In this document: positions 1 through 47,531 of the stretch, piece by piece | How the letters are laid out: every line of letters starts with the position of its first letter | Position numbering within the stretch: position 1 is the stretch's first letter | Virus genome (UHGV): UHGV-1357271 | Length of the DNA: 47,531 nucleotides | Reading direction: 5' to 3' (one strand) | From: a virus | Made by a program: the position numbers and the translations under genes | The notes under the pieces: generated by a model | Seen by the model: the letters and a program-made list of their open reading frames with translations, nothing else | Databases searched by the model: none | What the model was told of the DNA's origin: nothing

Positions 1-1996
1 TAGAGATAGGAGACCCAGCCCGCATCATTACTATGTACTCCGAGAAGGCTCCACCCGCTCCATTAGTTGTTGTAGTGCTAACTTCCACCCGGTAAAAATA
101 CATAGGCAAAATTCCGGAATTGATACTGGTATGAGGGACCGGCACTTGTGTTGTTAAGGACACTGGACCAGCACTGGAACCAAACCATTGAGCGTACCAC
201 CCTATATTTCCATCTGGTGAAACCACCGTGAAAACACACCTATCTTTGGTCCCGGCGTTAACCTGATACGTAGAAGTGCTTGTACTCCCATTTACATGCT
301 CTACCGTTATTGATGTTCCAAAGTTTTCACCCCATCCTGTCCATGATGGCCAAATACTAGCATTACTCTTGATAGCCACGCCGTTGTTTATGCAGCGAAG
401 AGCTATTTTACCGTTATTGCAAGAACTTAACAAAACCGGAACCCCAGCAACGCTATTGCGTAGAGCTATCTCAACGTCTGGTTGGTCGCAAGTAACAAGC
501 ATTAGTGGCTCAACAGTACGAGTTACTGTCGGGAGTGGAATGTCTATTTCCATGTCTCTAACTTTGGTTCGTGTGCCTCCGCATAAGAATGCGCACACCC
601 CGCCTACGTTAGCAGGTAAGTACAAGCGGAAACCTTCAAGAACGAGGTCGAAAACCTTGTCCTGCGAGTTTGTTATGAACTGCACTAGATGGATAGGACC
701 GTTCGGGTTTTCTGTAGTAAATTTGCTGCGACTTACCATGTTTTTATAAATACCACCCGTCCCTGAAACTTTCGTGGCGAATAGCGGGGTGTCATCCATA
801 GTGCATACAATACCATCAACAACGCACCCAGTGGACTCCGTTAGCTGTACTGTTGCGTTGCACCCTCCATGAGTGTTTGATAAAAGCGCTCCGAACTCCC
901 CGCAATTCGTAATGCTGCCGCGTGTGTTGTTTATGTACAGGAGGTGAGATGGGCCGTAAATAGGAAAGCTATCATCGTGTCTCAAAGTACCGTAAACATA
1001 TTCTATATTGCAGTGGGCAAAATTATTAATTAGCACACAGGCATAGTGGGTACAGTAGATATTGCTGAAAAGGGAACCCTGAAAATTACCCTCATAGCCA
1101 CTTACTAAAAAATCGTACCGGTTGGTAGCAGACGCCCCAACAGCCATGGCATTAATTAATTTAAATCGGCTTGCCGAAGTGTGCATCCCTATGAAACCAC
1201 AGAACGCAGCTTCGTGTGGTCGGCTTATTCCGTATCTGGTCGTCGGGGTTACAGTGGTTGGGTATGACCCCTTATATACGGCGTTAAAGTTTAGAATTGT
1301 AACGTCAGGATTCTTGTTTAGGAAAACCAGGAACCCCATTGTTTCATGCGTAATTTTCGCACCATTGAAGTCAATGACTGCGCCAGCAGGAGGGGTAATC
1401 ACGTTAGCCTCTGTCATAACAAGTCGGTATGTCGCACCCCTTTTGAACACGCATCTCCCCGTCATAATAGCTGCGGTTACGGATGCCGTATCATCAGTTA
1501 CTCCGTCGCCAACAGCCCCAAATTGTTCTGGCGTTACCCAGTAAATAGATTGCTGAAGATTTCCTGATGGGTTAATACCTATCATTCCTGCACCGGTTGG
1601 TTTTGATAATTCTGATCTTAATGAAGCATCACCAACACTAACCCATGCTCCTAATTTAACCTCACCTGTGCTATCTGGAGTTGACCCAGCTGGAACTATT
1701 TTTGGAAACTCCCCATCCCAGCGATAATATTCTCCATTTGCTTCATAACGCAGCGTCTGATTGGGAAGTGTCAGTGTCGCACCATCTTCGAAGCTGTCCA
1801 TCGTAATGTAGCCATACTTGCGAATGACTTCTTCTGCTGTGTACTGGAATCCAGCAATAGTAAAGCGGCGCACGCCGAAGCGATCGGTGTAATAATGGTT
1901 ATTGCCAGTTACAACTTCGTCGATTTTCCCGGCATTAAATTTCAGGTCGCGCGGATCTTCGCTTGGGATTGGTTTATTTGTTGGTACGGTAGCCAT
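1..1996 (-). CDS. tail fiber/tailspike protein, N-terminal ~665 codons (ORF runs off the window start; probably continues at the window end)
   Basis: Minus-strand ATG at 1994-1996 with AGGAG about 11 nt upstream. The protein begins MATVPTNKPIPSEDPRDLKFNAGKIDEVV, a conserved N-terminal anchor-type domain seen in siphovirus tail fibers. Sampled stretches of this frame (1-120, 961-1080, 1141-1200) have no stops. The + strand ORFs 276..749 and 1122..1544 look antisense. Confidence 0.6.
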   Translation of the reverse strand, partial: MATVPTNKPIPSEDPRDLKFNAGKIDEVVTGNNHYYTDRFGVRRFTIAGFQYTAEEVIRKYGYITMDSFEDGATLTLPNQTLRYEANGEYYRWDGEFPKIVPAGSTPDSTGEVKLGAWVSVGDASLRSELSKPTGAGMIGINPSGNLQQSIYWVTPEQFGAVGDGVTDDTASVTAAIMTGRCVFKRGATYRLVMTEANVITPPAGAVIDFNGAKITHETMGFLVFLNKNPDVTILNFNAVYKGSYPTTVTPTTRYGISRPHEAAFCGFIGMHTSASRFKLINAMAVGASATNRYDFLVSGYEGNFQGSLFSNIYCTHYACVLINNFAHCNIEYVYGTLRHDDSFPIYGPSHLLYINNTRGSITNCGEFGALLSNTHGGCNATVQLTESTGCVVDGIVCTMDDTPLFATKVSGTGGIYKNMVSRSKFTTENPNGPIHLVQFITNSQDKVFDLVLEGFRLYLPANVGGVCAFLCGGTRTKVRDMEIDIPLPTVTRTVEPLMLVTCDQPDVEIALRNSVAGVPVLLSSCNNGKIALRCINNGVAIKSNASIWPSWTGWGENFGTSITVEHVNGSTSTSTYQVNAGTKDRCVFTVVSPDGNIGWYAQWFGSSAGPVSLTTQVPVPHTSINSGILPMYFYRVEVSTTTTNGAGGAFSEYIVMMRAGSPIS

Positions 1997-2035
1997 TATA
2001 ATAAATGCTCCTTTGTGAATTTGATGTATATTGTA

Positions 2036-5836
<3,801 letters not shown>

Positions 5837-5837
<1 letters not shown>

Positions 5838-8746
5838 TATTCGGTTGCTCTCCTGTTGGTATTGTAGTTTCTTGAGATGGCTTGCCCTATTGGGCCATTT
5901 TCCGAAATATCACTCACAATCGTCTCAATTGTCACGCTGCCATCACCATTATCTCTGGCGCTGCTGCTGACCTGCGCTGAGCTGTTATTGATGATGCTAT
6001 TATAAACCACAACGCCACTGCCACCGCCCGTCAGGTCTTTGTTGCTGATTACGCGCCCGCTGTCGCCCGGTATCATGTACTGATGGCCGTTTGATGCCTG
6101 GAATATCTCGGGAAGGTTGTTCTCGCCGACGCGGTATATTGAGCCTTCCTGCGCGGGGCCGCCGTTTTTCAGCGCGCCAGCAATGGATAACGTTTTTGCA
6201 AGACCAACTGTTGCTGACATTCCTGCCATAGCTGGCGCTGAGTTTGTGCCAGCGGTTGCGAGAGATGTCATTGCTGCGGCTGGAGCCATTGCTGCAGATA
6301 TTGCCGCAGCCTGAGCAATTGTTGTAGCAGAAGCCGACGCCATGCCAGCTTGGCCCATTATCGCCGACTGTGCCCACTGGATACCCATTTGCACAAACGC
6401 ATTGATAACACTGGACAGGATGTTTGAACCAATTGATCGCAGAGCCTCTGATACAGACATTGAACCAGTAAGGATGCCAGTAAGCGCATTTCCAGCCGTC
6501 TGCCCGAAAGCATCAAACGCCGCCGCAGCCGCTTGCGTTGCTGCGCTTTGCTGACTCCACTCCTGCCACATTGCTTCAAGTCGCTGCTGTCGGTATTGCG
6601 CTTCAATTGCTGCGCGAGTCTGCTCAATCTCCGTGATTTTTTGTGGATATGCTGTGGCGTAGGCATCAAGGTCGGCCATGCGTTGCTGGTATTCACTGTC
6701 AATGCCAGTCGTTGGCGATGCAATGGCACGCAATCCCTGATATGATTTTTCTACGCGCTGCCTTTCTTTCTCTGCTTCCGCCTGCTCCTTCAGTGCATTC
6801 TTCTGGTCCCAAATCTTCGCAGCGTACTCACCAGCAAGTTTTATTTGCTCCTGAGTGGCAGCTTTGCCAAGCGATTGCTGCGCGTTGAGGATAGCTTGCT
6901 CGCGGGATAGTTCCTTTGTTGATTCTGCCTGACCAGCAAGCAATGCCTCGTCCCGAAGTTTATTTAATTTCTGTTGGATTGTTTCCTGTTGCTTTAATTC
7001 CGTTTTTAGCTGGTTGTTTGCATTACGTTCATCTTTTGCCGCCTGAGCATTTTTTTCTTGTTGGCGATACGTTTCAAGGCGAATGTTATAGTATTCGCGG
7101 AAAGCAGCGGTGTTTTGTTTCAGACCCTGCGCCTCTGCATCTCTCCACGCCTGAGCCTTTAATCTTTCGTCACCTGTCTGCCTTTCAATGAATAGTGTTT
7201 GTCGTGCAGTTTGTAGCGCCTTATCCTGACTTGATGTTAAGGAGTCCGTCATCTCCTTAAGCGCCTTCAGCCTCATGGTGGCATCGGTTGTTGTAGTGGC
7301 TATTTCCAGCAACCGAGCCGCATATTCTCGTGCCTTTTGTGCGCCAGATGACTGGCCCTCGCCAACTTTTTGCAGTGTAACAATCAGTTCATTGAGTTTC
7401 TCATTGCTTGGGTTTTTGGCTATTTCAGAAAGCTGCTTGGCAAATTCAAAAGCCTGCTGGTCAGTCAAATCAAAGCGACTTGCCAGAGCGCCGACTGTAG
7501 CAATCATGTTATTCATCGTGGATTGCCCGGCAAGTCCGGCAGATGCAGCCTGCTTCATTGCCTCACTGAAATCATTGGTGGTGATATTCAGCATTGAGAG
7601 GTAATCGTTGAATGATTTGACGCTGACGTTTGCACCAGCAAAAGATGCGAAAAGTCTGTCACCAAAGGTGACGAACTCACCGGATGCTTTTGATACTTCT
7701 TTCGATACCTTAGAGAGAGCTGCTGAAAGTTCAAGTTGCGCCTGCTGGCGCATCAGTGTCGCAACGGTTGTGTTGGCTTTTGCCAGCGCCGCAAACTTAT
7801 CTGAGTATGCTGCCACGCCATTGCTTGAAACGCTGATAACCTGATCCATTGCGGAAATAGCGTCCTTCATGGCATCAATGGCATTCTTGCCATTACTCAG
7901 CGAGGCCATCAGGGAGCCAGCGATAACTGTCGCTATCGTTAACACTGCACCAGCCACCGGACTGAATACAGATGCAAGTTGCGAACCCTGCTGACTGAAT
8001 GCAACAAGCGCAGACTGCCCGCTCTGAACCTGAACAATAAAGTCCTGAACCTGATAACCACCCTGTTGTAGCGCGTTCCTGAATCCGTTTGTGGATTTGC
8101 CAGCCGACTCCGTGCCATTCTTCATGTCGTACAGGCGACCAGTCAGCTCAGCAATCTTGGCCTTTTGAGCGTCAGTTGCGCCATCTCCAGCTCTGAGTTG
8201 CGCCGCAAGAATTGCCGCGCTTCTCGCGCCGTTTTCCATTTGCTCTTCAAGGATAGCAACCTGATTGCCGAGGCTTTCAATTAATCTTTCTGTCCCTGAT
8301 ATGCTTGCGCCAGCGCCGCCAGTTGATGTGCCAAGTTCGCGAATGGCTGAGGTGACGGCATTAATTGAGGTTTCCAGTCTGCCAGTAGATACAGCAGCTT
8401 GTTGCTGTTGTTGCTGCATCATAGCCAGTTGCTGGTTTAGCGCGTCAATTACCTGATTGGCTGACTCGGCAGATTGTGATGTTGATTTGACGGCGCTTGT
8501 CGCACCATCACTGGAAGCTGCCATCTTGCTGAGTGTGGCATCAATACTTTTCACCACGGAGACAAGGGAGGAGAACGCCTTTCCAGTTGAATCAGCCTGA
8601 CCATCAAGTTTATTTAAATTCTTCGTGGAGCCACTTACAGCAGAGTCAAATTTTGATAATTCTGACTCCGCTGAGCTTGCGCCTGCTTTAAGTCCGGATA
8701 CATCCATCCCGACTTCATAGACAATTCCGCCGACTTCTTCAGCCAT
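5837..8746 (-). CDS. tail tape measure protein (969 aa)
   Basis: Very long Ala/Gln/Ser-rich coiled-coil protein, including a poly-Q run, in the TMP position upstream of the M/L/K/J-like genes. Confidence 0.85.
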
Positions 8747-9462
8747 TATGTATTCCTCGCTTTTTTCGCTTTGCGTTCAGCCAGTGCCTTCATGCGCTCA
8801 CGGTCTGCTTTAGCCTGATCGTACTCTGCCGCGCGCTCTTCTTTCGTTAACCCTTTCGGCTCTGGATATTTATTCTTAATCATCATCTGAAACTCTGTCA
8901 TAGACAGGTTTTCTGCCTCATCGCGCGTCATGTCGAAATGCGTGCGTGCTGAGATGATGTATTGCGACGCATGAAACTCGTTTGTGGTTTTCTTGCCTTG
9001 CTCTTCCAGACGTTCAGGCACCTTGAGTGGGGATTTGCCAATGACTCCGTGCTGCATCAGGTTGCGCGCAATAATAATAATGTCGCTCACTGGCATGATG
9101 CCAGGAACATATCGCACGCCACGCGGAGTTGGCTTCCATCCACCAATCAACACGGAAACATCATCTTCACAGCATGACTGCATGACGATATAGGCAGCAC
9201 TCAGTACGTGCCGACCATACACAGGTTTACTGATGGTTTTCATGACCTGCATCTGAGCGCCAAATGGCAGGTATTCGACGTGCTGCAACGGCGCAACATA
9301 ATCAATGCCATTGAGTCTGGCGTATACCTCGACGATTTCTTTTGGTGTGCCGATTTCATTCATGGCACGGAATGATGGCTTGAAGAAAAAACTCCTGTCA
9401 GAAAGCGAGATGCGCATCTCCCCGATTTCTGTTAGTGGCGTGCGATTGCTCATGTTTTGCAT
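8746..9462 (-). CDS. tail assembly chaperone (G/GT-equivalent), 238 aa
   Basis: Sits immediately upstream of the TMP with a TAATG stop/start overlap. Lys-rich C-terminus. No obvious slippery site was found. Confidence 0.35.
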   Translation of the reverse strand: MQNMSNRTPLTEIGEMRISLSDRSFFFKPSFRAMNEIGTPKEIVEVYARLNGIDYVAPLQHVEYLPFGAQMQVMKTISKPVYGRHVLSAAYIVMQSCCEDDVSVLIGGWKPTPRGVRYVPGIMPVSDIIIIARNLMQHGVIGKSPLKVPERLEEQGKKTTNEFHASQYIISARTHFDMTRDEAENLSMTEFQMMIKNKYPEPKGLTKEERAAEYDQAKADRERMKALAERKAKKARNT

Positions 9463-9482
9463 CCTGAATTTGACTGATGTTG

Positions 9483-9531
9483 ATTATATCATCTCAGTGG
9501 TGTTGACACCTGCTAGGTGGTGATGTAGATT
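9483..9531. promoter_or_regulatory. divergent promoter module 1
   Basis: The leftward promoter has an extended -10 TGATATAAT (reverse complement of 9483-9491) upstream of the chaperone/TMP operon. The rightward promoter is TTGACA at 9503-9508, a 17-nt spacer, then TAGATT at 9526-9531 with GGTGATGTAGATT, upstream of the 9567 gene. Confidence 0.5.
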
Positions 9532-9566
9532 CAAGTCATCGAAATGAGATATGAATGAGGTGAGTT

Positions 9567-9860
9567 ATGAAAATTAAAATGTTGATTGCGTCTGCACTAT
9601 TGGTTTCTTCTTTCTCTGCTGTCGCAACATCAGAGGTATGCAAGAACATTGGCGACATCGCATTAAACACGGCTGAAGTTCGCGATAACGGTGTTAGCAA
9701 GAATCTTGCCGAAGTAGTGGTGAAAGGCTCAGCAAAAAACAACGAATCAGCTGAAATAATCGGTCTTGCTATCGTAGAAATGGTTTATGCAAGCAAGGAT
9801 ATGACAAAAGAGCAATTGCGTGATGTGGCTGTTACTTTGTGCGAAAAGCAAGGGATGTAA
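9567..9860 (+). CDS. small secreted protein (signal peptide, AVA/TS cleavage site); moron
   Basis: Strong SD GAGGTGA. N-terminal hydrophobic signal MKIKMLIASALLVSSFSAVATSE. Transcribed opposite to the surrounding tail genes from its own promoter. Confidence 0.6.
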   Translation: MKIKMLIASALLVSSFSAVATSEVCKNIGDIALNTAEVRDNGVSKNLAEVVVKGSAKNNESAEIIGLAIVEMVYASKDMTKEQLRDVAVTLCEKQGM

Positions 9861-9869
9861 GGTTCTGCC

Positions 9870-10013
9870 ATGAACGAACAAACAAAAGCTGACCTGATTT
9901 TCTACACTGAACTGTATGTTGATGCTGGTTACGATTACGAAGAGGCGGAACGCATGGCGAAAGACTTGCTTCGTGTGATTGGTGTGATTTTTGACGAGGA
10001 TAAGGTGATATGA
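9870..10013 (+). CDS. hypothetical acidic protein (47 aa)
   Basis: ATG with an upstream AAGG. Its stop overlaps the next gene's ATG (ATGA). Confidence 0.4.
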   Translation: MNEQTKADLIFYTELYVDAGYDYEEAERMAKDLLRVIGVIFDEDKVI

Positions 10014-10360
10014 AAAATTATGAAGATATGAGCGACTTTGAGATTAACAAGCGAGTGGCGCTAATTGTTGGCGTGACATTTAATGGTGATGGCGCGCCTG
10101 TTAGATTTGTTGAGTGTGATATGGGTTCTTACGCCGACTTTAACGAGATTGAATTTGACCCATGCAATAATGCAGAAGATGCTGAGCCTATTATTATTGA
10201 AAACAGAATTGGCACTATTCCAGCACCAGATGATAGATTGTGGAAAGCTGCGCACAGAAAGATTGGCAATGATGATACGCCATACCATTTTACTCAAGAT
10301 AAAAACCCACTCCGCGCTGCCATGATTGTCTTCCTTAAAATGAATGAGGATAAATTATGA
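10010..10360 (+). CDS. hypothetical protein, likely DUF2591 family (MKNYEDMSDFEINKRVA...)
   Basis: Translationally coupled within the moron operon. The N-terminal motif resembles a family of phage proteins of unknown function. Confidence 0.45.
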   Translation: MKNYEDMSDFEINKRVALIVGVTFNGDGAPVRFVECDMGSYADFNEIEFDPCNNAEDAEPIIIENRIGTIPAPDDRLWKAAHRKIGNDDTPYHFTQDKNPLRAAMIVFLKMNEDKL

Positions 10361-10557
10361 GTCAGTGGATTAAGTGTAGTGAGCGGATGCCTGAAGATGG
10401 AGAGATGGTTCTTACAGCATTTCGTGGTGTCGTTAGAACTGCGGTATGTAAAGTTATCGACAACATTGGCAGTAAGATGTTTGTTAGTGAATTAGACCGC
10501 TGTCACGGAATTCCAGCCACCCATTGGGCTAAATCACCAGAACCACCACAAGAATAA
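10357..10557 (+). CDS. DUF551-like protein
   Basis: MSQWIKCSERMPEDGEMVL...THWAKSPEPP matches the DUF551 pattern. Confidence 0.55.
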   Translation: MSQWIKCSERMPEDGEMVLTAFRGVVRTAVCKVIDNIGSKMFVSELDRCHGIPATHWAKSPEPPQE

Positions 10558-10590
10558 AACAAAGCCCCTTTCGGGGCTTTTTCTTTATCA
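10558..10590. terminator. bidirectional rho-independent terminator
   Basis: The sequence aaagcccctttcggggctttttc lies between the convergent genes ending at 10557 (+) and 10588 (-). Confidence 0.7.
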
Positions 10591-11304
10591 GGAGACGGTA
10601 CAGGCCGTGCTGATAATCATTTCAGGGTCAGTAGATGAATCCGTTACCGTGACGGTATATACACCAGCGGTTGGGCTTGCCAGTGTCGCACCAGACTCAC
10701 CACCAACAACTGCGCCATCTTTGCGCCACACGTAGGTGTAAGGAGCAACACCGCCTTCAACAGCAACAGTTAACGGGCTTCCAGCCGTGCCAGTTGATTG
10801 CAGGTCGGTAGTGAATGCCAGAGGCTCAAGGCTTTCGACGGTAACGCTGTCGGAATCGTAAACCTTGAACTCAAGGCTGCCGGTTACGATGTCGTTAGTG
10901 CCGCCTTCGTAGCTGATGCTGGTGATGTTACAGTACGCGGTAACGATAGTTGCACCAGTTACCTGACGCACCCACAAAGAAGGCTGGCGACGTGCTTTCA
11001 GTTCAGTGGCGTAAATCTCAACCAGTCGGTGAAAGCCAAACTCGTCGCTTGGGTCATTCTTGCGGATTTCAACCTCTGCACTGATGGTCATATCAGAGCT
11101 GGTAACGAGAGTGGAAACAAATCCGCCAGCGGTATCCGCTTCCGACGTGGTGGTCTGCGGCGAGTAGTCAACACCTTTACTGGTGGTTGATCCTAAATAT
11201 TTCCAGGCTTCTGCATCCGGAACTGCGTCACCGCACCCCTCAGCAAGGAACAGTCGGGTCATGCGACCGACCAGAACGCCTTTATCATTTGCACAAATAG
11301 CCAT
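10588..11304 (-). CDS. major tail protein with C-terminal Ig-like domain
   Basis: 238 aa. The C-terminus (PYTYVWRKDGAVV...YTVTVTD) is Ig/Big_2-like, as in lambda V. GGAG SD. Confidence 0.55.
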   Translation of the reverse strand: MAICANDKGVLVGRMTRLFLAEGCGDAVPDAEAWKYLGSTTSKGVDYSPQTTTSEADTAGGFVSTLVTSSDMTISAEVEIRKNDPSDEFGFHRLVEIYATELKARRQPSLWVRQVTGATIVTAYCNITSISYEGGTNDIVTGSLEFKVYDSDSVTVESLEPLAFTTDLQSTGTAGSPLTVAVEGGVAPYTYVWRKDGAVVGGESGATLASPTAGVYTVTVTDSSTDPEMIISTACTVS

Positions 11305-11340
11305 TTCGATCTCCGAATTATGTTAGCTGCTAACGTGGTG

Positions 11341-11384
11341 ATTATATCACAGGTGTTGACAGCGATTATTTTGTGGTGTAGATT
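11341..11384. promoter_or_regulatory. divergent promoter module 2 (paralog of module 1)
   Basis: Leftward extended -10 TGATATAAT (reverse complement of 11341-11349) for the major tail gene. Rightward promoter is TTGACA at 11356-11361, a 17-nt spacer, then TAGATT at 11379-11384 (GTGGTGTAGATT), reading into the tRNA island. Confidence 0.5.
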
Positions 11385-11530
11385 AAAACCTACTTAAGAT
11401 ATGAATTGATTTATGCGTGAGTTTTCAACTTTCTGAAAGGAAGCTGGCCAAAATGAATGAAATCTCAATTTGAAGAAGTAAAAATAATTAGCGGTCGAGA
11501 GACGCCGGACGCGTAACCGGCAACTATCAG

Positions 11531-11616
11531 GAAAGAGCATTTACTGGAGGTATTGGCTGTGGAAATGGCGTAATTCCATACACAGCTAAGATGGTTCAAT
11601 TCCATCAAGTGCTCTT
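11531..11616 (+). ncRNA. tRNA-like minihelix / degenerate tRNA
   Basis: A 13-bp stem (ggaaagagcattt / aagtgctctttcc) encloses a canonical T-arm, gatgg-TTCAATT-ccatc. No acceptable D-arm or anticodon arm could be folded. Confidence 0.25.
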
Positions 11617-12069
11617 TCCGATAGTTTTCGTGAGCGACTTTGCGGACTTTTTATAAACTGACCACAAAGATAAATGCAAACGATGATGTTGTTCTGATGG
11701 CGGCGTAATAGCCTGTAAGTCAGCAAGGTCTTCCGATTCCTTGTAAACAAATTCGGCGCAGTGGCCCGCTGTGATTAATAACGGGCGCACAACAGGTAAG
11801 AGCATTGAGTCGATAATCGTGAAGAGTCGGCGTGCCTGGTTAGCCAGTGCTCTTATCGTTGTGGTAATGCGGCTATGCGCACGCGGCAAGGTAAAGACAC
11901 ACTCCATTTGTTTTACGATTGCCTGCTGGAGTTACCGACCAGCAATCTGGAGGCACCAGAGCCACAACACTTAATATCCAGCATTATCGCAATCATATGT
12001 AGGGGTATGTATGGGTTACGGGGCTGGATATTAAGAAAGCACGCTGGCAATGCTTAAACCAGCACTTAT

Positions 12070-12146
12070 GGACGCGTAGCTTAATTGGTTAAAGCAACCG
12101 ACTCATAATCGGCTGATTGAAGGTTAAAATCCGTCCGTGTCCACCA
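12070..12146 (+). tRNA. tRNA-Met (anticodon CAT) with encoded CCA
   Basis: Manual cloverleaf: acceptor ggacgcg/cgtgtcc, D-stem gctt/aagc, anticodon loop cuCAUaa with U33 and A37, T-arm gaagg-ttaaaat-ccgtc, discriminator A, 3' CCA. Confidence 0.7.
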
Positions 12147-12148
12147 AA

Positions 12149-12176
12149 TTAAAAGCCGCCAAGTGCGGCTTTATTT
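12149..12176. terminator. bidirectional terminator
   Basis: The sequence aaaagccgccaagtgcggctttattt follows the tRNA and lies after the convergent minus gene ending at 12175. Confidence 0.6.
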
Positions 12177-12549
12177 ATTTCACAACCCGCAAAAGCAACT
12201 CATGCACAGGCCGTTTCTCTTCCGTTAACATTGGCCTACCGAGTGGCGCTTGCAACTGGATGTAGTTAACGCATGAATCAATAGGATGAGTTTTGATATA
12301 TTCGATAATCTCCAACGCCTTAGCATCAACATCAGCAACGTTGTACTGGCCTTGTTTCCCGACAACGTACAGCGAGAAATAGAAGTCACCGCCGAGGCCA
12401 TCCATAACCTGTGTGCCGCCGTTGGATTGCAGGACAATAAATTGCTCGTTGCCATCTCCGGTGTCATTCCAGAACTGCAACTGCGAGGTCCAGCCATCAT
12501 ATAATCCGGCATCCTGAAGATATGCATCAACCAGCTCAAGCATATTCAC
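12175..12549 (-). CDS. head-tail joining / tail terminator-like protein (124 aa)
   Basis: Member of a block of four overlapping small ORFs between the major tail gene region and the structural-block promoter. Confidence 0.35.
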   Translation of the reverse strand: MNMLELVDAYLQDAGLYDGWTSQLQFWNDTGDGNEQFIVLQSNGGTQVMDGLGGDFYFSLYVVGKQGQYNVADVDAKALEIIEYIKTHPIDSCVNYIQLQAPLGRPMLTEEKRPVHELLLRVVK

Positions 12550-12944
12550 AGTTTCATCTCCTTCTTAATCACGCTATCAACAAGGTCTTTCGTTCGTTGC
12601 GCAGCTTTGGTCAGGAATTGCGGCTCACCTCCCGGACTCCAATACGTGCCGTTACCATTACTGCGCGGTTTACCTGTAAGTTTCCCACTGGCGTTATGGA
12701 CATACAGCGCATATTTTGCAGAGTAGCCAACTTTACCAGTGATTCGCGTTCCGCTGACTTCCACAGTATCAAACTGACTGTTAATCAGTGTCGATGTGTC
12801 AATCGGCGTTAGCGTGGCTGATTCGGTGCGAATGATGTATGTTGCTGACTTCAGCGCGTGCACCGCTTTCGTGGTGATTATCTCATCCACAATCTGCGAT
12901 GTTCTCTCTACAGCCTGACGGATACCTCTTAATTTCGCTGGCAT
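12546..12944 (-). CDS. HK97 gp10-like head-tail joining protein (132 aa)
   Basis: Size and composition fit; translationally coupled to its neighbours. Confidence 0.35.
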   Translation of the reverse strand: MPAKLRGIRQAVERTSQIVDEIITTKAVHALKSATYIIRTESATLTPIDTSTLINSQFDTVEVSGTRITGKVGYSAKYALYVHNASGKLTGKPRSNGNGTYWSPGGEPQFLTKAAQRTKDLVDSVIKKEMKL

Positions 12945-13291
12945 TATGTCACCAGTGCAAAGTCAGGCGGCTCATCTCGATTGAACGTATTGCCGTAGTT
13001 AATCACATTCAGAATCTGGTTTGCGCCGGCTGCCAGTGGGTCAGACTCTGTTACCGTGCCAATCATGATGTAATCGCCAACATTAGCACCAGTGTATTCT
13101 GTCCAGAAAGTATTCTTCTGCACAATCTCATTACCTTTCGCATCGGTCGATACATCATCGTTAAAGCCATAATCGCACATGATGCTTACTGGCGCGTCAA
13201 AAGTCGGCTTTCCGTACTTGTCAGTGCCGCTTTTGTGCCAGATTGTGCATGGCTGCGTATAGGAAAACCGAACCAACGAAGTCATTTGCAC
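12944..13291 (-). CDS. head-tail adaptor/completion protein (115 aa)
   Basis: Coupled small structural ORF. Confidence 0.3.
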   Translation of the reverse strand: MQMTSLVRFSYTQPCTIWHKSGTDKYGKPTFDAPVSIMCDYGFNDDVSTDAKGNEIVQKNTFWTEYTGANVGDYIMIGTVTESDPLAAGANQILNVINYGNTFNRDEPPDFALVT

Positions 13292-13710
13292 TTACTCCCA
13301 CGCACAACCGCAAACCACGGTTTGCCGCTTCCATCAGGGTCTTCCACTAAATCTCCAGTGCATCCGGCTGTATCCAGTAGCTTCATCTGATTGTACAGCG
13401 CCACCCACGGCTTACTGCCATATGCGAATGATTGTGATGCGCCAGATGGTGAGCTTTGACTGGTAACGTAGCGACCTGCAGTATTTGCGCTAATCAGGAT
13501 GGAAGCCCACAGCATGATCGCATTTTGTCGGCATTCATCATTCGGATAGTTCAGCTCAAGGCATTCACTGATTGATGCCACAAGACACAGAATACCGGAT
13601 GCATCCGTTGTGGTAATAGTCATTCCACGGGATGCCATTTGGCTTACTAATTCTTCAGGTGTTGGTGCTGCCATTTTTCTTAGACTCCCGGACTTTCCAC
13701 CACATTTCAA
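13282..13710 (-). CDS. head-tail connector protein (142 aa; alternative start MAAPTPEEL at 13674)
   Basis: Coupled structural ORF. Confidence 0.3.
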   Translation of the reverse strand: MKCGGKSGSLRKMAAPTPEELVSQMASRGMTITTTDASGILCLVASISECLELNYPNDECRQNAIMLWASILISANTAGRYVTSQSSPSGASQSFAYGSKPWVALYNQMKLLDTAGCTGDLVEDPDGSGKPWFAVVRGSKCK

Positions 13711-13939
13711 ATAGGTTCTTTATTACCAGAGACAGAGCGCCGAGGATTGACGCTACCGCCGCCCATTCTGTCAGGCTGTGTGGAATCATAGCCTCAAAAT
13801 AAGATTGCGTGACAGGTGTTTGCTCCGCAACTTTCAGGCCGATACCAGTGCCAATAGAAGCGTATCCAGCCTTGTCAATCACCTGCCCTGCCGTTCCGCT
13901 TATAATCTGCTCTGCGGCCTGCCTTAGTGCTCCGTTCAT
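13655..13939 (-). CDS. hypothetical protein with one hydrophobic segment (94 aa)
   Basis: ORF lying between the membrane protein and the connector genes. It overlaps both. Confidence 0.25.
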   Translation of the reverse strand: MNGALRQAAEQIISGTAGQVIDKAGYASIGTGIGLKVAEQTPVTQSYFEAMIPHSLTEWAAVASILGALSLVIKNLFEMWWKVRESKKNGSTNT

Positions 13940-13971
13940 TGTGCGTCTCGCTGATGATATGTTTCCAGCAC

Positions 13972-14412
13972 TTATAGATTTGAATCAGCGAAAAAACAAT
14001 GGCGACCACGCCAAGAATAATGTCCAATTTCGCCGCCCCATTTAAAAGTGATGGAAAGGATGAACAGATGGATGCCGATAATAATAAATGCGTACTGTGC
14101 ATGAAGCGGCGTTTCTACAGGCGTGATAAATTCCCATACGAATGACTCTATCGCAACCAGCCATTCGTAAAGGCTCATCGTCAGCACGCAGAGCGCCATC
14201 TTTGTACTTTTGCGCAGCGCAATAGCCGGAAACAACCAGACCATAGACTGCGCAAGGTAATACAGATATTCGGCGGGAAATGAATCAACAAGCACCCATC
14301 CAAGATACACAGACATCACCATTGCCGGAATGAACACCAGAAACGCGACCATTCCTGTGCAGGCAAAGCCCAGCACATACATGATCATGATGGCAATGTC
14401 TGCGCCGAACAT
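13972..14412 (-). CDS. polytopic inner-membrane protein (146 aa, ~4 TM)
   Basis: Very hydrophobic. Start overlaps the upstream stop in a TAATG arrangement. Confidence 0.5.
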   Translation of the reverse strand: MFGADIAIMIMYVLGFACTGMVAFLVFIPAMVMSVYLGWVLVDSFPAEYLYYLAQSMVWLFPAIALRKSTKMALCVLTMSLYEWLVAIESFVWEFITPVETPLHAQYAFIIIGIHLFILSITFKWGGEIGHYSWRGRHCFFADSNL

Positions 14413-14531
14413 TATTTTTTACCGCGCGATGGTGAGCGGGTGGAACCGTTTGGCTTCACTGCGCCGGTTTTGCCGCCGGTTTTGGTGTTGCCAGTAGCGC
14501 GTGAGCGAGACGGACCGTTTGTGGAACCCAT
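14412..14531 (-). CDS. small highly basic Gly/Ser/Thr/Lys-rich protein (39 aa)
   Basis: AGGAG SD at ideal spacing. Sequence MGSTNGPSRSRATGNTKTGGKTGAVKPNGSTRSPSRGKK. Not in the ORF track because it is shorter than 60 aa. Confidence 0.45.
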   Translation of the reverse strand: MGSTNGPSRSRATGNTKTGGKTGAVKPNGSTRSPSRGKK

Positions 14532-14555
14532 GTTTAAATCTCCTGTTGTTTGATT

Positions 14556-14607
14556 AGCATGATTTTAGCATATTCCTGTTGACGTAGATTGGCGGTGCGT
14601 TTATAGT
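14556..14607. promoter_or_regulatory. divergent promoters
   Basis: Leftward extended -10 TGCTAAAAT (reverse complement of 14556-14564). Rightward promoter is TTGACG at 14579-14584, a 17-nt spacer, then TATAGT at 14602-14607, with GTAGATT immediately after the -35. Confidence 0.45.
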
Positions 14608-14648
14608 TATTGATGTAGGAACAACAATAAATGTTAGAGGTGATAAAA

Positions 14649-15272
14649 ATGAGTAGCAACGAAAAACATTATGATTATTACATGGTTGAAGGTGATGATG
14701 TTAAGAAAGTTATTAACGCATATGATGACATTCAAAAGCGCCGCAATGAAATTCTCGGTGATGCCATGAAAAAGGTTGGCGCTATCGCTTTCACCACGAC
14801 ACGTAGCTGGGGCGCTGTCGGTGGTGGCTTACTTGAGAGCTTTGCTTGGAGTAAGCAGTTTGAGTTTCCGAGCCAAGTGACGATAAAGCGTGAAGACTTT
14901 TGGGAAGGTCAGCGTGTAATCGTTGCTCGCGGGAAGGGAAACACAAAGGACGGGCGAGAATATAATAAAAAACTTGACGCTGTGATTCGCGAAGCAAACG
15001 AGCAATTAAAGTCATTGCCAGAATGGAAAGACTACATTGTTAATCATTACGGCATTGCGCGCACAGGCATTGGCGAGCAATCGGGTCGCGGATTTGGTTT
15101 TGCAATGCTGTCTACTTATGGCGGTAAGCACCCGCAAAAGGATGATTGCCTGATTTTTGCTGTGCCAAATACAAAAGATGAAGGTCACGGACAGGTAACG
15201 ATACCTGATAATTTTACGCAGATAACCTACGGTCAGTTTTACGATATTGCTAATTCTGGTGATGAGGAGTAA
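14649..15272 (+). CDS. hypothetical protein (207 aa)
   Basis: GAGGTGA SD before the ATG at 14649. The track's 14631 start lacks an RBS. Confidence 0.5.
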   Translation: MSSNEKHYDYYMVEGDDVKKVINAYDDIQKRRNEILGDAMKKVGAIAFTTTRSWGAVGGGLLESFAWSKQFEFPSQVTIKREDFWEGQRVIVARGKGNTKDGREYNKKLDAVIREANEQLKSLPEWKDYIVNHYGIARTGIGEQSGRGFGFAMLSTYGGKHPQKDDCLIFAVPNTKDEGHGQVTIPDNFTQITYGQFYDIANSGDEE

Positions 15273-15274
15273 TC

Positions 15275-15466
15275 ATGGCAAACATGTCCTACTGTCGATT
15301 TCGTAATACAGAGCAAGACTTCAATGATTGTGTTGATGCAATTGGCAACATTGAGTCTATTGATGACTTAAGCAATGCAGAACGCAAGTCTGCTGAGCGC
15401 CTGTACCATCTGGCTAATGAGTACGTCGCATATTACGAGCAATTGTTAGAGGAAAGTGGTGAATGA
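15275..15466 (+). CDS. hypothetical protein (63 aa)
   Basis: Coupled ORF. Confidence 0.4.
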   Translation: MANMSYCRFRNTEQDFNDCVDAIGNIESIDDLSNAERKSAERLYHLANEYVAYYEQLLEESGE

Positions 15467-15467
15467 T

Positions 15468-15749
15468 ATGAAAGATGAATTCAAAGGTACAAAAGGTCCG
15501 TGGTTTTGGGATGAGGAAGGTCTGGGGAATAAACATCACATAGTATTCGGAAAGGGGTATCCGATTGAGGTGACAAGCAAAGAAAATAAGTCTCTTATTG
15601 CCGCGGCACCAGAGTTACTTGAAGCTCTTCGCCAGCTTCGCGATTATGTTGAGGATGTTTGCGCAGTATCGTCGGATGATTACCATGAGGAACATCCATT
15701 AAATCTGGCAAACAAAGCAATCAAGAAAGCATTAGGAAAGAAACAATGA
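15468..15749 (+). CDS. hypothetical protein, paralog of 27622..27918
   Basis: Shares K-G-x-W, LIAAAPELLEAL and KAIKKALG motifs with the second copy. Confidence 0.5.
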   Translation: MKDEFKGTKGPWFWDEEGLGNKHHIVFGKGYPIEVTSKENKSLIAAAPELLEALRQLRDYVEDVCAVSSDDYHEEHPLNLANKAIKKALGKKQ

Positions 15750-16555
15750 AAACACTCAGCAAAATCTATTCAGACAAAGAAACCCGAAACGGAATCGCTG
15801 TTAACAAAACCTATCTCGTGCCAGTGGAGCAAATCTATCTTGAGCCGGGATACAACATCCGCGAAGCAGATGAGCAACACGTTGAGTATTTCGCGCAGTG
15901 CTGGGAATCAGGTCAGCCATTACCAGCATTAACAATTATTCCTGACGAGAAGGGAATACGAATTCTTGATGGTCAGCATCGCTATCTCGGCGCATTGCGT
16001 GCCATTGAGCGTGGCGCACCAATCGTTCGCATTGAGTGTAAGGATTTCACTGGCGACGAGGCGGACAAAATCGCCTTCATGGTGTCATCAAGTCAGGGTA
16101 AGCAGCTTGACCCGTTTGAGCGAGCAAAGGCTTATACGCGACTGAAAGGCTTTGGCTGGACGAATGAAGAAATCGCCAAAAAGGTAGGTCGCTCAGTATC
16201 TGACGTGCAGATGCACCTGTCATTAGGCGACGTGCCAGCAGAAGTGAAAGCACGCATTAGTGCCGGCCAAATCAGCTATGCAAATGCTGTAGCGGTAACT
16301 CGTGAGCATGGCGATGATGCGGTTAAAGTTATCGATGAAGCTGTAGAAGAAGCGAAGGCGCAAGGCAAGGATAAGGTCACGGCGAAGGTGCTTAAGTCGA
16401 AAAAGATTAAGCCAGTAGACCGCCTGATTGAGTTATTGAAGCCAGCAGACCACGTTATTCTTCCTGCTGGTCATGAACTGAAGGAGGATGAGGAGTTTAT
16501 CCAGATTCCTGTTGCTGACATTCACGAGGTGATGGCAATTCTGGAGAAGATGTGA
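15746..16555 (+). CDS. ParB-like nuclease (ParB/Srx N-terminal) domain protein
   Basis: ILDGQHRYLGALRA matches the ParBc core. Plus a predicted HTH region. Confidence 0.55.
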   Translation: MKTLSKIYSDKETRNGIAVNKTYLVPVEQIYLEPGYNIREADEQHVEYFAQCWESGQPLPALTIIPDEKGIRILDGQHRYLGALRAIERGAPIVRIECKDFTGDEADKIAFMVSSSQGKQLDPFERAKAYTRLKGFGWTNEEIAKKVGRSVSDVQMHLSLGDVPAEVKARISAGQISYANAVAVTREHGDDAVKVIDEAVEEAKAQGKDKVTAKVLKSKKIKPVDRLIELLKPADHVILPAGHELKEDEEFIQIPVADIHEVMAILEKM

Positions 16556-16779
16556 TGAAACCACAAGAAGCAACACTCGCCATCAAAGATATTCTTTCTC
16601 AATGCAATTCAGATGATGATTTCAGGGTTGCTATGTATTGCATTATTGAATTTATGCTCATATCTGACCTTAGCATTAAAGACGTTATTTCATGCATTGA
16701 GAATGCCAGTGGTGATTATGTTGAATCAGATAGATGCATAGATGACATGATTGCTGAACTGAAGGATAACTATCTATGA
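16552..16779 (+). CDS. hypothetical acidic protein (75 aa)
   Basis: Coupled ORF. Confidence 0.4.
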   Translation: MMKPQEATLAIKDILSQCNSDDDFRVAMYCIIEFMLISDLSIKDVISCIENASGDYVESDRCIDDMIAELKDNYL

Positions 16780-16949
16780 CACCAGAACAATTTATCGAAA
16801 AACAGCTTCGTACCAAGCTGCCTGACATCGACCAGATGGCAATTGATACGGCAATTCAGTATTACAAGCGCAATCAGAGCGCAAAGAAGGGTGGTATTTT
16901 TGAAGAATGCCTGAAGGTTGCAAAACAACACATGATTAAGGTGAAGTGA
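16776..16949 (+). CDS. hypothetical protein (57 aa)
   Basis: ATGA overlap at both ends. Sequence MTPEQFIEKQLRTKLPD... Confidence 0.4.
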   Translation: MTPEQFIEKQLRTKLPDIDQMAIDTAIQYYKRNQSAKKGGIFEECLKVAKQHMIKVK

Positions 16950-17485
16950 TGAAACTAAAAATCAGCAAATTATTACTTGAATCAGCATTAATCTTTCAGG
17001 CGCGCAATGATGTGCGATATTACCTGAACGGAATCTGCTTTATGCCTGATGGTCGTATTGCGTCAACTGACGGTCATCGCGCATTCATTGGTGGAAGCCA
17101 TGATAACAAGCTTACAGAAAATGTGATTATCAAGATTGGTAAATCTGCAACAAAACGCTATGAGTATGCCATCATTGATACTAAGTCTAAAATTGCAACG
17201 TATCATGATGAAGCTGGCGTTATGGTTGGCGCTGGTATCTGCGAAGAGATTGATGGTCGATTCCCTGATATTGATCGCGTAATACCAAAGGAAACGAAAG
17301 CAGCAGATGAGATTGGCTTTAATGCTGGCTACCTTGTTGATATCGGGAAAGTGGCGAAGCTGTTTAACCCTAAATTCCGCGGCGTCAAAATTGAACTGAA
17401 TGGAAACACAAATGCCGCAGCTTGCTGTCTTAGTGCGCCATCTGGCGAGACTGCGAAGATTGTTGTTATGCCGGTGCGTCTGTAG
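16949..17485 (+). CDS. hypothetical protein (178 aa)
   Basis: Coupled ORF followed by a strong terminator. Confidence 0.45.
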   Translation: MKLKISKLLLESALIFQARNDVRYYLNGICFMPDGRIASTDGHRAFIGGSHDNKLTENVIIKIGKSATKRYEYAIIDTKSKIATYHDEAGVMVGAGICEEIDGRFPDIDRVIPKETKAADEIGFNAGYLVDIGKVAKLFNPKFRGVKIELNGNTNAAACCLSAPSGETAKIVVMPVRL

Positions 17486-17489
17486 TGAT

Positions 17490-17518
17490 AAAAAGCCCCT
17501 CTGGGGCTTTTCTTTTAT
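17490..17518. terminator. bidirectional terminator
   Basis: The sequence aaaagcccctctggggcttttctttt lies between convergent genes. Confidence 0.7.
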
Positions 17519-18348
17519 CACGCCAGATAAGTATCATCCTCAAACCACGAGACATACGCATTGATATTCTGCACCGCAGTATCAAGTGATGTTATGCGAA
17601 GCAGATATGCCGTATTTGGTGCCATGATTATTTGCTCACCTAATATAGCTTGCGAGTTACCCTGACCCTGATTAGATGCGTTACCCTCGCTGTACGTTGC
17701 CGCAACAGTCAGCTGCCCGATATTTGTAATCGTAGCACCAGTAAGTAACTGCGCCGTGGCTGCCTGCGGCGAGATGTCATTTGGGTTATTAACCTCCGCA
17801 GCGGTGCCGCCAGTGGCTACAGCTCCACGGTAGATTGACGCTACGACACCCTTACCGGTGTAGCCGATGATGCGTTGATTAAAAACGACCTGTTTTGAGC
17901 CGGTAATAAAAATACTGTCAAGGTTAGCTCCGCCAGCAACGTCAGTCACGCGACGCGATGCGGTGAATAACTTCCCTTGCTTGTTAGCAAACCCTGCATA
18001 GGACTGCGCGACAACCTGACTTGATGGTACTGATGTGGCAGATCGCCATACCAGGACTTTCAGGGATGCAATGCCCGCTGGTATTTGTGACTTAATCACC
18101 TTCAGTCGCAGCGCTACGCCATAATAATTATTATTGTTAACGTCAATCCAGAAATCACCGGATGAAAACGGCGATACCATTACAGAAACAGACCCGCCTG
18201 TTAATGGCTCATAGCCACCGGAAGAATTTAGCGGCACAATCTGCACCTGTAATGCTGACCAGTCCGCAGACATGGTTTCGCTAAGCAAAACCTCTCCATC
18301 AGCCGGAGTTGTGTTTATTTCGTATCTGACAGCCATAGAAACCCCCAA
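17518..18348 (-). CDS. putative virion structural protein (276 aa, beta-rich, A/G/S/T/N-rich)
   Basis: Downstream of the capsid genes. Isolated from them by a strong terminator. Confidence 0.35.
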   Translation of the reverse strand: MGVSMAVRYEINTTPADGEVLLSETMSADWSALQVQIVPLNSSGGYEPLTGGSVSVMVSPFSSGDFWIDVNNNNYYGVALRLKVIKSQIPAGIASLKVLVWRSATSVPSSQVVAQSYAGFANKQGKLFTASRRVTDVAGGANLDSIFITGSKQVVFNQRIIGYTGKGVVASIYRGAVATGGTAAEVNNPNDISPQAATAQLLTGATITNIGQLTVAATYSEGNASNQGQGNSQAILGEQIIMAPNTAYLLRITSLDTAVQNINAYVSWFEDDTYLA

Positions 18349-18376
18349 TAAAAAACCCGCATTATGCGGGTTCAGT
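18349..18376 (-). terminator. rho-independent terminator
   Basis: On the minus strand: acccgcataatgcgggt followed by tttttatt. Confidence 0.65.
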
Positions 18377-18574
18377 TTACTCTGCTTTCTTTCTCTTTGT
18401 CGTCTTTTCTTGTGGGGTTGCGACTTCGAAAGACTTTTCGAGTTCTGGCATGATGCGCAGTTTTGGTAGCAGATGATCGGCTGGTTCGGTAATCACCTCG
18501 CCAAGCTGCAATTCACGAATCTTGCCTTTCTCTTTTACAAAGATTCCGCGTGCGATAACTTCGTACTTAGCCAT
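18377..18574 (-). CDS. hypothetical protein (65 aa)
   Basis: GAGGTGA SD. Lies between the MCP attenuator hairpin and the terminator. Confidence 0.4.
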   Translation of the reverse strand: MAKYEVIARGIFVKEKGKIRELQLGEVITEPADHLLPKLRIMPELEKSFEVATPQEKTTKRKKAE

Positions 18575-18585
18575 TATTCACCTCA

Positions 18586-18612
18586 AATTCACAAAGGGGC
18601 TTTCGCCCCTTT
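18586..18612 (-). terminator. hairpin/attenuator immediately downstream of the MCP
   Basis: On the minus strand: aaggggcgaaagcccctt followed by tgtgaatttg. Confidence 0.45.
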
Positions 18613-18615
18613 CTA

Positions 18616-19686
18616 TTACAGCGGAGTTTGTGTGCCGTAGCCGTTAAACACTTTTGACTTGCCAGTGAAATCCTTACGGATTTGCAAACCAAAAGCTGAC
18701 CACACCATAAAGTTAAAGTTATCGTGCGGATTGTCACGGGCTGCTGCGTAGGTGGAAACAGGCTGAGCAACACGCGGACGGATGTACATGTCGTTGCGAA
18801 CGTAGCCAACGAAATGGTTGCCGGTCAGCAGGAAGTTGGTGCCAATCTTGCCGATACGGCCATTGCCGAACTGCGTGATGTACTGCTCAACCGTGCCGCC
18901 TTTGAAGCCTGCAGCATCAGAATACGGACGCATGAAGCTGCGACGCACTGCCGGGGAAACCCACAGAGTCACCTGCTCAAATACGTTCTGCGCATCCAGA
19001 ATAGCCTGTAAATCCTGATTGAAGAAGGTCACGATTTCGTCTGGCGTTGCTGTTTGCAGGTCGATATTCAGACCGCCGGAAGCATTCAGGTTAACCTGAA
19101 CAGTGTTCGGGTGGTTGGTGATGCCGTAACCAGTGTAAACGCCGTTTACGTTCAGAGTCTGGTCGCCGGTAAGCAGATACTGCGCCATGTCGGAACGCAG
19201 GTTAAAGGTGACGTTAGCCTGATCGTCCAGCAGTGGGTCAAAACCTTCAGACTGCATACCCAGCAGTTCGCGCCATTCGCGGCTGTAGCCAGTCTTGAAG
19301 ATCGGAATCACATCGCCAGTGTAATCGTAGCGGGTTTTATCCAAATCTTCCGGTTCCTGACCAGACAGGGTGCGGGCGACCTTACCAGCATCGGAAGCAA
19401 TGCGACTGATCGCCACGGTCTTACCGATGTTGATGTTTGCCGCGATACCCATCAGGTCAGCCATCATGTCCTGACCTGCTTCGTTGCGGAAAACGCGGGT
19501 GGTGACGTTGTCCACGTCGCGCCAGTAATCCTTCGTTACCAGTGCGGTAGCGTTCACACCGTAAGTTTTCGCCAGTTCAGCTTCTGCATTGCAGAACACT
19601 TTACGGTCGATGGTCAGATGTTTCCACTGGTCAGCCACCACTGCGGAGTTAGCTACCAGGTCTTTGGTAAAAATAATCTTTTCCAT
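18616..19686 (-). CDS. major capsid protein (HK97-fold), 356 aa
   Basis: Size, and position downstream of the decoration and protease/scaffold genes. Followed by an attenuator hairpin. Confidence 0.6.
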   Translation of the reverse strand: MEKIIFTKDLVANSAVVADQWKHLTIDRKVFCNAEAELAKTYGVNATALVTKDYWRDVDNVTTRVFRNEAGQDMMADLMGIAANINIGKTVAISRIASDAGKVARTLSGQEPEDLDKTRYDYTGDVIPIFKTGYSREWRELLGMQSEGFDPLLDDQANVTFNLRSDMAQYLLTGDQTLNVNGVYTGYGITNHPNTVQVNLNASGGLNIDLQTATPDEIVTFFNQDLQAILDAQNVFEQVTLWVSPAVRRSFMRPYSDAAGFKGGTVEQYITQFGNGRIGKIGTNFLLTGNHFVGYVRNDMYIRPRVAQPVSTYAAARDNPHDNFNFMVWSAFGLQIRKDFTGKSKVFNGYGTQTPL

Positions 19687-19688
19687 TA

Positions 19689-21568
<1,880 letters not shown>

Positions 21569-21584
21569 GGTTAACTCTCCACGG

Positions 21585-21707
21585 TTAGTTTGTGGTCGAA
21601 TTATAACACAGGGAGATATAGCACCATGAGGCGGTAGCCAGTGCAAACAATGGCGAATTTGTGAGTGCGTATAGCGTGAGAAAGTAAGTGATAGGGATTA
21701 TATTCAT
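21585..21707 (-). CDS. small TM protein (40 aa)
   Basis: AGGAGG SD. Hydrophobic. Confidence 0.4.
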   Translation of the reverse strand: MNIIPITYFLTLYALTNSPLFALATASWCYISLCYNSTTN

Positions 21708-21762
21708 GGGCTACCTCCTGATTAAATGATAGCAGCCTATGATGAACAAAAGATATACGGAG

Positions 21763-21909
21763 TTAGTCTGAAATCACATCATCCATAAATGCAAGTGCAG
21801 CACCAGAGAGGCATAACAGAGCACCATAGCAAATCATCTGGTACAGAGTATCAGCCTCAAATACCCTTGCGAATGAGTATGCTGATAATATCCAAAGCAA
21901 TGGAATCAT
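21763..21909 (-). CDS. small TM protein (48 aa)
   Basis: Its ATG overlaps the upstream TGA. Hydrophobic. Confidence 0.4.
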   Translation of the reverse strand: MIPLLWILSAYSFARVFEADTLYQMICYGALLCLSGAALAFMDDVISD

Positions 21910-22019
21910 GATCTGCCTCTCCACGCTCCAATCAATCCCTCTATCCCAGCAAATAATAAGTAGCCGGAAAATAAAGTTAAAATCCAGTGGTCAGCGAACC
22001 AGTTCAGGAAGTCCATCAT
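21906..22019 (-). CDS. small TM protein (37 aa)
   Basis: AGGAGG SD. The ATG overlaps the stop of 22016..22342. Confidence 0.4.
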   Translation of the reverse strand: MMDFLNWFADHWILTLFSGYLLFAGIEGLIGAWRGRS

Positions 22020-22342
22020 AACCCAGCCTCCTGTTTTGCGCGGTGCACGTATGACATAAACTTGCCAATTGGCATTTCCTTACGGATTTGCGCCAGTATA
22101 GCCCCGTGAAGCATCCTTTCTTCGCCAAAATATAGCTTATCAAGACGAGTTTTGATGAGTGCTCGCGTGCGCTTCATGTGGTCGCGTGCCTTAAGTGCTT
22201 TCTCGTGCCACACGCGATCATTCTTCTTATCAGCATACTGCAGTTGACGCTCGACGGTTTCGATTTCAAACGCCAGTTGCACATCATAATCTTCAAGCTG
22301 AATGATGTCTGCTTTCATAATGTCGTTTAGTTGGATAATCAT
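22016..22342 (-). CDS. hypothetical protein (108 aa)
   Basis: Coupled ORF. Confidence 0.4.
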   Translation of the reverse strand: MIIQLNDIMKADIIQLEDYDVQLAFEIETVERQLQYADKKNDRVWHEKALKARDHMKRTRALIKTRLDKLYFGEERMLHGAILAQIRKEMPIGKFMSYVHRAKQEAGL

Positions 22343-22743
22343 TTTTTCACCTTTAAGCCTGCATTATTAATTTGCGCGAGATAATAGTCATCAACATGTG
22401 GCCCATGATCGTTTGGGTATGGGCACGCTTGAATCTCAATAGCTAAACGTGATGCCTGCCATCCTCGCCATAACCAAAACAAAGCCTCTGAACATGATTT
22501 CCCATAATAGAGGTAATCACCGCCAACATAGTATCCATCATCATCGTCACCGCAAAAATCAGCACAAGCGATCGCATCACTGAACCACTCATACTTGTCA
22601 CTCATTTCTTTTTCAAACTGCTCTCTGCTCGTCATCTTCACTCCCTCCACTATCCAGCCCATCTTTCTACGGTTATTGGCAATAAACTCATCAGATGTAA
22701 CAAACAGAGTTCTGCCTGATTTATGCTTAATAGCCCATCTCAT
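22339..22743 (-). CDS. hypothetical protein (134 aa)
   Basis: Coupled ORF. Confidence 0.4.
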   Translation of the reverse strand: MRWAIKHKSGRTLFVTSDEFIANNRRKMGWIVEGVKMTSREQFEKEMSDKYEWFSDAIACADFCGDDDDGYYVGGDYLYYGKSCSEALFWLWRGWQASRLAIEIQACPYPNDHGPHVDDYYLAQINNAGLKVKK

Positions 22744-22903
22744 TTAGTACGTCCTCAGCAAGTTTTCGGAACATGATTTGCACTCTTGCCACCTTGCGCC
22801 ACTCGGCTTCGGTGAGAATCACATCCTCCTGCTGCGGAATTCCCGACATTTCGCATGGCGGTAATGGCTCATACTCTTGCTTCTTGCGTTTGGCTTTTCC
22901 CAT
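22727..22903 (-). CDS. hypothetical basic protein (58 aa; overlaps both neighbours)
   Basis: AAGAGG SD. Sequence MGKAKRKKQEYEPLPP... Competes with the C-terminal tail of the 22869..23357 ORF. Confidence 0.3.
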   Translation of the reverse strand: MGKAKRKKQEYEPLPPCEMSGIPQQEDVILTEAEWRKVARVQIMFRKLAEDVLNEMGY

Positions 22904-23357
22904 GATGACCTCTTGCGTTGCGAAGAAGTGAATTAAACATATTGCTTACGTTTACCTCCTGCTCCTGCCATGAGTAACGCCACAGTTTCTTGTGGTGGTC
23001 ATAGCTTCGCGTCACATCGCCGTTATGAAACATAATGCGAATTCGGCTTTTAACGATGCGATAATCAATACCAGTGGTGGCGCTGAGTTCTTTCACCTCT
23101 GCTCCAGCGTTATCAAGCAAATGGCACTTAATCGCATCATCAATACCAGCAGCATCATCAGAGATGAAATACTTGTACTGCCACTTGCCACCACGAATCA
23201 CGGACTTCTCACGGCGAATAAATCCAAGCGCCAGCATTTCATGTAGACGATGCGTTGTGGTGCTTGAATGCTTTCCGCCGCAATGCTTTTCAATATATGC
23301 TCGCGTTGCTCCTGGGTGATTCATAATCACGCGCATGATTTGTGATTTATAATCCAT
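22869..23357 (-). CDS. winged-helix DNA-binding protein (162 aa, start MDYKSQIM)
   Basis: Start overlaps the upstream stop (ATGGATTATAA). Composition is wHTH-like. Confidence 0.4.
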   Translation of the reverse strand: MDYKSQIMRVIMNHPGATRAYIEKHCGGKHSSTTTHRLHEMLALGFIRREKSVIRGGKWQYKYFISDDAAGIDDAIKCHLLDNAGAEVKELSATTGIDYRIVKSRIRIMFHNGDVTRSYDHHKKLWRYSWQEQEVNVSNMFNSLLRNARGHHGKSQTQEARV

Positions 23358-23601
23358 AATCACGCTCCTGTGCTGCCTGGTTGAAGTCTTCTGCGGTGTA
23401 GAGGTGTCCACCTCTTGTGTTCCATTGCGTAGCTGCTGCCAGTTTTGTTACGTGAACATCACTTGAGCTGCCGCACTCACACATGGCGAAATACAGCCCA
23501 TCATCGTTATATAACTTAACTTCGTTGCCACCACAGAATGGGCACTCAAGCAGACCTTCGTCATTCATCATCGGCATATGTGGTGCTGTCATTTTACCCA
23601 T
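23347..23601 (-). CDS. Lar-family (restriction alleviation)-like Zn-ribbon protein
   Basis: LECPFCGGNEVKL...CECG matches the Lar family CPFCGG signature. Confidence 0.45.
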   Translation of the reverse strand: MGKMTAPHMPMMNDEGLLECPFCGGNEVKLYNDDGLYFAMCECGSSSDVHVTKLAAATQWNTRGGHLYTAEDFNQAAQERDYGL

Positions 23602-23783
23602 TCTCCCAAGTTATTAAATTTAGGCGTATCGCCCGACCAGTCGATAACGTCTTTCTGCTGACTGCGTTTGCGTTGCAGGCGGTTACGCACTTCCCGCAGT
23701 TCGCACTCCAGCCATTCGCGAGTACGCTCAACCTCATTCAGTCGCTGGATTAACGATTCTTCGTACAGCTCGTCATGCGCCAT
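23589..23783 (-). CDS. hypothetical coiled-coil protein (64 aa)
   Basis: Coupled ORF. Confidence 0.35.
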   Translation of the reverse strand: MAHDELYEESLIQRLNEVERTREWLECELREVRNRLQRKRSQQKDVIDWSGDTPKFNNLGEWVK

Positions 23784-23843
23784 TTATAATTTCTCCCGTA
23801 GAATTTGATAACAACGTGCTCAACGCACAGATAACCTTCATCC

Positions 23844-24047
23844 TCAACCGTTACTGGTTGAACTATAAACCACCGCAGATATAAGTTCGTCAGCCTTTTC
23901 ACGACCTGCAACCTCCGCCTCAAGCGCCAGTGAGCACATAGCAGTCTCCACAAACTTAATGGTATCTTCGCGAACGTTAAGGATTTCCATAACCTCGCGC
24001 ACCTCTTTCTGGTATCTCGCTGCTATTTCTTTGTATCGCATTTCCAC
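23844..24047 (-). CDS. hypothetical protein (67 aa)
   Basis: First gene of the leftward early operon. Confidence 0.35.
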   Translation of the reverse strand: MEMRYKEIAARYQKEVREVMEILNVREDTIKFVETAMCSLALEAEVAGREKADELISAVVYSSTSNG

Positions 24048-24063
24048 ATCACCTCTTTCGTTG

Positions 24064-24120
24064 TGGTAGAATCATTCTACACCAACAGTATTGACTAAGT
24101 GACGTAGATTCGTCAATAAT
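24064..24120. promoter_or_regulatory. divergent promoter/operator region
   Basis: Perfect palindrome GTAGAATCATTCTAC at 24066-24080. TTGACT at 24091-24096. TGACGTAGATT at 24100-24110. AATAAT -10. Confidence 0.4.
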
Positions 24121-24144
24121 AAATTTCGAAAAGGAGTAGTAAAT

Positions 24145-24369
24145 ATGCCAAGACCACGACGCGAGCCGATGGACATTATCACCAGCATTGTGGAGAAGAG
24201 GCAGCCGCTGACACTCCGTGATGTTCGCTACTTTGCCCGTTGCTATGTGGCGCTGGCTGATATGCCAAAGGATGAGATGTATGATTTGATTCGGGCCAAT
24301 TTTAATGTTGATGAATACAACCGCGTCACAATGCCGCGACGCGAGATGATTAAGTGGAGAGAGAAATGA
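24145..24369 (+). CDS. hypothetical protein (74 aa)
   Basis: AAAGGAG SD. Confidence 0.45.
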   Translation: MPRPRREPMDIITSIVEKRQPLTLRDVRYFARCYVALADMPKDEMYDLIRANFNVDEYNRVTMPRREMIKWREK

Positions 24370-24950
24370 AAAGGTGGAAATATCGGAAGGGTTGCGAGAA
24401 TGATTTTGATGGTCATAACTCAGCGGTTCTTGTGGTTAAGTCAGGGCATACCGGTGAAGTTTACTGTCTAGGTCGCTATTATGCTGGTCGCATTAGTGAG
24501 ATCGAAGCATTAGGAGATATTGTTATTGCATACCGAGAGCCAATTACCGATGAGCAAGACCTCAACGAATGTATTGGCGCTCCTGAAGCAGATGTGAAGC
24601 GAGGTGGCTTTATTCCCAACACAACATTTGTTGGCGATTTCTTGCCTGAAGGGTATCCGATTTTTGGTCATCCCAATTGCCGATGCAAGGCAGTTAAGGT
24701 TGGAGAACTTCACACAGATGGGAAATGGCATGAGGCGCAACTTGGAAACAAATACCTTCGCGAGATTAAGCCGGGTATATTTGTTGACGTGTACGATGTG
24801 CTCATGGCGTGGAATGTCACCAACCCAGCATTGCAGCACTTAATCAAGAAGGCATTGCAAGCTGGCGAGCGCGGACACAAATCACGCGAACAGGATTTAC
24901 AGGACATCATTGATAGCGCAATTCGCGCAAGAGAACTGGAGAGTCAGTAA
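24366..24950 (+). CDS. hypothetical protein (~194 aa)
   Basis: Coupled ORF. The start MKRWKY has a GGAGAG SD. Confidence 0.45.
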   Translation: MKRWKYRKGCENDFDGHNSAVLVVKSGHTGEVYCLGRYYAGRISEIEALGDIVIAYREPITDEQDLNECIGAPEADVKRGGFIPNTTFVGDFLPEGYPIFGHPNCRCKAVKVGELHTDGKWHEAQLGNKYLREIKPGIFVDVYDVLMAWNVTNPALQHLIKKALQAGERGHKSREQDLQDIIDSAIRARELESQ

Positions 24951-25162
24951 TGCAAACACAGAAAGAACTTGAGATGGTGTATCTTCATGTTGAGCAGGTT
25001 AATGGCAGAACAATGATTGTCGATCAGGACGGACGCAGGGTTGCTGGCGTGGTTAACTTCCATCTCGACGCATCTTTTGATGGAGTATCCACAATCACTG
25101 CAACAATCGAATCGGCAATATATGGCGAAAACGGCAAAATCCATATCACTACAGGAGCATAA
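24950..25162 (+). CDS. hypothetical protein (70 aa)
   Basis: Coupled ORF. Confidence 0.4.
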   Translation: MQTQKELEMVYLHVEQVNGRTMIVDQDGRRVAGVVNFHLDASFDGVSTITATIESAIYGENGKIHITTGA

Positions 25163-25163
25163 A

Positions 25164-25472
25164 ATGGCATTCTGCGATATCACAATCGCGCAGCGAAACG
25201 CGAACTACACCAACATTGCTGACACATCCGCACAACTTGTATCACTTAACAGTGACGGTAGCGCAGTGCTAAAAATCGGCACAGAAACGGCGCAATTCAT
25301 CGTGCAGAATCTGTCGCAGGCAAACGCAAAGCAGGTATTGATCAGCACAGGTAGCGTTCTGTTTCTGGCTGGCAATTACAATGCACCGAATCTTGAGTGT
25401 TCACTGGTGCGCATCGTTGAAACTGCGGTTGAGGAATCTGTTAATGAGCCAACAACATTGCCAGCAGAGTGA
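25164..25472 (+). CDS. hypothetical protein (102 aa)
   Basis: CAGGAG SD before MAFCDITIAQ. Confidence 0.4.
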   Translation: MAFCDITIAQRNANYTNIADTSAQLVSLNSDGSAVLKIGTETAQFIVQNLSQANAKQVLISTGSVLFLAGNYNAPNLECSLVRIVETAVEESVNEPTTLPAE

Positions 25473-25593
25473 ACCATCTGCCTACATCGTTACGGATAAC
25501 CGAGGCAAACGCTATCTTGTGTTTTCTGGTAGCGTTGAGCATCAGAATGCAATTATGTTTGGGTATGAAATTAAACCACTGTATGAGGAATGA
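25444..25593 (+). CDS. hypothetical protein (49 aa)
   Basis: GAGGAA SD. Sequence MSQQHCQQSE... Confidence 0.3.
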   Translation: MSQQHCQQSEPSAYIVTDNRGKRYLVFSGSVEHQNAIMFGYEIKPLYEE

Positions 25594-25595
25594 AT

Positions 25596-25757
25596 ATGGA
25601 TGCTTATGATGAATTAATGGCTGCTCTTGGTTACTACTTTGGCGACGGCGAGATACCGGCCAGTGAAGAATCTATCAGGGAAATTATTGGTCAGGAGCAT
25701 GATCCAATACAAACCATTGCAGAAGCTCTTGATGAATATCGTGAGCGAGCAAAGTAA
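25596..25757 (+). CDS. hypothetical acidic protein (53 aa)
   Basis: GAGGAA SD. Followed by a terminator. Confidence 0.35.
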   Translation: MDAYDELMAALGYYFGDGEIPASEESIREIIGQEHDPIQTIAEALDEYRERAK

Positions 25758-25790
25758 ACACAAGCCCCATTACGGGGCTTTTTTATTGCG
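25758..25790. terminator. bidirectional terminator
   Basis: The sequence acaagccccattacggggcttttttatt. Confidence 0.7.
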
Positions 25791-26261
25791 CAGAGAGTTA
25801 TATTGCGCCTCACATGCTAATCCTGCTTCTCTTGCCATGTCAGCGTAATCTGCCAGTTGTCGATTTCTTTCGACAGATACCGTGAGCACGTCTCCAAGCA
25901 AAACTCCGGTATCTGCGGCTGGATTGCCAATGGGCTCAGCGGCGGAATATCCGACGAGTTGCTTGCGGATGTTTGCGAGTTGTTGCTGCAACCTACCAGA
26001 CTTAGCGGCAGCATTAACAGCATCATTGCGCGCAGCATCAATCCTTTGCTGTGCGTCGGCCTGAATCTTTTGCAGTTCTGCATTGCGTCGTTGCTCCTCT
26101 TTTTTGTCTGCTGCCTTCTGGTCTTCGATTGCTTGAGCCTTGCCTTCTGCGTACCGCTGGTCGCCATAGCTGATGATTTCGTTACGCACCCACAGCGCAC
26201 CAGCAGCAACAATTATAATAATTGCCAGCGGTCGCCAGTATTTAGCGAGAATCGACATCAT
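25770..26261 (-). CDS. i-spanin (Rz-like)
   Basis: N-terminal TM (LAIIIIVAAGALWV). Coiled-coil, Q/A-rich periplasmic domain. Last gene of the lysis cassette. Confidence 0.6.
   Translation of the reverse strand: MMSILAKYWRPLAIIIIVAAGALWVRNEIISYGDQRYAEGKAQAIEDQKAADKKEEQRRNAELQKIQADAQQRIDAARNDAVNAAAKSGRLQQQLANIRKQLVGYSAAEPIGNPAADTGVLLGDVLTVSVERNRQLADYADMAREAGLACEAQYNSLRNKKAP
25817..26038 (-). CDS. o-spanin (Rz1-like), embedded in the +1 frame of the i-spanin
   Basis: Lipobox LSLVGC|S, a Pro-rich mature domain and a C-terminal Cys. Located entirely inside the Rz-like gene. Confidence 0.55.
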   Translation of the reverse strand: MLRAMMLLMLPLSLVGCSNNSQTSASNSSDIPPLSPLAIQPQIPEFCLETCSRYLSKEIDNWQITLTWQEKQD

Positions 26262-26481
26262 TGCGCAGCCTCCGGTTTTCTTTCCTCATGCCGTGCATCT
26301 TACCAAGGATGCCAACCAGCATGATTGAGTAGCTCACCCCTTTAACCACGATTGGCGGCAGCGCCGCTTTCAGGTCGTCCGGCATCATTACCCATACATG
26401 CATCATTGCATCAGGCCATAACTGCAACAGCGAGCAGAATGAAATCCACGCACCGAGCAGCCAGTTGCTTAGCTTTTTCAT
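26242..26481 (-). CDS. holin-like protein (2 TM, charged C-terminus)
   Basis: Two hydrophobic helices and a basic tail. Position between the endolysin and the spanins. Confidence 0.4.
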   Translation of the reverse strand: MKKLSNWLLGAWISFCSLLQLWPDAMMHVWVMMPDDLKAALPPIVVKGVSYSIMLVGILGKMHGMRKENRRLRNDVDSR

Positions 26482-26942
26482 GCCACAACTCCGCCAGCAT
26501 CCTTGTATACCTGAATCAGCTTATCCAGTTTCTGCTCATGCTGACCATAGCCAGCGCCCGGCAGTGAGGCCCAGCGGGAACGGCATTTATGGATAGCATC
26601 AGCAATGCGACCAGTCTCAACATCGGCGGTGGCTTTGCATTCACGGATTAACTGCATCGCAATGGCGTCCTGTGATGCCGGGGAGAAGTCAGGCAGACGC
26701 AACTGCTTTTTGTACGCGTCATAAAACTTAGCCAGTACCTGATAGCGCCCTGCGGCAGTGGATTTGATGCCCAGCTTGGGCAGGCTAATCAGCTTGCGCG
26801 GGTGGTCGGAGTAGTCAGTAAATAGCGAGCCACCAACAATTACATCATAGCCATGATTATTCGTCTTCTGCCTCACGTTATCCGTACCCTCGCTGTATGC
26901 CAGCATATCCAGAAACGCCTTCATGTTTTTGCTAATAGCCAT
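26478..26942 (-). CDS. endolysin, lambda R-like lytic transglycosylase
   Basis: Near-identical motifs to lambda R: KAFLDMLAYSEGTDN, NHGYDVIVGG, LFTDYSDHPRKL and WASLPGAGYGQ. Confidence 0.9.
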   Translation of the reverse strand: MAISKNMKAFLDMLAYSEGTDNVRQKTNNHGYDVIVGGSLFTDYSDHPRKLISLPKLGIKSTAAGRYQVLAKFYDAYKKQLRLPDFSPASQDAIAMQLIRECKATADVETGRIADAIHKCRSRWASLPGAGYGQHEQKLDKLIQVYKDAGGVVA

Positions 26943-27210
26943 ACCAGTAAACCTCTTTTTCAGCTTTGCGTTTTGCTTTGTCGCCAGTCTTCTCGCCCCA
27001 CACGATGAAATGCGCAACAGCACATGAGAAGCAGCGTAGATTATGTTTCTTTAGAAGCGTTGATCTGCGGAAAGCGTCAATGCCAATGTCGGCGGCAAGG
27101 CTTGTAAGTGCATCGAACTGATTCTGCGTTGTCTCGGTGGTGATGTAAGGCGATACATCCACGGCATCAGTAACTCCAAGCGTCTCCATGCCGCGTTGCG
27201 ATAGTTTCAT
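26932..27210 (-). CDS. hypothetical protein (92 aa) upstream of the endolysin
   Basis: First gene after a TGATAGAAT extended -10 promoter. Not obviously hydrophobic. Confidence 0.35.
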   Translation of the reverse strand: MKLSQRGMETLGVTDAVDVSPYITTETTQNQFDALTSLAADIGIDAFRRSTLLKKHNLRCFSCAVAHFIVWGEKTGDKAKRKAEKEVYWYGY

Positions 27211-27253
27211 ACTGCCTCCTGTTCAATAATGATTAATTCTATCACAATGACTA

Positions 27254-27291
27254 TTGACGTAGATTTAGTGGTGGTGCATAGTATCTACATC
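27254..27291. promoter_or_regulatory. divergent promoter/operator
   Basis: TTGACG at 27254-27259 with GTAGAT directly after it, a 17-nt spacer, then CATAGT. Inverted ATCTACATC at 27283-27291. Leftward extended -10 TGATAGAAT on the minus strand. Confidence 0.45.
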
Positions 27292-27314
27292 AGATGATGA
27301 GTGAGGTGATGAAG

Positions 27315-27476
27315 ATGAATCCACGGAATATTACTTTTTACAGCGAGTCAGACCCGAAAGCTGCAAAGGTTGCCAACAAAAAAGCAAAGGTGAAGCAATT
27401 GATGGCTGCCGGCAACACAAAGAAAGCAGCTCAATGCATGGTCAAAGAAATGAAATGGATGGTCGCAAAATGGTAG
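27315..27476 (+). CDS. small basic protein (53 aa)
   Basis: Leader AGTGAGGTGATGAAGATG identical to the leader at 45028-45045. Confidence 0.4.
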   Translation: MNPRNITFYSESDPKAAKVANKKAKVKQLMAAGNTKKAAQCMVKEMKWMVAKW

Positions 27477-27614
27477 TGGTCAAATTCAAAGAAACAGGAT
27501 GCCGCAGGATGTTCAACCTTGAGCAAGTCAAAATCCGTCCGTGCGGGAAAGCGGTTGCGCCATTTGGTCTGGTGCAGATGCGTGAGTGTGAAATTATTGA
27601 ATATGTTAAGTGAG
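27471..27614 (+). CDS. hypothetical protein (47 aa)
   Basis: Overlapping starts and stops on both sides. Weak SD. Confidence 0.25.
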
Positions 27615-27621
27615 GTTGATG

Positions 27622-27918
27622 ATGGAAGACTTAAAATACACGCGTGGAAAATGGGAGGTTGTTGTTGGTGATGATAACGCTCCAGATGTTATCTCGGATA
27701 TTGGTGTCGAGGTTGCATTCACTCCAACATACAACGGTGACAAAACCGAGCAATGGCATAACGCAAAATTAATCGCAGCGTCACCGGAACTACTATCAGC
27801 ACTCCAGCAGCTACTGGAAATATACGACGACCAATCCGGCAAAGTCTGGACAACATCAAGCAAGCGTCGCGCTCTGGATAATGCGCGTGCGGCGGTTAAT
27901 AAGGCATTAGGAGAATAA
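27622..27918 (+). CDS. hypothetical protein, paralog of 15468..15749
   Basis: GAGGTTGA SD. Shares the motifs of the first copy. Confidence 0.5.
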   Translation: MEDLKYTRGKWEVVVGDDNAPDVISDIGVEVAFTPTYNGDKTEQWHNAKLIAASPELLSALQQLLEIYDDQSGKVWTTSSKRRALDNARAAVNKALGE

Positions 27919-27920
27919 TT

Positions 27921-28145
27921 ATGTGGCTTGTATTTAATGTTGGTTGTATCGAATGTGGCGTTTCATCAAATGTTGTTGCTGTTTATCCAACTGAACATGA
28001 AGCCGATGCTGTTGCAGCAAAACTAAATGAAAAATTCTCATGGCGACAGGGTGGCCAAAACTCTTATGAGGTGTTCGAACTAAATAAAGCATATGAAGTT
28101 AGTGATGAATACAAAGGAGTTCTTTTTGATGGAGAAGCAAAATGA
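27921..28145 (+). CDS. hypothetical protein (74 aa)
   Basis: Coupled ORF. Confidence 0.4.
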   Translation: MWLVFNVGCIECGVSSNVVAVYPTEHEADAVAAKLNEKFSWRQGGQNSYEVFELNKAYEVSDEYKGVLFDGEAK

Positions 28146-28711
28146 AACTTATCGACCTGTTAGTTCAGGAACTACCTAAGCGTGGTGGGTGGCCTGAGGG
28201 TGTAGACAGCATTCATCAAGACCACGATGGAGAGATTTATGCGTGGACCGGATCACAAGCTAAGTTGCTGTTTAGGACTGGCATTATTGCGGATAATTGC
28301 AGGCCATACGGATTAGATGAGTCCATTGAGAATATGGTAACTCGCAATCAATACAAATCCGTGTTCGCCTTGTCACAAAAGCCAGCATGGAACGGAGAAG
28401 GCGTCCCGCCAGTGGGGTGCAAGTGTGAGTGCTCGTGGGCTGGTGATGAATGGCGACCATGCAAAATACTTTTCACAAGTAATCAACTTGTTGTAGTTAA
28501 GCTAAAAGGAAGTGACATAGAGTATGCCTACAACATTGGCGACATCACATTTCGCCAACTACGAACAGAAGCAGAAAGGAAGCGCGATGCAGCAGTAGAA
28601 GCAATGCAGAGAGAAGCTGACGAGGGTGACAGCTGGATTTATAGCGAATACGAAATCATTTACGACGCCATTGCAGCAGGCAAAATTCCCGGCGTGAAAC
28701 TGGATGATTGA
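28142..28711 (+). CDS. hypothetical protein (189 aa)
   Basis: Coupled ORF. Confidence 0.45.
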   Translation: MKLIDLLVQELPKRGGWPEGVDSIHQDHDGEIYAWTGSQAKLLFRTGIIADNCRPYGLDESIENMVTRNQYKSVFALSQKPAWNGEGVPPVGCKCECSWAGDEWRPCKILFTSNQLVVVKLKGSDIEYAYNIGDITFRQLRTEAERKRDAAVEAMQREADEGDSWIYSEYEIIYDAIAAGKIPGVKLDD

Positions 28712-28712
28712 C

Positions 28713-28916
28713 ATGAATAAGAATACAAAAGAATCCATTTTGGCGATATTAATAATTATTTCCGCATTTCTTTCTGGTTACTTCGTGGGGGATTCTTCCG
28801 GCTACAACAGAGGACTTTCTGAGGGGGTAACAATATCAAAAGGAGACAAGTGGGATTGCTCATATAGCGACTTAACTGGATTCATGATGTGCGACAGAAC
28901 ACCAAAATACAAGTAA
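28713..28916 (+). CDS. membrane-anchored small protein (N-terminal TM)
   Basis: Hydrophobic ILAILIIISAFLSGYFVG segment. Confidence 0.4.
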   Translation: MNKNTKESILAILIIISAFLSGYFVGDSSGYNRGLSEGVTISKGDKWDCSYSDLTGFMMCDRTPKYK

Positions 28917-28950
28917 ATAACAAGCCGCCATCAGGCGGCTTTCTTGTGCG
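28917..28950. terminator. bidirectional terminator
   Basis: The sequence aagccgccatcaggcggctttctt. Confidence 0.65.
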
Positions 28951-29883
28951 CTCCCTGCCATGCTTCCCGCTGCTTATCGAGCCTTTCCTGCGTCTTCTCA
29001 AGTATCACAGGCTTGCCATCCATCACCAGCGCTGGAACCTGCGAACAGTGACAATTCCTGCGGTTTGCGCCCTCACTGTAGAACTCATCAATCTCTTCCG
29101 GCGTGTAAAACCGCCCATGTCTCGCTGCGTGCGTCTGGCGGGTTGTGCGCATCAATGCCGATTGCCATAGCATCACCGTCTCAATGCCTAACTCCTCTCG
29201 CGCCTCAATGACTTCTCGCCTGTTGGCCTGACGCAGCGTGCCGGTGATTTCAGTCTGCGCTATCTGTTTCGCGTAACTGTGTGACACATCAACACGCTTA
29301 ACGATGTCAGCTTCAACATCGCGAGGGTTAGCGCCACGGGCAATGCCTTCCATGATTACAGATGCAAGCTGTTGGCGGGAATAATCACTCAATCCTCGCC
29401 AGTCGGAATAACCTTGTGTGTACGCCAGCTGGAGCCGGTTCAGATAAGGCTCACTGTAGAGTATCGCAGCAATCGGCCTCTGCTCCGCATAAACCGGAGA
29501 CAGGCTTGATAGTTCTGAGTTAGCCTTCTGCGTGCCAGCCTGATACGCATCGCCGATAAACACATTAGCCCACATCCTGCCGTGACCGAAATCATCACCT
29601 TCAAGCAGGATTTCGTCAATCAGCGCCTGCAATTCATCCATGAACGTGGCGGCGCGCGCACTGCTGAAATCGTAGAAATACAGGTCACTTGATTCTGCAT
29701 TAGTCTGACTATGCGGAATGGTGCGGAACAACCCAAGAGCACGATTCCTGAGTTGCTTATATTTGCGCGTTATCACCCTGTCCATCTTCGACAGGCGAGT
29801 CGCAGCGCCTAACGGGTCGGTCAGGCTCTGCGATATGCGCGGCTGGGGAAGTCTTGCGTTAAACCGGAGTATCTTCATTTTCA
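28931..29883 (-). CDS. head morphogenesis protein (Mu F / SPP1 gp7-like), 317 aa
   Basis: Immediately downstream of the portal. Its start overlaps the last 8 portal codons. The N-terminal part of the track ORF is read-through. Confidence 0.45.
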
Positions 29884-31271
29884 TCTTCCGGTGGTGTGTC
29901 TTCGCGGTAGCTTTCGTCGAGTTCAATCGGGTCCATGCCAACCATGCCGCGCGCTTCATCCACGGTAAGCAACGCAGACTGACCAGCATCGAAGAAAGAC
30001 TTGTTAGCAGTGGCGAGTTTAGCCAGCAACTCGGCTTTATCCAGCTCTGACGGTGCCAGCAGGTCATCCCACTTAACCTTGTAGCCATTTGCCGGGGCTT
30101 TATCGACAATGCCGAACTGAATCATGCGTTCAACGAACATTGAAATAACGTAATCCACCCACGTTTCGCGGCGCTGCTTGGCGGTCATCGCCTCCTGCGT
30201 CTTGTCCTCATCACTCGCAAGGCGTCCGGTCTGCTGCCCAAAAATGACGGTGAACGGAAGCGCCATTGATGCAGCGAACTGGTTGGCTGCCACCTCCCAT
30301 GTAGGTTTCGGGTCGGCTGGAGTCACAGCGAGAACCTTTGCATCCGCGCCCATTGTAAACATGGCACTGTCGATTCCTGAGTTCAACGCCTCAATGTTCT
30401 CATTCATGATGTCGGTTAACTCTTCAATATCGACACCCATTGACTGCGCGAGACTTGCTGGCGTTACGTTATCCTTCGTGTAGTTAACAGCCAGTTGGCG
30501 GCTGGCGTTCTTCAGGAATCCCTCTGCGGAGCTGCCAGAAACCTTCGCCATGTCGATGAGGCTGTTGTAGCCAGCACGCAGCATCGGGATGCCGCTGAAC
30601 ATACTGCCATCGAAGCTGCCCTCTGCCAGAATGATGATGCGGTCAGGGTGAATCTGTACGGAACGCTCAGGCTTGCCGTCGCTGTCGAAGTCTTCCACGG
30701 CGCTCTCCTGATATTCGTACATCTCAGGCATTCCGTAGTCTTCGCTGGTTTCGTCGTTATTCCACGCACTGACGCGAAGTTGCTCCTCCCATACAGGAAT
30801 GAATCGCACAATGGATTTGTCTTTAATGCGGCGGGTTTTGGTGGTGTCTACCGGCTCACTCCACTGCTTGCTATCGCGGATTTGCAGGATGACGGCGGAA
30901 TAACGGTTGATGGCGTTGCGCTTGTCGGCCTCCTTAATGAACGGATAGGCACGCTTCATCATGTCGTTGATGGACAGCTCCCACGGCGTTGAGTTCTTAT
31001 CATCCTCGCCATCTTCAACAACTTCCGGGTATTTCTGCCAACATTTATTAATAATGCGGTTAATACCGGCTGCGGCAGCTGGATGTCTCTCGTAGGCATA
31101 GCGGAACATCTCGGCGGTAATTTCCTGCGGGTAGCCAAGCTCCTTCCACATGAACTCACGTTTCTGGTCCAGATTCTTCCCTCCAGCGCAAAGCCGTTGT
31201 TGCTGAAGCGCCCGGTTATTGTTCGCCACGCGGTCGCGAATATAGGCGTTTAGTGCATCAATTTTTGACAT
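29859..31271 (-). CDS. portal protein (470 aa)
   Basis: Size. Acidic C-terminus. Position between terminase and the head morphogenesis gene. Confidence 0.65.
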
Positions 31272-31303
31272 ATGTCACCAATAAAAAATCCCTCACGATG
31301 GAG
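31272..31303 (-). terminator. terminator upstream of the portal
   Basis: On the minus strand: aatccctccatcgtgagggatt followed by ttttatt. Confidence 0.5.
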
Positions 31304-31355
31304 GGATTATAGCATGATGGTAATGTTGATTATGATGCTCGTGGCGCTGGTGTAA

Positions 31356-31550
31356 TTACTCCTTACCAACAACACCAGACCTCATCCACTGATTAAACGC
31401 GTAACACTCAATCCTGTCACCACTTACGACTTGATGGCATCGTGCAACCAATTTAGCTCTATTGCTGCGTAACCCATGATTATTCCATACATCTTCAACA
31501 CGCTTCCTGGCTGCAATAGAATATTCGTGAACCTCTTTTCTTGTCATCAC
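31356..31550 (-). CDS. hypothetical protein (64 aa)
   Basis: Coupled ORF. Confidence 0.3.
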   Translation of the reverse strand: MMTRKEVHEYSIAARKRVEDVWNNHGLRSNRAKLVARCHQVVSGDRIECYAFNQWMRSGVVGKE

Positions 31551-31741
31551 TCCACCTTTTCGAATTTATCGATGACAACATTACGTCCGCGATTCACTAA
31601 TTCCATGACTTTCTCGTTGCCGTGGAATAACTTCCCAGCCGTGAAAGCATCAGGAGCAACAATAACATCACTCACCCTGCCAATAACGGAACCATCTGAT
31701 GCCAACTCAACTTCAGCATGAATAAAATAAACGCTCATCAC
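31547..31741 (-). CDS. hypothetical protein (64 aa)
   Basis: Coupled ORF. Confidence 0.3.
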   Translation of the reverse strand: MMSVYFIHAEVELASDGSVIGRVSDVIVAPDAFTAGKLFHGNEKVMELVNRGRNVVIDKFEKVE

Positions 31742-31750
31742 TCAATCTCC

Positions 31751-32044
31751 TCACCAATTAATTTCATCCCGGCAAATCTTGATCACGCAATCAATCTTGT
31801 TTGCATTAAAGTGGATATCTTTAAATGCAGCCTCTACACTTTGATAAGTACCGTTATTTCTGCGAACACCCAACTTCTTAGCAATAACCATTGATTCACC
31901 AGTCCATGGCACAGCAATCCAATTGCTACCATCAATTAGCACATCACAGCCAAATACCAGTCTATGACGGGATTTACGATGAACATGTAATCCACCGATG
32001 CGCTTTGGTATAATCTGACCTTTCTTAAATAGTTCAATACTCAT
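31751..32044 (-). CDS. hypothetical protein (97 aa)
   Basis: ORF downstream of the leftward promoter. Confidence 0.35.
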   Translation of the reverse strand: MSIELFKKGQIIPKRIGGLHVHRKSRHRLVFGCDVLIDGSNWIAVPWTGESMVIAKKLGVRRNNGTYQSVEAAFKDIHFNANKIDCVIKICRDEINW

Positions 32045-32048
32045 AACA

Positions 32049-32255
32049 TCACCCCCTCAAAAAATCATTCTTGCAGCAGATACCCTTGTACCCGCGCTTC
32101 TCTTGCAGGTTAACGAAGACATCATCCAGAACGCGCAAAAGGAAATCCTCGTCTATGTCATACCGACGACAAATCACCTCATCAGGCACTCCAGCACGCG
32201 CCAGTGAATAAACCTGCTCTTTTTCCTCCTGTGTGAATCCTGCATAGCTGCGCAT
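32049..32255 (-). CDS. hypothetical protein (68 aa)
   Basis: First gene after the leftward promoter TTGACC-N17-TAGTAT. Confidence 0.35.
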   Translation of the reverse strand: MRSYAGFTQEEKEQVYSLARAGVPDEVICRRYDIDEDFLLRVLDDVFVNLQEKRGYKGICCKNDFLRG

Positions 32256-32279
32256 AGTGATATCTCCGATAAGCCTGGT

Positions 32280-32381
32280 GTAGATATACTATGCGCTCGG
32301 TGTAGATTGGTCAAGTGCGGTGACGCAGGTTTATTAACAGTAATAATAAATGTTGACGTAGATATGGTGGTGATGTAGATT
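32280..32381. promoter_or_regulatory. divergent promoters with four direct GTAGAT repeats
   Basis: GTAGAT at 32280, 32302, 32358 and 32375. Leftward promoter TTGACC (reverse complement of 32309-32314), 17-nt spacer, TAGTAT (reverse complement of 32286-32291). Rightward promoter TTGACG at 32353-32358, 17-nt spacer, TAGATT at 32376-32381. Confidence 0.5.
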
Positions 32382-32408
32382 GATGATGAATAACAAACAG
32401 GAGCTAAC

Positions 32409-32873
32409 ATGCTTTCAGTAATTTATATAGCAGCAATATGCGCAGCAAATTTCTCGGTGCATTTCTTTGGACCAGCAATCACTCCAGTAAATGCGTTTCT
32501 GTTTATTGGCCTTGATTTTGTTGTAAGGGATAAGCTGCATGAGAGGATCGGCATCAGGAAAATAATAGTCCTTATATGTATCGCCGGCGTGTTGAGTTAT
32601 TTGATTAACCCAGCCACTGATATGATTGCCATCGCAAGTGTTGCTTCGTTCGCTATCGCAGCTCTAACAGACGCATCTGTATACCAGTTACTAATTAAAA
32701 AACACTGGCTGATAAAGTCCAACTCAAGCAATGTAGCAGCATCAGCTGTTGATTCGGTCATTTTCCCGCTTATTGCCTTCGGTTCTTTTATGCCGCTAGT
32801 TGTCGCTGGTCAATTTGTAGCTAAAGTTTGCGGCGGCGCAGCATGGTCATTAATTTTGAGGAAAGCAAAATGA
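32409..32873 (+). CDS. YhhQ/VUT-family (DUF165) queuosine-precursor transporter-like membrane protein, truncated (154 aa)
   Basis: NVAASAVDSVIFPLIAF and KKHWLIKSNSS align with E. coli YhhQ GNVSDTLAFFFIAF and RRWWLAPTAS. Polytopic. Confidence 0.5.
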   Translation: MLSVIYIAAICAANFSVHFFGPAITPVNAFLFIGLDFVVRDKLHERIGIRKIIVLICIAGVLSYLINPATDMIAIASVASFAIAALTDASVYQLLIKKHWLIKSNSSNVAASAVDSVIFPLIAFGSFMPLVVAGQFVAKVCGGAAWSLILRKAK

Positions 32874-33655
32874 TACATCATTATCACGGTCTGCCGATAT
32901 GGGGTGATGGAGTGATGGAGATTGCAACCAGAGGTAGTGGGGCTTTTGTATCACACGCATGGCCTCAGCAAACCCAAAAAGCACTTGATTCAGCTGGTAG
33001 CGTGGCACTTGATAATGGCGCATTCAGTGCATGGAGAAGTGGGAAGCCAGTGAAGGACTGGACTCCATTTTACCAGTGGCTTATGAGGCACTACCACAAT
33101 GAGAAACTTGAATTTTTCATTATTCCAGACGTAATTGATGGAAATGAGGAAGACAACGACAAACTCATTGACAGTCTGCCATTAATGTTTAAAGAGAAAG
33201 CCGTTCCTACATGGCACCTGCATGAATCAATAGACAGGCTTGTCAGGTTATGCGAAGAGTGGCCCAAGGTGTGCTTTGGGTCATCAGGCGAGTATGCTGT
33301 GATAAGAACCAAGCGCTGGCACGAAAGAATGACGGAAGCGTTCACAGAAATTTACATCAAAAGAAACCTAAAAACAAAAATTCATGGCTTACGAATGCTT
33401 GACGGAAGAGTTCTTGGTAACTACCCACTACACACGGCTGACAGCACAAATCTTGCGTGCAACGTGCCAAAATTTGACAAGAAGTACCCTGAATTAACGC
33501 GAGCAATAATTGAGGCGGAATACAGCAAATCTCTTGATGCAAGGGAGTTGAAACAAACAATTCTGAGAGGTAGGGCAGCTGTATTGAAAGGAGCTGTGGA
33601 GAAGGTTAAGCCGCCATCGGTTGAAGAATGGATTCAAAAACAAGCCCTCAGATGA
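32870..33655 (+). CDS. TGT-fold 7-deazaguanine transglycosylase (DpdA-like) candidate
   Basis: Translationally coupled to the transporter (ATGA). ALDNGAFSAW resembles the TGT catalytic LTDSGGFQ region. 261 aa. Confidence 0.4.
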   Translation: MIHHYHGLPIWGDGVMEIATRGSGAFVSHAWPQQTQKALDSAGSVALDNGAFSAWRSGKPVKDWTPFYQWLMRHYHNEKLEFFIIPDVIDGNEEDNDKLIDSLPLMFKEKAVPTWHLHESIDRLVRLCEEWPKVCFGSSGEYAVIRTKRWHERMTEAFTEIYIKRNLKTKIHGLRMLDGRVLGNYPLHTADSTNLACNVPKFDKKYPELTRAIIEAEYSKSLDARELKQTILRGRAAVLKGAVEKVKPPSVEEWIQKQALR

Positions 33656-33672
33656 GGGCTTTATTTTTATCG
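33636..33672. terminator. bidirectional terminator
   Basis: The sequence aagccctcagatgagggctttatttttat lies between convergent genes. Confidence 0.7.
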
Positions 33673-35091
33673 CCTGCGCCGGATTAGCATCCCGCTTCCG
33701 CGCTGGACGATGTGGTCATTGAGCGCGTAGCGAACCGCATCCCAGTAGTGGTTGTATGCATCAACAATATCAGTCAGCACATTTCCAGTCAGCTTATCAA
33801 CCTTGTAGCTGTACATTGCGGCTTCATTCTGCATTTCCTTGCATCGCTCATGAATGATGATGCTGTCACAGCCGCGCAACCACGTAACGCCATCCTCAAC
33901 GCTGCCGGGCCATTTCGTGCACGGGTGAATATCAAAGCCAGAGCGCTTGATGTGGCTGATGGTTTCAGGGCGCGCGCAGTCGGCATACCATCGTGCGCGC
34001 TTAGCCATAGGAAATGATTGTTCCATCGCGGCCGGCGTATCCGTAATCTCAAGTCCAACTTTCCCGTACTCGCGATTAATATAAATGTTGCGTCGTCCAC
34101 CTGGTAACTCTTCAATATAAACCTCAACCATTGCGGTAGGATCGGTGGAAAACCCGAAGTCCATCCCGAAATATGGGCCATGCCACTCAGGTTTGACCTC
34201 GAAGTTATCAATGCGCCATTTTCCGCCGAAGACCTGCTCATCGCTACGCTTATTAAAGGCTCCCATCCAAATCCAGCGATAACGGTCGTAATCAGTTCGC
34301 TTCATTTGCTCCATGGCAGATGGCAGCGGTGTATCCCAGAACCATGGGTTGTCTGAATAGTTACATTCGATAATCAGAATTTCATCGTTTTCGAATATGC
34401 CATCAACCATCTGTGAGTGATAAGGAGCAATCCAGTTAGTCCACGTCGGGTCTGTCTCCTTGTTGGGGTTGAATGAGCACCACAGTTCTGAATTGGCGGC
34501 GCGGATGGTAGGCACAAGAATATCCCAGCTTGTCTGGCTGACATTCTCCGCTTCCTCTACCCAGCCGACGGTAATACCAGCAAAACCCTTAACGGTTGTC
34601 TGGTTGCGATACAGTCCCTTGAAGCGAAACTTCGCTTTAGTCTTTTTGTGTGTTATCTCGTTGTTGATAACGCGAAACTCTGCCGATTCACCCTTGCGAG
34701 CTATTTCGTCAACAAGTTCCTGATAGCTTGAGTCCTCAATGGATTGCTGAATCTCACGAAAGCAGGCGAAACGGTCAGAGCGAAACCTTGCGCGCTCAGT
34801 TAGTATAGTGATAATCGTTCTCGTCTTCCCTGAACCGCGACCACCGTAGACAAACTTAAAACGCTTCGGGTAAAGCAGGCGTTCCAGCTTTGCCGGGATT
34901 AAGTGGTCGGCATGAGTGGTTGCATTGGTCACATCATCAACGCCAGTGGCGGTCATCCTTAACCGCTTAATGACGTTTTTCTGCATGTCGCAGATGCCAA
35001 AGATGGCGGATTCTGCAACATCTGTCATCGCGTCATCAATCTGCGCTTCCAGCTTTTCGATTGCCAGTGCAGAGAGGCGTTTACGAGCCAT
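33667..35091 (-). CDS. terL: terminase large subunit
   Basis: Walker A YGGRGSGKT. Nuclease-domain acidic residues. 474 aa. Confidence 0.9.
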   Translation of the reverse strand: MARKRLSALAIEKLEAQIDDAMTDVAESAIFGICDMQKNVIKRLRMTATGVDDVTNATTHADHLIPAKLERLLYPKRFKFVYGGRGSGKTRTIITILTERARFRSDRFACFREIQQSIEDSSYQELVDEIARKGESAEFRVINNEITHKKTKAKFRFKGLYRNQTTVKGFAGITVGWVEEAENVSQTSWDILVPTIRAANSELWCSFNPNKETDPTWTNWIAPYHSQMVDGIFENDEILIIECNYSDNPWFWDTPLPSAMEQMKRTDYDRYRWIWMGAFNKRSDEQVFGGKWRIDNFEVKPEWHGPYFGMDFGFSTDPTAMVEVYIEELPGGRRNIYINREYGKVGLEITDTPAAMEQSFPMAKRARWYADCARPETISHIKRSGFDIHPCTKWPGSVEDGVTWLRGCDSIIIHERCKEMQNEAAMYSYKVDKLTGNVLTDIVDAYNHYWDAVRYALNDHIVQRGSGMLIRRRR

Positions 35092-35216
35092 TGATTAACT
35101 CCTGAAGGATAGCTGCCAACTCTTCATCACTCATTGGTTCGTCAAATATGACACCACGTTCGCCGCCACTGCGTGGCAGAATAATCTCATCACATCTTTG
35201 TTTATAATAAACTGAA

Positions 35217-35663
35217 TCATCCATTCTGCTGCTCCAATAACTCCTCCAGTCGCTCAAGGCGTGCTGCGAGTTCGGTTAATTCTTTTACGTCAAGACCAAC
35301 CTTAATCATAGACACGACCTGCGACGCTACGTCAATTGGAAGCTCGCCGCTGGAAACAGATTGAATGACGTCTTCTATCTGCTCAACTGGAGTAGCGTCT
35401 TTGCGGTATTTAAAATTAACCGGAGGTGCCATGCTTTTTTGCACTGGACTGATGCGCAGGAATATTTCCTTCAGCATTTGAACACCCTGAGTCGGGTTTT
35501 CCTCCGTCATCTTAATTGAAGTCCTGATGAACGCATCAAGGAATTCCTCCTCGCCAAGCCCACATCGTTTTAATGCTTCAATAAGCCTGTTTCTGTAGCT
35601 TAATCCTCTGCCAGCAGGCTGGTATTCAGAGGAAAATTTCATGACAGGATTTGGATTAGCCAT
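35217..35663 (-). CDS. putative terminase small subunit (148 aa)
   Basis: Immediately upstream of terL. Coiled-coil C-terminus. Preceded by a terminator and an intergenic region. Confidence 0.4.
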   Translation of the reverse strand: MANPNPVMKFSSEYQPAGRGLSYRNRLIEALKRCGLGEEEFLDAFIRTSIKMTEENPTQGVQMLKEIFLRISPVQKSMAPPVNFKYRKDATPVEQIEDVIQSVSSGELPIDVASQVVSMIKVGLDVKELTELAARLERLEELLEQQNG

Positions 35664-35714
35664 TCTGTTTTCGTCTTTTCGTATTTCGATATCGTTAGTT
35701 TAACACAGGTAAAA

Positions 35715-35745
35715 AAGAACCCGCACAAGGCGGGTTAAAGGTTGG
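35715..35745 (-). terminator. terminator
   Basis: On the minus strand: aacccgccttgtgcgggtt followed by cttttttacc. Confidence 0.55.
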
Positions 35746-35781
35746 GTGATGATATGAGTGAAAGCAATGGTGGTTATGTGC

Positions 35782-36021
35782 TTATTGTACACCATGATTA
35801 TCACGCTTGCCAGCATAGCACCATGCATTTTCATTGCGTGTCTGCACATGAACGATTTCAAACGCATCAGGGAATGCCTTTGACACCTTTGCGATAAAAT
35901 CGTCCAGCTCGTGCTGCTTTGCGAGCTGCCAGACTTTTTGCTTAGTGGTTTGCATTAGCAAAAGCCCTCGTTGAGCACATGCATTTAATGTCATGCACAC
36001 CATTGTCAGGAACAACCTCAA
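35782..36021 (-). CDS. hypothetical protein (79 aa)
   Basis: ORF in the leftward early operon. Confidence 0.35.
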   Translation of the reverse strand: MRLFLTMVCMTLNACAQRGLLLMQTTKQKVWQLAKQHELDDFIAKVSKAFPDAFEIVHVQTRNENAWCYAGKRDNHGVQ

Positions 36022-36121
36022 TGTAATTACCTACTTGTACCATCATGTAGTTACACGTCTTCATGCTGTCCCAGTAGCGTTCCCACATGTTTTGCATTGC
36101 GTCGCTAATATCGTTAAACAT
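35942..36121 (-). CDS. hypothetical protein (59 aa, start MFNDISDAM)
   Basis: ATG overlaps the upstream stop. Confidence 0.3.
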   Translation of the reverse strand: MFNDISDAMQNMWERYWDSMKTCNYMMVQVGNYIEVVPDNGVHDIKCMCSTRAFANANH

Positions 36122-36221
36122 AACGCACAACTCCTGCGATAGCTGCTACCAGTGCCAGCGCATAAACAGCAAGGAAAATTTTAGCTCCAGTGGTGTATAG
36201 GCGTCGTTGGTGTCTGGTCAT
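36114..36221 (-). CDS. small TM protein (35 aa)
   Basis: GGAGG SD. Sequence MTRHQRRLYTTGAKIFLAVYALALVAAIAGVVRYV. Confidence 0.4.
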   Translation of the reverse strand: MTRHQRRLYTTGAKIFLAVYALALVAAIAGVVRYV

Positions 36222-36284
36222 CTGTATGCCTCCACTAAAGCGTGCGCCACACAGAGCGCACTGATAATTAAGATGAACGGGTAG

Positions 36285-36479
36285 TTATTCACTTTTCAGG
36301 CACTCTACGCAAGTGCCATTGATGAAGTGATGCTTGTGATTGCTGAGGCTTTCGAATTGTTTGTTGGTGGTATCAAACTGAACCATTCTGACAACATCAT
36401 CAAACATAACAAATTCGCCATCAGGGTCTTCAGTCATGTCAGCACCACAATCCTGACCGCACGAGTCACAACCACCCAT
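36285..36479 (-). CDS. Cys-rich hypothetical protein (64 aa)
   Basis: CxxC...C...C...CxxC pattern. Confidence 0.4.
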   Translation of the reverse strand: MGGCDSCGQDCGADMTEDPDGEFVMFDDVVRMVQFDTTNKQFESLSNHKHHFINGTCVECLKSE

Positions 36480-36485
36480 ATCAAG

Positions 36486-36632
36486 CTAGTATCGCTTCAG
36501 GTTTGCGATATTTGATAAATTCAGCGCCAGTACAGTAAGGTCATAAACCTCTTCGGCGGTATATCCAGCGCCATGTCCATACATTTCAATGCTCGATATG
36601 ATTTCTTCTACACGTTGTTTTGTGATCGTCAT
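36486..36632 (-). CDS. hypothetical protein (48 aa)
   Basis: AAGGAG SD. Start in an ATGA overlap with the upstream gene. Confidence 0.4.
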   Translation of the reverse strand: MTITKQRVEEIISSIEMYGHGAGYTAEEVYDLTVLALNLSNIANLKRY

Positions 36633-37096
36633 TTTTGCTCAACTCCTTTGCGAAGCTGTGCTGCTACGTCTAAAGCATCCAGTGCGGCGCTTGAATGATA
36701 AAAATACCCTTTGCGGTTAACTTCTTTCAAAGCCTCGGATCTTTCCATGTGATACTTCACAACCATATCCACCCCGATAGCATGCTGTTCGTTCACCCAT
36801 GCGTCAGTGGCTGAGGTTGTGACGCGAATGCTGTCTCGAAGGATAAAAAATGCATCAAGAATTCCAGTCTCTGGAGCTTCATCCTGATGCTTCTCATAGG
36901 CATCAAGAGCCTTCATCATCTCATGCCCGAATGGTTGAGGATGCGCTGCCTTCAGCATCGCATTCTCCGCCGCCAGATCCGCACATTTAGCTTGCAGTGC
37001 CGCGTAGTCCTCGTAATTAACATAAGCACCATCTCTACACTCATCCATAGACATGCCACCAAAAGCAGAAATGTCATAACGCTTAACTTCACTCAT
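36629..37096 (-). CDS. hypothetical protein (155 aa)
   Basis: Coupled ORF. Confidence 0.45.
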   Translation of the reverse strand: MSEVKRYDISAFGGMSMDECRDGAYVNYEDYAALQAKCADLAAENAMLKAAHPQPFGHEMMKALDAYEKHQDEAPETGILDAFFILRDSIRVTTSATDAWVNEQHAIGVDMVVKYHMERSEALKEVNRKGYFYHSSAALDALDVAAQLRKGVEQK

Positions 37097-37326
37097 ACCC
37101 TAACCCCCGTGACTTCTTCGTAATAGCCATCTTCTTCAAACTCAATCTTTGCGATTTTGAGCGCATCCTCATCGGTAATGTCAATCGCTTTGAATTTGCA
37201 CTTTGACAGCACAATGCATCCGGACATGATTAACCACTTGTTCCACCAGCTCACTCGCTTGATTGTCCTGCTCGAATACATTCTGTTCTGCACAAACCAG
37301 AACTCGTATGTTTTCACCTTTGCCAT
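37093..37326 (-). CDS. hypothetical protein (77 aa)
   Basis: Coupled ORF. Confidence 0.4.
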   Translation of the reverse strand: MAKVKTYEFWFVQNRMYSSRTIKRVSWWNKWLIMSGCIVLSKCKFKAIDITDEDALKIAKIEFEEDGYYEEVTGVRV

Positions 37327-37362
37327 ATCACCACCATTAAAAATAAGAGCGCTGAATCGTTG

Positions 37363-37545
37363 TCAGAACACGATAATCAGCTCATCCATTACTCTGCGCT
37401 TACCATCACCATTAAACACTCGCACAACGCGATTTACGCGGATAGATTCCATTGCATTGCGTGCCTGCTTGCTCATAAAGTTCTGCGCGCCAACGTGACC
37501 GAGTTCAGGCTCCAGTTTTTCGCGACGATAGATAGTCTTTGCCAT
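37363..37545 (-). CDS. hypothetical protein (60 aa)
   Basis: AAGGAG SD. Confidence 0.4.
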   Translation of the reverse strand: MAKTIYRREKLEPELGHVGAQNFMSKQARNAMESIRVNRVVRVFNGDGKRRVMDELIIVF

Positions 37546-37548
37546 GTG

Positions 37549-37644
37549 TTACTCCTTATACCCTGATTTAGAAACTGCCACTGCGATAATGATGAATGCC
37601 ACGACAACCAGACTGGAGATGAGTTCGAATGGTGCGCCTGTCAT
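37549..37644 (-). CDS. small TM protein (31 aa)
   Basis: ATGA overlap. Sequence MTGAPFELISSLVVVAFIIIAVAVSKSGYKE. Confidence 0.35.
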   Translation of the reverse strand: MTGAPFELISSLVVVAFIIIAVAVSKSGYKE

Positions 37645-37787
37645 TTGCTTAACCCATACGCTGATATTAAAGCCTGCATTGCTGCGTTACAGAATGCTTC
37701 TGCAGGAATGCTGTTGTTTGTACGATCAACTGCAATGCGCGCCATAGCCTGTGCATCTTCAAATTCTTCGCGGACTTTGATTTTCAT
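37641..37787 (-). CDS. hypothetical protein (48 aa), first gene of the leftward early operon
   Basis: GAGGT SD. Immediately downstream of the minus-strand promoter. Confidence 0.4.
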   Translation of the reverse strand: MKIKVREEFEDAQAMARIAVDRTNNSIPAEAFCNAAMQALISAYGLSK

Positions 37788-37817
37788 CTCTTCAACCTCG
37801 TTTGTTTCGATGAGTTC

Positions 37818-37846
37818 AATCTACATCAATGATGATTCTACGTCAA
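37818..37846 (-). promoter_or_regulatory. leftward promoter TTGACG-N17-TAGATT with two GTAGA(A/T)T motifs
   Basis: Minus strand reads ttgacgtagaatcatcattgatgtagatt. Confidence 0.5.
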
Positions 37847-37919
37847 CATGATTTTCAGTTGTCACATTAGTGGGTTCTGGTGAAACAGGGCCAGTTGCGC
37901 GATTATTAATCACACCACA

Positions 37920-38270
37920 AAAACCCGGTAAATGCAGGTTTCCCAAATAAAGTACCGGTAATCAATAACTTAGAAGAGCAATCAAGGATTGAAAACTGCT
38001 GTATTTACCTACAGGTGGTAAAAATGAATCCAGTAATGACGCGGTCTGCGGAGGAGTTACCGGTTTTACCCGGTAAATTATATAGAGGTAAGTAAGTTAT
38101 TCATTCATATTAATATATTGATTTTATTAGATTTCTTTAATATTAGACCAATTAATACACTACAACTCTTAATGATGAAAATACTCCTTAAGAAATCCGG
38201 TAAAACCGGTAAAACGTTATTAATCAATTTGTTACATTAAAAAACCACAGGTAAAAACCAGGTAAAGACG
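37920..38270. repeat. putative replication origin: CCGGTAAA(A) iteron array flanking an AT-rich DNA-unwinding element
   Basis: At least 8 copies of the (A/C)CGGTAAA core (37924, 37954, 38069, 38196, 38205; inverted at 38059; variants CAGGTAAA at 38249 and 38260). A ~60-bp stretch of more than 80% AT lies at 38100-38160. Non-coding region between divergent operons, close to the primase and helicase genes. Confidence 0.5.
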
Positions 38271-38437
38271 GTATAAGTCGAGCAAAAATTCATCAAACTA
38301 TACAGTCAACACACATTATAGGTGATGGACTGGTCATACCTGCTGATTGGTTTGGTGACTGCTCATGTTCTGATGTGTTTTTATTGCATATCTTTTTTAT
38401 TTATATAAAATTAGAGTAACTGGATATGGAGGTAAGT

Positions 38438-38677
38438 ATGAAAGAACTAAATTACCGTAAAGGGTCAAATCTTGAGTGGGTGTACGGGTTACTTAAGCGC
38501 CTGAGGAGAACGCATGATGGGTGGTTTGTTTGTGGCGAAGATTGGGAACGTGCGCGCGCGATGGGGTTACCGAGTTTTCGAACAAATGTAAGTATTGTTT
38601 CAAGGGATATGGGTATCAAGGTGTTGGTGAACGTTGAAAAAGACGAAATTTTATTATTACACATGGGGTGGAGGTAG
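38438..38677 (+). CDS. hypothetical protein (80 aa), first gene after the origin region
   Basis: GGAGGT SD. Confidence 0.4.
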   Translation: MKELNYRKGSNLEWVYGLLKRLRRTHDGWFVCGEDWERARAMGLPSFRTNVSIVSRDMGIKVLVNVEKDEILLLHMGWR

Positions 38678-38679
38678 GT

Positions 38680-38970
38680 ATGAGTTGCGCTCCGATATTC
38701 CCTGTCACGACATCTCTTGCTCACGACGTGATAAATAATCTTACCGCTCCTGATGGGTGTCAGTTTTACTTTGAGAACGGGTATTCAACTTCAATTTTGA
38801 TTGGTGGAAGAGATGGGTGCTACGGATACGATATAGAGCGAGGTTTTCAGATGACAATGACGTCACTTCAGAAGGCGCTAAAAATTGAGGCGGACAGGGT
38901 TGGCGCTGTGTTAACGGTGAAACAAGGTATTATCCCTGGCAAATTCTTGCGAGTATGGAGGGTATATTGA
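38680..38970 (+). CDS. hypothetical protein (96 aa)
   Basis: GGAGGT SD. Confidence 0.4.
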   Translation: MSCAPIFPVTTSLAHDVINNLTAPDGCQFYFENGYSTSILIGGRDGCYGYDIERGFQMTMTSLQKALKIEADRVGAVLTVKQGIIPGKFLRVWRVY

Positions 38971-40550
38971 TGGGCGCTATTGATTTTGATTCTATGGCTA
39001 TGGGTATAAACAGGAAGGCTCCTGGTGCACTTGGTGAGTTTATGGATGAGATTGCGAAAAACTTTGAGCGCCGTAATGATGGTGAGAGATATCGTTTAAC
39101 TGGCGCTTTGGGTCTTGCTCAGGCTATGGCTGGACGATACTTGATTGGTCCAACAGGTAGTATCTGCAATACTGGCATTTTTCTGGTAGCTCGCTCTGGT
39201 GCAGGTAAGGGTGCTCCGGTGAGTTTCGTCAGGGCATATGCCAATGCGCTTGGAATAGGGTCAAGAGTTTGCGCATCTAAATCAACCTCGACGAAACAGA
39301 TGCAGTTAGACCTGATTGCTGGAGGTGGGTCTTTGCTCTACGTTGTGAACGATGACAAACAGCATCTTGAAGACTGGAACAACCCGCGCAATGCATATCT
39401 TGGCGGTACTATGGCGTGGTATAGAGGTCTTACTGACGGCGGCGTGTGGGTGCCTAACAGACCAATAATCAAGGAGCTGCTTGAAAACCTTACTTGGGAA
39501 CAAAACCCAAAACGCATCATGGCGGCAGCAAGTGCTGAGGGGTGGATAGTGCCACTTACTGGTGGCGATGATGGGAAAGGGGTCATAGATTATAAGCGCC
39601 TTTCGATGATGGACCACAGCGTTGGGCGCGCGCTCAAGTCGGCAATGAATGAGTACGAACTTGCAACAAAAGACGGTGGAATTGAAAACGCAAAATTTGT
39701 TCCGCTGATTACTGTCACTCCAGAGCAGGGAATAGATGCTGCGCGTTCATGGCAGAAAGATGGCGGCATGGGGCGAGTGCTGTTTCAGCTCGGGCATCTT
39801 GCTGGTGAGGAAATGCCAGCGATGAAGGATGTGGAAGTGAACGGCACACTTTCAAGAAAAATAATCAATGAGTGGAAAGGTAGGATTCTTACCGCGAAAA
39901 CTAACGCTGTATGGGCTGATGATGATGTGAAAAAACTGCACAGATCTCTGTCTATGAAACTGGAAAGTGAGCTTGGTGATCGCGATGGTGTTGTTGGTGA
40001 CGTTATCCCGCGCATGGGGCTAATGATTGTAGACCTTGCAACGCTTGCGGCTTACGCAGACCTGTCAAGTCGCCGTGGAATGACGCCAGCAGTTACGATT
40101 GAGCATGTCGAATGGGGATATATCGTGGTTCTTGAGCATCTCGCTGGTCTGCAAAGATTCCTTGAGGGCGAACAGGAGTTTGATGGGCTTGAAAATACTG
40201 AATGGGAGAACATTGTAGAAAAAATTAAGCGAATTTGTGAATCACAGGCATTCATTAAAACTCCTTACTTGTCTGTTATAAAGAACAAGCTGTGTCGTGA
40301 TAGAATTAAAAAGATAATCAATTCTGCTGACTCTAATAACATCACACTAACACCTGATAAGTTTGTTTATGAGGTTCTTCTTGCTATTGAGGAAAATAAG
40401 CATTCACCACTAATGCTGGACAGGGATAACCCAAGAGCTATAAAGATGTGCGGTGATGGCTCATGGGATGGTCTGCGAATGAACTCAACGGTTAGAAATT
40501 ATCTTTCTGCTGCTGTTAAGCGCATGAGATTTATGAGGGGGTTGAAATGA
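38970..40550 (+). CDS. P-loop NTPase, putative replication/origin-associated ATPase (~526 aa)
   Basis: Walker A ARSGAGKG. GGAGGG SD. Near the origin and primase. Confidence 0.4.
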   Translation: MGAIDFDSMAMGINRKAPGALGEFMDEIAKNFERRNDGERYRLTGALGLAQAMAGRYLIGPTGSICNTGIFLVARSGAGKGAPVSFVRAYANALGIGSRVCASKSTSTKQMQLDLIAGGGSLLYVVNDDKQHLEDWNNPRNAYLGGTMAWYRGLTDGGVWVPNRPIIKELLENLTWEQNPKRIMAAASAEGWIVPLTGGDDGKGVIDYKRLSMMDHSVGRALKSAMNEYELATKDGGIENAKFVPLITVTPEQGIDAARSWQKDGGMGRVLFQLGHLAGEEMPAMKDVEVNGTLSRKIINEWKGRILTAKTNAVWADDDVKKLHRSLSMKLESELGDRDGVVGDVIPRMGLMIVDLATLAAYADLSSRRGMTPAVTIEHVEWGYIVVLEHLAGLQRFLEGEQEFDGLENTEWENIVEKIKRICESQAFIKTPYLSVIKNKLCRDRIKKIINSADSNNITLTPDKFVYEVLLAIEENKHSPLMLDRDNPRAIKMCGDGSWDGLRMNSTVRNYLSAAVKRMRFMRGLK

Positions 40551-40963
40551 GCAAAACGCACGAACTTAAAATTTTACCTGAGCACTTCTGGCCTGTTGTC
40601 ACCTGTCACAAGAAAGCAGAGTTAAGGAAGAATGACCGTGATTTTAAGGTTGGAGACACGATTATTCTTTGGGAGTGGAATGGAGACTACACAGGTGAAA
40701 GAACGGAGAGAACCATAGTTCACATAGCTGATGTTGGCGCTTACCTTCCCGGCTATGTACTTCTTAGTCTTAATGAGATTGTTAACTGGAAAGATGCGCG
40801 ACTTTTCGACCCTAAAGATGGACAGGAGGTTGTTATTATTGATGCTGATCGCGTCAAGGTTACTGCCAGGTATGACGACTCAGGAATATACTGGTGCAAT
40901 CACACGGGTAAGTCGCTGCGAAATGTAGCCTTCTGGACTGAATCGCCAGAGTTCAAAGAATAA
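40547..40963 (+). CDS. ASCH/PUA-fold DUF3850-like protein
   Basis: THELKILPEHFWPV...KKAELRKNDRDFKVGDTIIL matches the DUF3850 N-terminal pattern. Confidence 0.5.
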   Translation: MSKTHELKILPEHFWPVVTCHKKAELRKNDRDFKVGDTIILWEWNGDYTGERTERTIVHIADVGAYLPGYVLLSLNEIVNWKDARLFDPKDGQEVVIIDADRVKVTARYDDSGIYWCNHTGKSLRNVAFWTESPEFKE

Positions 40964-40995
40964 CAAAAACCCTCCATATGGAGGGTTTCTTTTAT
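40964..40995. terminator. bidirectional terminator
   Basis: The sequence aaccctccatatggagggtttcttttat. Confidence 0.7.
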
Positions 40996-41945
40996 CTGCA
41001 AACTGACATCTTCTCTATCAACTCGCCAGCGTCATAAATCTTTCTTCTGATTCGCCTCGCCATCCTGATTGTGTCAGCATCATCAGGCAGCATCACCGGA
41101 AGTCCTGCGTTTTCCGCAGCGCAAAGTTCGTCAAATTTATAATTAACTATGCAGCGTAACCGTAACTTCATCTCATCGCTAACAGAGCGCACCACTTCCC
41201 ACATGTTTTCCGGCGACCAGCAGCACCAGACATGAGCGCCAGTGAAGTAATGACATTTCCACGCGTCGGCATAATCAGATACCAGATAAATGAACTTTCC
41301 GTTATCTTCACCGATTGTGCTTATCGCGCCGCGCGTGAGTTTACCGTTTATGGCTGAGTCTTTGTTGTACCCTGCTTTATAAAATGTTCTGAATGCATCA
41401 CCATCCAGACCAATGAATGCCACGTTGCACGGTTTCATTGTGTCAGCGAGCATCATCTCAACCGCAATAAGCTCTCCAGATTTCCCTCTGACGACGTTAA
41501 CATCGCAACCAATACCATTTATCAAAGTCCACTCATTTATCGCGACACGCGTCGTTTTAGTCATGATTGCGGCGACTTCCTGCTCAGTGATGAAGTCATC
41601 GTTGTAATTTATCTTCGGCAGTTCCTTCCTGATTGCCTCCAGTTTTTCGCGTGGATGCATGTTGAGAAAACCGCCAAGTGCCTCCAGTGCTTCAGGGAAG
41701 GTCATTCCAGATAGCTTCATCAGCCAGTTCATGCCACTACCGGAACCGCACTGATTGCAGATTGCACCGCCATCGCCTTTTGTTTCGAAGTTGTCATCAA
41801 AGCGATACCTGTCTTTGCCTGAGCATGACGGGCACGGCTGATGCTTGCCATTGAAAACTCTGCTATCCACATTGACGATAGACATGATGGCAGCCTGCCA
41901 ATTTCCGAGCATTTTTTGCTCAATGTCTTTCCAGTCGTATCTCAT
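40992..41945 (-). CDS. DNA primase (P4-type Zn-ribbon + Toprim)
   Basis: CPSCSGKDRYRFDD...CNQCG zinc ribbon. The start is taken at MRYDWKD, which has an AGGAAG SD. The upstream ATG in the track overlaps the promoter. Confidence 0.65.
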   Translation of the reverse strand: MRYDWKDIEQKMLGNWQAAIMSIVNVDSRVFNGKHQPCPSCSGKDRYRFDDNFETKGDGGAICNQCGSGSGMNWLMKLSGMTFPEALEALGGFLNMHPREKLEAIRKELPKINYNDDFITEQEVAAIMTKTTRVAINEWTLINGIGCDVNVVRGKSGELIAVEMMLADTMKPCNVAFIGLDGDAFRTFYKAGYNKDSAINGKLTRGAISTIGEDNGKFIYLVSDYADAWKCHYFTGAHVWCCWSPENMWEVVRSVSDEMKLRLRCIVNYKFDELCAAENAGLPVMLPDDADTIRMARRIRRKIYDAGELIEKMSVCR

Positions 41946-42017
41946 AAAATCTTCCTGTTGACGTTGATGTAGAATCATTGTAATTTACTCACATGAAACA
42001 ATCAATCGTTACTTGCA
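41946..42017. promoter_or_regulatory. divergent promoters between the primase and HNH/helicase operons
   Basis: Rightward promoter TTGACG at 41958-41963, 17-nt spacer containing GATGTAGAATCAT, then TAATTT. Leftward promoter TTGATT-N17-TACAAT on the minus strand. Confidence 0.45.
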
Positions 42018-42052
42018 ATGAAACAATTAATCGTTACAATAGAGGGTAAGAA

Positions 42053-42202
42053 ATGGCTATCACCGTCAAGAAATGCGAGGTTTGCGGAAATGAGTTCATC
42101 GGAACTGCAAAAGCAAAATGTTGCTCAGGAAAGTGTAGATTGCGCAAGCACAGACAGAAGAAAAACCCAATTCATAACTCAAAAACAGATAATGGAATAT
42201 CT
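42053..42202 (+). CDS. small Zn-ribbon protein (49 aa)
   Basis: AGAGGG SD. Sequence MAITVKKCEVCGNEF...CCSGKC. In a different frame from the downstream HNH gene. Confidence 0.4.
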
Positions 42203-42665
42203 TGAATATAACCCTGAGACTGGTGTCTTTACAGCTGCAAAAACACATGGAACACTCTGGCGTAAAGGCAAGGTTGTTGGTCATAAGAATAAGGCAGGTT
42301 ACATTACCATCACGCTACTAGGAAAACTAAGGAAAGCTCATAGGCTGGCATGGATTTATGTTTATGGAGGAGATATTGATGGGTATGAAATAGACCATAT
42401 AAATGGTGATAAATCAGACAATAGAATTTGCAACCTTAGGATTTCTAGTCACCAGCAAAACATGTTCAACATGAAAAAGAAATCAACAAACAAATCTGGT
42501 GTAAAAGGTGTGCATTTTGATAAAAGATGCAACAAATGGAGAGCGCAGACATCAATAAACAAGAAGAGGGTTCATCTTGGTTTGTTTGACACCATAGAAT
42601 CAGCAGAAAAGGCGATTCGTGAATTCATGGTTGCTAACCATAAAGAGTTTATTAATTTAGGGTAA
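42192..42665 (+). CDS. HNH homing endonuclease with AP2 DNA-binding domain
   Basis: YEIDHINGDKSDNRICNLRISSHQQN (HNH motif). SGVKGVHFDKRCNKWRAQ (AP2 domain). Start taken at MEYLEYNPETG. Confidence 0.6.
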   Translation: MEYLEYNPETGVFTAAKTHGTLWRKGKVVGHKNKAGYITITLLGKLRKAHRLAWIYVYGGDIDGYEIDHINGDKSDNRICNLRISSHQQNMFNMKKKSTNKSGVKGVHFDKRCNKWRAQTSINKKRVHLGLFDTIESAEKAIREFMVANHKEFINLG

Positions 42666-42668
42666 GTT

Positions 42669-44591
42669 ATGCATAAAATAGACAAAATGATTTCAGAGAT
42701 TGATATTGATATGCTGAAATCTTATCTGGATACTGGTGATATCGAGCCAAGACCATATCAGTGGTTGATATATAAGTTAACTGGTGATGTGATTCGCCAT
42801 TATGTTGGCCCTAGTTATGTGACAGCAAGCGTCGGTAGCGGAAAGTCACTGATGATTGCCATGATAGCAAAGCGTTTTCAGGAAATGGGATATTCAGGGA
42901 TGATTCTATCAAGACAGGGCGAAATAGTGGAGCAAGATGCGGAAGAGCTATGGTCCCTTGGTGTTAGAAACTCGCTATTCAGTGCTTCGTTGGGTAGGAA
43001 AAGTTCCACGTACCCAATAATCTGTGGTTCTGAGGGCACTGTTATAAATGCTTTGTTTGATAAAAAGGATGAGTCAGGGAATGTTATTGCAAAAGGTGCG
43101 CTCTCTGACTTTTGCCCAAGATTCCTGCTTATCGATGAAAATCATATGGTTAATGACATTGATGTTGTTAATGATGGCGATACGCAGTATGCAGTGATAA
43201 TTAATGAGCTAATGAAAAGATGCAAAGATAAGCACGGCCATGAGTTGAGAATAATAGGCTATACAGGCTCACCGTTTCGCGGAACTACATCAATAAAAGG
43301 CGCTTTCTGGAAGAAAGAGATTATCAACATAGACACCAAGTACATGGTTGAAAACGGTTTTCTTGTGCCAACAATTTTTGGTCTTCATGATGTTGATAGC
43401 CTGCATTACGACCTTTCAGATTTTCATGGTTCAGATATTGATGGTACTCAGGACTTTACCGCCGAGCAGCTAAAGCAGATGCAGAAAGAAATTCTTGAGC
43501 AAGGTACGTTGACGCAGAAAATCATGCTTAAGGTTATGGAGTTGACTAAAAACAGGAACGGTGTGCTGATTACATGTGCTGGTAAAAAGCATTGCCAGGA
43601 GGCGGCAAAATATTTGCCTGAAGGAAGTTACTCAATAGTTACAGAAGATATGGGGTCAAAAGCCAGAAGGAAGGCTCTAAAAGATGCATACACAGGGCGC
43701 AAAAAATTCACATTCCAGATAGCAGCCCTTACCACTGGCGTAAATATACCGTTATGGGACACGAGCTGCATATTAAGAAAAATAATGTCGCTCACCCTTC
43801 TTGTTCAGTTGCTTGGTCGAGGAATGCGCCTGCTGAAGAAAGAGCAAATTGATGCCGGGTATCATAAAGAAGACCATCTTGTTCTTGATTTTTCAGGCAC
43901 GATGTTTGAGCTTGGTCAGCTGTATGAAGACCCAATTCTGGAAGAAGCCGAGGTGCAACGCTCAAAACGCAGTGGAGAACAGGTTCCGTGCCCGAAATGC
44001 GGAACAATGAACAGTCCATATGCGCGTCGCTGCATTGGCAAAGATGCACTATCGCCAGATGGTCGATGCGAGGAGTTTTTCAGCTACATCCGTTGCGGTT
44101 TCGATAAGCATGGCATCCGTATTTTTGATGATGGTTGCGGCACTAAAAACGACCCAACCGCGCGTTATTGCCGCCATTGTGATCATGTTTTGCGCGACCC
44201 TAATGCGGCATTGAATGAGCGTGCGTATACGGATAACGAATGGGCTGATGTTATGGATTTCAATGTTCAGTTAACGAAGGATGGAGAGGGAGTTTTATAT
44301 CGCTACTGGATTAATCGTTGTGACGGCAAGGAAGGATGGGCTAATGAGGTTTTCTATCCATACGGTGGCGCAACTCACATGAAAAACATGTTTAAGGCAA
44401 AGGCCATCTTCCCTCACCTTGATGATAAGTCAATGGCAGGGAAAATCCTGAAATGCCAGAACGCCAAACAATTCATGATGTATGCAGGATTGATTAAAGC
44501 TCCAAAGCGCATCACGCATCGCATCAACGATAAAGGCCGCGACATAATCCACAGAAAAGATTTTACAGGAGAGCAAAGTGAAGCAGCTTGA
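42669..44591 (+). CDS. SF2 DNA helicase with C-terminal Zn-ribbon
   Basis: GSGKS Walker A. DENH motif II. CPKCG...CRHCDH ribbon. 640 aa. Confidence 0.75.
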   Translation: MHKIDKMISEIDIDMLKSYLDTGDIEPRPYQWLIYKLTGDVIRHYVGPSYVTASVGSGKSLMIAMIAKRFQEMGYSGMILSRQGEIVEQDAEELWSLGVRNSLFSASLGRKSSTYPIICGSEGTVINALFDKKDESGNVIAKGALSDFCPRFLLIDENHMVNDIDVVNDGDTQYAVIINELMKRCKDKHGHELRIIGYTGSPFRGTTSIKGAFWKKEIINIDTKYMVENGFLVPTIFGLHDVDSLHYDLSDFHGSDIDGTQDFTAEQLKQMQKEILEQGTLTQKIMLKVMELTKNRNGVLITCAGKKHCQEAAKYLPEGSYSIVTEDMGSKARRKALKDAYTGRKKFTFQIAALTTGVNIPLWDTSCILRKIMSLTLLVQLLGRGMRLLKKEQIDAGYHKEDHLVLDFSGTMFELGQLYEDPILEEAEVQRSKRSGEQVPCPKCGTMNSPYARRCIGKDALSPDGRCEEFFSYIRCGFDKHGIRIFDDGCGTKNDPTARYCRHCDHVLRDPNAALNERAYTDNEWADVMDFNVQLTKDGEGVLYRYWINRCDGKEGWANEVFYPYGGATHMKNMFKAKAIFPHLDDKSMAGKILKCQNAKQFMMYAGLIKAPKRITHRINDKGRDIIHRKDFTGEQSEAA

Positions 44592-44655
44592 TAGCGGTAT
44601 ATGGGTATTTGATAGCGGTTATCGTGGAGAGTGTAATTCAGAGGAAACGGAACAG

Positions 44656-45003
44656 ATGACTTATGGGTTGTGGATGGATTATCACTTCCCTGACGTTATA
44701 TGGTTTCATGTTCCAAATGAAACCGGGACAAAAAGCGGCGCGCAGTTCGTTATAAAGAGAAAAAAAATGGGTGTAAAAAGTGGCGTGAGCGACGTGATTA
44801 TACTAAGCAATGGTGTAGCTCATTCTTGCGCAGTAATTGAGCTTAAGAAAGAAGATAGAACAAAATCTCAGATATCAAAAGACCAACGTAAATTTCTTGA
44901 TAGAGCGCATAGAGAGGGAAAGTTCGCAGCTATCGCGTACGGTGCTGAACAACTAAAAAAAGCCACACTTTTCTATTTTGGCTTGCCTTTTGATTTGGGT
45001 TGA
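44656..45003 (+). CDS. VRR-NUC domain nuclease
   Basis: HVPNE...GVSDVIIL...IELKKEDRTKSQISKDQRKFLD motifs. GAGGA SD. The track's longer version starts at a GTG inside the helicase 3' end. Confidence 0.6.
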   Translation: MTYGLWMDYHFPDVIWFHVPNETGTKSGAQFVIKRKKMGVKSGVSDVIILSNGVAHSCAVIELKKEDRTKSQISKDQRKFLDRAHREGKFAAIAYGAEQLKKATLFYFGLPFDLG

Positions 45004-45011
45004 TGTAGATT
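44983..45011 (+). promoter_or_regulatory. promoter TTGCCT-N17-TAGATT (GTTGATGTAGATTC)
   Basis: Upstream of the 45043 gene. Followed by the conserved AGTGAGGTGATGAAGATG leader. Confidence 0.4.
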
Positions 45012-45042
45012 CATTTACACAATGACAAGTGAGGTGATGAAG

Positions 45043-45219
45043 ATGGATATTGAGATTCCTGATAGTTTTGATGATGAGTGGCAACGCGAAATGCTGCGCA
45101 ATCTTCTTGTTAAATTGAACGAGCTTGATGATGGTGGTCATGTTGTTAGTGATGGTTATTCATTGCTTGATGATGCAATGAAAATTGTCGAAGCGTTACG
45201 TGAATACAGTGGTGATTAA
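45043..45219 (+). CDS. hypothetical acidic protein (58 aa)
   Basis: GAGGTGA SD. Confidence 0.4.
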   Translation: MDIEIPDSFDDEWQREMLRNLLVKLNELDDGGHVVSDGYSLLDDAMKIVEALREYSGD

Positions 45220-46158
45220 ATGAAAGTCTATTTCAACAATGAACTCAGTAATGAGGATTACCACGCTGACACAGAGCACATTAATGGTTCTGGATTATGG
45301 AATATACTTGACAGATGTCCAGCAGCTTGGCGCTACAAAGACGAAGAAGATGAGCAATCAAATGCTCTCATTTTTGGTACTGGTAGCCATACAGCTCTGC
45401 TTGAACCTGAGCGATTTGATGCTGAATATGCTCGCATGCCAACAAAAGAAGATTTTGGTGATGACCTGCTTGTTACCGTCAGTGACATGAATTCATGGGC
45501 TAAAGAGCGTGGCATCAAGGGGCTTTCAGGAAAGTCGAAAGCTGAGGTGATCAAAATCATTCAGGCGACTGGCGAACAAGTTAAGATTTACGATGTAATC
45601 CGTGAAGAAGCTGAAAGAGCTGCTGCAGGCAAGCGGATGCTGGAAGGCAGTGATTATGATGCCATTCAGCAAATGCGCGCTGTAATACACGCAAACAGCT
45701 ATTACAGCAGTCTTCTTGCTGGTGCTTATGCTGAAGTGTCAATTCTCGGAGAACTTAACGGAGAGAAAGCAAAAGTTCGCTTTGACTGCCTTACCAAAGG
45801 TGGTGACATCATTGACTACAAGACAGCAGTAAGCGCCAAGCCTGAAGAGTTTTTCCGCCATGCTGCGCGACTTGGTTACTTTATGAAAATGGCTATGCAA
45901 CACGATATGTTTGTTGCGGCATACGGTCATGCGCCGCGCTCTGTGAATCTTCTCGTGCAGGAAAAGAAAGCACCGTTTATTCCTGCGTTAATTAGATTAA
46001 CGGAAGAACAGTTGCGCATAGGTCGCATTCAGTTGAATGGTGCAATGGAGATTTACAAGGCGTGCAAAAAAGCTAATTCGTGGCCTGGATACTCAATGGG
46101 AAATCCTGTCATAGAAATGGAAACTCCGGAATGGTTCAAGAAGCAATTTAATTTATAA
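45220..46158 (+). CDS. PD-(D/E)XK exonuclease (RecB/Cas4-like recombination exonuclease)
   Basis: ...DCLTKGGDIIDYKT motif. Paired with the ERF gene downstream. Confidence 0.6.
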   Translation: MKVYFNNELSNEDYHADTEHINGSGLWNILDRCPAAWRYKDEEDEQSNALIFGTGSHTALLEPERFDAEYARMPTKEDFGDDLLVTVSDMNSWAKERGIKGLSGKSKAEVIKIIQATGEQVKIYDVIREEAERAAAGKRMLEGSDYDAIQQMRAVIHANSYYSSLLAGAYAEVSILGELNGEKAKVRFDCLTKGGDIIDYKTAVSAKPEEFFRHAARLGYFMKMAMQHDMFVAAYGHAPRSVNLLVQEKKAPFIPALIRLTEEQLRIGRIQLNGAMEIYKACKKANSWPGYSMGNPVIEMETPEWFKKQFNL

Positions 46159-46172
46159 TCAATGAGGTGATG

Positions 46173-46835
46173 CAAATGATTTTCTCGGAACAGAAAGCAA
46201 ATCTGATTAAGGCTCTTGTTGAGGCTCGCAAGGTGATGAGTAGCGGCGCAAAGAAAAACGCGAAAAACCCGCATCTAAAAAGCAATTATGCAAACCTTGA
46301 GTCGTTTCTTGATGCAATACGTCCGGCGCTTGAGGCAAACGGCCTTATAATCATCCAGAATGCCATTGATGGTGATTCAATGGATGTACTTAAACTTGAA
46401 ACAACGATAATGCATGAGTCTGGCGAGTACATGTCATCCGTTATGCCAATGCCAGTGGCCAAGAAGGATGCTCAGGGTTACGGTTCAGCAATGACGTATG
46501 CACGCAGATACTCCATCGCGGCAATGTTTGGTATTGCTCAGGCTGACGATGACGGTAATGCAGCTCGCAAATCTCCAAAAGACGCAGTGGCATTGATTCG
46601 CAATGCATCAAGTATGGAAGAGTTAGCTTCAATCTATGGCGAGGAATACAAGGCATTTCGCGGAGATGATGCAGCAACTCGCGTTATTGTTGGTGCTTAT
46701 CAGGAAATGAAGGCCAAATTCATGGTATCAGGAGAATCATTCGATCCTGCAAAACTGGCTAAACCGCAACCACAACAGCCAGAACCACAGGAAGAAAAAA
46801 CCGAACATAAACCAACTCCAATTGAAGGATTTTAA
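46173..46835 (+). CDS. ERF-family single-strand annealing protein
   Basis: NPHLKSNYANLESFLDAIRPAL and GSAMTYARRYSIAAMFGIAQADDDG align with the P22 Erf core. Confidence 0.7.
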   Translation, partial: QMIFSEQKANLIKALVEARKVMSSGAKKNAKNPHLKSNYANLESFLDAIRPALEANGLIIIQNAIDGDSMDVLKLETTIMHESGEYMSSVMPMPVAKKDAQGYGSAMTYARRYSIAAMFGIAQADDDGNAARKSPKDAVALIRNASSMEELASIYGEEYKAFRGDDAATRVIVGAYQEMKAKFMVSGESFDPAKLAKPQPQQPEPQEEKTEHKPTPIEGF

Positions 46836-46838
46836 TAA

Positions 46839-47324
46839 ATGGCTCGCGGCGTAAATAAAGTAATTATCGTTGGTACTCTCGGTAACGACCCTGAAGTTAA
46901 ATATTCTGCATCAGGCTCTGCAATTGCCAACCTTTCTGTTGCAACATCCGAGCAGTGGAAAGACAAGCAAACAGGAGAAAAGAAAGAACAGACCGAGTGG
47001 CATCGTGTTGTCATATTCGGGAAACTTGCGGAAGTTGCAGGAGAATACCTTCGCAAAGGCTCGCAGGTTTATATTGAAGGTCAGCTGCGTACCCGTAAAT
47101 GGACTGACAGCAACGGCGTGGATAAGTACACCACTGAGATTGTCATCCCACAGATGGGCGGCGTTATGCAGATGATTGGTGGTAGACGTGATGATTCTGG
47201 TCAGCAACAACCACGCCAGCAATCAGGCCAACAACCGCAACGACAACAGCAGCAACAAAAACAACAAAGCCAACAAGTAGGCAATGAGCCTCCGATGGAC
47301 TTCGACGACGACATTCCGTTCTGA
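46839..47324 (+). CDS. ssb: single-stranded DNA-binding protein
   Basis: Canonical OB-fold SSB N-terminus. Q-rich linker. C-terminal DDDIPF. Confidence 0.9.
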
Positions 47325-47328
47325 TGAT

Positions 47329-47362
47329 AAAACTAACCCCGCCGAAGCGGGGTTAGTTTTAT
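47329..47362. terminator. bidirectional terminator
   Basis: The sequence aactaaccccgccgaagcggggttagtttt. Confidence 0.7.
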
Positions 47363-47531
47363 ACAAATGGTGTGTTAACTCTACGCGCCCGGATGTACAT
47401 GTTTCTGATATTCTCACCTCCAGAAGGTCTTGTCACTGTTGCTGTTATTACGCCACTCTCATCGGCACTAACTGTTATCGGGTAAACAGAAGTATCGTTG
47501 AATTGTTGAATATGCATTTGCTTGGATATAA
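47359..47531 (-). CDS. C-terminal 56 codons of an ORF entering from beyond the window end (probably the tail fiber wrapping around)
   Basis: Stop TAA at 47359-47361. The frame is open to the window end (...SADESGVITATVTRPSGGENIRNMYIRARRVNTPFV*). It is in phase with the tail fiber ORF at the window start. Confidence 0.45.
   Translation of the reverse strand, partial: ISKQMHIQQFNDTSVYPITVSADESGVITATVTRPSGGENIRNMYIRARRVNTPFV

Follow-up and report, generated by a model that had tools for sequence, protein, structure and literature searches.

The 47,531-nucleotide viral genome UHGV-1357271 (the window) carries an 11-12-bp unit, (T)TGAYGTAGAWT, within about eleven sigma70-type promoters. We put at roughly 0.5 the probability that this unit is a composite promoter-operator serving a phage-encoded factor, with a repressor the likeliest kind; as its conservation exceeds the needs of host RNA polymerase, it is probably also a common control site for the promoters that carry it. 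The window is a Deseoctovirus-like siphophage about 90% identical to Escherichia phage C1, not the T1-like phage of the initial annotation, which had drawn attention to the motif.

With up to one mismatch allowed, TGAYGTAGATT matches the window 18 times against 1.56 expected, and none of 100 shuffles gave 18 matches. Intergenic DNA makes up 11% of the genome, and GTAGAT is the hexamer most enriched in it (13 intergenic and 5 coding copies; Fisher p=1.6e-9); 10 of the 11 exact copies of TGAYGTAGAWW are intergenic (binomial p=2.4e-9). The intergenic excess on which the initial annotation had staked its proposal is thus present. GTAGAT is depleted from the coding DNA of the window and of C1, but not from that of Klebsiella phage MK54. 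All the sites first listed exist where they were placed; the copies at 41965 and 45001, assigned to the minus strand, lie on the plus strand. The motif promoters are as follows.

9503-9531, plus strand (P9525): TTGACA at 9503-9508, 17-nt spacer, TAGATT at 9526-9531, the -10 coming from motif TGATGTAGATT at 9521-9531; heads accessory genes at 9567-10557, with a terminator at 10561-10580.
11356-11384, plus strand (P11378): TTGACA-N17-TAGATT with motif TGGTGTAGATT at 11374-11384; heads a variable slot, here ending in tRNA-Met (12070-12146) and a terminator (12152-12172).
14579-14621, plus strand (P14584): -35 fused to the motif, TTGACGTAGATT at 14579-14590, with -10 TATAGT at 14602-14607; motif copy TGACGTAGATT at 14580-14590 and a degenerate second copy, TGATGTAGGAA, at 14611-14621; heads 14649-17485, which includes a ParB/KorB-like gene.
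24066-24118, both strands: central divergent control region; GTAGAATCATTCTAC at 24066-24080 holds one motif copy per strand, the plus-strand copy within TGGTAGAAT and the minus-strand copy, GTAGAAT, 39 nt ahead of gene 23844-24041; P24104 has TTGACT at 24091-24096, spacer motif TGACGTAGATT at 24100-24110, then GTCAATA at 24112-24118; units run rightward (24145-25757) and leftward (starting at 24041).
27254-27292, plus strand (P27259): TTGACGTAGATT at 27254-27265 (motif TGACGTAGATT at 27255-27265), -10 CATAGT/TAGTAT at 27277-27284 and an inverted, minus-strand copy TGATGTAGATA at 27282-27292; heads 27309-28916 on the plus strand.
32276-32314, minus strand (P32314): TTGACC at 32314-32309, N17, TAGTAT at 32291-32286; plus-strand motif copies TGGTGTAGATA at 32276-32286 and CGGTGTAGATT at 32298-32308, both inverted relative to transcription, one following each of the two hexamers; heads a unit from 32255 down to small genes upstream of portal.
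32353-32381, plus strand (P32375): tandem units 17 bp apart, -35 TTGACGTAGATA at 32353-32364 and -10 TGATGTAGATT at 32371-32381; heads 32409-33655; with P32314 it brings the copies in 32276-32381 to four.
37818-37846, minus strand (P37824; 41 distinct sequences compared): tandem units TTGACGTAGAAT at 37846-37835 and TGATGTAGATT at 37828-37818, 17 bp apart; heads leftward small genes starting at 37787.
41958-41986, plus strand (P41969): TTGACG at 41958-41963, N17, putative -10 TAATTT at 41981-41986; spacer motif TGATGTAGAAT at 41965-41975; heads rightward replication and recombination genes starting at 42018.
44983-45011, plus strand (P45005): TTGCCT at 44983-44988, N17, TAGATT; motif TGATGTAGATT at 45001-45011; heads 45037-47324, as an internal promoter ahead of exonuclease VIII, Erf-like and SSB genes.

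The motif thus lies inside good promoters of the form TTGACA/G-N17-TAGATT. A generic sigma70 scan of the 20 kb from 9000 to 29000 placed motif promoters at four of its five best sites, and further ones were found at 32353, 37846 and 32314; the claim that the motif is not a generic sigma70 consensus was therefore overstated, although bases beyond the hexamers are indeed conserved. The unit's 5′ half, TTGAYG, is -35-like and its 3′ half, TAGATT, is -10-like. In some promoters the unit provides the -10, with TTGACA/G 17 nt before it; in others it provides the -35, and TATAGT or TAGTAT follows after 17 nt; in two it is both, as a pair of units 17 bp apart; and in two (P24104 and P41969) it sits in the spacer. 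Additional direct or inverted copies directly follow some -10s. Four registers and both orientations therefore occur, always within the stretch of DNA covered by RNA polymerase. Offsets of TTGAC from GTAGAT are discrete: -5 (143 contexts), -22 (112), -23 (24), -13/-14 (47) and -11 (8). This agrees with the geometry first described, in which the G of GTAGAT lies 5 or 22 nt past the start of TTGAC, 22 nt giving the exact 17-nt spacer to TAGATT.

Conservation was followed in orthology-anchored sets of 15-41 distinct sequences each, drawn from two clades whose capsids are 79% identical; the close-clade sequences are akin to each other, so that these counts overstate independence, and the cross-clade comparison is in essence one of two lineages. 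MK54, of the other clade, has an orthologous motif copy at every site, as the initial annotation had suggested checking, and phages of Escherichia, Salmonella, Shigella and Klebsiella share an identical motif. Positions that sigma70 does not read are at least 90% conserved across the two clades while neighbouring spacer bases vary. TAGATT directly follows the -35 in 24 of 27 sequences at P14584, where the next 6 nt come in 17 variants, and in 25 of 26 at P27259, where the next six bases come in eight. TGRYG ahead of the -10 is kept across orthologs. Among 147 distinct sequences, 132 have TAGATT as the -10 itself (36 of 36 at P11378), and there is a single change toward consensus, to TATATT. 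P9525 is kept in both clades with different spacer and cargo. The layout TTGACTA-N-TGAYGTAGATT-N-GTCAA at 24066-24118 is conserved in both, and the inverted copy at P27259 keeps at least 90% conservation across 26 distinct sequences of the close clade, with a direct copy in its stead in the Klebsiella clade. The lineage-specific, promoter-embedded motif first proposed is hence real and carries information outside the sigma70 hexamers.

Its arrangement is less regular than was first described. Direct copies, said to stand about two helical turns apart, are separated by 17, 22 or 29 bp in the window and by 10 or 24-25 bp in relatives (overall 10, 17, 22, 24-25 and 28-29 bp). Of the two palindromes called perfect, that at 24066-24080 is so, whereas the arms of GACGTAGAT...ATCTACATC differ at one base; we regard both as incidental. 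The former is not conserved in relatives, and a search for a recurrent palindrome in the window found none. The asymmetry of the unit, which lacks a dyad, and the irregular spacing of its copies set it apart from classical dimeric operators.

A second promoter class stands apart from the first. Motif promoters head replication, recombination, ParB-like/RusA, small unknown-gene, membrane-protein, accessory and tRNA units, and a strong terminator closes every rightward unit. The tail, connector, capsid, lysis and portal genes have seven intergenic extended -10 promoters that lack both a -35 and the motif.

9483-9491, minus strand: extended -10 TGATATAAT, without a -35, 38 nt ahead of the tail operon; conserved in MK54.
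4609-4617, 11341-11349, 14562-14570, 21600-21608, 27236-27244 and 31306-31314, all minus strand: the other six extended -10 elements.

All seven point toward structural or lysis genes, and the leftward elements TGATATAAT, TGCTAAAAT and TGATAGAAT noticed at the outset are present. Four of the seven stand back to back with motif promoters. The motif had been said to overlap the -35 position of the leftward promoters; it does so at 14570 and 27244, while the overlap at 9491 and 11349 comes from the TTGACA hexamer. A regulator co-ordinating divergent early and late transcription had been proposed, and the two contrasting, often back-to-back classes bear out that part of the idea. Direct activation of late promoters at a fixed geometry is unlikely, because the spacing between motif and leftward extended -10 differs by 0-11 bp from one clade to the other and three of the late promoters lack a motif in their vicinity.

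We read the motif as the binding site of a sequence-specific factor because the whole unit is conserved, including bases that sigma70 does not read, and because copies occur in spacers, after -10s and in either orientation, yet within the polymerase footprint. Its varying position and orientation in the promoter core fit an operator better than a core promoter element. As we picture it, with transcription starts, timing and the existence, identity and sign of action of the trans-acting factor all judged from sequence, host RNA polymerase with sigma70 would most likely use the motif promoters unaided early in infection, starting the early and accessory units. A factor, most probably phage-encoded, would then act jointly on all of them, most likely repressing by occlusion and so turning the early units off. 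Since four of the seven late promoters are back to back with motif promoters, such shutoff would also free the overlapping late promoter.

One gene product is a weakly favoured candidate for the factor.

15746-16555, plus strand: a gene of the P14584 unit, encoding a ParB/KorB-family protein that has an HTH and, at its N terminus, a DGQHR-type motif.

The protein scores above the cutoffs for Pfam HTH_ParB (44 bits) and KorB (25.7 bits) and matches Spo0J 1vz0 (E=8e-13); DGQHRYLGA replaces the arginine-rich GERRxR CTP-binding patch of ParB. The protein is 80% identical between clades and its HTH is identical, which counts in its favour, whereas the recognition helix of the winged-helix (wHTH) protein diverges. 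That protein (22869-23357), suggested in the initial annotation as a possible regulator, proved a weak choice: its identity between clades is just 35-37%, and the two clades differ in its putative recognition helix though they have the identical motif. ParB/KorB proteins normally read palindromes, such as OB, TTTAGCGGCTAAA (PMC11790492), a habit that counts against the candidate in a window without a recurrent one. The motif is absent from phages with ParB-like homologs at 44-48%, a result that we treat as uninformative and not as support.

A serious rival, which we hold possible though doubtful, is a purely cis promoter flavour: the lineage's optimal sigma70 early consensus, served by host polymerase alone with no dedicated regulator. 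The extra conserved bases would tune promoter kinetics or be homogenized by recombination among the promoter copies (concerted evolution), and downstream direct copies would be -10-like, sigma70-dependent pause elements, a position that the copy downstream of the P14584 -10 does occupy. The two dominant registers are just those in which the unit's halves act as -35 and -10 at an exact 17-nt spacing, so that promoter function by itself could account for much of the pattern. The motif sites top a generic sigma70 scan, phage-specific early-promoter consensus sequences are well known (T4 and T5, for example), no cognate regulator was found, and the motif lacks dyad symmetry and fixed spacing between copies. 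Against this, bases at -29 to -24 and -17 to -13 are conserved across clades while adjoining spacer varies, and sigma70 is not known to make base-specific contacts there in this register. The spacer copies (P24104, P41969) and inverted copies (P27259, P32314) cannot be the -35 or -10 of their own promoter, and the non-consensus G of TAGATT almost never shifts toward TATAAT (1 of 147).

Improbable, in our judgement, is a phage factor that redirects polymerase (a MotA-like activator with an anti-sigma, or a phage sigma-like protein), by which the promoters would be activated and not repressed. The fused-class unit spans -35 to -24 with its centre near -30, where T4 has its MotA box; leftward late promoters 14570 and 27244 carry the inverted unit with its midpoint at about -30/-31; and an AsiA-type factor would exploit just such a contrast of -35-dependent with extended -10 promoters. 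An activator that contacts polymerase needs fixed geometry, however, and here the register takes four positions in both orientations, a good -35 is present and not replaced, and three late promoters lack a nearby motif. Scans of about 40 proteins turned up no MotA, AsiA or sigma domain beyond a sub-threshold Sigma70_r4_2 match inside the ParB HTH.

That a conserved Enterobacteriaceae protein binds the motif, and the phage exploits this at its early promoters, would suit the motif's identity across phages of four host genera and the want of an identified phage regulator, but seems very improbable: the tandem pattern was not found among viral contigs outside the Deseoctovirus-like lineage, and the 11-mer is not known to match any E. 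coli transcription-factor consensus. Equally hard to credit is that the promoter units are mainly short homology blocks for accessory-cassette exchange, like the promoter-early stem-loop (PeSL) motifs of T4-like phages: cargo behind P9525, P11378, P14584, P27259 and P32375 differs between genomes, promoter and terminator bound the units, and in more than 10 variants at P11378 the 3′ end of GTAGATT is the exact point where homology stops, but the same cargo almost never stands behind another motif promoter (a few matches of about 80% over about 90-130 nt), and a selected promoter beside unselected cargo explains the breakpoints equally well.

Among known systems, PeSL cassettes share the hypervariable accessory cargo flanked by conserved promoter units; here exchange between slots is rare and the motif has no stem-loop. 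The phi29 protein p4 represses early promoters A2b and A2c and activates late A3, which has no -35, by binding to inverted repeats whose position upstream of A3 is fixed. Back-to-back -35-dependent early and -35-less late promoters overlapping upstream recur here, but the motif-to-late distance is variable, not every late promoter has a motif, and the late promoters carry extended -10s that should need no activator. T4 middle promoters combine a MotA box at -30 with a sigma70 -10 and use AsiA, which extended -10 promoters resist; the fused class has a phage-specific box near -30, and the genome likewise contrasts -35-dependent promoters with extended -10 promoters lacking a -35, but the -35 is present, the box is not fixed in position and no MotA or AsiA homolog was detected in the proteins scanned. 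T4/T5-type early promoters resemble the motif promoters in their TTGACA/G -35, 17-nt spacer, -10 with T at -12, A at -11 and T at -7, and many near-identical copies heading early units, here with top generic sigma70 scores; peculiar to this lineage are the fixed non-consensus TAGATT, the conserved bases outside the hexamers and the reuse of one 11-12-mer at -35, spacer, -10 and downstream in both orientations. In the global KorB/KorA regulon of plasmid RK2, a ParB-family repressor acts at operators dispersed over many promoters, and its operator OB is a 13-bp palindrome (PMC11790492); the phage unit is asymmetric and not part of a recurrent palindrome, the phage protein has DGQHRYLGA for GERRxR and its binding is putative. 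Both systems nevertheless repeat a short element in many promoters of a mobile genome that itself encodes a ParB/KorB-family HTH protein, here within a unit that bears the motif.

The window is a near-complete siphophage genome of 47.5 kb, whose kin are Escherichia phage C1, Shigella phage DS8 and many Salmonella and Escherichia phages at ~88-90% nucleotide identity. It is not T1-like, as the initial annotation had called it; C1 and DS8 belong to the genus Deseoctovirus. A second, remoter clade (capsid protein ~79% identical) infects Klebsiella and Aeromonas and includes vB_KpnS_MK54 (MK54 in what follows). In the gene map of the window, and in the annotation of C1, gene blocks alternate: leftward (minus-strand) blocks hold the tail, connector, capsid, lysis, portal and terminase genes, while rightward blocks and some leftward ones carry the genes of replication and recombination, accessory genes and genes for small proteins without a known function.

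An asymmetric motif of 11-12 bp, (T)TGAYGTAGAWT with core GTAGAT, is repeated across this genome. Its presence at all the coordinates in the initial annotation was confirmed apart from minor errors, as was its enrichment in intergenic DNA, which makes up 11% of the window. In an unbiased k-mer comparison GTAGAT was the top intergenic-enriched hexamer (13 intergenic versus 5 coding copies, p=1.6e-9), and its extensions headed the 7-mer and 8-mer lists. With up to one mismatch TGAYGTAGATT occurs 18 times versus 1.56 expected, a count that none of 100 shuffles reached; GTAGAWT occurs 17 times in the window versus 9.3 expected. Ten of the 11 exact TGAYGTAGAWW copies are intergenic (p=2.4e-9); a gene in the same direction starts 36-125 nt downstream of each. 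That GTAGAT is generally avoided in coding sequence was considered and dropped: against a codon-shuffled null the hexamer is depleted in the window (5 versus 14.5 expected) and in C1 (7 versus 16.0) but not in MK54 (16 versus 14.6), so the signal is not robust. TAGATT and TTGACR, unlike GTAGAT, show no coding depletion.

Judged by sequence, the motif sits inside very good sigma70-type promoters, and a sigma70 role in driving the early units is well supported. It takes four registers within the predicted promoters, as follows:

P9525, P11378 and P45005: motif as -10, with TAGATT exactly 17 nt after TTGACA, TTGACG or TTGCCT
P14584 and P27259: motif as -35, with TTGACG fused to TAGATT and TATAGT or CATAGT/TAGTAT 17 nt further
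P32375 and P37824 (the latter on the minus strand): motif as both, two units 17 bp apart making a complete promoter
P24104: motif inside the spacer, TTGACT-aag-TGACGTAGATT-c-GTCAATA
P41969: motif inside the spacer, TTGACG-t-TGATGTAGAAT…TAATTT

Every motif promoter has TTGACA, TTGACG, TTGACC, TTGACT or TTGCCT as its -35, a spacer of 17 nt (112 distinct contexts) or 18 nt (24), and a -10 whose second base is A and whose sixth is T (TAGATT, TATAGT, TAGTAT or TAATTT). The motif is not an extended -10 element, the TG dinucleotides of TGAYGTAGATT falling at -17/-16 and -14/-13, not -15/-14. Motif promoters take four of the five top places in a generic promoter scan of 9000-29000. Among all fetched relatives the distance by which the start of TTGAC precedes the G of GTAGAT takes discrete values: 5 nt (143 distinct contexts), 22 nt (112), 23 nt (24), 13-14 nt (47) and 11 nt (eight).

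Some promoters carry further copies. A conserved direct copy, which reads TGATGTAGGAA in the window and TGACGTAGAAA in most of the relatives, lies just after the -10 of P14584; at P27259 the copy after the -10 is inverted, and the leftward P32314 (TTGACC-N17-TAGTAT) has two copies, both inverted relative to its own direction. A sigma70-dependent promoter-proximal pause element is a -10-like sequence of the non-template strand, located among the ~25 bases transcribed first. The direct copy at P14584 may be such an element; its counterparts at P27259 and P32314 are inverted, and this kind of pausing cannot use inverted copies.

The units end at strong, mostly bidirectional terminators, called by a generic scanner at 10561, 12152, 17491, 25762, 28922, 33642 and 40967. 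P11378 has no adjacent ORF and its unit is closed by a tRNA-Met gene at 12070-12146 (+); in relatives the slot at 11385-12172 holds other tRNA-gene-like sequences or unrelated cargo. The first gene behind the tandem P32375, at 32409-32873 (+), is a membrane accessory gene matching Pfam Vut_1 (putative vitamin uptake transporter family), and different genes occupy its position in other genomes. Units under motif promoters also encode a Lar-like restriction alleviation protein (23347-23592, minus strand; 37 bits in Pfam) and, at 16555-16779 on the plus strand, a protein with a match to an anti-restriction PHROG, in keeping with an early role of these units in host takeover.

A second promoter class consists of seven intergenic extended -10 elements (TGnTAnAAT), 34-95 nt upstream of the tail, major tail, connector, capsid, lysis and portal genes:

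4609-4617, minus strand, extended -10 element
9483-9491, minus strand, extended -10 element
11341-11349, minus strand, extended -10 element
14562-14570, minus strand, extended -10 element
21600-21608, minus strand, extended -10 element
27236-27244, minus strand, extended -10 element
31306-31314, minus strand, extended -10 element

All seven have TG at -15/-14, and none has a recognisable -35 or a motif of its own. From gene content we infer that the motif promoters are 'early/accessory' and the extended -10 promoters 'late'. Late genes on -35-independent promoters would fit a factor that blocks -35 recognition, as AsiA does. Four of the seven adjoin a motif promoter back to back, with overlap of the two upstream halves; the distance from the extended -10 element to the adjacent TTGAC shifts by 0-11 bp between clades. 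At 31314-31306 (minus strand) the late extended -10 TGCTATAAT shares bases with the stem of a hairpin that resembles a terminator (31308-31287), and the upstream early unit may thus end exactly where the portal promoter begins (31287-31314). At 9475-9485 (plus strand) a one-mismatch motif copy, TGATGTTGATT, lies over the -10 of the promoter that drives the tail genes leftward (opposite strand, TGATATAAT), and the equivalent place in MK54 reads TGACGTAATTA; this copy may be a weak operator acting on that late promoter, or an ATT/ATTATA coincidence.

Conservation was assessed in 126 IMG/VR loci anchored on the capsid and primase genes, plus the full C1 and MK54 genomes. Orthologous intergenic regions were placed via their flanking genes rather than the motif, collapsed to distinct sequences and aligned by whole-segment ungapped placement. 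Sequences within a clade are mutually related, so the truly independent comparison behind the counts that follow reduces to two lineages. MK54 has an orthologous copy for every motif site of the window. Conservation is at least 90% over the motif unit and the sigma70 hexamers, against 40-60% at neighbouring spacer positions. TAGATT directly follows the -35 in 24 of 27 sequences at P14584, where the next six bases come in 17 variants, and in 25 of 26 at P27259. At promoters with the motif as -10, the five bases 5′ of the hexamer are TGRYG in nearly all sequences; the hexamer itself is TAGATT in 132 of 147 and TAGAAT in five, and has shifted toward consensus (TATATT) in one. The spacer of P9525 is wholly different in three lineages, with TTGACA and TGAYGTAGATT kept. 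The copy after the -10 of P27259 is inverted in the close clade and direct in the Klebsiella clade. Cargo downstream of motif promoters varies among genomes, and similarity at P11378 breaks off right after the last base of the motif (GTAGATT). An IMG/VR scan for the tandem pattern TTGACGTAGAT-N5-8-TGAYGTAGAT gave no instance in promoter context outside this lineage, the matches there being coding Asp-Val-Asp repeats.

We read the motif as a composite of promoter and operator, with a probability of about 0.5. Within it the bases at -29 to -24 and -17 to -13 are conserved, and we know of no specific sigma70 contacts at these positions. Together with the fixed non-consensus -10, the four registers and the conserved inverted copies, which cannot serve the promoter they lie in, these bases suggest an additional reader. 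All copies fall within DNA covered by RNA polymerase, so a bound protein would occlude the promoter in any register or orientation, as fits a repressor; an activator touching polymerase would need a fixed geometry, unlike that of the motif. A factor bound at the motif would occlude the early promoters and shut the early units off. Since early and late promoters overlap at four places, such repression would also relieve competition at the overlapping extended -10 promoters, and an early-to-late switch via the motif is possible.

Alternatively, the motif could be a mere flavour of sigma70 promoter, acting only in cis. The asymmetry of the unit, the irregular spacing of its copies (10, 17, 22, 24-25 or 28-29 bp, direct or inverted) and the search for a cognate protein, which yielded candidates only, all speak against an operator. 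The cis-only reading is less likely than the composite one, though a serious competitor to it.

Candidates for the additional reader were sought among ~40 early proteins with Pfam, PHROG and NCBIfam, and three have recognisable DNA-binding domains:

15746-16555, plus strand, ParB/KorB-family protein encoded in the P14584 unit (HTH_ParB 44 bits, cutoff 22.6; KorB 25.7 bits, cutoff 22.3)
22869-23357, MarR-like winged helix-turn-helix (wHTH) protein (phrog_1687)
42018-42665, plus strand, HNH_3 and AP2-domain protein of homing-endonuclease type, between primase and DEAD-box helicase

These scans detected no further DNA-binding, sigma, MotA or AsiA domains in the ~40 proteins, of which many small ones are unannotated. 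The ParB-like protein also matches Spo0J (E=8e-13) and KorB 8qa8 (E=0.003). It is 80% identical between the clades and its HTH is identical; as the motif too is the same in both, it fits better than the wHTH protein, which the initial annotation had named as one candidate. The latter is disfavoured, being 35-37% identical between clades with a recognition helix that differs. Phages with 44-48% identical homologs of the ParB-like protein (Kp4856-1, ECO1230-10) are without the motif, at an identity too low to be informative. In the ParB-like protein an N-terminal DGQHRYLGA replaces the arginine patch of ParB (GERRxR, CTP-binding), and there is a weak match to a DGQHR (DndB-like) domain model; from these features it may belong to the DndB/DGQHR branch of the superfamily and not be a partition protein.

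Small conserved proteins encoded first behind motif promoters are also possible factors: gp24145, which is basic and helical (its AlphaFold2 model without alignment, pLDDT 59.5, was unusable), and gp32049 (32049-32255), which appears HTH-like by eye. By eye in the P41969 alignments, the HNH-AP2 gene seems to occur in some genomes only; relatives differ downstream of P41969, which suggests a mobile insertion. Within the 650-nt gap between a leftward small-gene unit and the helicase operon, 37900-38290 has at least nine copies of (C/A)CGGTAAA(A) (e.g. 37925, 37955, 38057-38078, 38197-38215 and 38250-38275), flanking an AT-rich block at 38088-38190. The segment looks like a replication origin with iterons, and this is the only other repeated intergenic motif family in the window. 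The ParB-like protein could alternatively target these iteron-like CCGGTAAA repeats.

In its most specific form the operator idea becomes a KorB-like global silencing circuit in a strictly lytic siphophage. The ParB/DGQHR-family protein from one early unit would read the asymmetric 11-mer at each early promoter, whether it lies in the -35, the spacer or the -10, switching all these promoters off together and freeing the overlapping extended -10 late promoters. As two 11-mers 17 bp apart form a complete sigma70 promoter, the 11-mer would be a minimal promoter building block, and new cassettes would gain expression and regulation in one step. We consider this full circuit improbable. The only perfect palindrome among the motif copies, at 24066-80, was rejected as a dimer operator because it is not conserved in relatives.

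For a large and much-isolated phage group the motif yields a predicted map of transcription that is concrete and open to test. It comprises about eleven early/accessory promoters with a putative common control element, seven late promoters of the extended -10 class, and cassettes bounded by terminators. The group has ~200 genomes (Escherichia, Salmonella, Shigella and Klebsiella hosts); several members are in biocontrol use and some are in the BASEL collection. In the searchable literature we found no promoter, transcription, TSS or RNA-seq data for the group and no description of the element, a search with the motif sequence itself giving primer matches only. If the motif is an operator, one protein-DNA pair would govern the early-to-late switch and could be used to engineer or attenuate these phages, and an asymmetric, register-flexible site would be an unusual operator design. 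If it is a promoter flavour only, it remains of use as a source of strong promoters that are compact and portable, and as a case of spacer bases conserved although sigma70 is not known to recognise them.

Among known systems, the predicted motif promoters have all the sequence features of sigma70 -35/-10 promoters. T4 middle promoters have a MotA box fixed at -30 that replaces the -35, whereas here the -35 is present and the motif takes four registers and both orientations; the ~40 proteins scanned, many small ones unannotated, gave no Pfam or PHROG match to a MotA-like activator or AsiA-like anti-sigma factor. Lambda-type operators have two-fold symmetry over ~17 bp and fixed spacing, while the motif lacks a dyad and is irregularly spaced. 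In PeSL-like shuffling cassettes the same cargo stands behind different promoter copies; here the same cargo behind different motif slots amounts to a few ~80% matches of about 90-130 nt, and cassette shuffling between slots is rare. The closest known systems are phage-specific sigma70 early-promoter families, the T4 MotA-box promoters, the phi29 divergent early/late switch and global operator regulons such as that of KorB/KorA in RK2 (PMC11790492). As in KorB/ParB systems, the genome with the sites also codes for an HTH protein of that family, here at 15746-16555. The OB site of KorB is palindromic and the ParB/KorB family normally reads palindromes (PMC11790492); the asymmetric motif unit differs from such an operator or parS (a 13-16-bp palindrome bound by a dimer), and the window has no recurrent palindrome of the classical parS or OB kind. 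A lineage-specific promoter or operator motif is not surprising in itself. What is unusual is that one asymmetric unit, with halves that can act as -35 and as -10, is used in several registers and kept across two phage clades.

What the first reader, a model, noticed from the sequence alone, without database searches (positions are those of the whole stretch)
32409..33655. Transporter plus TGT-fold enzyme operon predicting 7-deazaguanine (queuosine-precursor) DNA modification without biosynthesis genes
A truncated YhhQ/VUT(DUF165)-like polytopic protein is translationally coupled by an ATGA overlap to a 261-aa protein. The 261-aa protein's ALDNGAFSAW segment resembles the catalytic LTDSGGFQ region of tRNA-guanine transglycosylases and DpdA. 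No queC, queD, queE or folE genes are present in the window, so the phage would have to scavenge host preQ0/preQ1. The pair is inserted between the portal-side promoter and terL, bracketed by a GTAGAT promoter cluster and a bidirectional terminator, which is typical of an accessory module. It would render the genome resistant to many restriction enzymes.
Basis: partly seen in the sequence, partly recalled or inferred. Interest (0 to 1): 0.8.

Follow-up and report, generated by a model that had tools for sequence, protein, structure and literature searches.

The report
Phage deazaguanine importer plus DNA-transglycosylase cassette
A two-gene accessory cassette in this 47.5-kb enterobacterial tailed phage pairs a small YhhQ-like membrane transporter with a compact DpdA-type guanine-swapping enzyme and has no precursor-synthesis genes, an arrangement already catalogued in phages whose effect on DNA has so far been measured as only trace-level.

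Summary
Window 32409-32873 encodes a 154-aa VUT/COG1738 (YhhQ-family) protein. It overlaps by ATGA a 261-aa protein (32870-33655), which is a compact member of the tRNA-guanine transglycosylase (TGT)/DpdA superfamily.

Evidence for the enzyme:
- PHROG 887, E 2.8e-76.
- Profile match to the validated CAjan DpdA: 91% probability, E 1e-6.
- The acid/base motif (LDNGAF) and the nucleophile motif (ADSTN) are conserved.

No folE, queD, queE or queC was found in the window.

The pair is a swappable cargo of about 1.26 kb sitting between a conserved promoter region and a shared hairpin terminator. Phage swi2 carries two small ORFs in the same slot.

The VUT-(A/G)TGA-DpdA junction recurs in 16/16 same-orientation loci from several phage lineages.

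The transporter is not truncated: about 154 aa is the conserved length, and CAjan's YhhQ is 159 aa.

This matches Hutinet et al. 2019's "DpdA-only" phage group, some of which carry YhhQ. Published data argue against broad restriction resistance. Phage 7-11 (40% identical enzyme) carries only 0.02% modified G. CAjan without its own queC drops 12-fold and becomes cuttable.

Verdict: a new member of a known kind, with modest interest.

The parts
32277..32381 (.). Divergent intergenic control region with four GTAGAT-containing repeats. It holds a +strand sigma-70-like site (TTGACG 32353-32358, 17-nt spacer, TAGATT 32376-32381) and a -strand site (TTGACC-17-TAGTAT, 32314-32286).
   Evidence: The region is conserved with phage swi2 up to 32379. 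Promoter activity is inferred, not shown.
32380..33641 (+). Swappable cargo segment of 1262 bp. It is replaced in phage swi2 by 392 bp holding two small ORFs.
   Evidence: blastn breakpoints lie at 32379 and 33642; swi2 annotation. GC is 43.7% and GC3 is 38-43%, against terL/portal GC of 50-53% and GC3 of 56-63%.
32399..32403 (+). Shine-Dalgarno AGGAG, 5 nt upstream of the transporter start codon.
   Evidence: Read.
32409..32873 (+). 154-aa short-form VUT/COG1738 (YhhQ-family) membrane protein, the putative 7-deazaguanine-base importer.
   Evidence: Pfam PF02592 2e-9, above the cut-off. PHROG 4899 2.5e-42. CAjan YhhQ tblastn 5.5e-8. hhalign to E. coli YhhQ E 4.6e-4. Six-helix model, pLDDT 80.6. 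445 homologues of about 154 aa.
32858..32873 (+). Coupling junction: GAGGA (32858-32862), then a 7-nt spacer, then the ATGA overlap (ATG 32870-32872, TGA 32871-32873).
   Evidence: The (A/G)TGA junction is conserved in 16/16 loci.
32870..33655 (+). 261-aa compact DpdA-type (TGT-superfamily) transglycosylase. Invariant residues: D48 with F52 (LDNGAF), D87, G137-G140, H172 and D191 (ADSTN).
33642..33661 (.). Hairpin AAGCCCTCAGATGAGGGCTT with T-runs on both strands. It is a terminator shared by the cassette (+) and the convergent terL gene (-, 33667-35091).
   Evidence: Homology with swi2 resumes exactly at 33642.

Best explanation
The two genes form a horizontally mobile, translationally coupled 'import-and-insert' cassette. 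The 154-aa VUT/COG1738 protein sits in the inner membrane and imports a free 7-deazaguanine base. preQ0 is the most likely substrate; preQ1 or queuine are possible. The 261-aa DpdA-type enzyme then exchanges guanine in double-stranded phage DNA for that base after replication. The chemistry is the TGT double-displacement mechanism: D191 acts as nucleophile and forms a covalent deoxyribosyl intermediate, D48 acts as general acid/base, F52 stacks on the base, and D87 together with the G137-G140 loop reads the base. The phage makes no preQ0, so the supply is the host's small FolE/QueD/QueE/QueC pool plus whatever is imported. The expected outcome is sparse, probably motif-specific modification. 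By analogy that means roughly 10^-5 to a few 10^-3 per nucleotide, giving at best partial or system-specific protection rather than general restriction resistance.

Shown: family and fold assignments, conserved catalytic motifs, operon coupling, cassette mobility, and absence of synthesis genes.

Inferred: the substrate base, DNA as the target, and the level and benefit of modification.
For: - Enzyme identity. PHROG 887 gives 2.8e-76. tblastn with CAjan DpdA gives 6e-5. hhalign gives 90-91% probability at E 1.1-1.5e-6. It aligns LDNGAFSAW with LDSGAFSA, KIHGLRML with KVHGFGIT, and TADSTNL with SCDSSSW.
- Conservation. D48, F52, D87, H172 and D191 are invariant or nearly so in 45 homologues, and each lies at the C-terminal end of a barrel strand in the model.
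- Roles of the three Asp and the Phe in DpdA/TGT are taken from PMC10164549.
- Transporter. Pfam Vut_1 above the cut-off; homology to CAjan YhhQ and to E. coli YhhQ. YhhQ is required for preQ0 and preQ1 salvage (PMC5372724).
- Functional coupling. 14/14 IMG/VR loci with the short VUT have an adjacent DpdA-like gene, and the (A/G)TGA junction is conserved in 16/16 loci. These span several lineages: a Swiduovirus-like phage, Rogunavirinae, PEAT2, Flyfo and an Acinetobacter phage.
- DNA context elsewhere. 47/80 closest loci have a Dam-like DNA methyltransferase about 330 bp upstream. The gene sits in early replication/recombination operons in SEN1 and HK106.
- Precedent. 9g DpdA alone inserts host preQ0 into plasmid DNA. 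CAjan delta-queC still carries 3.5 dPreQ0 per 10^3 nt.
Against: - No biochemical or LC-MS data exist for this phage.
- The only tested member of this subfamily, phage 7-11, had just 50 dADG per 10^6 nt and no dPreQ0. Singleton-DpdA phage Orion had none. phiSM DpdA1 was inactive in E. coli.
- Deleting yhhQ in CAjan had no effect on modification.
- The family matches neither Pfam TGT nor the PADLOC DpdA model.
- It lacks the canonical CxCxxC zinc motif.
- Generic TIM barrels score nearly as well in fold searches.
- The equivalence of D87 to the base-reading Asp is ambiguous, because hhalign aligns D90 instead.
Confidence: 0.6

Rival explanations
1. The enzyme acts on RNA rather than DNA. In this reading it is a phage TGT that, fed by the imported base, inserts a queuosine precursor into host or phage tRNA to tune translation during infection.
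Against: - The protein is a bare 261-aa barrel. It has no CxCxxC zinc motif and, by its length and modelled fold, no room for the C-terminal tRNA-binding domains of ArcTGT; that comparison rests on general knowledge.
- No sequence match to E. coli TGT or to Pfam TGT was found.
- The only detectable sequence relative with known function, CAjan DpdA, acts on DNA (PMC7544227).
- E. coli already has tgt and yhhQ.
- The phage's single tRNA is tRNA-Met (CAT), which is not a GUN-anticodon substrate.
Confidence: 0.13
2. The enzyme is a counter-defence or decoy acting on a non-nucleic-acid substrate. For example, it could process or divert 7-deazaguanine bases or protein-linked deazaguanine (Cap10-like chemistry) to blunt type IV CBASS or QatABCD-type defences.
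Confidence: 0.07
3. The cassette is an active enzyme pair with negligible or no DNA-protective role. Any modification stays at trace level, and the cassette persists as selfish cargo or has an unrelated benefit, for example a membrane-protein effect such as superinfection exclusion.
For: Trace modification in 7-11 and none in Orion. Host-derived preQ0 is insufficient for restriction protection in CAjan delta-queC, and yhhQ is dispensable there. The cassette is rare in this lineage: only 1 of 175 related phage records covers at least 80% of the query region that contains it. The slot holds unrelated small ORFs in swi2.
Against: The catalytic residues are strictly conserved in the 45-sequence alignment, and the family comprises 964 clusters at 50% identity. 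The transporter-enzyme coupling is conserved in several phage lineages. Both points argue for selection on the joint biochemical activity.
Confidence: 0.15

Closest known systems
Singleton DpdA of gamma-proteobacterial phages: Hutinet et al. 2019 'group 3', e.g. Salmonella phage 7-11 gp032, plus HK106, SfI, SEN1, SPN3UB, BTP1 and PEAT2
   Same: Clear homologues: 7-11 at 39.7% identity over 96% of the query (E 2e-52), SEN1 at 63%, HK106 at 45% and PEAT2 at 41%. Each is a short enzyme of about 235-275 aa in a phage with no preQ0 synthesis genes.
   Different: Here the enzyme is translationally coupled to a short VUT transporter and sits in a promoter-terminator slot next to terL in what appears to be a virulent siphophage. 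Most relatives lack the transporter: only 2 of the 80 closest IMG/VR loci have it. Most also lie in early operons of temperate phages.
DpdA + YhhQ gene pairs without synthesis genes, listed in Hutinet 2019 Supplementary Data 1: Clostridium phage CDKM15, Sinorhizobium phage phiLM21 and halophage eHP-6
   Same: The architecture is the same: adjacent DpdA and YhhQ (consecutive accessions) with no FolE/QueDEC.
   Different: The hosts and lineages differ. Sequence relatedness to the window's pair was not tested here. PEAT2's short VUT was not scored as YhhQ in that table although RefSeq annotates it.
Seuratvirus CAjan DpdA1 and its 159-aa YhhQ (Queuovirinae 7-deazaguanine cluster)
   Same: Both proteins are detectable homologues. 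DpdA: hhalign 91%, E 1.1e-6, with matching catalytic motifs. YhhQ: tblastn 5.5e-8 at 32% identity, and it is likewise a short form.
   Different: CAjan also encodes FolE, QueD, QueE and QueC and replaces about a quarter to a third of its G with dPreQ0. Its DpdA is 306 aa and only about 22% identical. Its two genes are not adjacent or coupled.
Bacterial DpdA of the Dpd restriction-modification system (Salmonella Montevideo, PDB 7UI4)
   Different: It is 413 aa with DpdA-specific insertions and a structural zinc site, and it needs the DpdB ATPase. The window protein has no CxCxxC motif, no adjacent DpdB-like gene and no hit to the PADLOC DpdA model.
Cap10, the TGT-like enzyme of type IV CBASS (PDB 9NTN)
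   Different: Cap10 binds a deazaguanine-modified protein N-terminus and works with Cap9 and a CD-NTase. None of those partners is present here. Sequence identity is about 10%.
E. coli YhhQ (COG1738/QPTR queuosine-precursor transporter, 221 aa)
   Same: Same Pfam family. Three Asp-containing motifs align: GLDFVVRD with ATDLTVR, TDASVYQ with LDVHVFN, and VDSVIFPLIAF with SDTLAFFFIAF. Both have six helices.
   Different: The window protein is about 70 residues shorter, lacking YhhQ's loop insertions. It scores far below the NCBIfam equivalog cut-offs (21.6 against 50.95 bits; 20.8 against 252). hhalign probability is only 33%. Its substrate is unknown.

Membership tests
TGT/DpdA superfamily (guanine transglycosylases) | TGT-type (beta/alpha)8 barrel fold | tested here: met
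TGT/DpdA superfamily (guanine transglycosylases) | General acid/base Asp followed four residues later by the base-stacking Phe (bacterial DpdA D95/F99; 'DSGGF' in TGT) | tested here: met
   D48 is invariant and F52 is conserved in at least 90% of 45 homologues. LDNGAFSAW aligns with CAjan LDSGAFSA. The residue roles come from PMC10164549.
TGT/DpdA superfamily (guanine transglycosylases) | Base-recognising Asp after barrel strand 4 (bacterial DpdA D130) | tested here: inconclusive
   An invariant D87 directly follows strand 80-84. However, hhalign pairs the CAjan invariant Asp with position 90, which is D or E. No model coordinates were available for superposition.
TGT/DpdA superfamily (guanine transglycosylases) | Nucleophile Asp (bacterial DpdA D256; TGT D280) | tested here: met
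   D191 in ADSTN is invariant and aligns with the invariant Asp of the CAjan family motif CDSSS.
TGT/DpdA superfamily (guanine transglycosylases) | Structural zinc site (CxCxxC...H) | tested here: not met
   No CxCxxC occurs in any of the 45 members, nor in the 26 CAjan-family DpdA1 sequences. The motif is therefore not a requirement for phage DpdA.
TGT/DpdA superfamily (guanine transglycosylases) | Match to curated sequence models (Pfam PF01702 TGT; PADLOC DpdA) | tested here: not met
   0 of 45 members hit Pfam TGT. There is no PADLOC hit and no hhalign match to E. coli TGT.
Phage DpdA (DNA 7-deazaguanine transglycosylase) | Sequence homology to an experimentally validated phage DpdA | tested here: met
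   CAjan DpdA: tblastn 6e-5; hhalign 90-91% at E about 1e-6. CAjan delta-dpdA loses all dPreQ0.
Phage DpdA (DNA 7-deazaguanine transglycosylase) | Exchange of guanine in DNA for preQ0 or a related base | not testable with these tools
   This needs LC-MS/MS of virion or plasmid DNA.
Hutinet 2019 'DpdA-only' phage group (gamma-proteobacterial singleton cluster) | DpdA homologue present while folE, queD, queE, queC and the amidotransferases are absent | tested here: met
   Searches find no synthesis genes. Homology to the listed members 7-11, SEN1, HK106, SPN3UB, BTP1 and PEAT2 is shown.
Queuovirinae-type complete 7-deazaguanine cluster | FolE-QueD-QueE-QueC (or Gat-QueC) encoded alongside DpdA | tested here: not met
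   tblastn with all four CAjan enzymes finds nothing with E below 0.4. There are no Pfam hits in 30 ORFs.
VUT/COG1738 (YhhQ, queuosine-precursor transporter) | Pfam PF02592 above the gathering score | tested here: met
   38.4 bits against 27.2, E 2e-9, although the match covers only residues 70-141. All 120 listed homologues carry PF02592.
VUT/COG1738 (YhhQ, queuosine-precursor transporter) | NCBIfam equivalog thresholds (TIGR00697, PRK11212) | tested here: not met
   21.6 against 50.95 bits, and 20.8 against 252 bits.
VUT/COG1738 (YhhQ, queuosine-precursor transporter) | Six transmembrane helices | tested here: met
   The AlphaFold model has helices 2-20, 22-47, 49-66, 68-95, 103-124 and 129-149, with pLDDT 80.6. 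The hydropathy profile agrees. The nearest solved folds are six-helix ECF S-components (RibU, TM about 0.5, E 0.3; weak).
VUT/COG1738 (YhhQ, queuosine-precursor transporter) | Transport of preQ0 or preQ1 | not testable with these tools
   This needs complementation of E. coli delta-queD delta-yhhQ, the assay of PMC5372724.

The most novel reading that the evidence does not exclude
The short-VUT/mini-DpdA pair is a self-contained 'scavenge-and-mark' device. It loads an environmentally supplied deazapurine, such as gut-derived preQ1 or queuine, or another base not yet seen in coliphage DNA, onto a few specific sites. That sparse mark would defeat one particular defence rather than restriction enzymes in general. 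One example would be mimicking the dPreQ0/dADG self-mark of the bacterial Dpd system.
Probability: 0.12. Interest if true: 0.7.

Novelty: new member of a known kind. Interest (0 to 1): 0.32.

Why it matters
Phages that carry a DpdA but no way to make its substrate are the largest group in the 2019 survey and the least understood. The authors wrote that the modification status of these phages, 'if any, is difficult to predict'.

This cassette is a clean, minimal example for settling that. It has two coupled genes with its own promoter and terminator. A natural cassette-less relative (swi2) exists. The host is E. coli, where queC, queD, queF and yhhQ mutants are available.

Showing what base goes in, where, and at what level would tell whether singleton DpdAs are real anti-defence tools. 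About 3% of complete E. coli genomes carry a homologue. It would also show whether precursor import can substitute for synthesis. As it stands, the finding adds a member and some architecture detail, not a new principle.

Tried and rejected
- Direct sequence links to canonical TGT fail. phmmer and a profile search against PDB sequences gave only chance hits. hhalign against E. coli TGT gave 0.2% probability. Pfam TGT matched 0 of 45 members, and PADLOC gave no hit. The family assignment therefore rests on phage DpdA1 homology plus fold.
- The 'truncated transporter' description is rejected. The length is conserved in 445 homologues and in CAjan, and six helices are modelled.
- A preQ1 riboswitch upstream of the transporter is absent. 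Rfam found none at gathering threshold, and only a chance hit in a permissive scan of 32150-32500.
- Hidden preQ0 genes were not found.
- A VUT-DpdA fusion protein would have been Rosetta-stone evidence. The long hit P0361 proved instead to be a Dam-methyltransferase N-terminus joined to a DpdA-like C-terminus.
- The afdb50 fold library was unavailable, so the transporter model could be compared only with PDB, where the matches are weak.
- CAjan gp40 lies inside CAjan's deazaguanine cluster and shares a C-terminal domain with window ORF 24354-24950. That domain occurs in many unrelated PHROGs of unknown function, so no link to the cassette could be made.
Full report
**1. What is in the sequence**

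The window holds two same-strand ORFs at the reported coordinates. The first runs 32409..32873 (154 aa, ATG). The second ends at 33655. ATG 32870 overlaps the first gene's TGA stop (32871-32873), so the sequence reads ATGA.

AGGAG lies 5 nt before the first start, and GAGGA lies 7 nt before the second. In-frame upstream starts also exist: ATG 32843 gives 270 aa and TTG 32828 gives 275 aa. Some gene callers use the 270-aa form (P0001).

The 261-aa start is favoured by conservation. In 16 related loci the same (A/G)TGA junction is found, preceded by a purine-rich stretch, with 13 ATGA and 3 GTGA.

Upstream, GGTGTAGAT occurs at 32277 and 32299. Near-copies lie at 32356-32364 (GACGTAGAT) and 32372 (GATGTAGAT). 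Window-wide, the motif with at most one mismatch occurs 21 times against 7.0 +/- 2.6 expected.

A sigma-70-like TTGACG-17-TAGATT site lies at 32353-32381. A hairpin with T-runs on both strands sits at 33642-33661, between the cassette and the convergent terL gene (33667-35091, minus strand).

**2. The 261-aa protein**

Curated sequence libraries give no hit in Pfam or NCBIfam. PHROG 887, 'queuine tRNA-ribosyltransferase', matches at 2.8e-76.

The protein has 3685 homologues in the 90%-clustered collection. At 50% clustering it has 964 representatives at E <= 1e-3. These are typically 220-270 aa, with a conserved core over positions 3-200.

An alignment of 45 homologues shows these invariant or nearly invariant residues: D48 and F52 (LDNGAF), P86-D87, G137-S138-S139-G140, H172-R180 (HGLRMLDGR) and D191-N194 (ADSTN).

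The AlphaFold model is confident (pLDDT 92.2, pTM 0.89). It is a beta/alpha barrel, and each of those residues sits at the C-terminal end of a strand.

| Search | Hit | Score |
|---|---|---|
| Foldseek vs PDB | Cap10 (9NTN) | E 7e-5, TM 0.59 |
| Foldseek vs PDB | ArcTGT, DpdA 7UI4 | within the top 14 |

The decisive link is sequence homology to the genetically validated CAjan DpdA. tblastn gives E 6e-5. hhalign gives 90% against the single sequence and 91% (E 1.1e-6, 164 columns) against a 26-member CAjan-family profile. The aligned motifs are:
- LDNGAFSAW with LDSGAFSA.
- FGSSG with IGGMVG.
- KIHGLRML with KVHGFGIT.
- TADSTNL with SCDSSSW.

In bacterial DpdA the corresponding Asp95 (acid/base), Phe99, Asp130 (base reading) and Asp256 (nucleophile) are invariant across the DpdA and TGT families. 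Mutation of the acid/base and nucleophile Asp residues abolishes guanine exchange (PMC10164549).

Negative results:
- No canonical CxCxxC zinc motif is present, and it is also absent from the CAjan family.
- There is no hhalign match to E. coli TGT.
- There is no PADLOC DpdA hit.
- None of the 45 members hits Pfam TGT.
- hhalign pairs the CAjan base-reading Asp with position 90 rather than with D87, so that one equivalence is unsettled.

**3. The 154-aa protein**

Pfam Vut_1 (PF02592, the YhhQ family) matches above its gathering score: 38.4 against 27.2 bits, over residues 70-141. The NCBIfam YhhQ equivalogs match only weakly and far below cut-off.

CAjan's 'putative preQ0 transporter' is 159 aa and matches at 5.5e-8. 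A profile comparison with E. coli YhhQ gives E 4.6e-4 (probability 33%) and aligns three Asp-containing motifs.

All 120 listed homologues are 154-173 aa long and carry PF02592. The model has six helices (pLDDT 80.6). The nearest solved folds are six-helix ECF S-components such as RibU, and these matches are weak.

So this is a conserved short form, not a truncation. E. coli YhhQ is required for salvage of preQ0 and preQ1 at 10 nM (PMC5372724). Family members in other bacteria have shifted to queuine (PMC11570991 abstract).

**4. No synthesis genes**

tblastn with CAjan FolE, QueD, QueC and QueE finds nothing in the window. Pfam scans of 30 further ORFs give structural, replication and recombination families only.

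Rfam finds one tRNA and no preQ1 riboswitch. The one tRNA is tRNA-Met (CAT).

**5. It is a mobile cassette**

The phage is related to Swiduovirus swi2, DS8 and Jersey-like Salmonella phages. Only one of 175 matching phage records covers at least 80% of the queried region (31300-35100), which contains the cassette. That record is ECO111 5-P, whose DpdA-like protein is 95% identical.

Against swi2, homology runs up to 32379 and resumes at 33642. In between, swi2 has 392 bp with two small ORFs. The cargo is compositionally distinct: GC 43.7% and GC3 38-43%, against 50-53% and 56-63% for terL and portal.

Flyfo siphovirus Tbat1_6 has the same pair next to terL.

**6. The pairing is conserved**

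- In the phage collection, 16 records have the short VUT. In at least nine of them the coordinates place the DpdA-like gene directly beside it.
- In IMG/VR, 14/14 short-VUT loci have an adjacent DpdA-like gene, 13 downstream and 1 upstream. None has FolE, QueD, QueE or QueC within 6 kb.
- The pairing spans Rogunavirinae (Phleasolo), PEAT2, an Acinetobacter phage and others.
- Conversely, of the 80 closest DpdA-like loci only 2 have the VUT and none has synthesis genes. Forty-seven have a Dam-like DNA methyltransferase about 330 bp upstream. One database protein is a Dam::DpdA chimera.
- In SEN1 the gene sits in the early operon before the replication gene. In HK106 it sits in the operon between erf/abc2 and xis-int.
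- About 3% of complete E. coli genomes (177 of 5426) carry a DNA-detectable homologue of the enzyme core. None carries the whole cassette.

**7. What is already known**

Hutinet et al. 2019 (PMC6884629) defined a group of 76 phages that 'encode DpdA but no G+ or preQ0 biosynthesis protein homologs'. [quoted passage not shown] Their Supplementary Data 1 lists HK106, SfI, PEAT2, 7-11, SE131, SEN1, SPN3UB and BTP1 as DpdA-only. All of these are homologues of the window protein. It also lists adjacent DpdA+YhhQ pairs in CDKM15, phiLM21 and eHP-6.

Measured outcomes:
- Phage 7-11 has 50 dADG per 10^6 nt (about 0.02% of G) and no dPreQ0. Phage Orion has none.
- 9g DpdA alone put host preQ0 into plasmid DNA at 0.03-0.3% of G.
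- In CAjan, deleting queC left 3.5 dPreQ0 per 10^3 nt. [quoted passage not shown] Deleting yhhQ changed nothing (PMC7544227).

**8. Interpretation**

The most likely mechanism (confidence about 0.6) is import of a 7-deazaguanine base by the VUT protein, followed by post-replicative exchange for guanine in phage DNA by the DpdA-type enzyme. Levels would be limited by the scavenged supply.

'Truncated' and 'resistant to many restriction enzymes' are not.

Rivals are a tRNA target (0.13), a Cap10-like or counter-defence role (0.07), and a real enzyme pair with negligible protective effect or another benefit (0.15).

**9. Novelty and score**

This is a new member of a known kind. The added value is descriptive:
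- A conserved, translationally coupled short-VUT/mini-DpdA cassette.
- Its exact cargo boundaries in a promoter-terminator slot.
- Its spread across phage lineages.
- The Dam association of the transporter-less relatives.

Interest is 0.32. The system is not surprising to a specialist, but it is a tidy one for resolving what singleton DpdAs do.

Noticed in passing
window 24354-24950 (+), especially 24774-24941: A 198-aa ORF with no Pfam hit shares its last 56 or so residues at 75% identity with the C-terminus of CAjan gp40, an unknown-function gene inside CAjan's 7-deazaguanine cluster. The same small domain lies 0.65 kb downstream of the DpdA-like gene in Phleasolo (L006 4459-4683) and 3.6 kb upstream of the VUT gene in L013 and L014. 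It belongs to several PHROGs of unknown function.
   Followed up: partly
window-wide, e.g. 9522, 11375, 27283(-), 32277, 32299, 32372, 37819(-), 45002: The GGTGTAGAT-like motif is about three-fold enriched: 21 hits against 7.0 +/- 2.6 expected. By coordinates, 9522 lies just upstream of a + strand ORF starting at 9567 and 27283(-) just upstream of a - strand ORF starting at 27210. It may be a phage-specific promoter or operator element. Its function was not tested.
   Followed up: partly
IMG/VR loci L028-L104 (e.g. L028 7129-7671 and 8001-8771); protein P0361: In 47 of the 80 closest DpdA-like loci, a Dam-like DNA adenine methyltransferase gene lies about 330 bp upstream on the same strand. 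One database protein (P0361, 421 aa) is a Dam N-terminus fused to a DpdA-like C-terminus.
   Followed up: partly
loci L009-L019 compared with window 32409-33655: Across loci the VUT protein is much more conserved (65-73% identity) than its DpdA-like partner (41-45% in most). Flyfo shows the reverse pattern: VUT 71%, DpdA 82%. This suggests recombination between the two genes or very unequal rates of change.
   Followed up: no
window 12070-12146 (+): A single tRNA-Met (anticodon CAT) gene is the only Rfam or ARAGORN hit in the window.
   Followed up: yes
window 42018-42665 (+): A 215-aa ORF with HNH_3 plus AP2 domains, likely a homing endonuclease, sits between a primase-like gene (40992-41978, minus strand) and a 640-aa ORF.
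   Followed up: no
window 15746-16555 (+): A ParB-like protein (HTH_ParB and KorB domains; PHROG 1033) is encoded here. Bacterial DpdA needs a partner ATPase, DpdB. No relation between this gene and the cassette was tested.
   Followed up: no
window 32843 and 32828: Alternative in-frame starts would give 270-aa or 275-aa versions of the DpdA-like protein that overlap the VUT gene by 31 or 46 nt. Public gene calls are split between the 261-aa form and forms of about 270-276 aa.
   Followed up: partly

What the first reader, a model, noticed from the sequence alone, without database searches (positions are those of the whole stretch)
37920..38270. Iteron array (CCGGTAAAA, 8 or more copies) plus AT-rich unwinding element: candidate origin of replication
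A ~580-bp non-coding gap between the leftward early operon promoter (37818-37846) and the rightward operon starting at 38438. Repeats of (A/C)CGGTAAA(A) occur in both orientations and in tandem pairs (38059/38069; 38196/38205). A more than 80% AT block lies at 38100-38160. The downstream operon encodes a small protein, a P-loop ATPase, a primase and a helicase, consistent with an ori-initiator arrangement.
Basis: partly seen in the sequence, partly recalled or inferred. Interest (0 to 1): 0.6.

Follow-up and report, generated by a model that had tools for sequence, protein, structure and literature searches.

The report
Likely phage replication origin, swappable cassette
The repeat-studded, AT-rich gap between two divergent early operons of this virulent E. 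coli siphophage is most likely its origin of DNA replication, and it forms an exchangeable cassette with the unannotated helicase-like gene beside it; this is a familiar kind of element, first described here for this phage group, and not experimentally proven.

Summary
In window 37850-38383, GGTAAA occurs 9 times, against 0.74 expected from local shuffles. The 9-bp unit CCGGTAAAA occurs about 12 times with up to 2 mismatches. The region holds the most AT-rich 100 bp of the 47.5-kb window and three IHF-consensus sites.

The same layout lies at the same position in all 47 related loci long enough to read: repeat cluster, AT block, repeat cluster, then usually one or more small genes and always a ~500-550-aa P-loop protein. 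The repeat motif differs by lineage, with at least nine types. The flanking genes (terminase, ParB-like protein, primase, SF2 helicase, leftward early genes) stay 85-99% identical.

So repeats, AT block, small gene(s) and helicase-like gene travel as one cassette, window ~37850-40550. Distant relatives of the 531-aa protein in other contexts keep the layout. One of them has no small gene.

In Salmonella phage seszw, about 70 published genome-reduced mutants all keep the homologous intergenic DNA. Neighbouring genes on both sides, and in two mutants the small gene, are deleted.

Best reading: a replication origin whose repeats bind the cassette's own initiator, probably the helicase-like protein. 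It is not a classical iteron/Rep origin. Nothing maps initiation directly.

The parts
37818..37846 (-). Leftward early promoter, TTGACG-17-TAGATT. It lies outside the cassette. Homology with more than 100 related phages stops just upstream of its -35 hexamer.
   Evidence: promoter scan; megablast hits at 88-96% identity end at about query position 150, which is window 37850.
37925..37963 (+). Outer left repeat units CCGGTAAAT (37925-37933) and CCGGTAATC (37955-37963).
   Evidence: Invariant in 6 phages.
37960..37972 (+). IHF-consensus site AATCAATAACTTA.
   Evidence: The identical 13-mer lies at the equivalent place in the distant locus L070.
38003..38023 (.). Divergent pair of weaker units: TAGGTAAAT on the minus strand (38003-38011) and GTGGTAAAA on the plus strand (38015-38023).
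38055..38078 (-). Inner left tandem pair on the minus strand, CCGGTAACT (38055-38063) and CGGGTAAAA (38064-38072), overlapped by a plus-strand unit CCGGTAAAT (38070-38078).
   Evidence: (I1). Invariant in 6 phages.
38080..38195 (.). AT-rich block, the presumed DNA-unwinding element. It is the lowest-GC stretch of the whole window.
   Evidence: A syntenic block of 13-24% GC is present in all 47 related loci long enough to read.
38111..38123 (-). IHF-consensus site inside the AT block (AATCAATATATTA on the minus strand).
38197..38214 (+). Inner right tandem pair: two exact CCGGTAAAA units with 9-bp spacing. This is the inverted partner of 38057-38070.
38222..38234 (+). IHF-consensus site AATCAATTTGTTA. 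The same 13-mer is present in the AT region of Vi II-E1-type phages.
38248..38276 (+). Outer right units CAGGTAAAA, CAGGTAAAG and ACGGTATAA, at 9-11-bp spacing.
38325..38383 (.). Variable spacer. It is deleted in Bas80/Bas77 and replaced by a terminator-like hairpin in ZCEC08, Bas81, ASO78B and L025. It is probably not part of the core element.
38384..38411 (+). Putative rightward promoter, TTGCAT-16-TAAAAT. It was read by eye and is below the scan threshold.
   Evidence: Read. Not found. Clearer promoters sit at this position in L010 and seszw.
38438..38677 (+). 79-aa protein with a winged-helix-like predicted fold, a member of the small-protein family found upstream of these helicase-like genes. 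Candidate accessory DNA-binding protein.
   Evidence: pLDDT 83.6, H-b-H-H-b-b topology. (no significant PDB match). (p79 versus c6: hhalign 94%, E=1.7e-7).
38680..38970 (+). 96-aa protein (cluster c2) directly upstream of the helicase-like gene. It diverges much faster than the helicase between repeat-motif classes.
   Evidence: 95% identity within the same motif class, 19-27% between classes; c2 versus c6, 83%. The structure model failed.
38955..40550 (+). 531-aa P-loop protein (cluster c3), a remote relative of DUF3987 replicative helicases. Proposed helicase and probable origin-recognition protein.
   Evidence: phrog_3022, 3e-13. (DUF3987, E=0.13). (remote profile hits carry DUF3987 and Prim-Pol+PriCT_2+DUF3987). 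(homologous to cluster c1, which the seszw depositors annotate 'replicative DNA helicase').
40992..41978 (-). DnaG/T7-type primase (zinc ribbon). It is conserved at 91-95% identity across the close-relative classes (57-64% in the distant Klebsiella-type clade) and lies outside the cassette.

Best explanation
Window ~37850-38383 is the phage's origin of replication. It forms one exchangeable cassette (~37850-40550) with the genes to its right.

Proposed mechanism:
1. A cassette-encoded protein binds the 9-bp CCGGTAAAA-type units. These flank a ~115-bp AT-rich unwinding block, and the inner tandem pairs are arranged as a dyad.
2. The binder is most likely the 531-aa DUF3987-related helicase-like protein itself. 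The small winged-helix-like proteins p79 and p96 would act as accessory or specificity factors.
3. Host IHF bends the DNA at three consensus sites.
4. The AT block opens and the helicase is loaded, plausibly in both directions.
5. The phage primase primes. Host polymerase extends, since no replicative polymerase gene was seen.

Shown here: the repeats, the AT block, the IHF consensus sites, the conserved architecture with motif turnover, the cassette boundaries, and retention of the homologous DNA in genome-reduced mutants of a relative.

Inferred: protein binding, which protein binds, melting, and initiation at this site.
For: 1. The region is the strongest hexamer cluster and the most AT-rich 100 bp in 47.5 kb. 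GGTAAA occurs 9 times against 0.74 expected. IHF consensus occurs 3 times against 0.11 expected, reached in 1 of 3000 shuffles.

2. All 47 related loci of at least 4 kb (of the 53 fetched through the primase) have a 13-24% GC block at the same distance from the primase. It is flanked by repeats whose sequence differs by lineage: CCGGTAAAA, CCGGTAACT, GGGAACTC, CGTGGGGCA, GTGGGGAA, GGGATAA, GGGCGAA, GGGCATA, TGGGGCA. These motifs are almost absent from the other ~6 kb of each locus.

3. Cassette exchange. TerS, TerL, o48, DUF7540, primase and SF2 helicase stay 85-99% identical to the window in phages with unrelated repeats. Meanwhile p79, p96 and p531 are replaced or drop to 53%. Genes downstream of the helicase-like gene (ASCH and others) are shared across classes.

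4. Right of the AT block there is always a ~495-551-aa P-loop protein of class c0 (Pfam DUF3987, 2e-33), c1 or c3. DUF3987 is a replicative-helicase family: predicted in PMC4889955, helicase activity shown for one member in PMC11724360.

5. Distant c3 relatives in other contexts keep the layout of reversed units, AT block, forward units, helicase gene, each with its own unit. These are KLB16, which has no small gene, L070 and L071.

6. The inner tandem pairs are a perfect 14-nt inverted repeat around the AT block. The same symmetry is seen in L010 and L034 with different units, so both arms co-vary.

7. Salmonella phage seszw (PMC9825161). All deposited genome-reduced mutants, down to 36.0 kb, keep the homologous 520-bp intergenic DNA at 100% coverage. 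Genes 53-59, gene 47 and, in two mutants, the small gene 50 are deleted. The ORF annotated inside the region is truncated in mutant 290S.

8. GC skew flips sign here, from -0.15 to +0.25, at the cumulative minimum.

9. No replicative DNA polymerase is annotated in the closest relative and none was seen among the replication-type ORFs scanned here.
Against: - No initiation mapping, binding assay or ori-cloning result exists for any member.
- The essential helicase operon's promoter lies in the same intergenic region. Retention in the seszw mutants therefore does not separate origin from promoter, and that study says it did not target likely regulatory elements.
- The GC-skew switch coincides with the switch in transcription direction.
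- In seszw, two GGATAA units lie in the spacer of the rightward promoter, as expected of an operator. That fits autoregulation by an initiator, but also a pure transcription factor.
- The link of c3/c1 to Pfam DUF3987 is indirect: hhalign of c3 against c0 is not significant.
- Dyad symmetry is not universal. In class c1 nearly all units point one way.
Confidence: 0.7

Rival explanations
1. The repeats are operators or upstream sites for a phage transcription factor (p79, p96 or their analogues) that controls the divergent early promoters. The AT block would be promoter or UP-element DNA, and replication would start elsewhere or by recombination.
For: - The region lies between divergent promoters.
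- p79 has a winged-helix-like model.
- The small proteins diverge with the motif.
- In seszw, GGATAA units lie inside the rightward promoter spacer.
- The small gene is dispensable in seszw, as an accessory regulator might be.
- The phage has an Erf/RecE-type recombination module.
Against: - In the window the units lie 80-230 bp upstream of the leftward -35 hexamer and 110-190 bp upstream of the putative rightward -35. They do not overlap the core promoters.
- The leftward promoter is conserved across phages with unrelated repeats.
- KLB16 has the repeats but no small gene.
- The motif core follows the helicase class, c3: GGTAA-like; c1: GGATAA; c0: GGGG[CAT]A.
- A ~115-bp promoter-free AT block flanked by a dyad is not needed for an operator.
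- The promoter scan finds fewer promoter-like sites here than in shuffles.
Confidence: 0.17
2. The region is a packaging (pac) recognition site for the small terminase, or a centromere-like site for the phage ParB-like protein.
For: - pac and parS sites are often arrays of short repeats with an IHF site, as in P1 pac and P1 parS (general knowledge).
- The terminase genes lie 2.1 kb to the left, at 33667-35663.
- A ParB-like gene is present at 15746-16555.
Against: - The putative TerS is 97-99% identical to the window's in phages carrying CCGGTAACT, CGTGGGGCA, GTGGGGAA or GGGCGAA repeats.
- The ParB-like protein is 97-98.5% identical in seszw/Skate (GGGATAA), swi2 (CCGGTAACT) and HC6 (GTGGGG-type).
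- A binder that does not change cannot read sites that do.
Confidence: 0.03
3. The repeats and AT block have no function. They would be a recombination scar or a mosaic junction between modules, or short protein-coding ORFs as annotated in some relatives.
For: - The region is a mosaic boundary.
- Short ORFs are annotated here in Bas80, ZCEC08, Bas81 and seszw.
Against: - The central 340 bp is nearly invariant in six phages whose flanks differ.
- The architecture is kept while the motif turns over in more than 50 loci.
- The annotated ORFs differ in strand and position between relatives.
- The seszw ORF is frameshifted in viable mutants that keep the DNA.
Confidence: 0.03

Closest known systems
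Phage P4 ori/crr with the alpha protein (primase, helicase and a C-terminal winged-helix origin-binding domain). From general knowledge, not tested here.
   Same: Short (8-10 bp) repeated units in both orientations are read by the replicative helicase protein itself. No separate Rep/O-type initiator and no DnaA requirement. The replication protein is encoded next to its site.
   Different: P4 alpha is an SF3 (D5-type) helicase fused to its primase. Here the helicase-like protein is DUF3987-related and the DnaG/T7-type primase is a separate, convergent gene. P4 needs a second site (crr); no second cluster exists in this window. Binding by p531 is inferred only.
Lambda ori with O and P, and the exchangeable replication modules of lambdoid phages
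   Same: Repeated initiator sites lie next to an AT-rich region. Origin and initiator co-vary and are swapped as a module between otherwise similar phages. Host polymerase is used.
   Different: Lambda has four 19-bp direct iterons inside the O gene, and O recruits host DnaB through P. Here the units are 9 bp, intergenic and dyad-arranged, and the phage brings its own helicase-like protein and primase. No O- or P-like protein was found.
Iteron plasmid origins (pSC101, R6K gamma, P1 oriR, F oriS) with Rep_3-type initiators
   Same: Repeats plus AT-rich block plus IHF site(s). The initiator gene is adjacent. Repeat-like units in the initiator's promoter (seen in seszw) would give autoregulation.
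   Different: Plasmid iterons are 17-22 bp, direct and on one side of the AT region, with DnaA boxes. Here the units are 9 bp and on both sides, DnaA boxes are not enriched, there is no Rep_3 protein, and no homologue of p531 occurs in 72,556 plasmids.
Archaeal oriC (inverted ORB elements around a DUE; Orc1/Cdc6 loads MCM) and SV40/papillomavirus origins (helicase-initiator on inverted short repeats)
   Same: Inverted short repeats flank an AT-rich unwinding element. The helicase is described as distantly MCM-related (DUF3987, PMC4889955). The dyad would suit loading two helicases head to head.
   Different: No Orc1/Cdc6 homologue is present. The relation of p531 to MCM is remote and indirect. 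The dyad is clear only for the inner pairs and is absent in class c1 relatives.

Membership tests
Iteron-type origin (lambda O / plasmid Rep_3 type) | Several direct repeats of about 17-22 bp, in helical phase, on one side of the AT-rich region | tested here: not met
   The units are 9 bp, occur in both orientations and lie on both sides of the AT block. Only the right-hand cluster is a direct array, at 9-11-bp spacing.
Iteron-type origin (lambda O / plasmid Rep_3 type) | Adjacent AT-rich unwinding region | tested here: met
   38080-38195, GC 17-22%, the lowest in the window.
Iteron-type origin (lambda O / plasmid Rep_3 type) | Cognate Rep/O-family initiator encoded next to or around the repeats | tested here: not met
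   No Rep_3, lambda O or other initiator family hit for p79, p96 or p531 in Pfam, PHROGs or NCBIfam.
Iteron-type origin (lambda O / plasmid Rep_3 type) | DnaA boxes assisting initiation (most plasmid members) | tested here: not met
   One TTWTNCACA match with 1 mismatch, against 1.4 expected.
Origin of replication (any type) | Replication initiates at the site, or the fragment supports autonomous replication with its protein | not testable with these tools
   Only indirect evidence: retention in about 70 genome-reduced seszw mutants, and a GC-skew switch that is confounded by transcription direction.
Origin of replication (any type) | Site and replication protein co-vary and are inherited together | tested here: met
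   Cassette boundaries and motif turnover. Distant helicase relatives keep the layout.
Helicase-initiator origins (P4 alpha, SV40 LTag, papillomavirus E1 type) | The replicative helicase itself binds short repeats arranged in inverted orientation | tested here: inconclusive
   The inverted inner pairs are present. KLB16 has repeats and helicase-like gene but no small gene. The small gene is dispensable in seszw.
DUF3987 (PF13148) replicative helicase, for p531 | Match to the Pfam model above its gathering score | tested here: not met
   E=0.13, 11.8 bits against a cut-off of 27. Remote profile hits of the p531 family do carry DUF3987. hhalign against the Vi II-E1-type DUF3987 proteins is not significant.
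DUF3987 (PF13148) replicative helicase, for p531 | Walker A lysine and Walker B acidic residues | tested here: met
   SGAGKG (S81, G82, G84 and K85 are invariant) and LLYVVNDD (D133 invariant) in alignment A2. They align with IADSAGGKD and FIIDEC of class c1.
pac site / parS centromere | The sites co-vary with the terminase small subunit or with ParB | tested here: not met
   TerS is 97-99% identical and ParB-like 97-98.5% identical in phages with unrelated repeats.

The most novel reading that the evidence does not exclude
Skatevirus-like virulent phages carry a self-contained, freely exchangeable replicon cassette. In it, an unannotated branch of DUF3987/MCM-related helicases acts as its own origin-recognition protein on dyad-arranged 8-9-bp repeats, in the manner of P4 alpha or SV40 large T antigen. 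At least nine origin specificities circulate among otherwise near-identical genomes. The small winged-helix or AP2 proteins in front of the helicase gene are optional specificity or regulatory add-ons. Frequent cassette swapping would then point to selection on replication specificity, for example escape from interference between co-infecting phages or from host defences that target the origin-initiator pair.
Probability: 0.3. Interest if true: 0.6.

Novelty: new member of a known kind. Interest (0 to 1): 0.45.

Why it matters
This phage group covers Skatevirus, Macdonaldcampvirus, Shuimuvirus and the BASEL phages Bas77-81. These phages are isolated often, are used as biocontrol candidates, and include a chassis for genome minimisation (seszw). 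Their replication is undescribed, and the 531-aa protein is 'hypothetical' in all 11 phage records that carry it.

A defined origin-plus-helicase cassette of about 2.7 kb would:
- give a testable minimal replicon;
- explain why this stretch resisted deletion in the genome-reduction study;
- provide a natural series of at least nine matched site-protein pairs for studying how origin specificity evolves.

It does not change the general picture of how phage origins are built.

Tried and rejected
- Rfam scan of 37500-38800: only a chance snoRNA hit at E=0.72. No known RNA element.
- DnaA boxes: not enriched.
- pac site or parS: rejected by lack of co-variation with TerS and ParB-like.
- p531 against PDB sequences, as a single sequence and as a profile: nothing below E=0.1.
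- p531 against plasmids: no match, so there is no evidence that the cassette serves as a plasmid replicon.
- Direct hhalign of c3 against Pfam-type DUF3987 (c0): not significant. The link rests on intermediate sequences.
- AlphaFold model of p96: pLDDT 41, unusable.
- p79 model: good (pLDDT 83.6), but Foldseek against PDB gave no match below E=0.19. The weak hits include winged-helix domains such as Stn1, ArsR and Fur.
- p79 against Xp10 P7 transcription regulator: E=0.026 in Pfam and 0.019 in PHROGs. Both are below threshold and not echoed by the fold search, so this was treated as chance.
- RNA fold of window 38296-38392: no better than shuffles on either strand, so the terminator-like hairpin of some relatives is not present here.
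- Other CCGGTAAAA matches in the window (89, 20504 and others): isolated and within coding sequence. There is no second cluster.
- Literature: no paper held in the library discusses an origin for these phages. The Vi II-E1 genome paper could not be read; its GenBank record marks two 25-bp repeats here without assigning a function.

Full report
**What the window is.** The window is a ~47.5-kb virulent siphophage genome of the Skatevirus-like cluster. Its closest relatives are the E. coli phages Bas80, Bas77, ZCEC08, Bas81 and ASO78B (group placement from PMC11990801). The finding lies in the 650-bp gap between two divergent operons.
- On the left is a leftward gene for a 48-aa protein (37641-37787).
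- On the right is a rightward gene for a 79-aa protein (38438-38677).
- The leftward promoter TTGACG-17-TAGATT is at 37846..37818.
- A weaker rightward promoter (TTGCAT-16-TAAAAT, 38384-38411) was read by eye only.

- GGTAAA occurs 9 times in 37850-38383 out of 32 in the whole window. Local dinucleotide-preserving shuffles give 0.74 ± 0.84 and never more than 5 in 5000 trials.
- The unit is best written CCGGTAAAA. There are two exact copies in tandem (38197, 38206), six copies with up to 1 mismatch, and about twelve with up to 2 mismatches.
- Among all 534-bp windows of the sequence this is the top hexamer cluster. It also contains the lowest-GC 100 bp, 20% against 46.6% overall.
- The strict IHF consensus WATCAANNNNTTR occurs three times (37960+, 38111-, 38222+), against 0.11 expected locally. 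That count is reached in 1 of 3000 shuffles.
- DnaA boxes are not enriched, and no Rfam family matches.

**Anatomy.** From left to right:
- outer left units, 37925 and 37955;
- an IHF-consensus site;
- a divergent weak pair, 38003-38023;
- an inner tandem pair on the minus strand, 38055-38072;
- the AT block, 38080-38195;
- an inner tandem pair on the plus strand, 38197-38214;
- a second IHF-consensus site outside the block;
- three more plus-strand units, 38248-38276.

The two inner pairs form a perfect 14-nt inverted repeat 128 nt apart (I1). The CCGG ends therefore face the AT block from both sides. In six close relatives the stretch from ~37900 to ~38230 is almost invariant. The segment 38325-38383 is deleted or replaced in relatives.

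**Comparative evidence.** I fetched 53 loci through the conserved primase.
- Every one of the 47 loci with at least 4 kb beyond the primase has a 100-bp block of 13-24% GC. It lies 2.1-3.2 kb from the primase 3' end in all but one, which is at 4.1 kb.
- Within ±350 bp of that block each lineage has its own over-represented motif, nearly absent from the other ~6 kb of the locus:
  - CCGGTAAAA (window, L025)
  - CCGGTAACT (swi2 type)
  - GGGAACTC
  - CGTGGGGCA (Vi II-E1 and IME207 type; two copies are annotated as bare 'repeat_region' in the Vi II-E1 record)
  - GTGGGGAA
  - GGGATAA (Skate and seszw)
  - GGGCGAA
  - GGGCATA
  - TGGGGCA
- IHF consensus sites are ten-fold enriched over the 48 regions analysed (the 47 loci plus the window itself): 38 observed against 3.8 expected.

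**The cassette.**
- To the right of the AT block there is always a 495-551-aa P-loop protein of one of three classes: c0, c1 or c3 (the window's p531). In these related loci, one or more small proteins usually precede it.
- Genes outside this stretch stay 85-99% identical to the window in phages whose repeats are unrelated. These genes are TerL, the putative TerS, o48, DUF7540, the primase and the SF2 helicase. Meanwhile p79, p96 and p531 are absent or only 53-59% identical.
- Left boundary: megablast homology with more than 100 phages stops at ~37850, just upstream of the leftward -35 hexamer.
- Right boundary: genes after the large protein, such as the ASCH gene, are shared between classes.
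- So repeats, AT block, small gene(s) and large gene move as one unit of ~2.7 kb.
- This also excludes the terminase and the ParB-like protein as readers of the repeats. The ParB-like protein is 97-98.5% identical in seszw, Skate, swi2 and HC6.

**What the large protein is.**
- Class c0 is Pfam DUF3987 (2e-33). A survey of viral replication proteins predicts this family to be a replicative helicase distantly related to MCM, with a C-terminal winged helix (PMC4889955). One member was later shown to unwind DNA 5'→3' (PMC11724360).
- p531 itself is below threshold for DUF3987 (E=0.13).
- It matches the helicase half of PHROG 3022, which is labelled 'DNA primase' (3e-13).
- It is clearly homologous to class c1 (hhalign E=1e-7 with shallow alignments, 2e-65 with a wider one that probably includes a c1 member). 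The seszw depositors label c1 'replicative DNA helicase'.
- An exhaustive profile search finds remote relatives that carry DUF3987 or Prim-Pol+PriCT_2+DUF3987.
- The Walker A lysine and Walker B aspartates are invariant.
- Direct c3-c0 profile comparison is not significant, so I call p531 DUF3987-related rather than a member.
- All 11 phage records that encode a relative call it hypothetical, and none is on a plasmid.

**Who reads the repeats?** There are two candidates.

For the small proteins:
- p96 (class c2) is 95% identical between phages with the same unit but 19-27% identical between unit classes. p531 is 93% against 52-58%.
- p79 has a confident model with winged-helix-like topology, but no significant structural match.
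- p79, c6 and c2 are linked by profile comparison (94% and 83%).
- In Vi II-E1-type phages the slot holds an AP2-domain protein.

For the large protein:
- It is the only cassette protein that is homologous across the c1 and c3 classes. c0 fills the same slot, but its homology to c1/c3 rests only on the indirect DUF3987 link above.
- The motif core follows its class: GGTAA-like with c3, GGATAA with c1, GGGG[CAT]A with c0.
- c0 helicases at least 98% identical sit with non-homologous small proteins (AP2 or c10) and share the CGTGGGG core.
- Klebsiella phage KLB16 has a c3 relative (34% identity) as the first gene, with no small gene. It still has reversed TTTTACCAT-type units, an AT block and forward ATGGTAAA/CTAGTAAAA units.
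- Two metagenomic relatives show the same mirror layout with the units TTGGTAA and CCAGTGATT.
- seszw mutants 290S and 290L lack the small gene entirely.

I therefore favour the helicase-like protein as the essential reader, with the small proteins as accessory. This step is inference.

**Indirect experimental evidence.** The CRISPR genome-reduction study of Salmonella phage seszw (PMC9825161) removed up to ~20% of the genome and deposited its mutants.
- The 2251-bp homologue of the cassette is complete in every seszw record listed.
- The 520-bp intergenic part is complete, at 98.9-100% identity, in every seszw record listed, including the smallest at 35,993-36,655 bp.
- In mutant 160L, genes 53-59 immediately to the left and gene 47 to the right are gone.
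- In mutant 290S the ORF annotated inside the intergenic region is truncated by 1-bp indels, yet the DNA stays. That points to a cis-acting role rather than a protein.
- Caveats: the promoter of the essential helicase operon lies in the same region, and the authors state they did not target likely regulatory elements.

**Other consistent points.**
- GC skew changes sign here at the cumulative minimum, but so does the direction of transcription.
- The phage encodes a primase, an SF2 helicase, SSB, an Erf-like annealing protein and a RecE-like exonuclease.
- No replicative polymerase is annotated in Bas80, and none was seen among the ORFs scanned here. Host polymerase is presumably used. Not every large ORF was scanned; the others match structural genes of Bas80 by size and position.

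**Rivals.**
- A purely transcriptional operator array is the main alternative (~0.17). In its favour are the location between divergent promoters and the GGATAA units inside the seszw promoter spacer. Against it:
  - the units in the window do not overlap either core promoter;
  - the leftward promoter is shared by phages with unrelated repeats;
  - the layout persists where no small regulator gene exists.
  
  Initiators of iteron plasmids also repress their own promoters through repeat-like sites, so the seszw arrangement fits the origin model too.
- pac or parS readings fail the co-variation test.
- A functionless junction is contradicted by conservation of the architecture across more than 50 loci.

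**Comparison with known systems.** Functionally this looks like an origin with repeated initiator sites around an unwinding element, next to its replication protein and exchanged as a module. That principle is known from lambdoid phages and iteron plasmids.
- It is not a member of the iteron/Rep family. The units are 9 bp, two-sided and partly inverted, with no Rep or O protein and no DnaA boxes.
- The nearest functional analogues are phage P4 (alpha protein on short repeats) and, for the dyad around a DUE with an MCM-related helicase, archaeal and SV40-type origins. These comparisons rest on general knowledge and were not tested.

**Verdict.**
- The origin interpretation is the best-supported reading (0.7) but remains unproven.
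- The element is a new member of a known kind.
- The added value lies in a defined 2.7-kb cassette, an unannotated helicase-like family, and at least nine natural site-protein variants.

Noticed in passing
L002 (ZCEC08), L003 (Bas81), L004 (ASO78B) and L025, at the position of window 38325-38383 (alignment A1 columns ~546-612): These relatives carry a strong plus-strand hairpin followed by a U-rich tail between the right repeat cluster and the rightward promoter (GGTCTGACCAG...CTGGTTAGACC; -22 kcal/mol, z = -3.5). It looks like a terminator for a short rightward transcript arising inside the origin region. The window has different, unstructured sequence there, and Bas80/Bas77 lack the segment.
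   Followed up: partly
L064-L067 (seszw mutants), alignment A5: Late genome-reduced seszw mutants carry point changes inside the origin-like region. One makes a degenerate unit consensus (TTATCTC to TTATCCC), one breaks a unit (TTATCCC to TTACCCC), and one changes GGATAA to GGGTAA in the promoter spacer. There are also 1-bp indels in homopolymer runs. These could be CRISPR-escape or adaptive changes; this was not resolved.
   Followed up: partly
window 38080-38094 and 38424-38438: The 15-mer ATATAGAGGTAAGTA at the left edge of the AT block repeats, at 93% identity, the ribosome-binding-site and start region of the 79-aa gene (ATATGGAGGTAAGTAtg). No start codon or ORF follows the first copy. 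Unexplained.
   Followed up: no
L006/L015 3100-3140, L011 2520-2545, L042 4905-4925: The right end of the AT block shares the string ACATATAC(T)TAG between phages with different helicase classes (c0 and c1) and different repeats. It may be a common feature read by shared machinery such as the conserved primase. It is not present in the window's block.
   Followed up: no
window 42018-42665, and L006 3270-3542 / L007 2611-2883: An HNH-AP2 homing-endonuclease gene sits between the primase and the SF2 helicase. In Vi II-E1-type phages the small AP2 protein in front of the helicase matches only the DNA-binding part of such endonucleases (phrog_99) and is marked a pseudogene in Vi II-E1. Some 'small proteins' in that slot may therefore be endonuclease remnants rather than replication factors.
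   Followed up: partly
window 38438-38677: The 79-aa protein gives sub-threshold hits to the Xanthomonas phage Xp10 P7 transcription regulator in two libraries (Pfam E=0.026, PHROGs E=0.019). The fold search does not support them.
   Followed up: partly
window 32828-33655: A 275-aa ORF matches a queuine tRNA-ribosyltransferase-like PHROG (2e-77). This suggests a 7-deazaguanine-type DNA modification or tRNA function in this phage.
   Followed up: no
L019, L021 and L059 (class c1 helicase with c18 small protein): These loci have the AT block but no 7-mer reaching 3 copies. By eye the units are degenerate GGATAA/TGATAA, and a 13-bp direct repeat (GAGATAGATTTTT, 2 copies) lies inside the AT block.
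   Followed up: no
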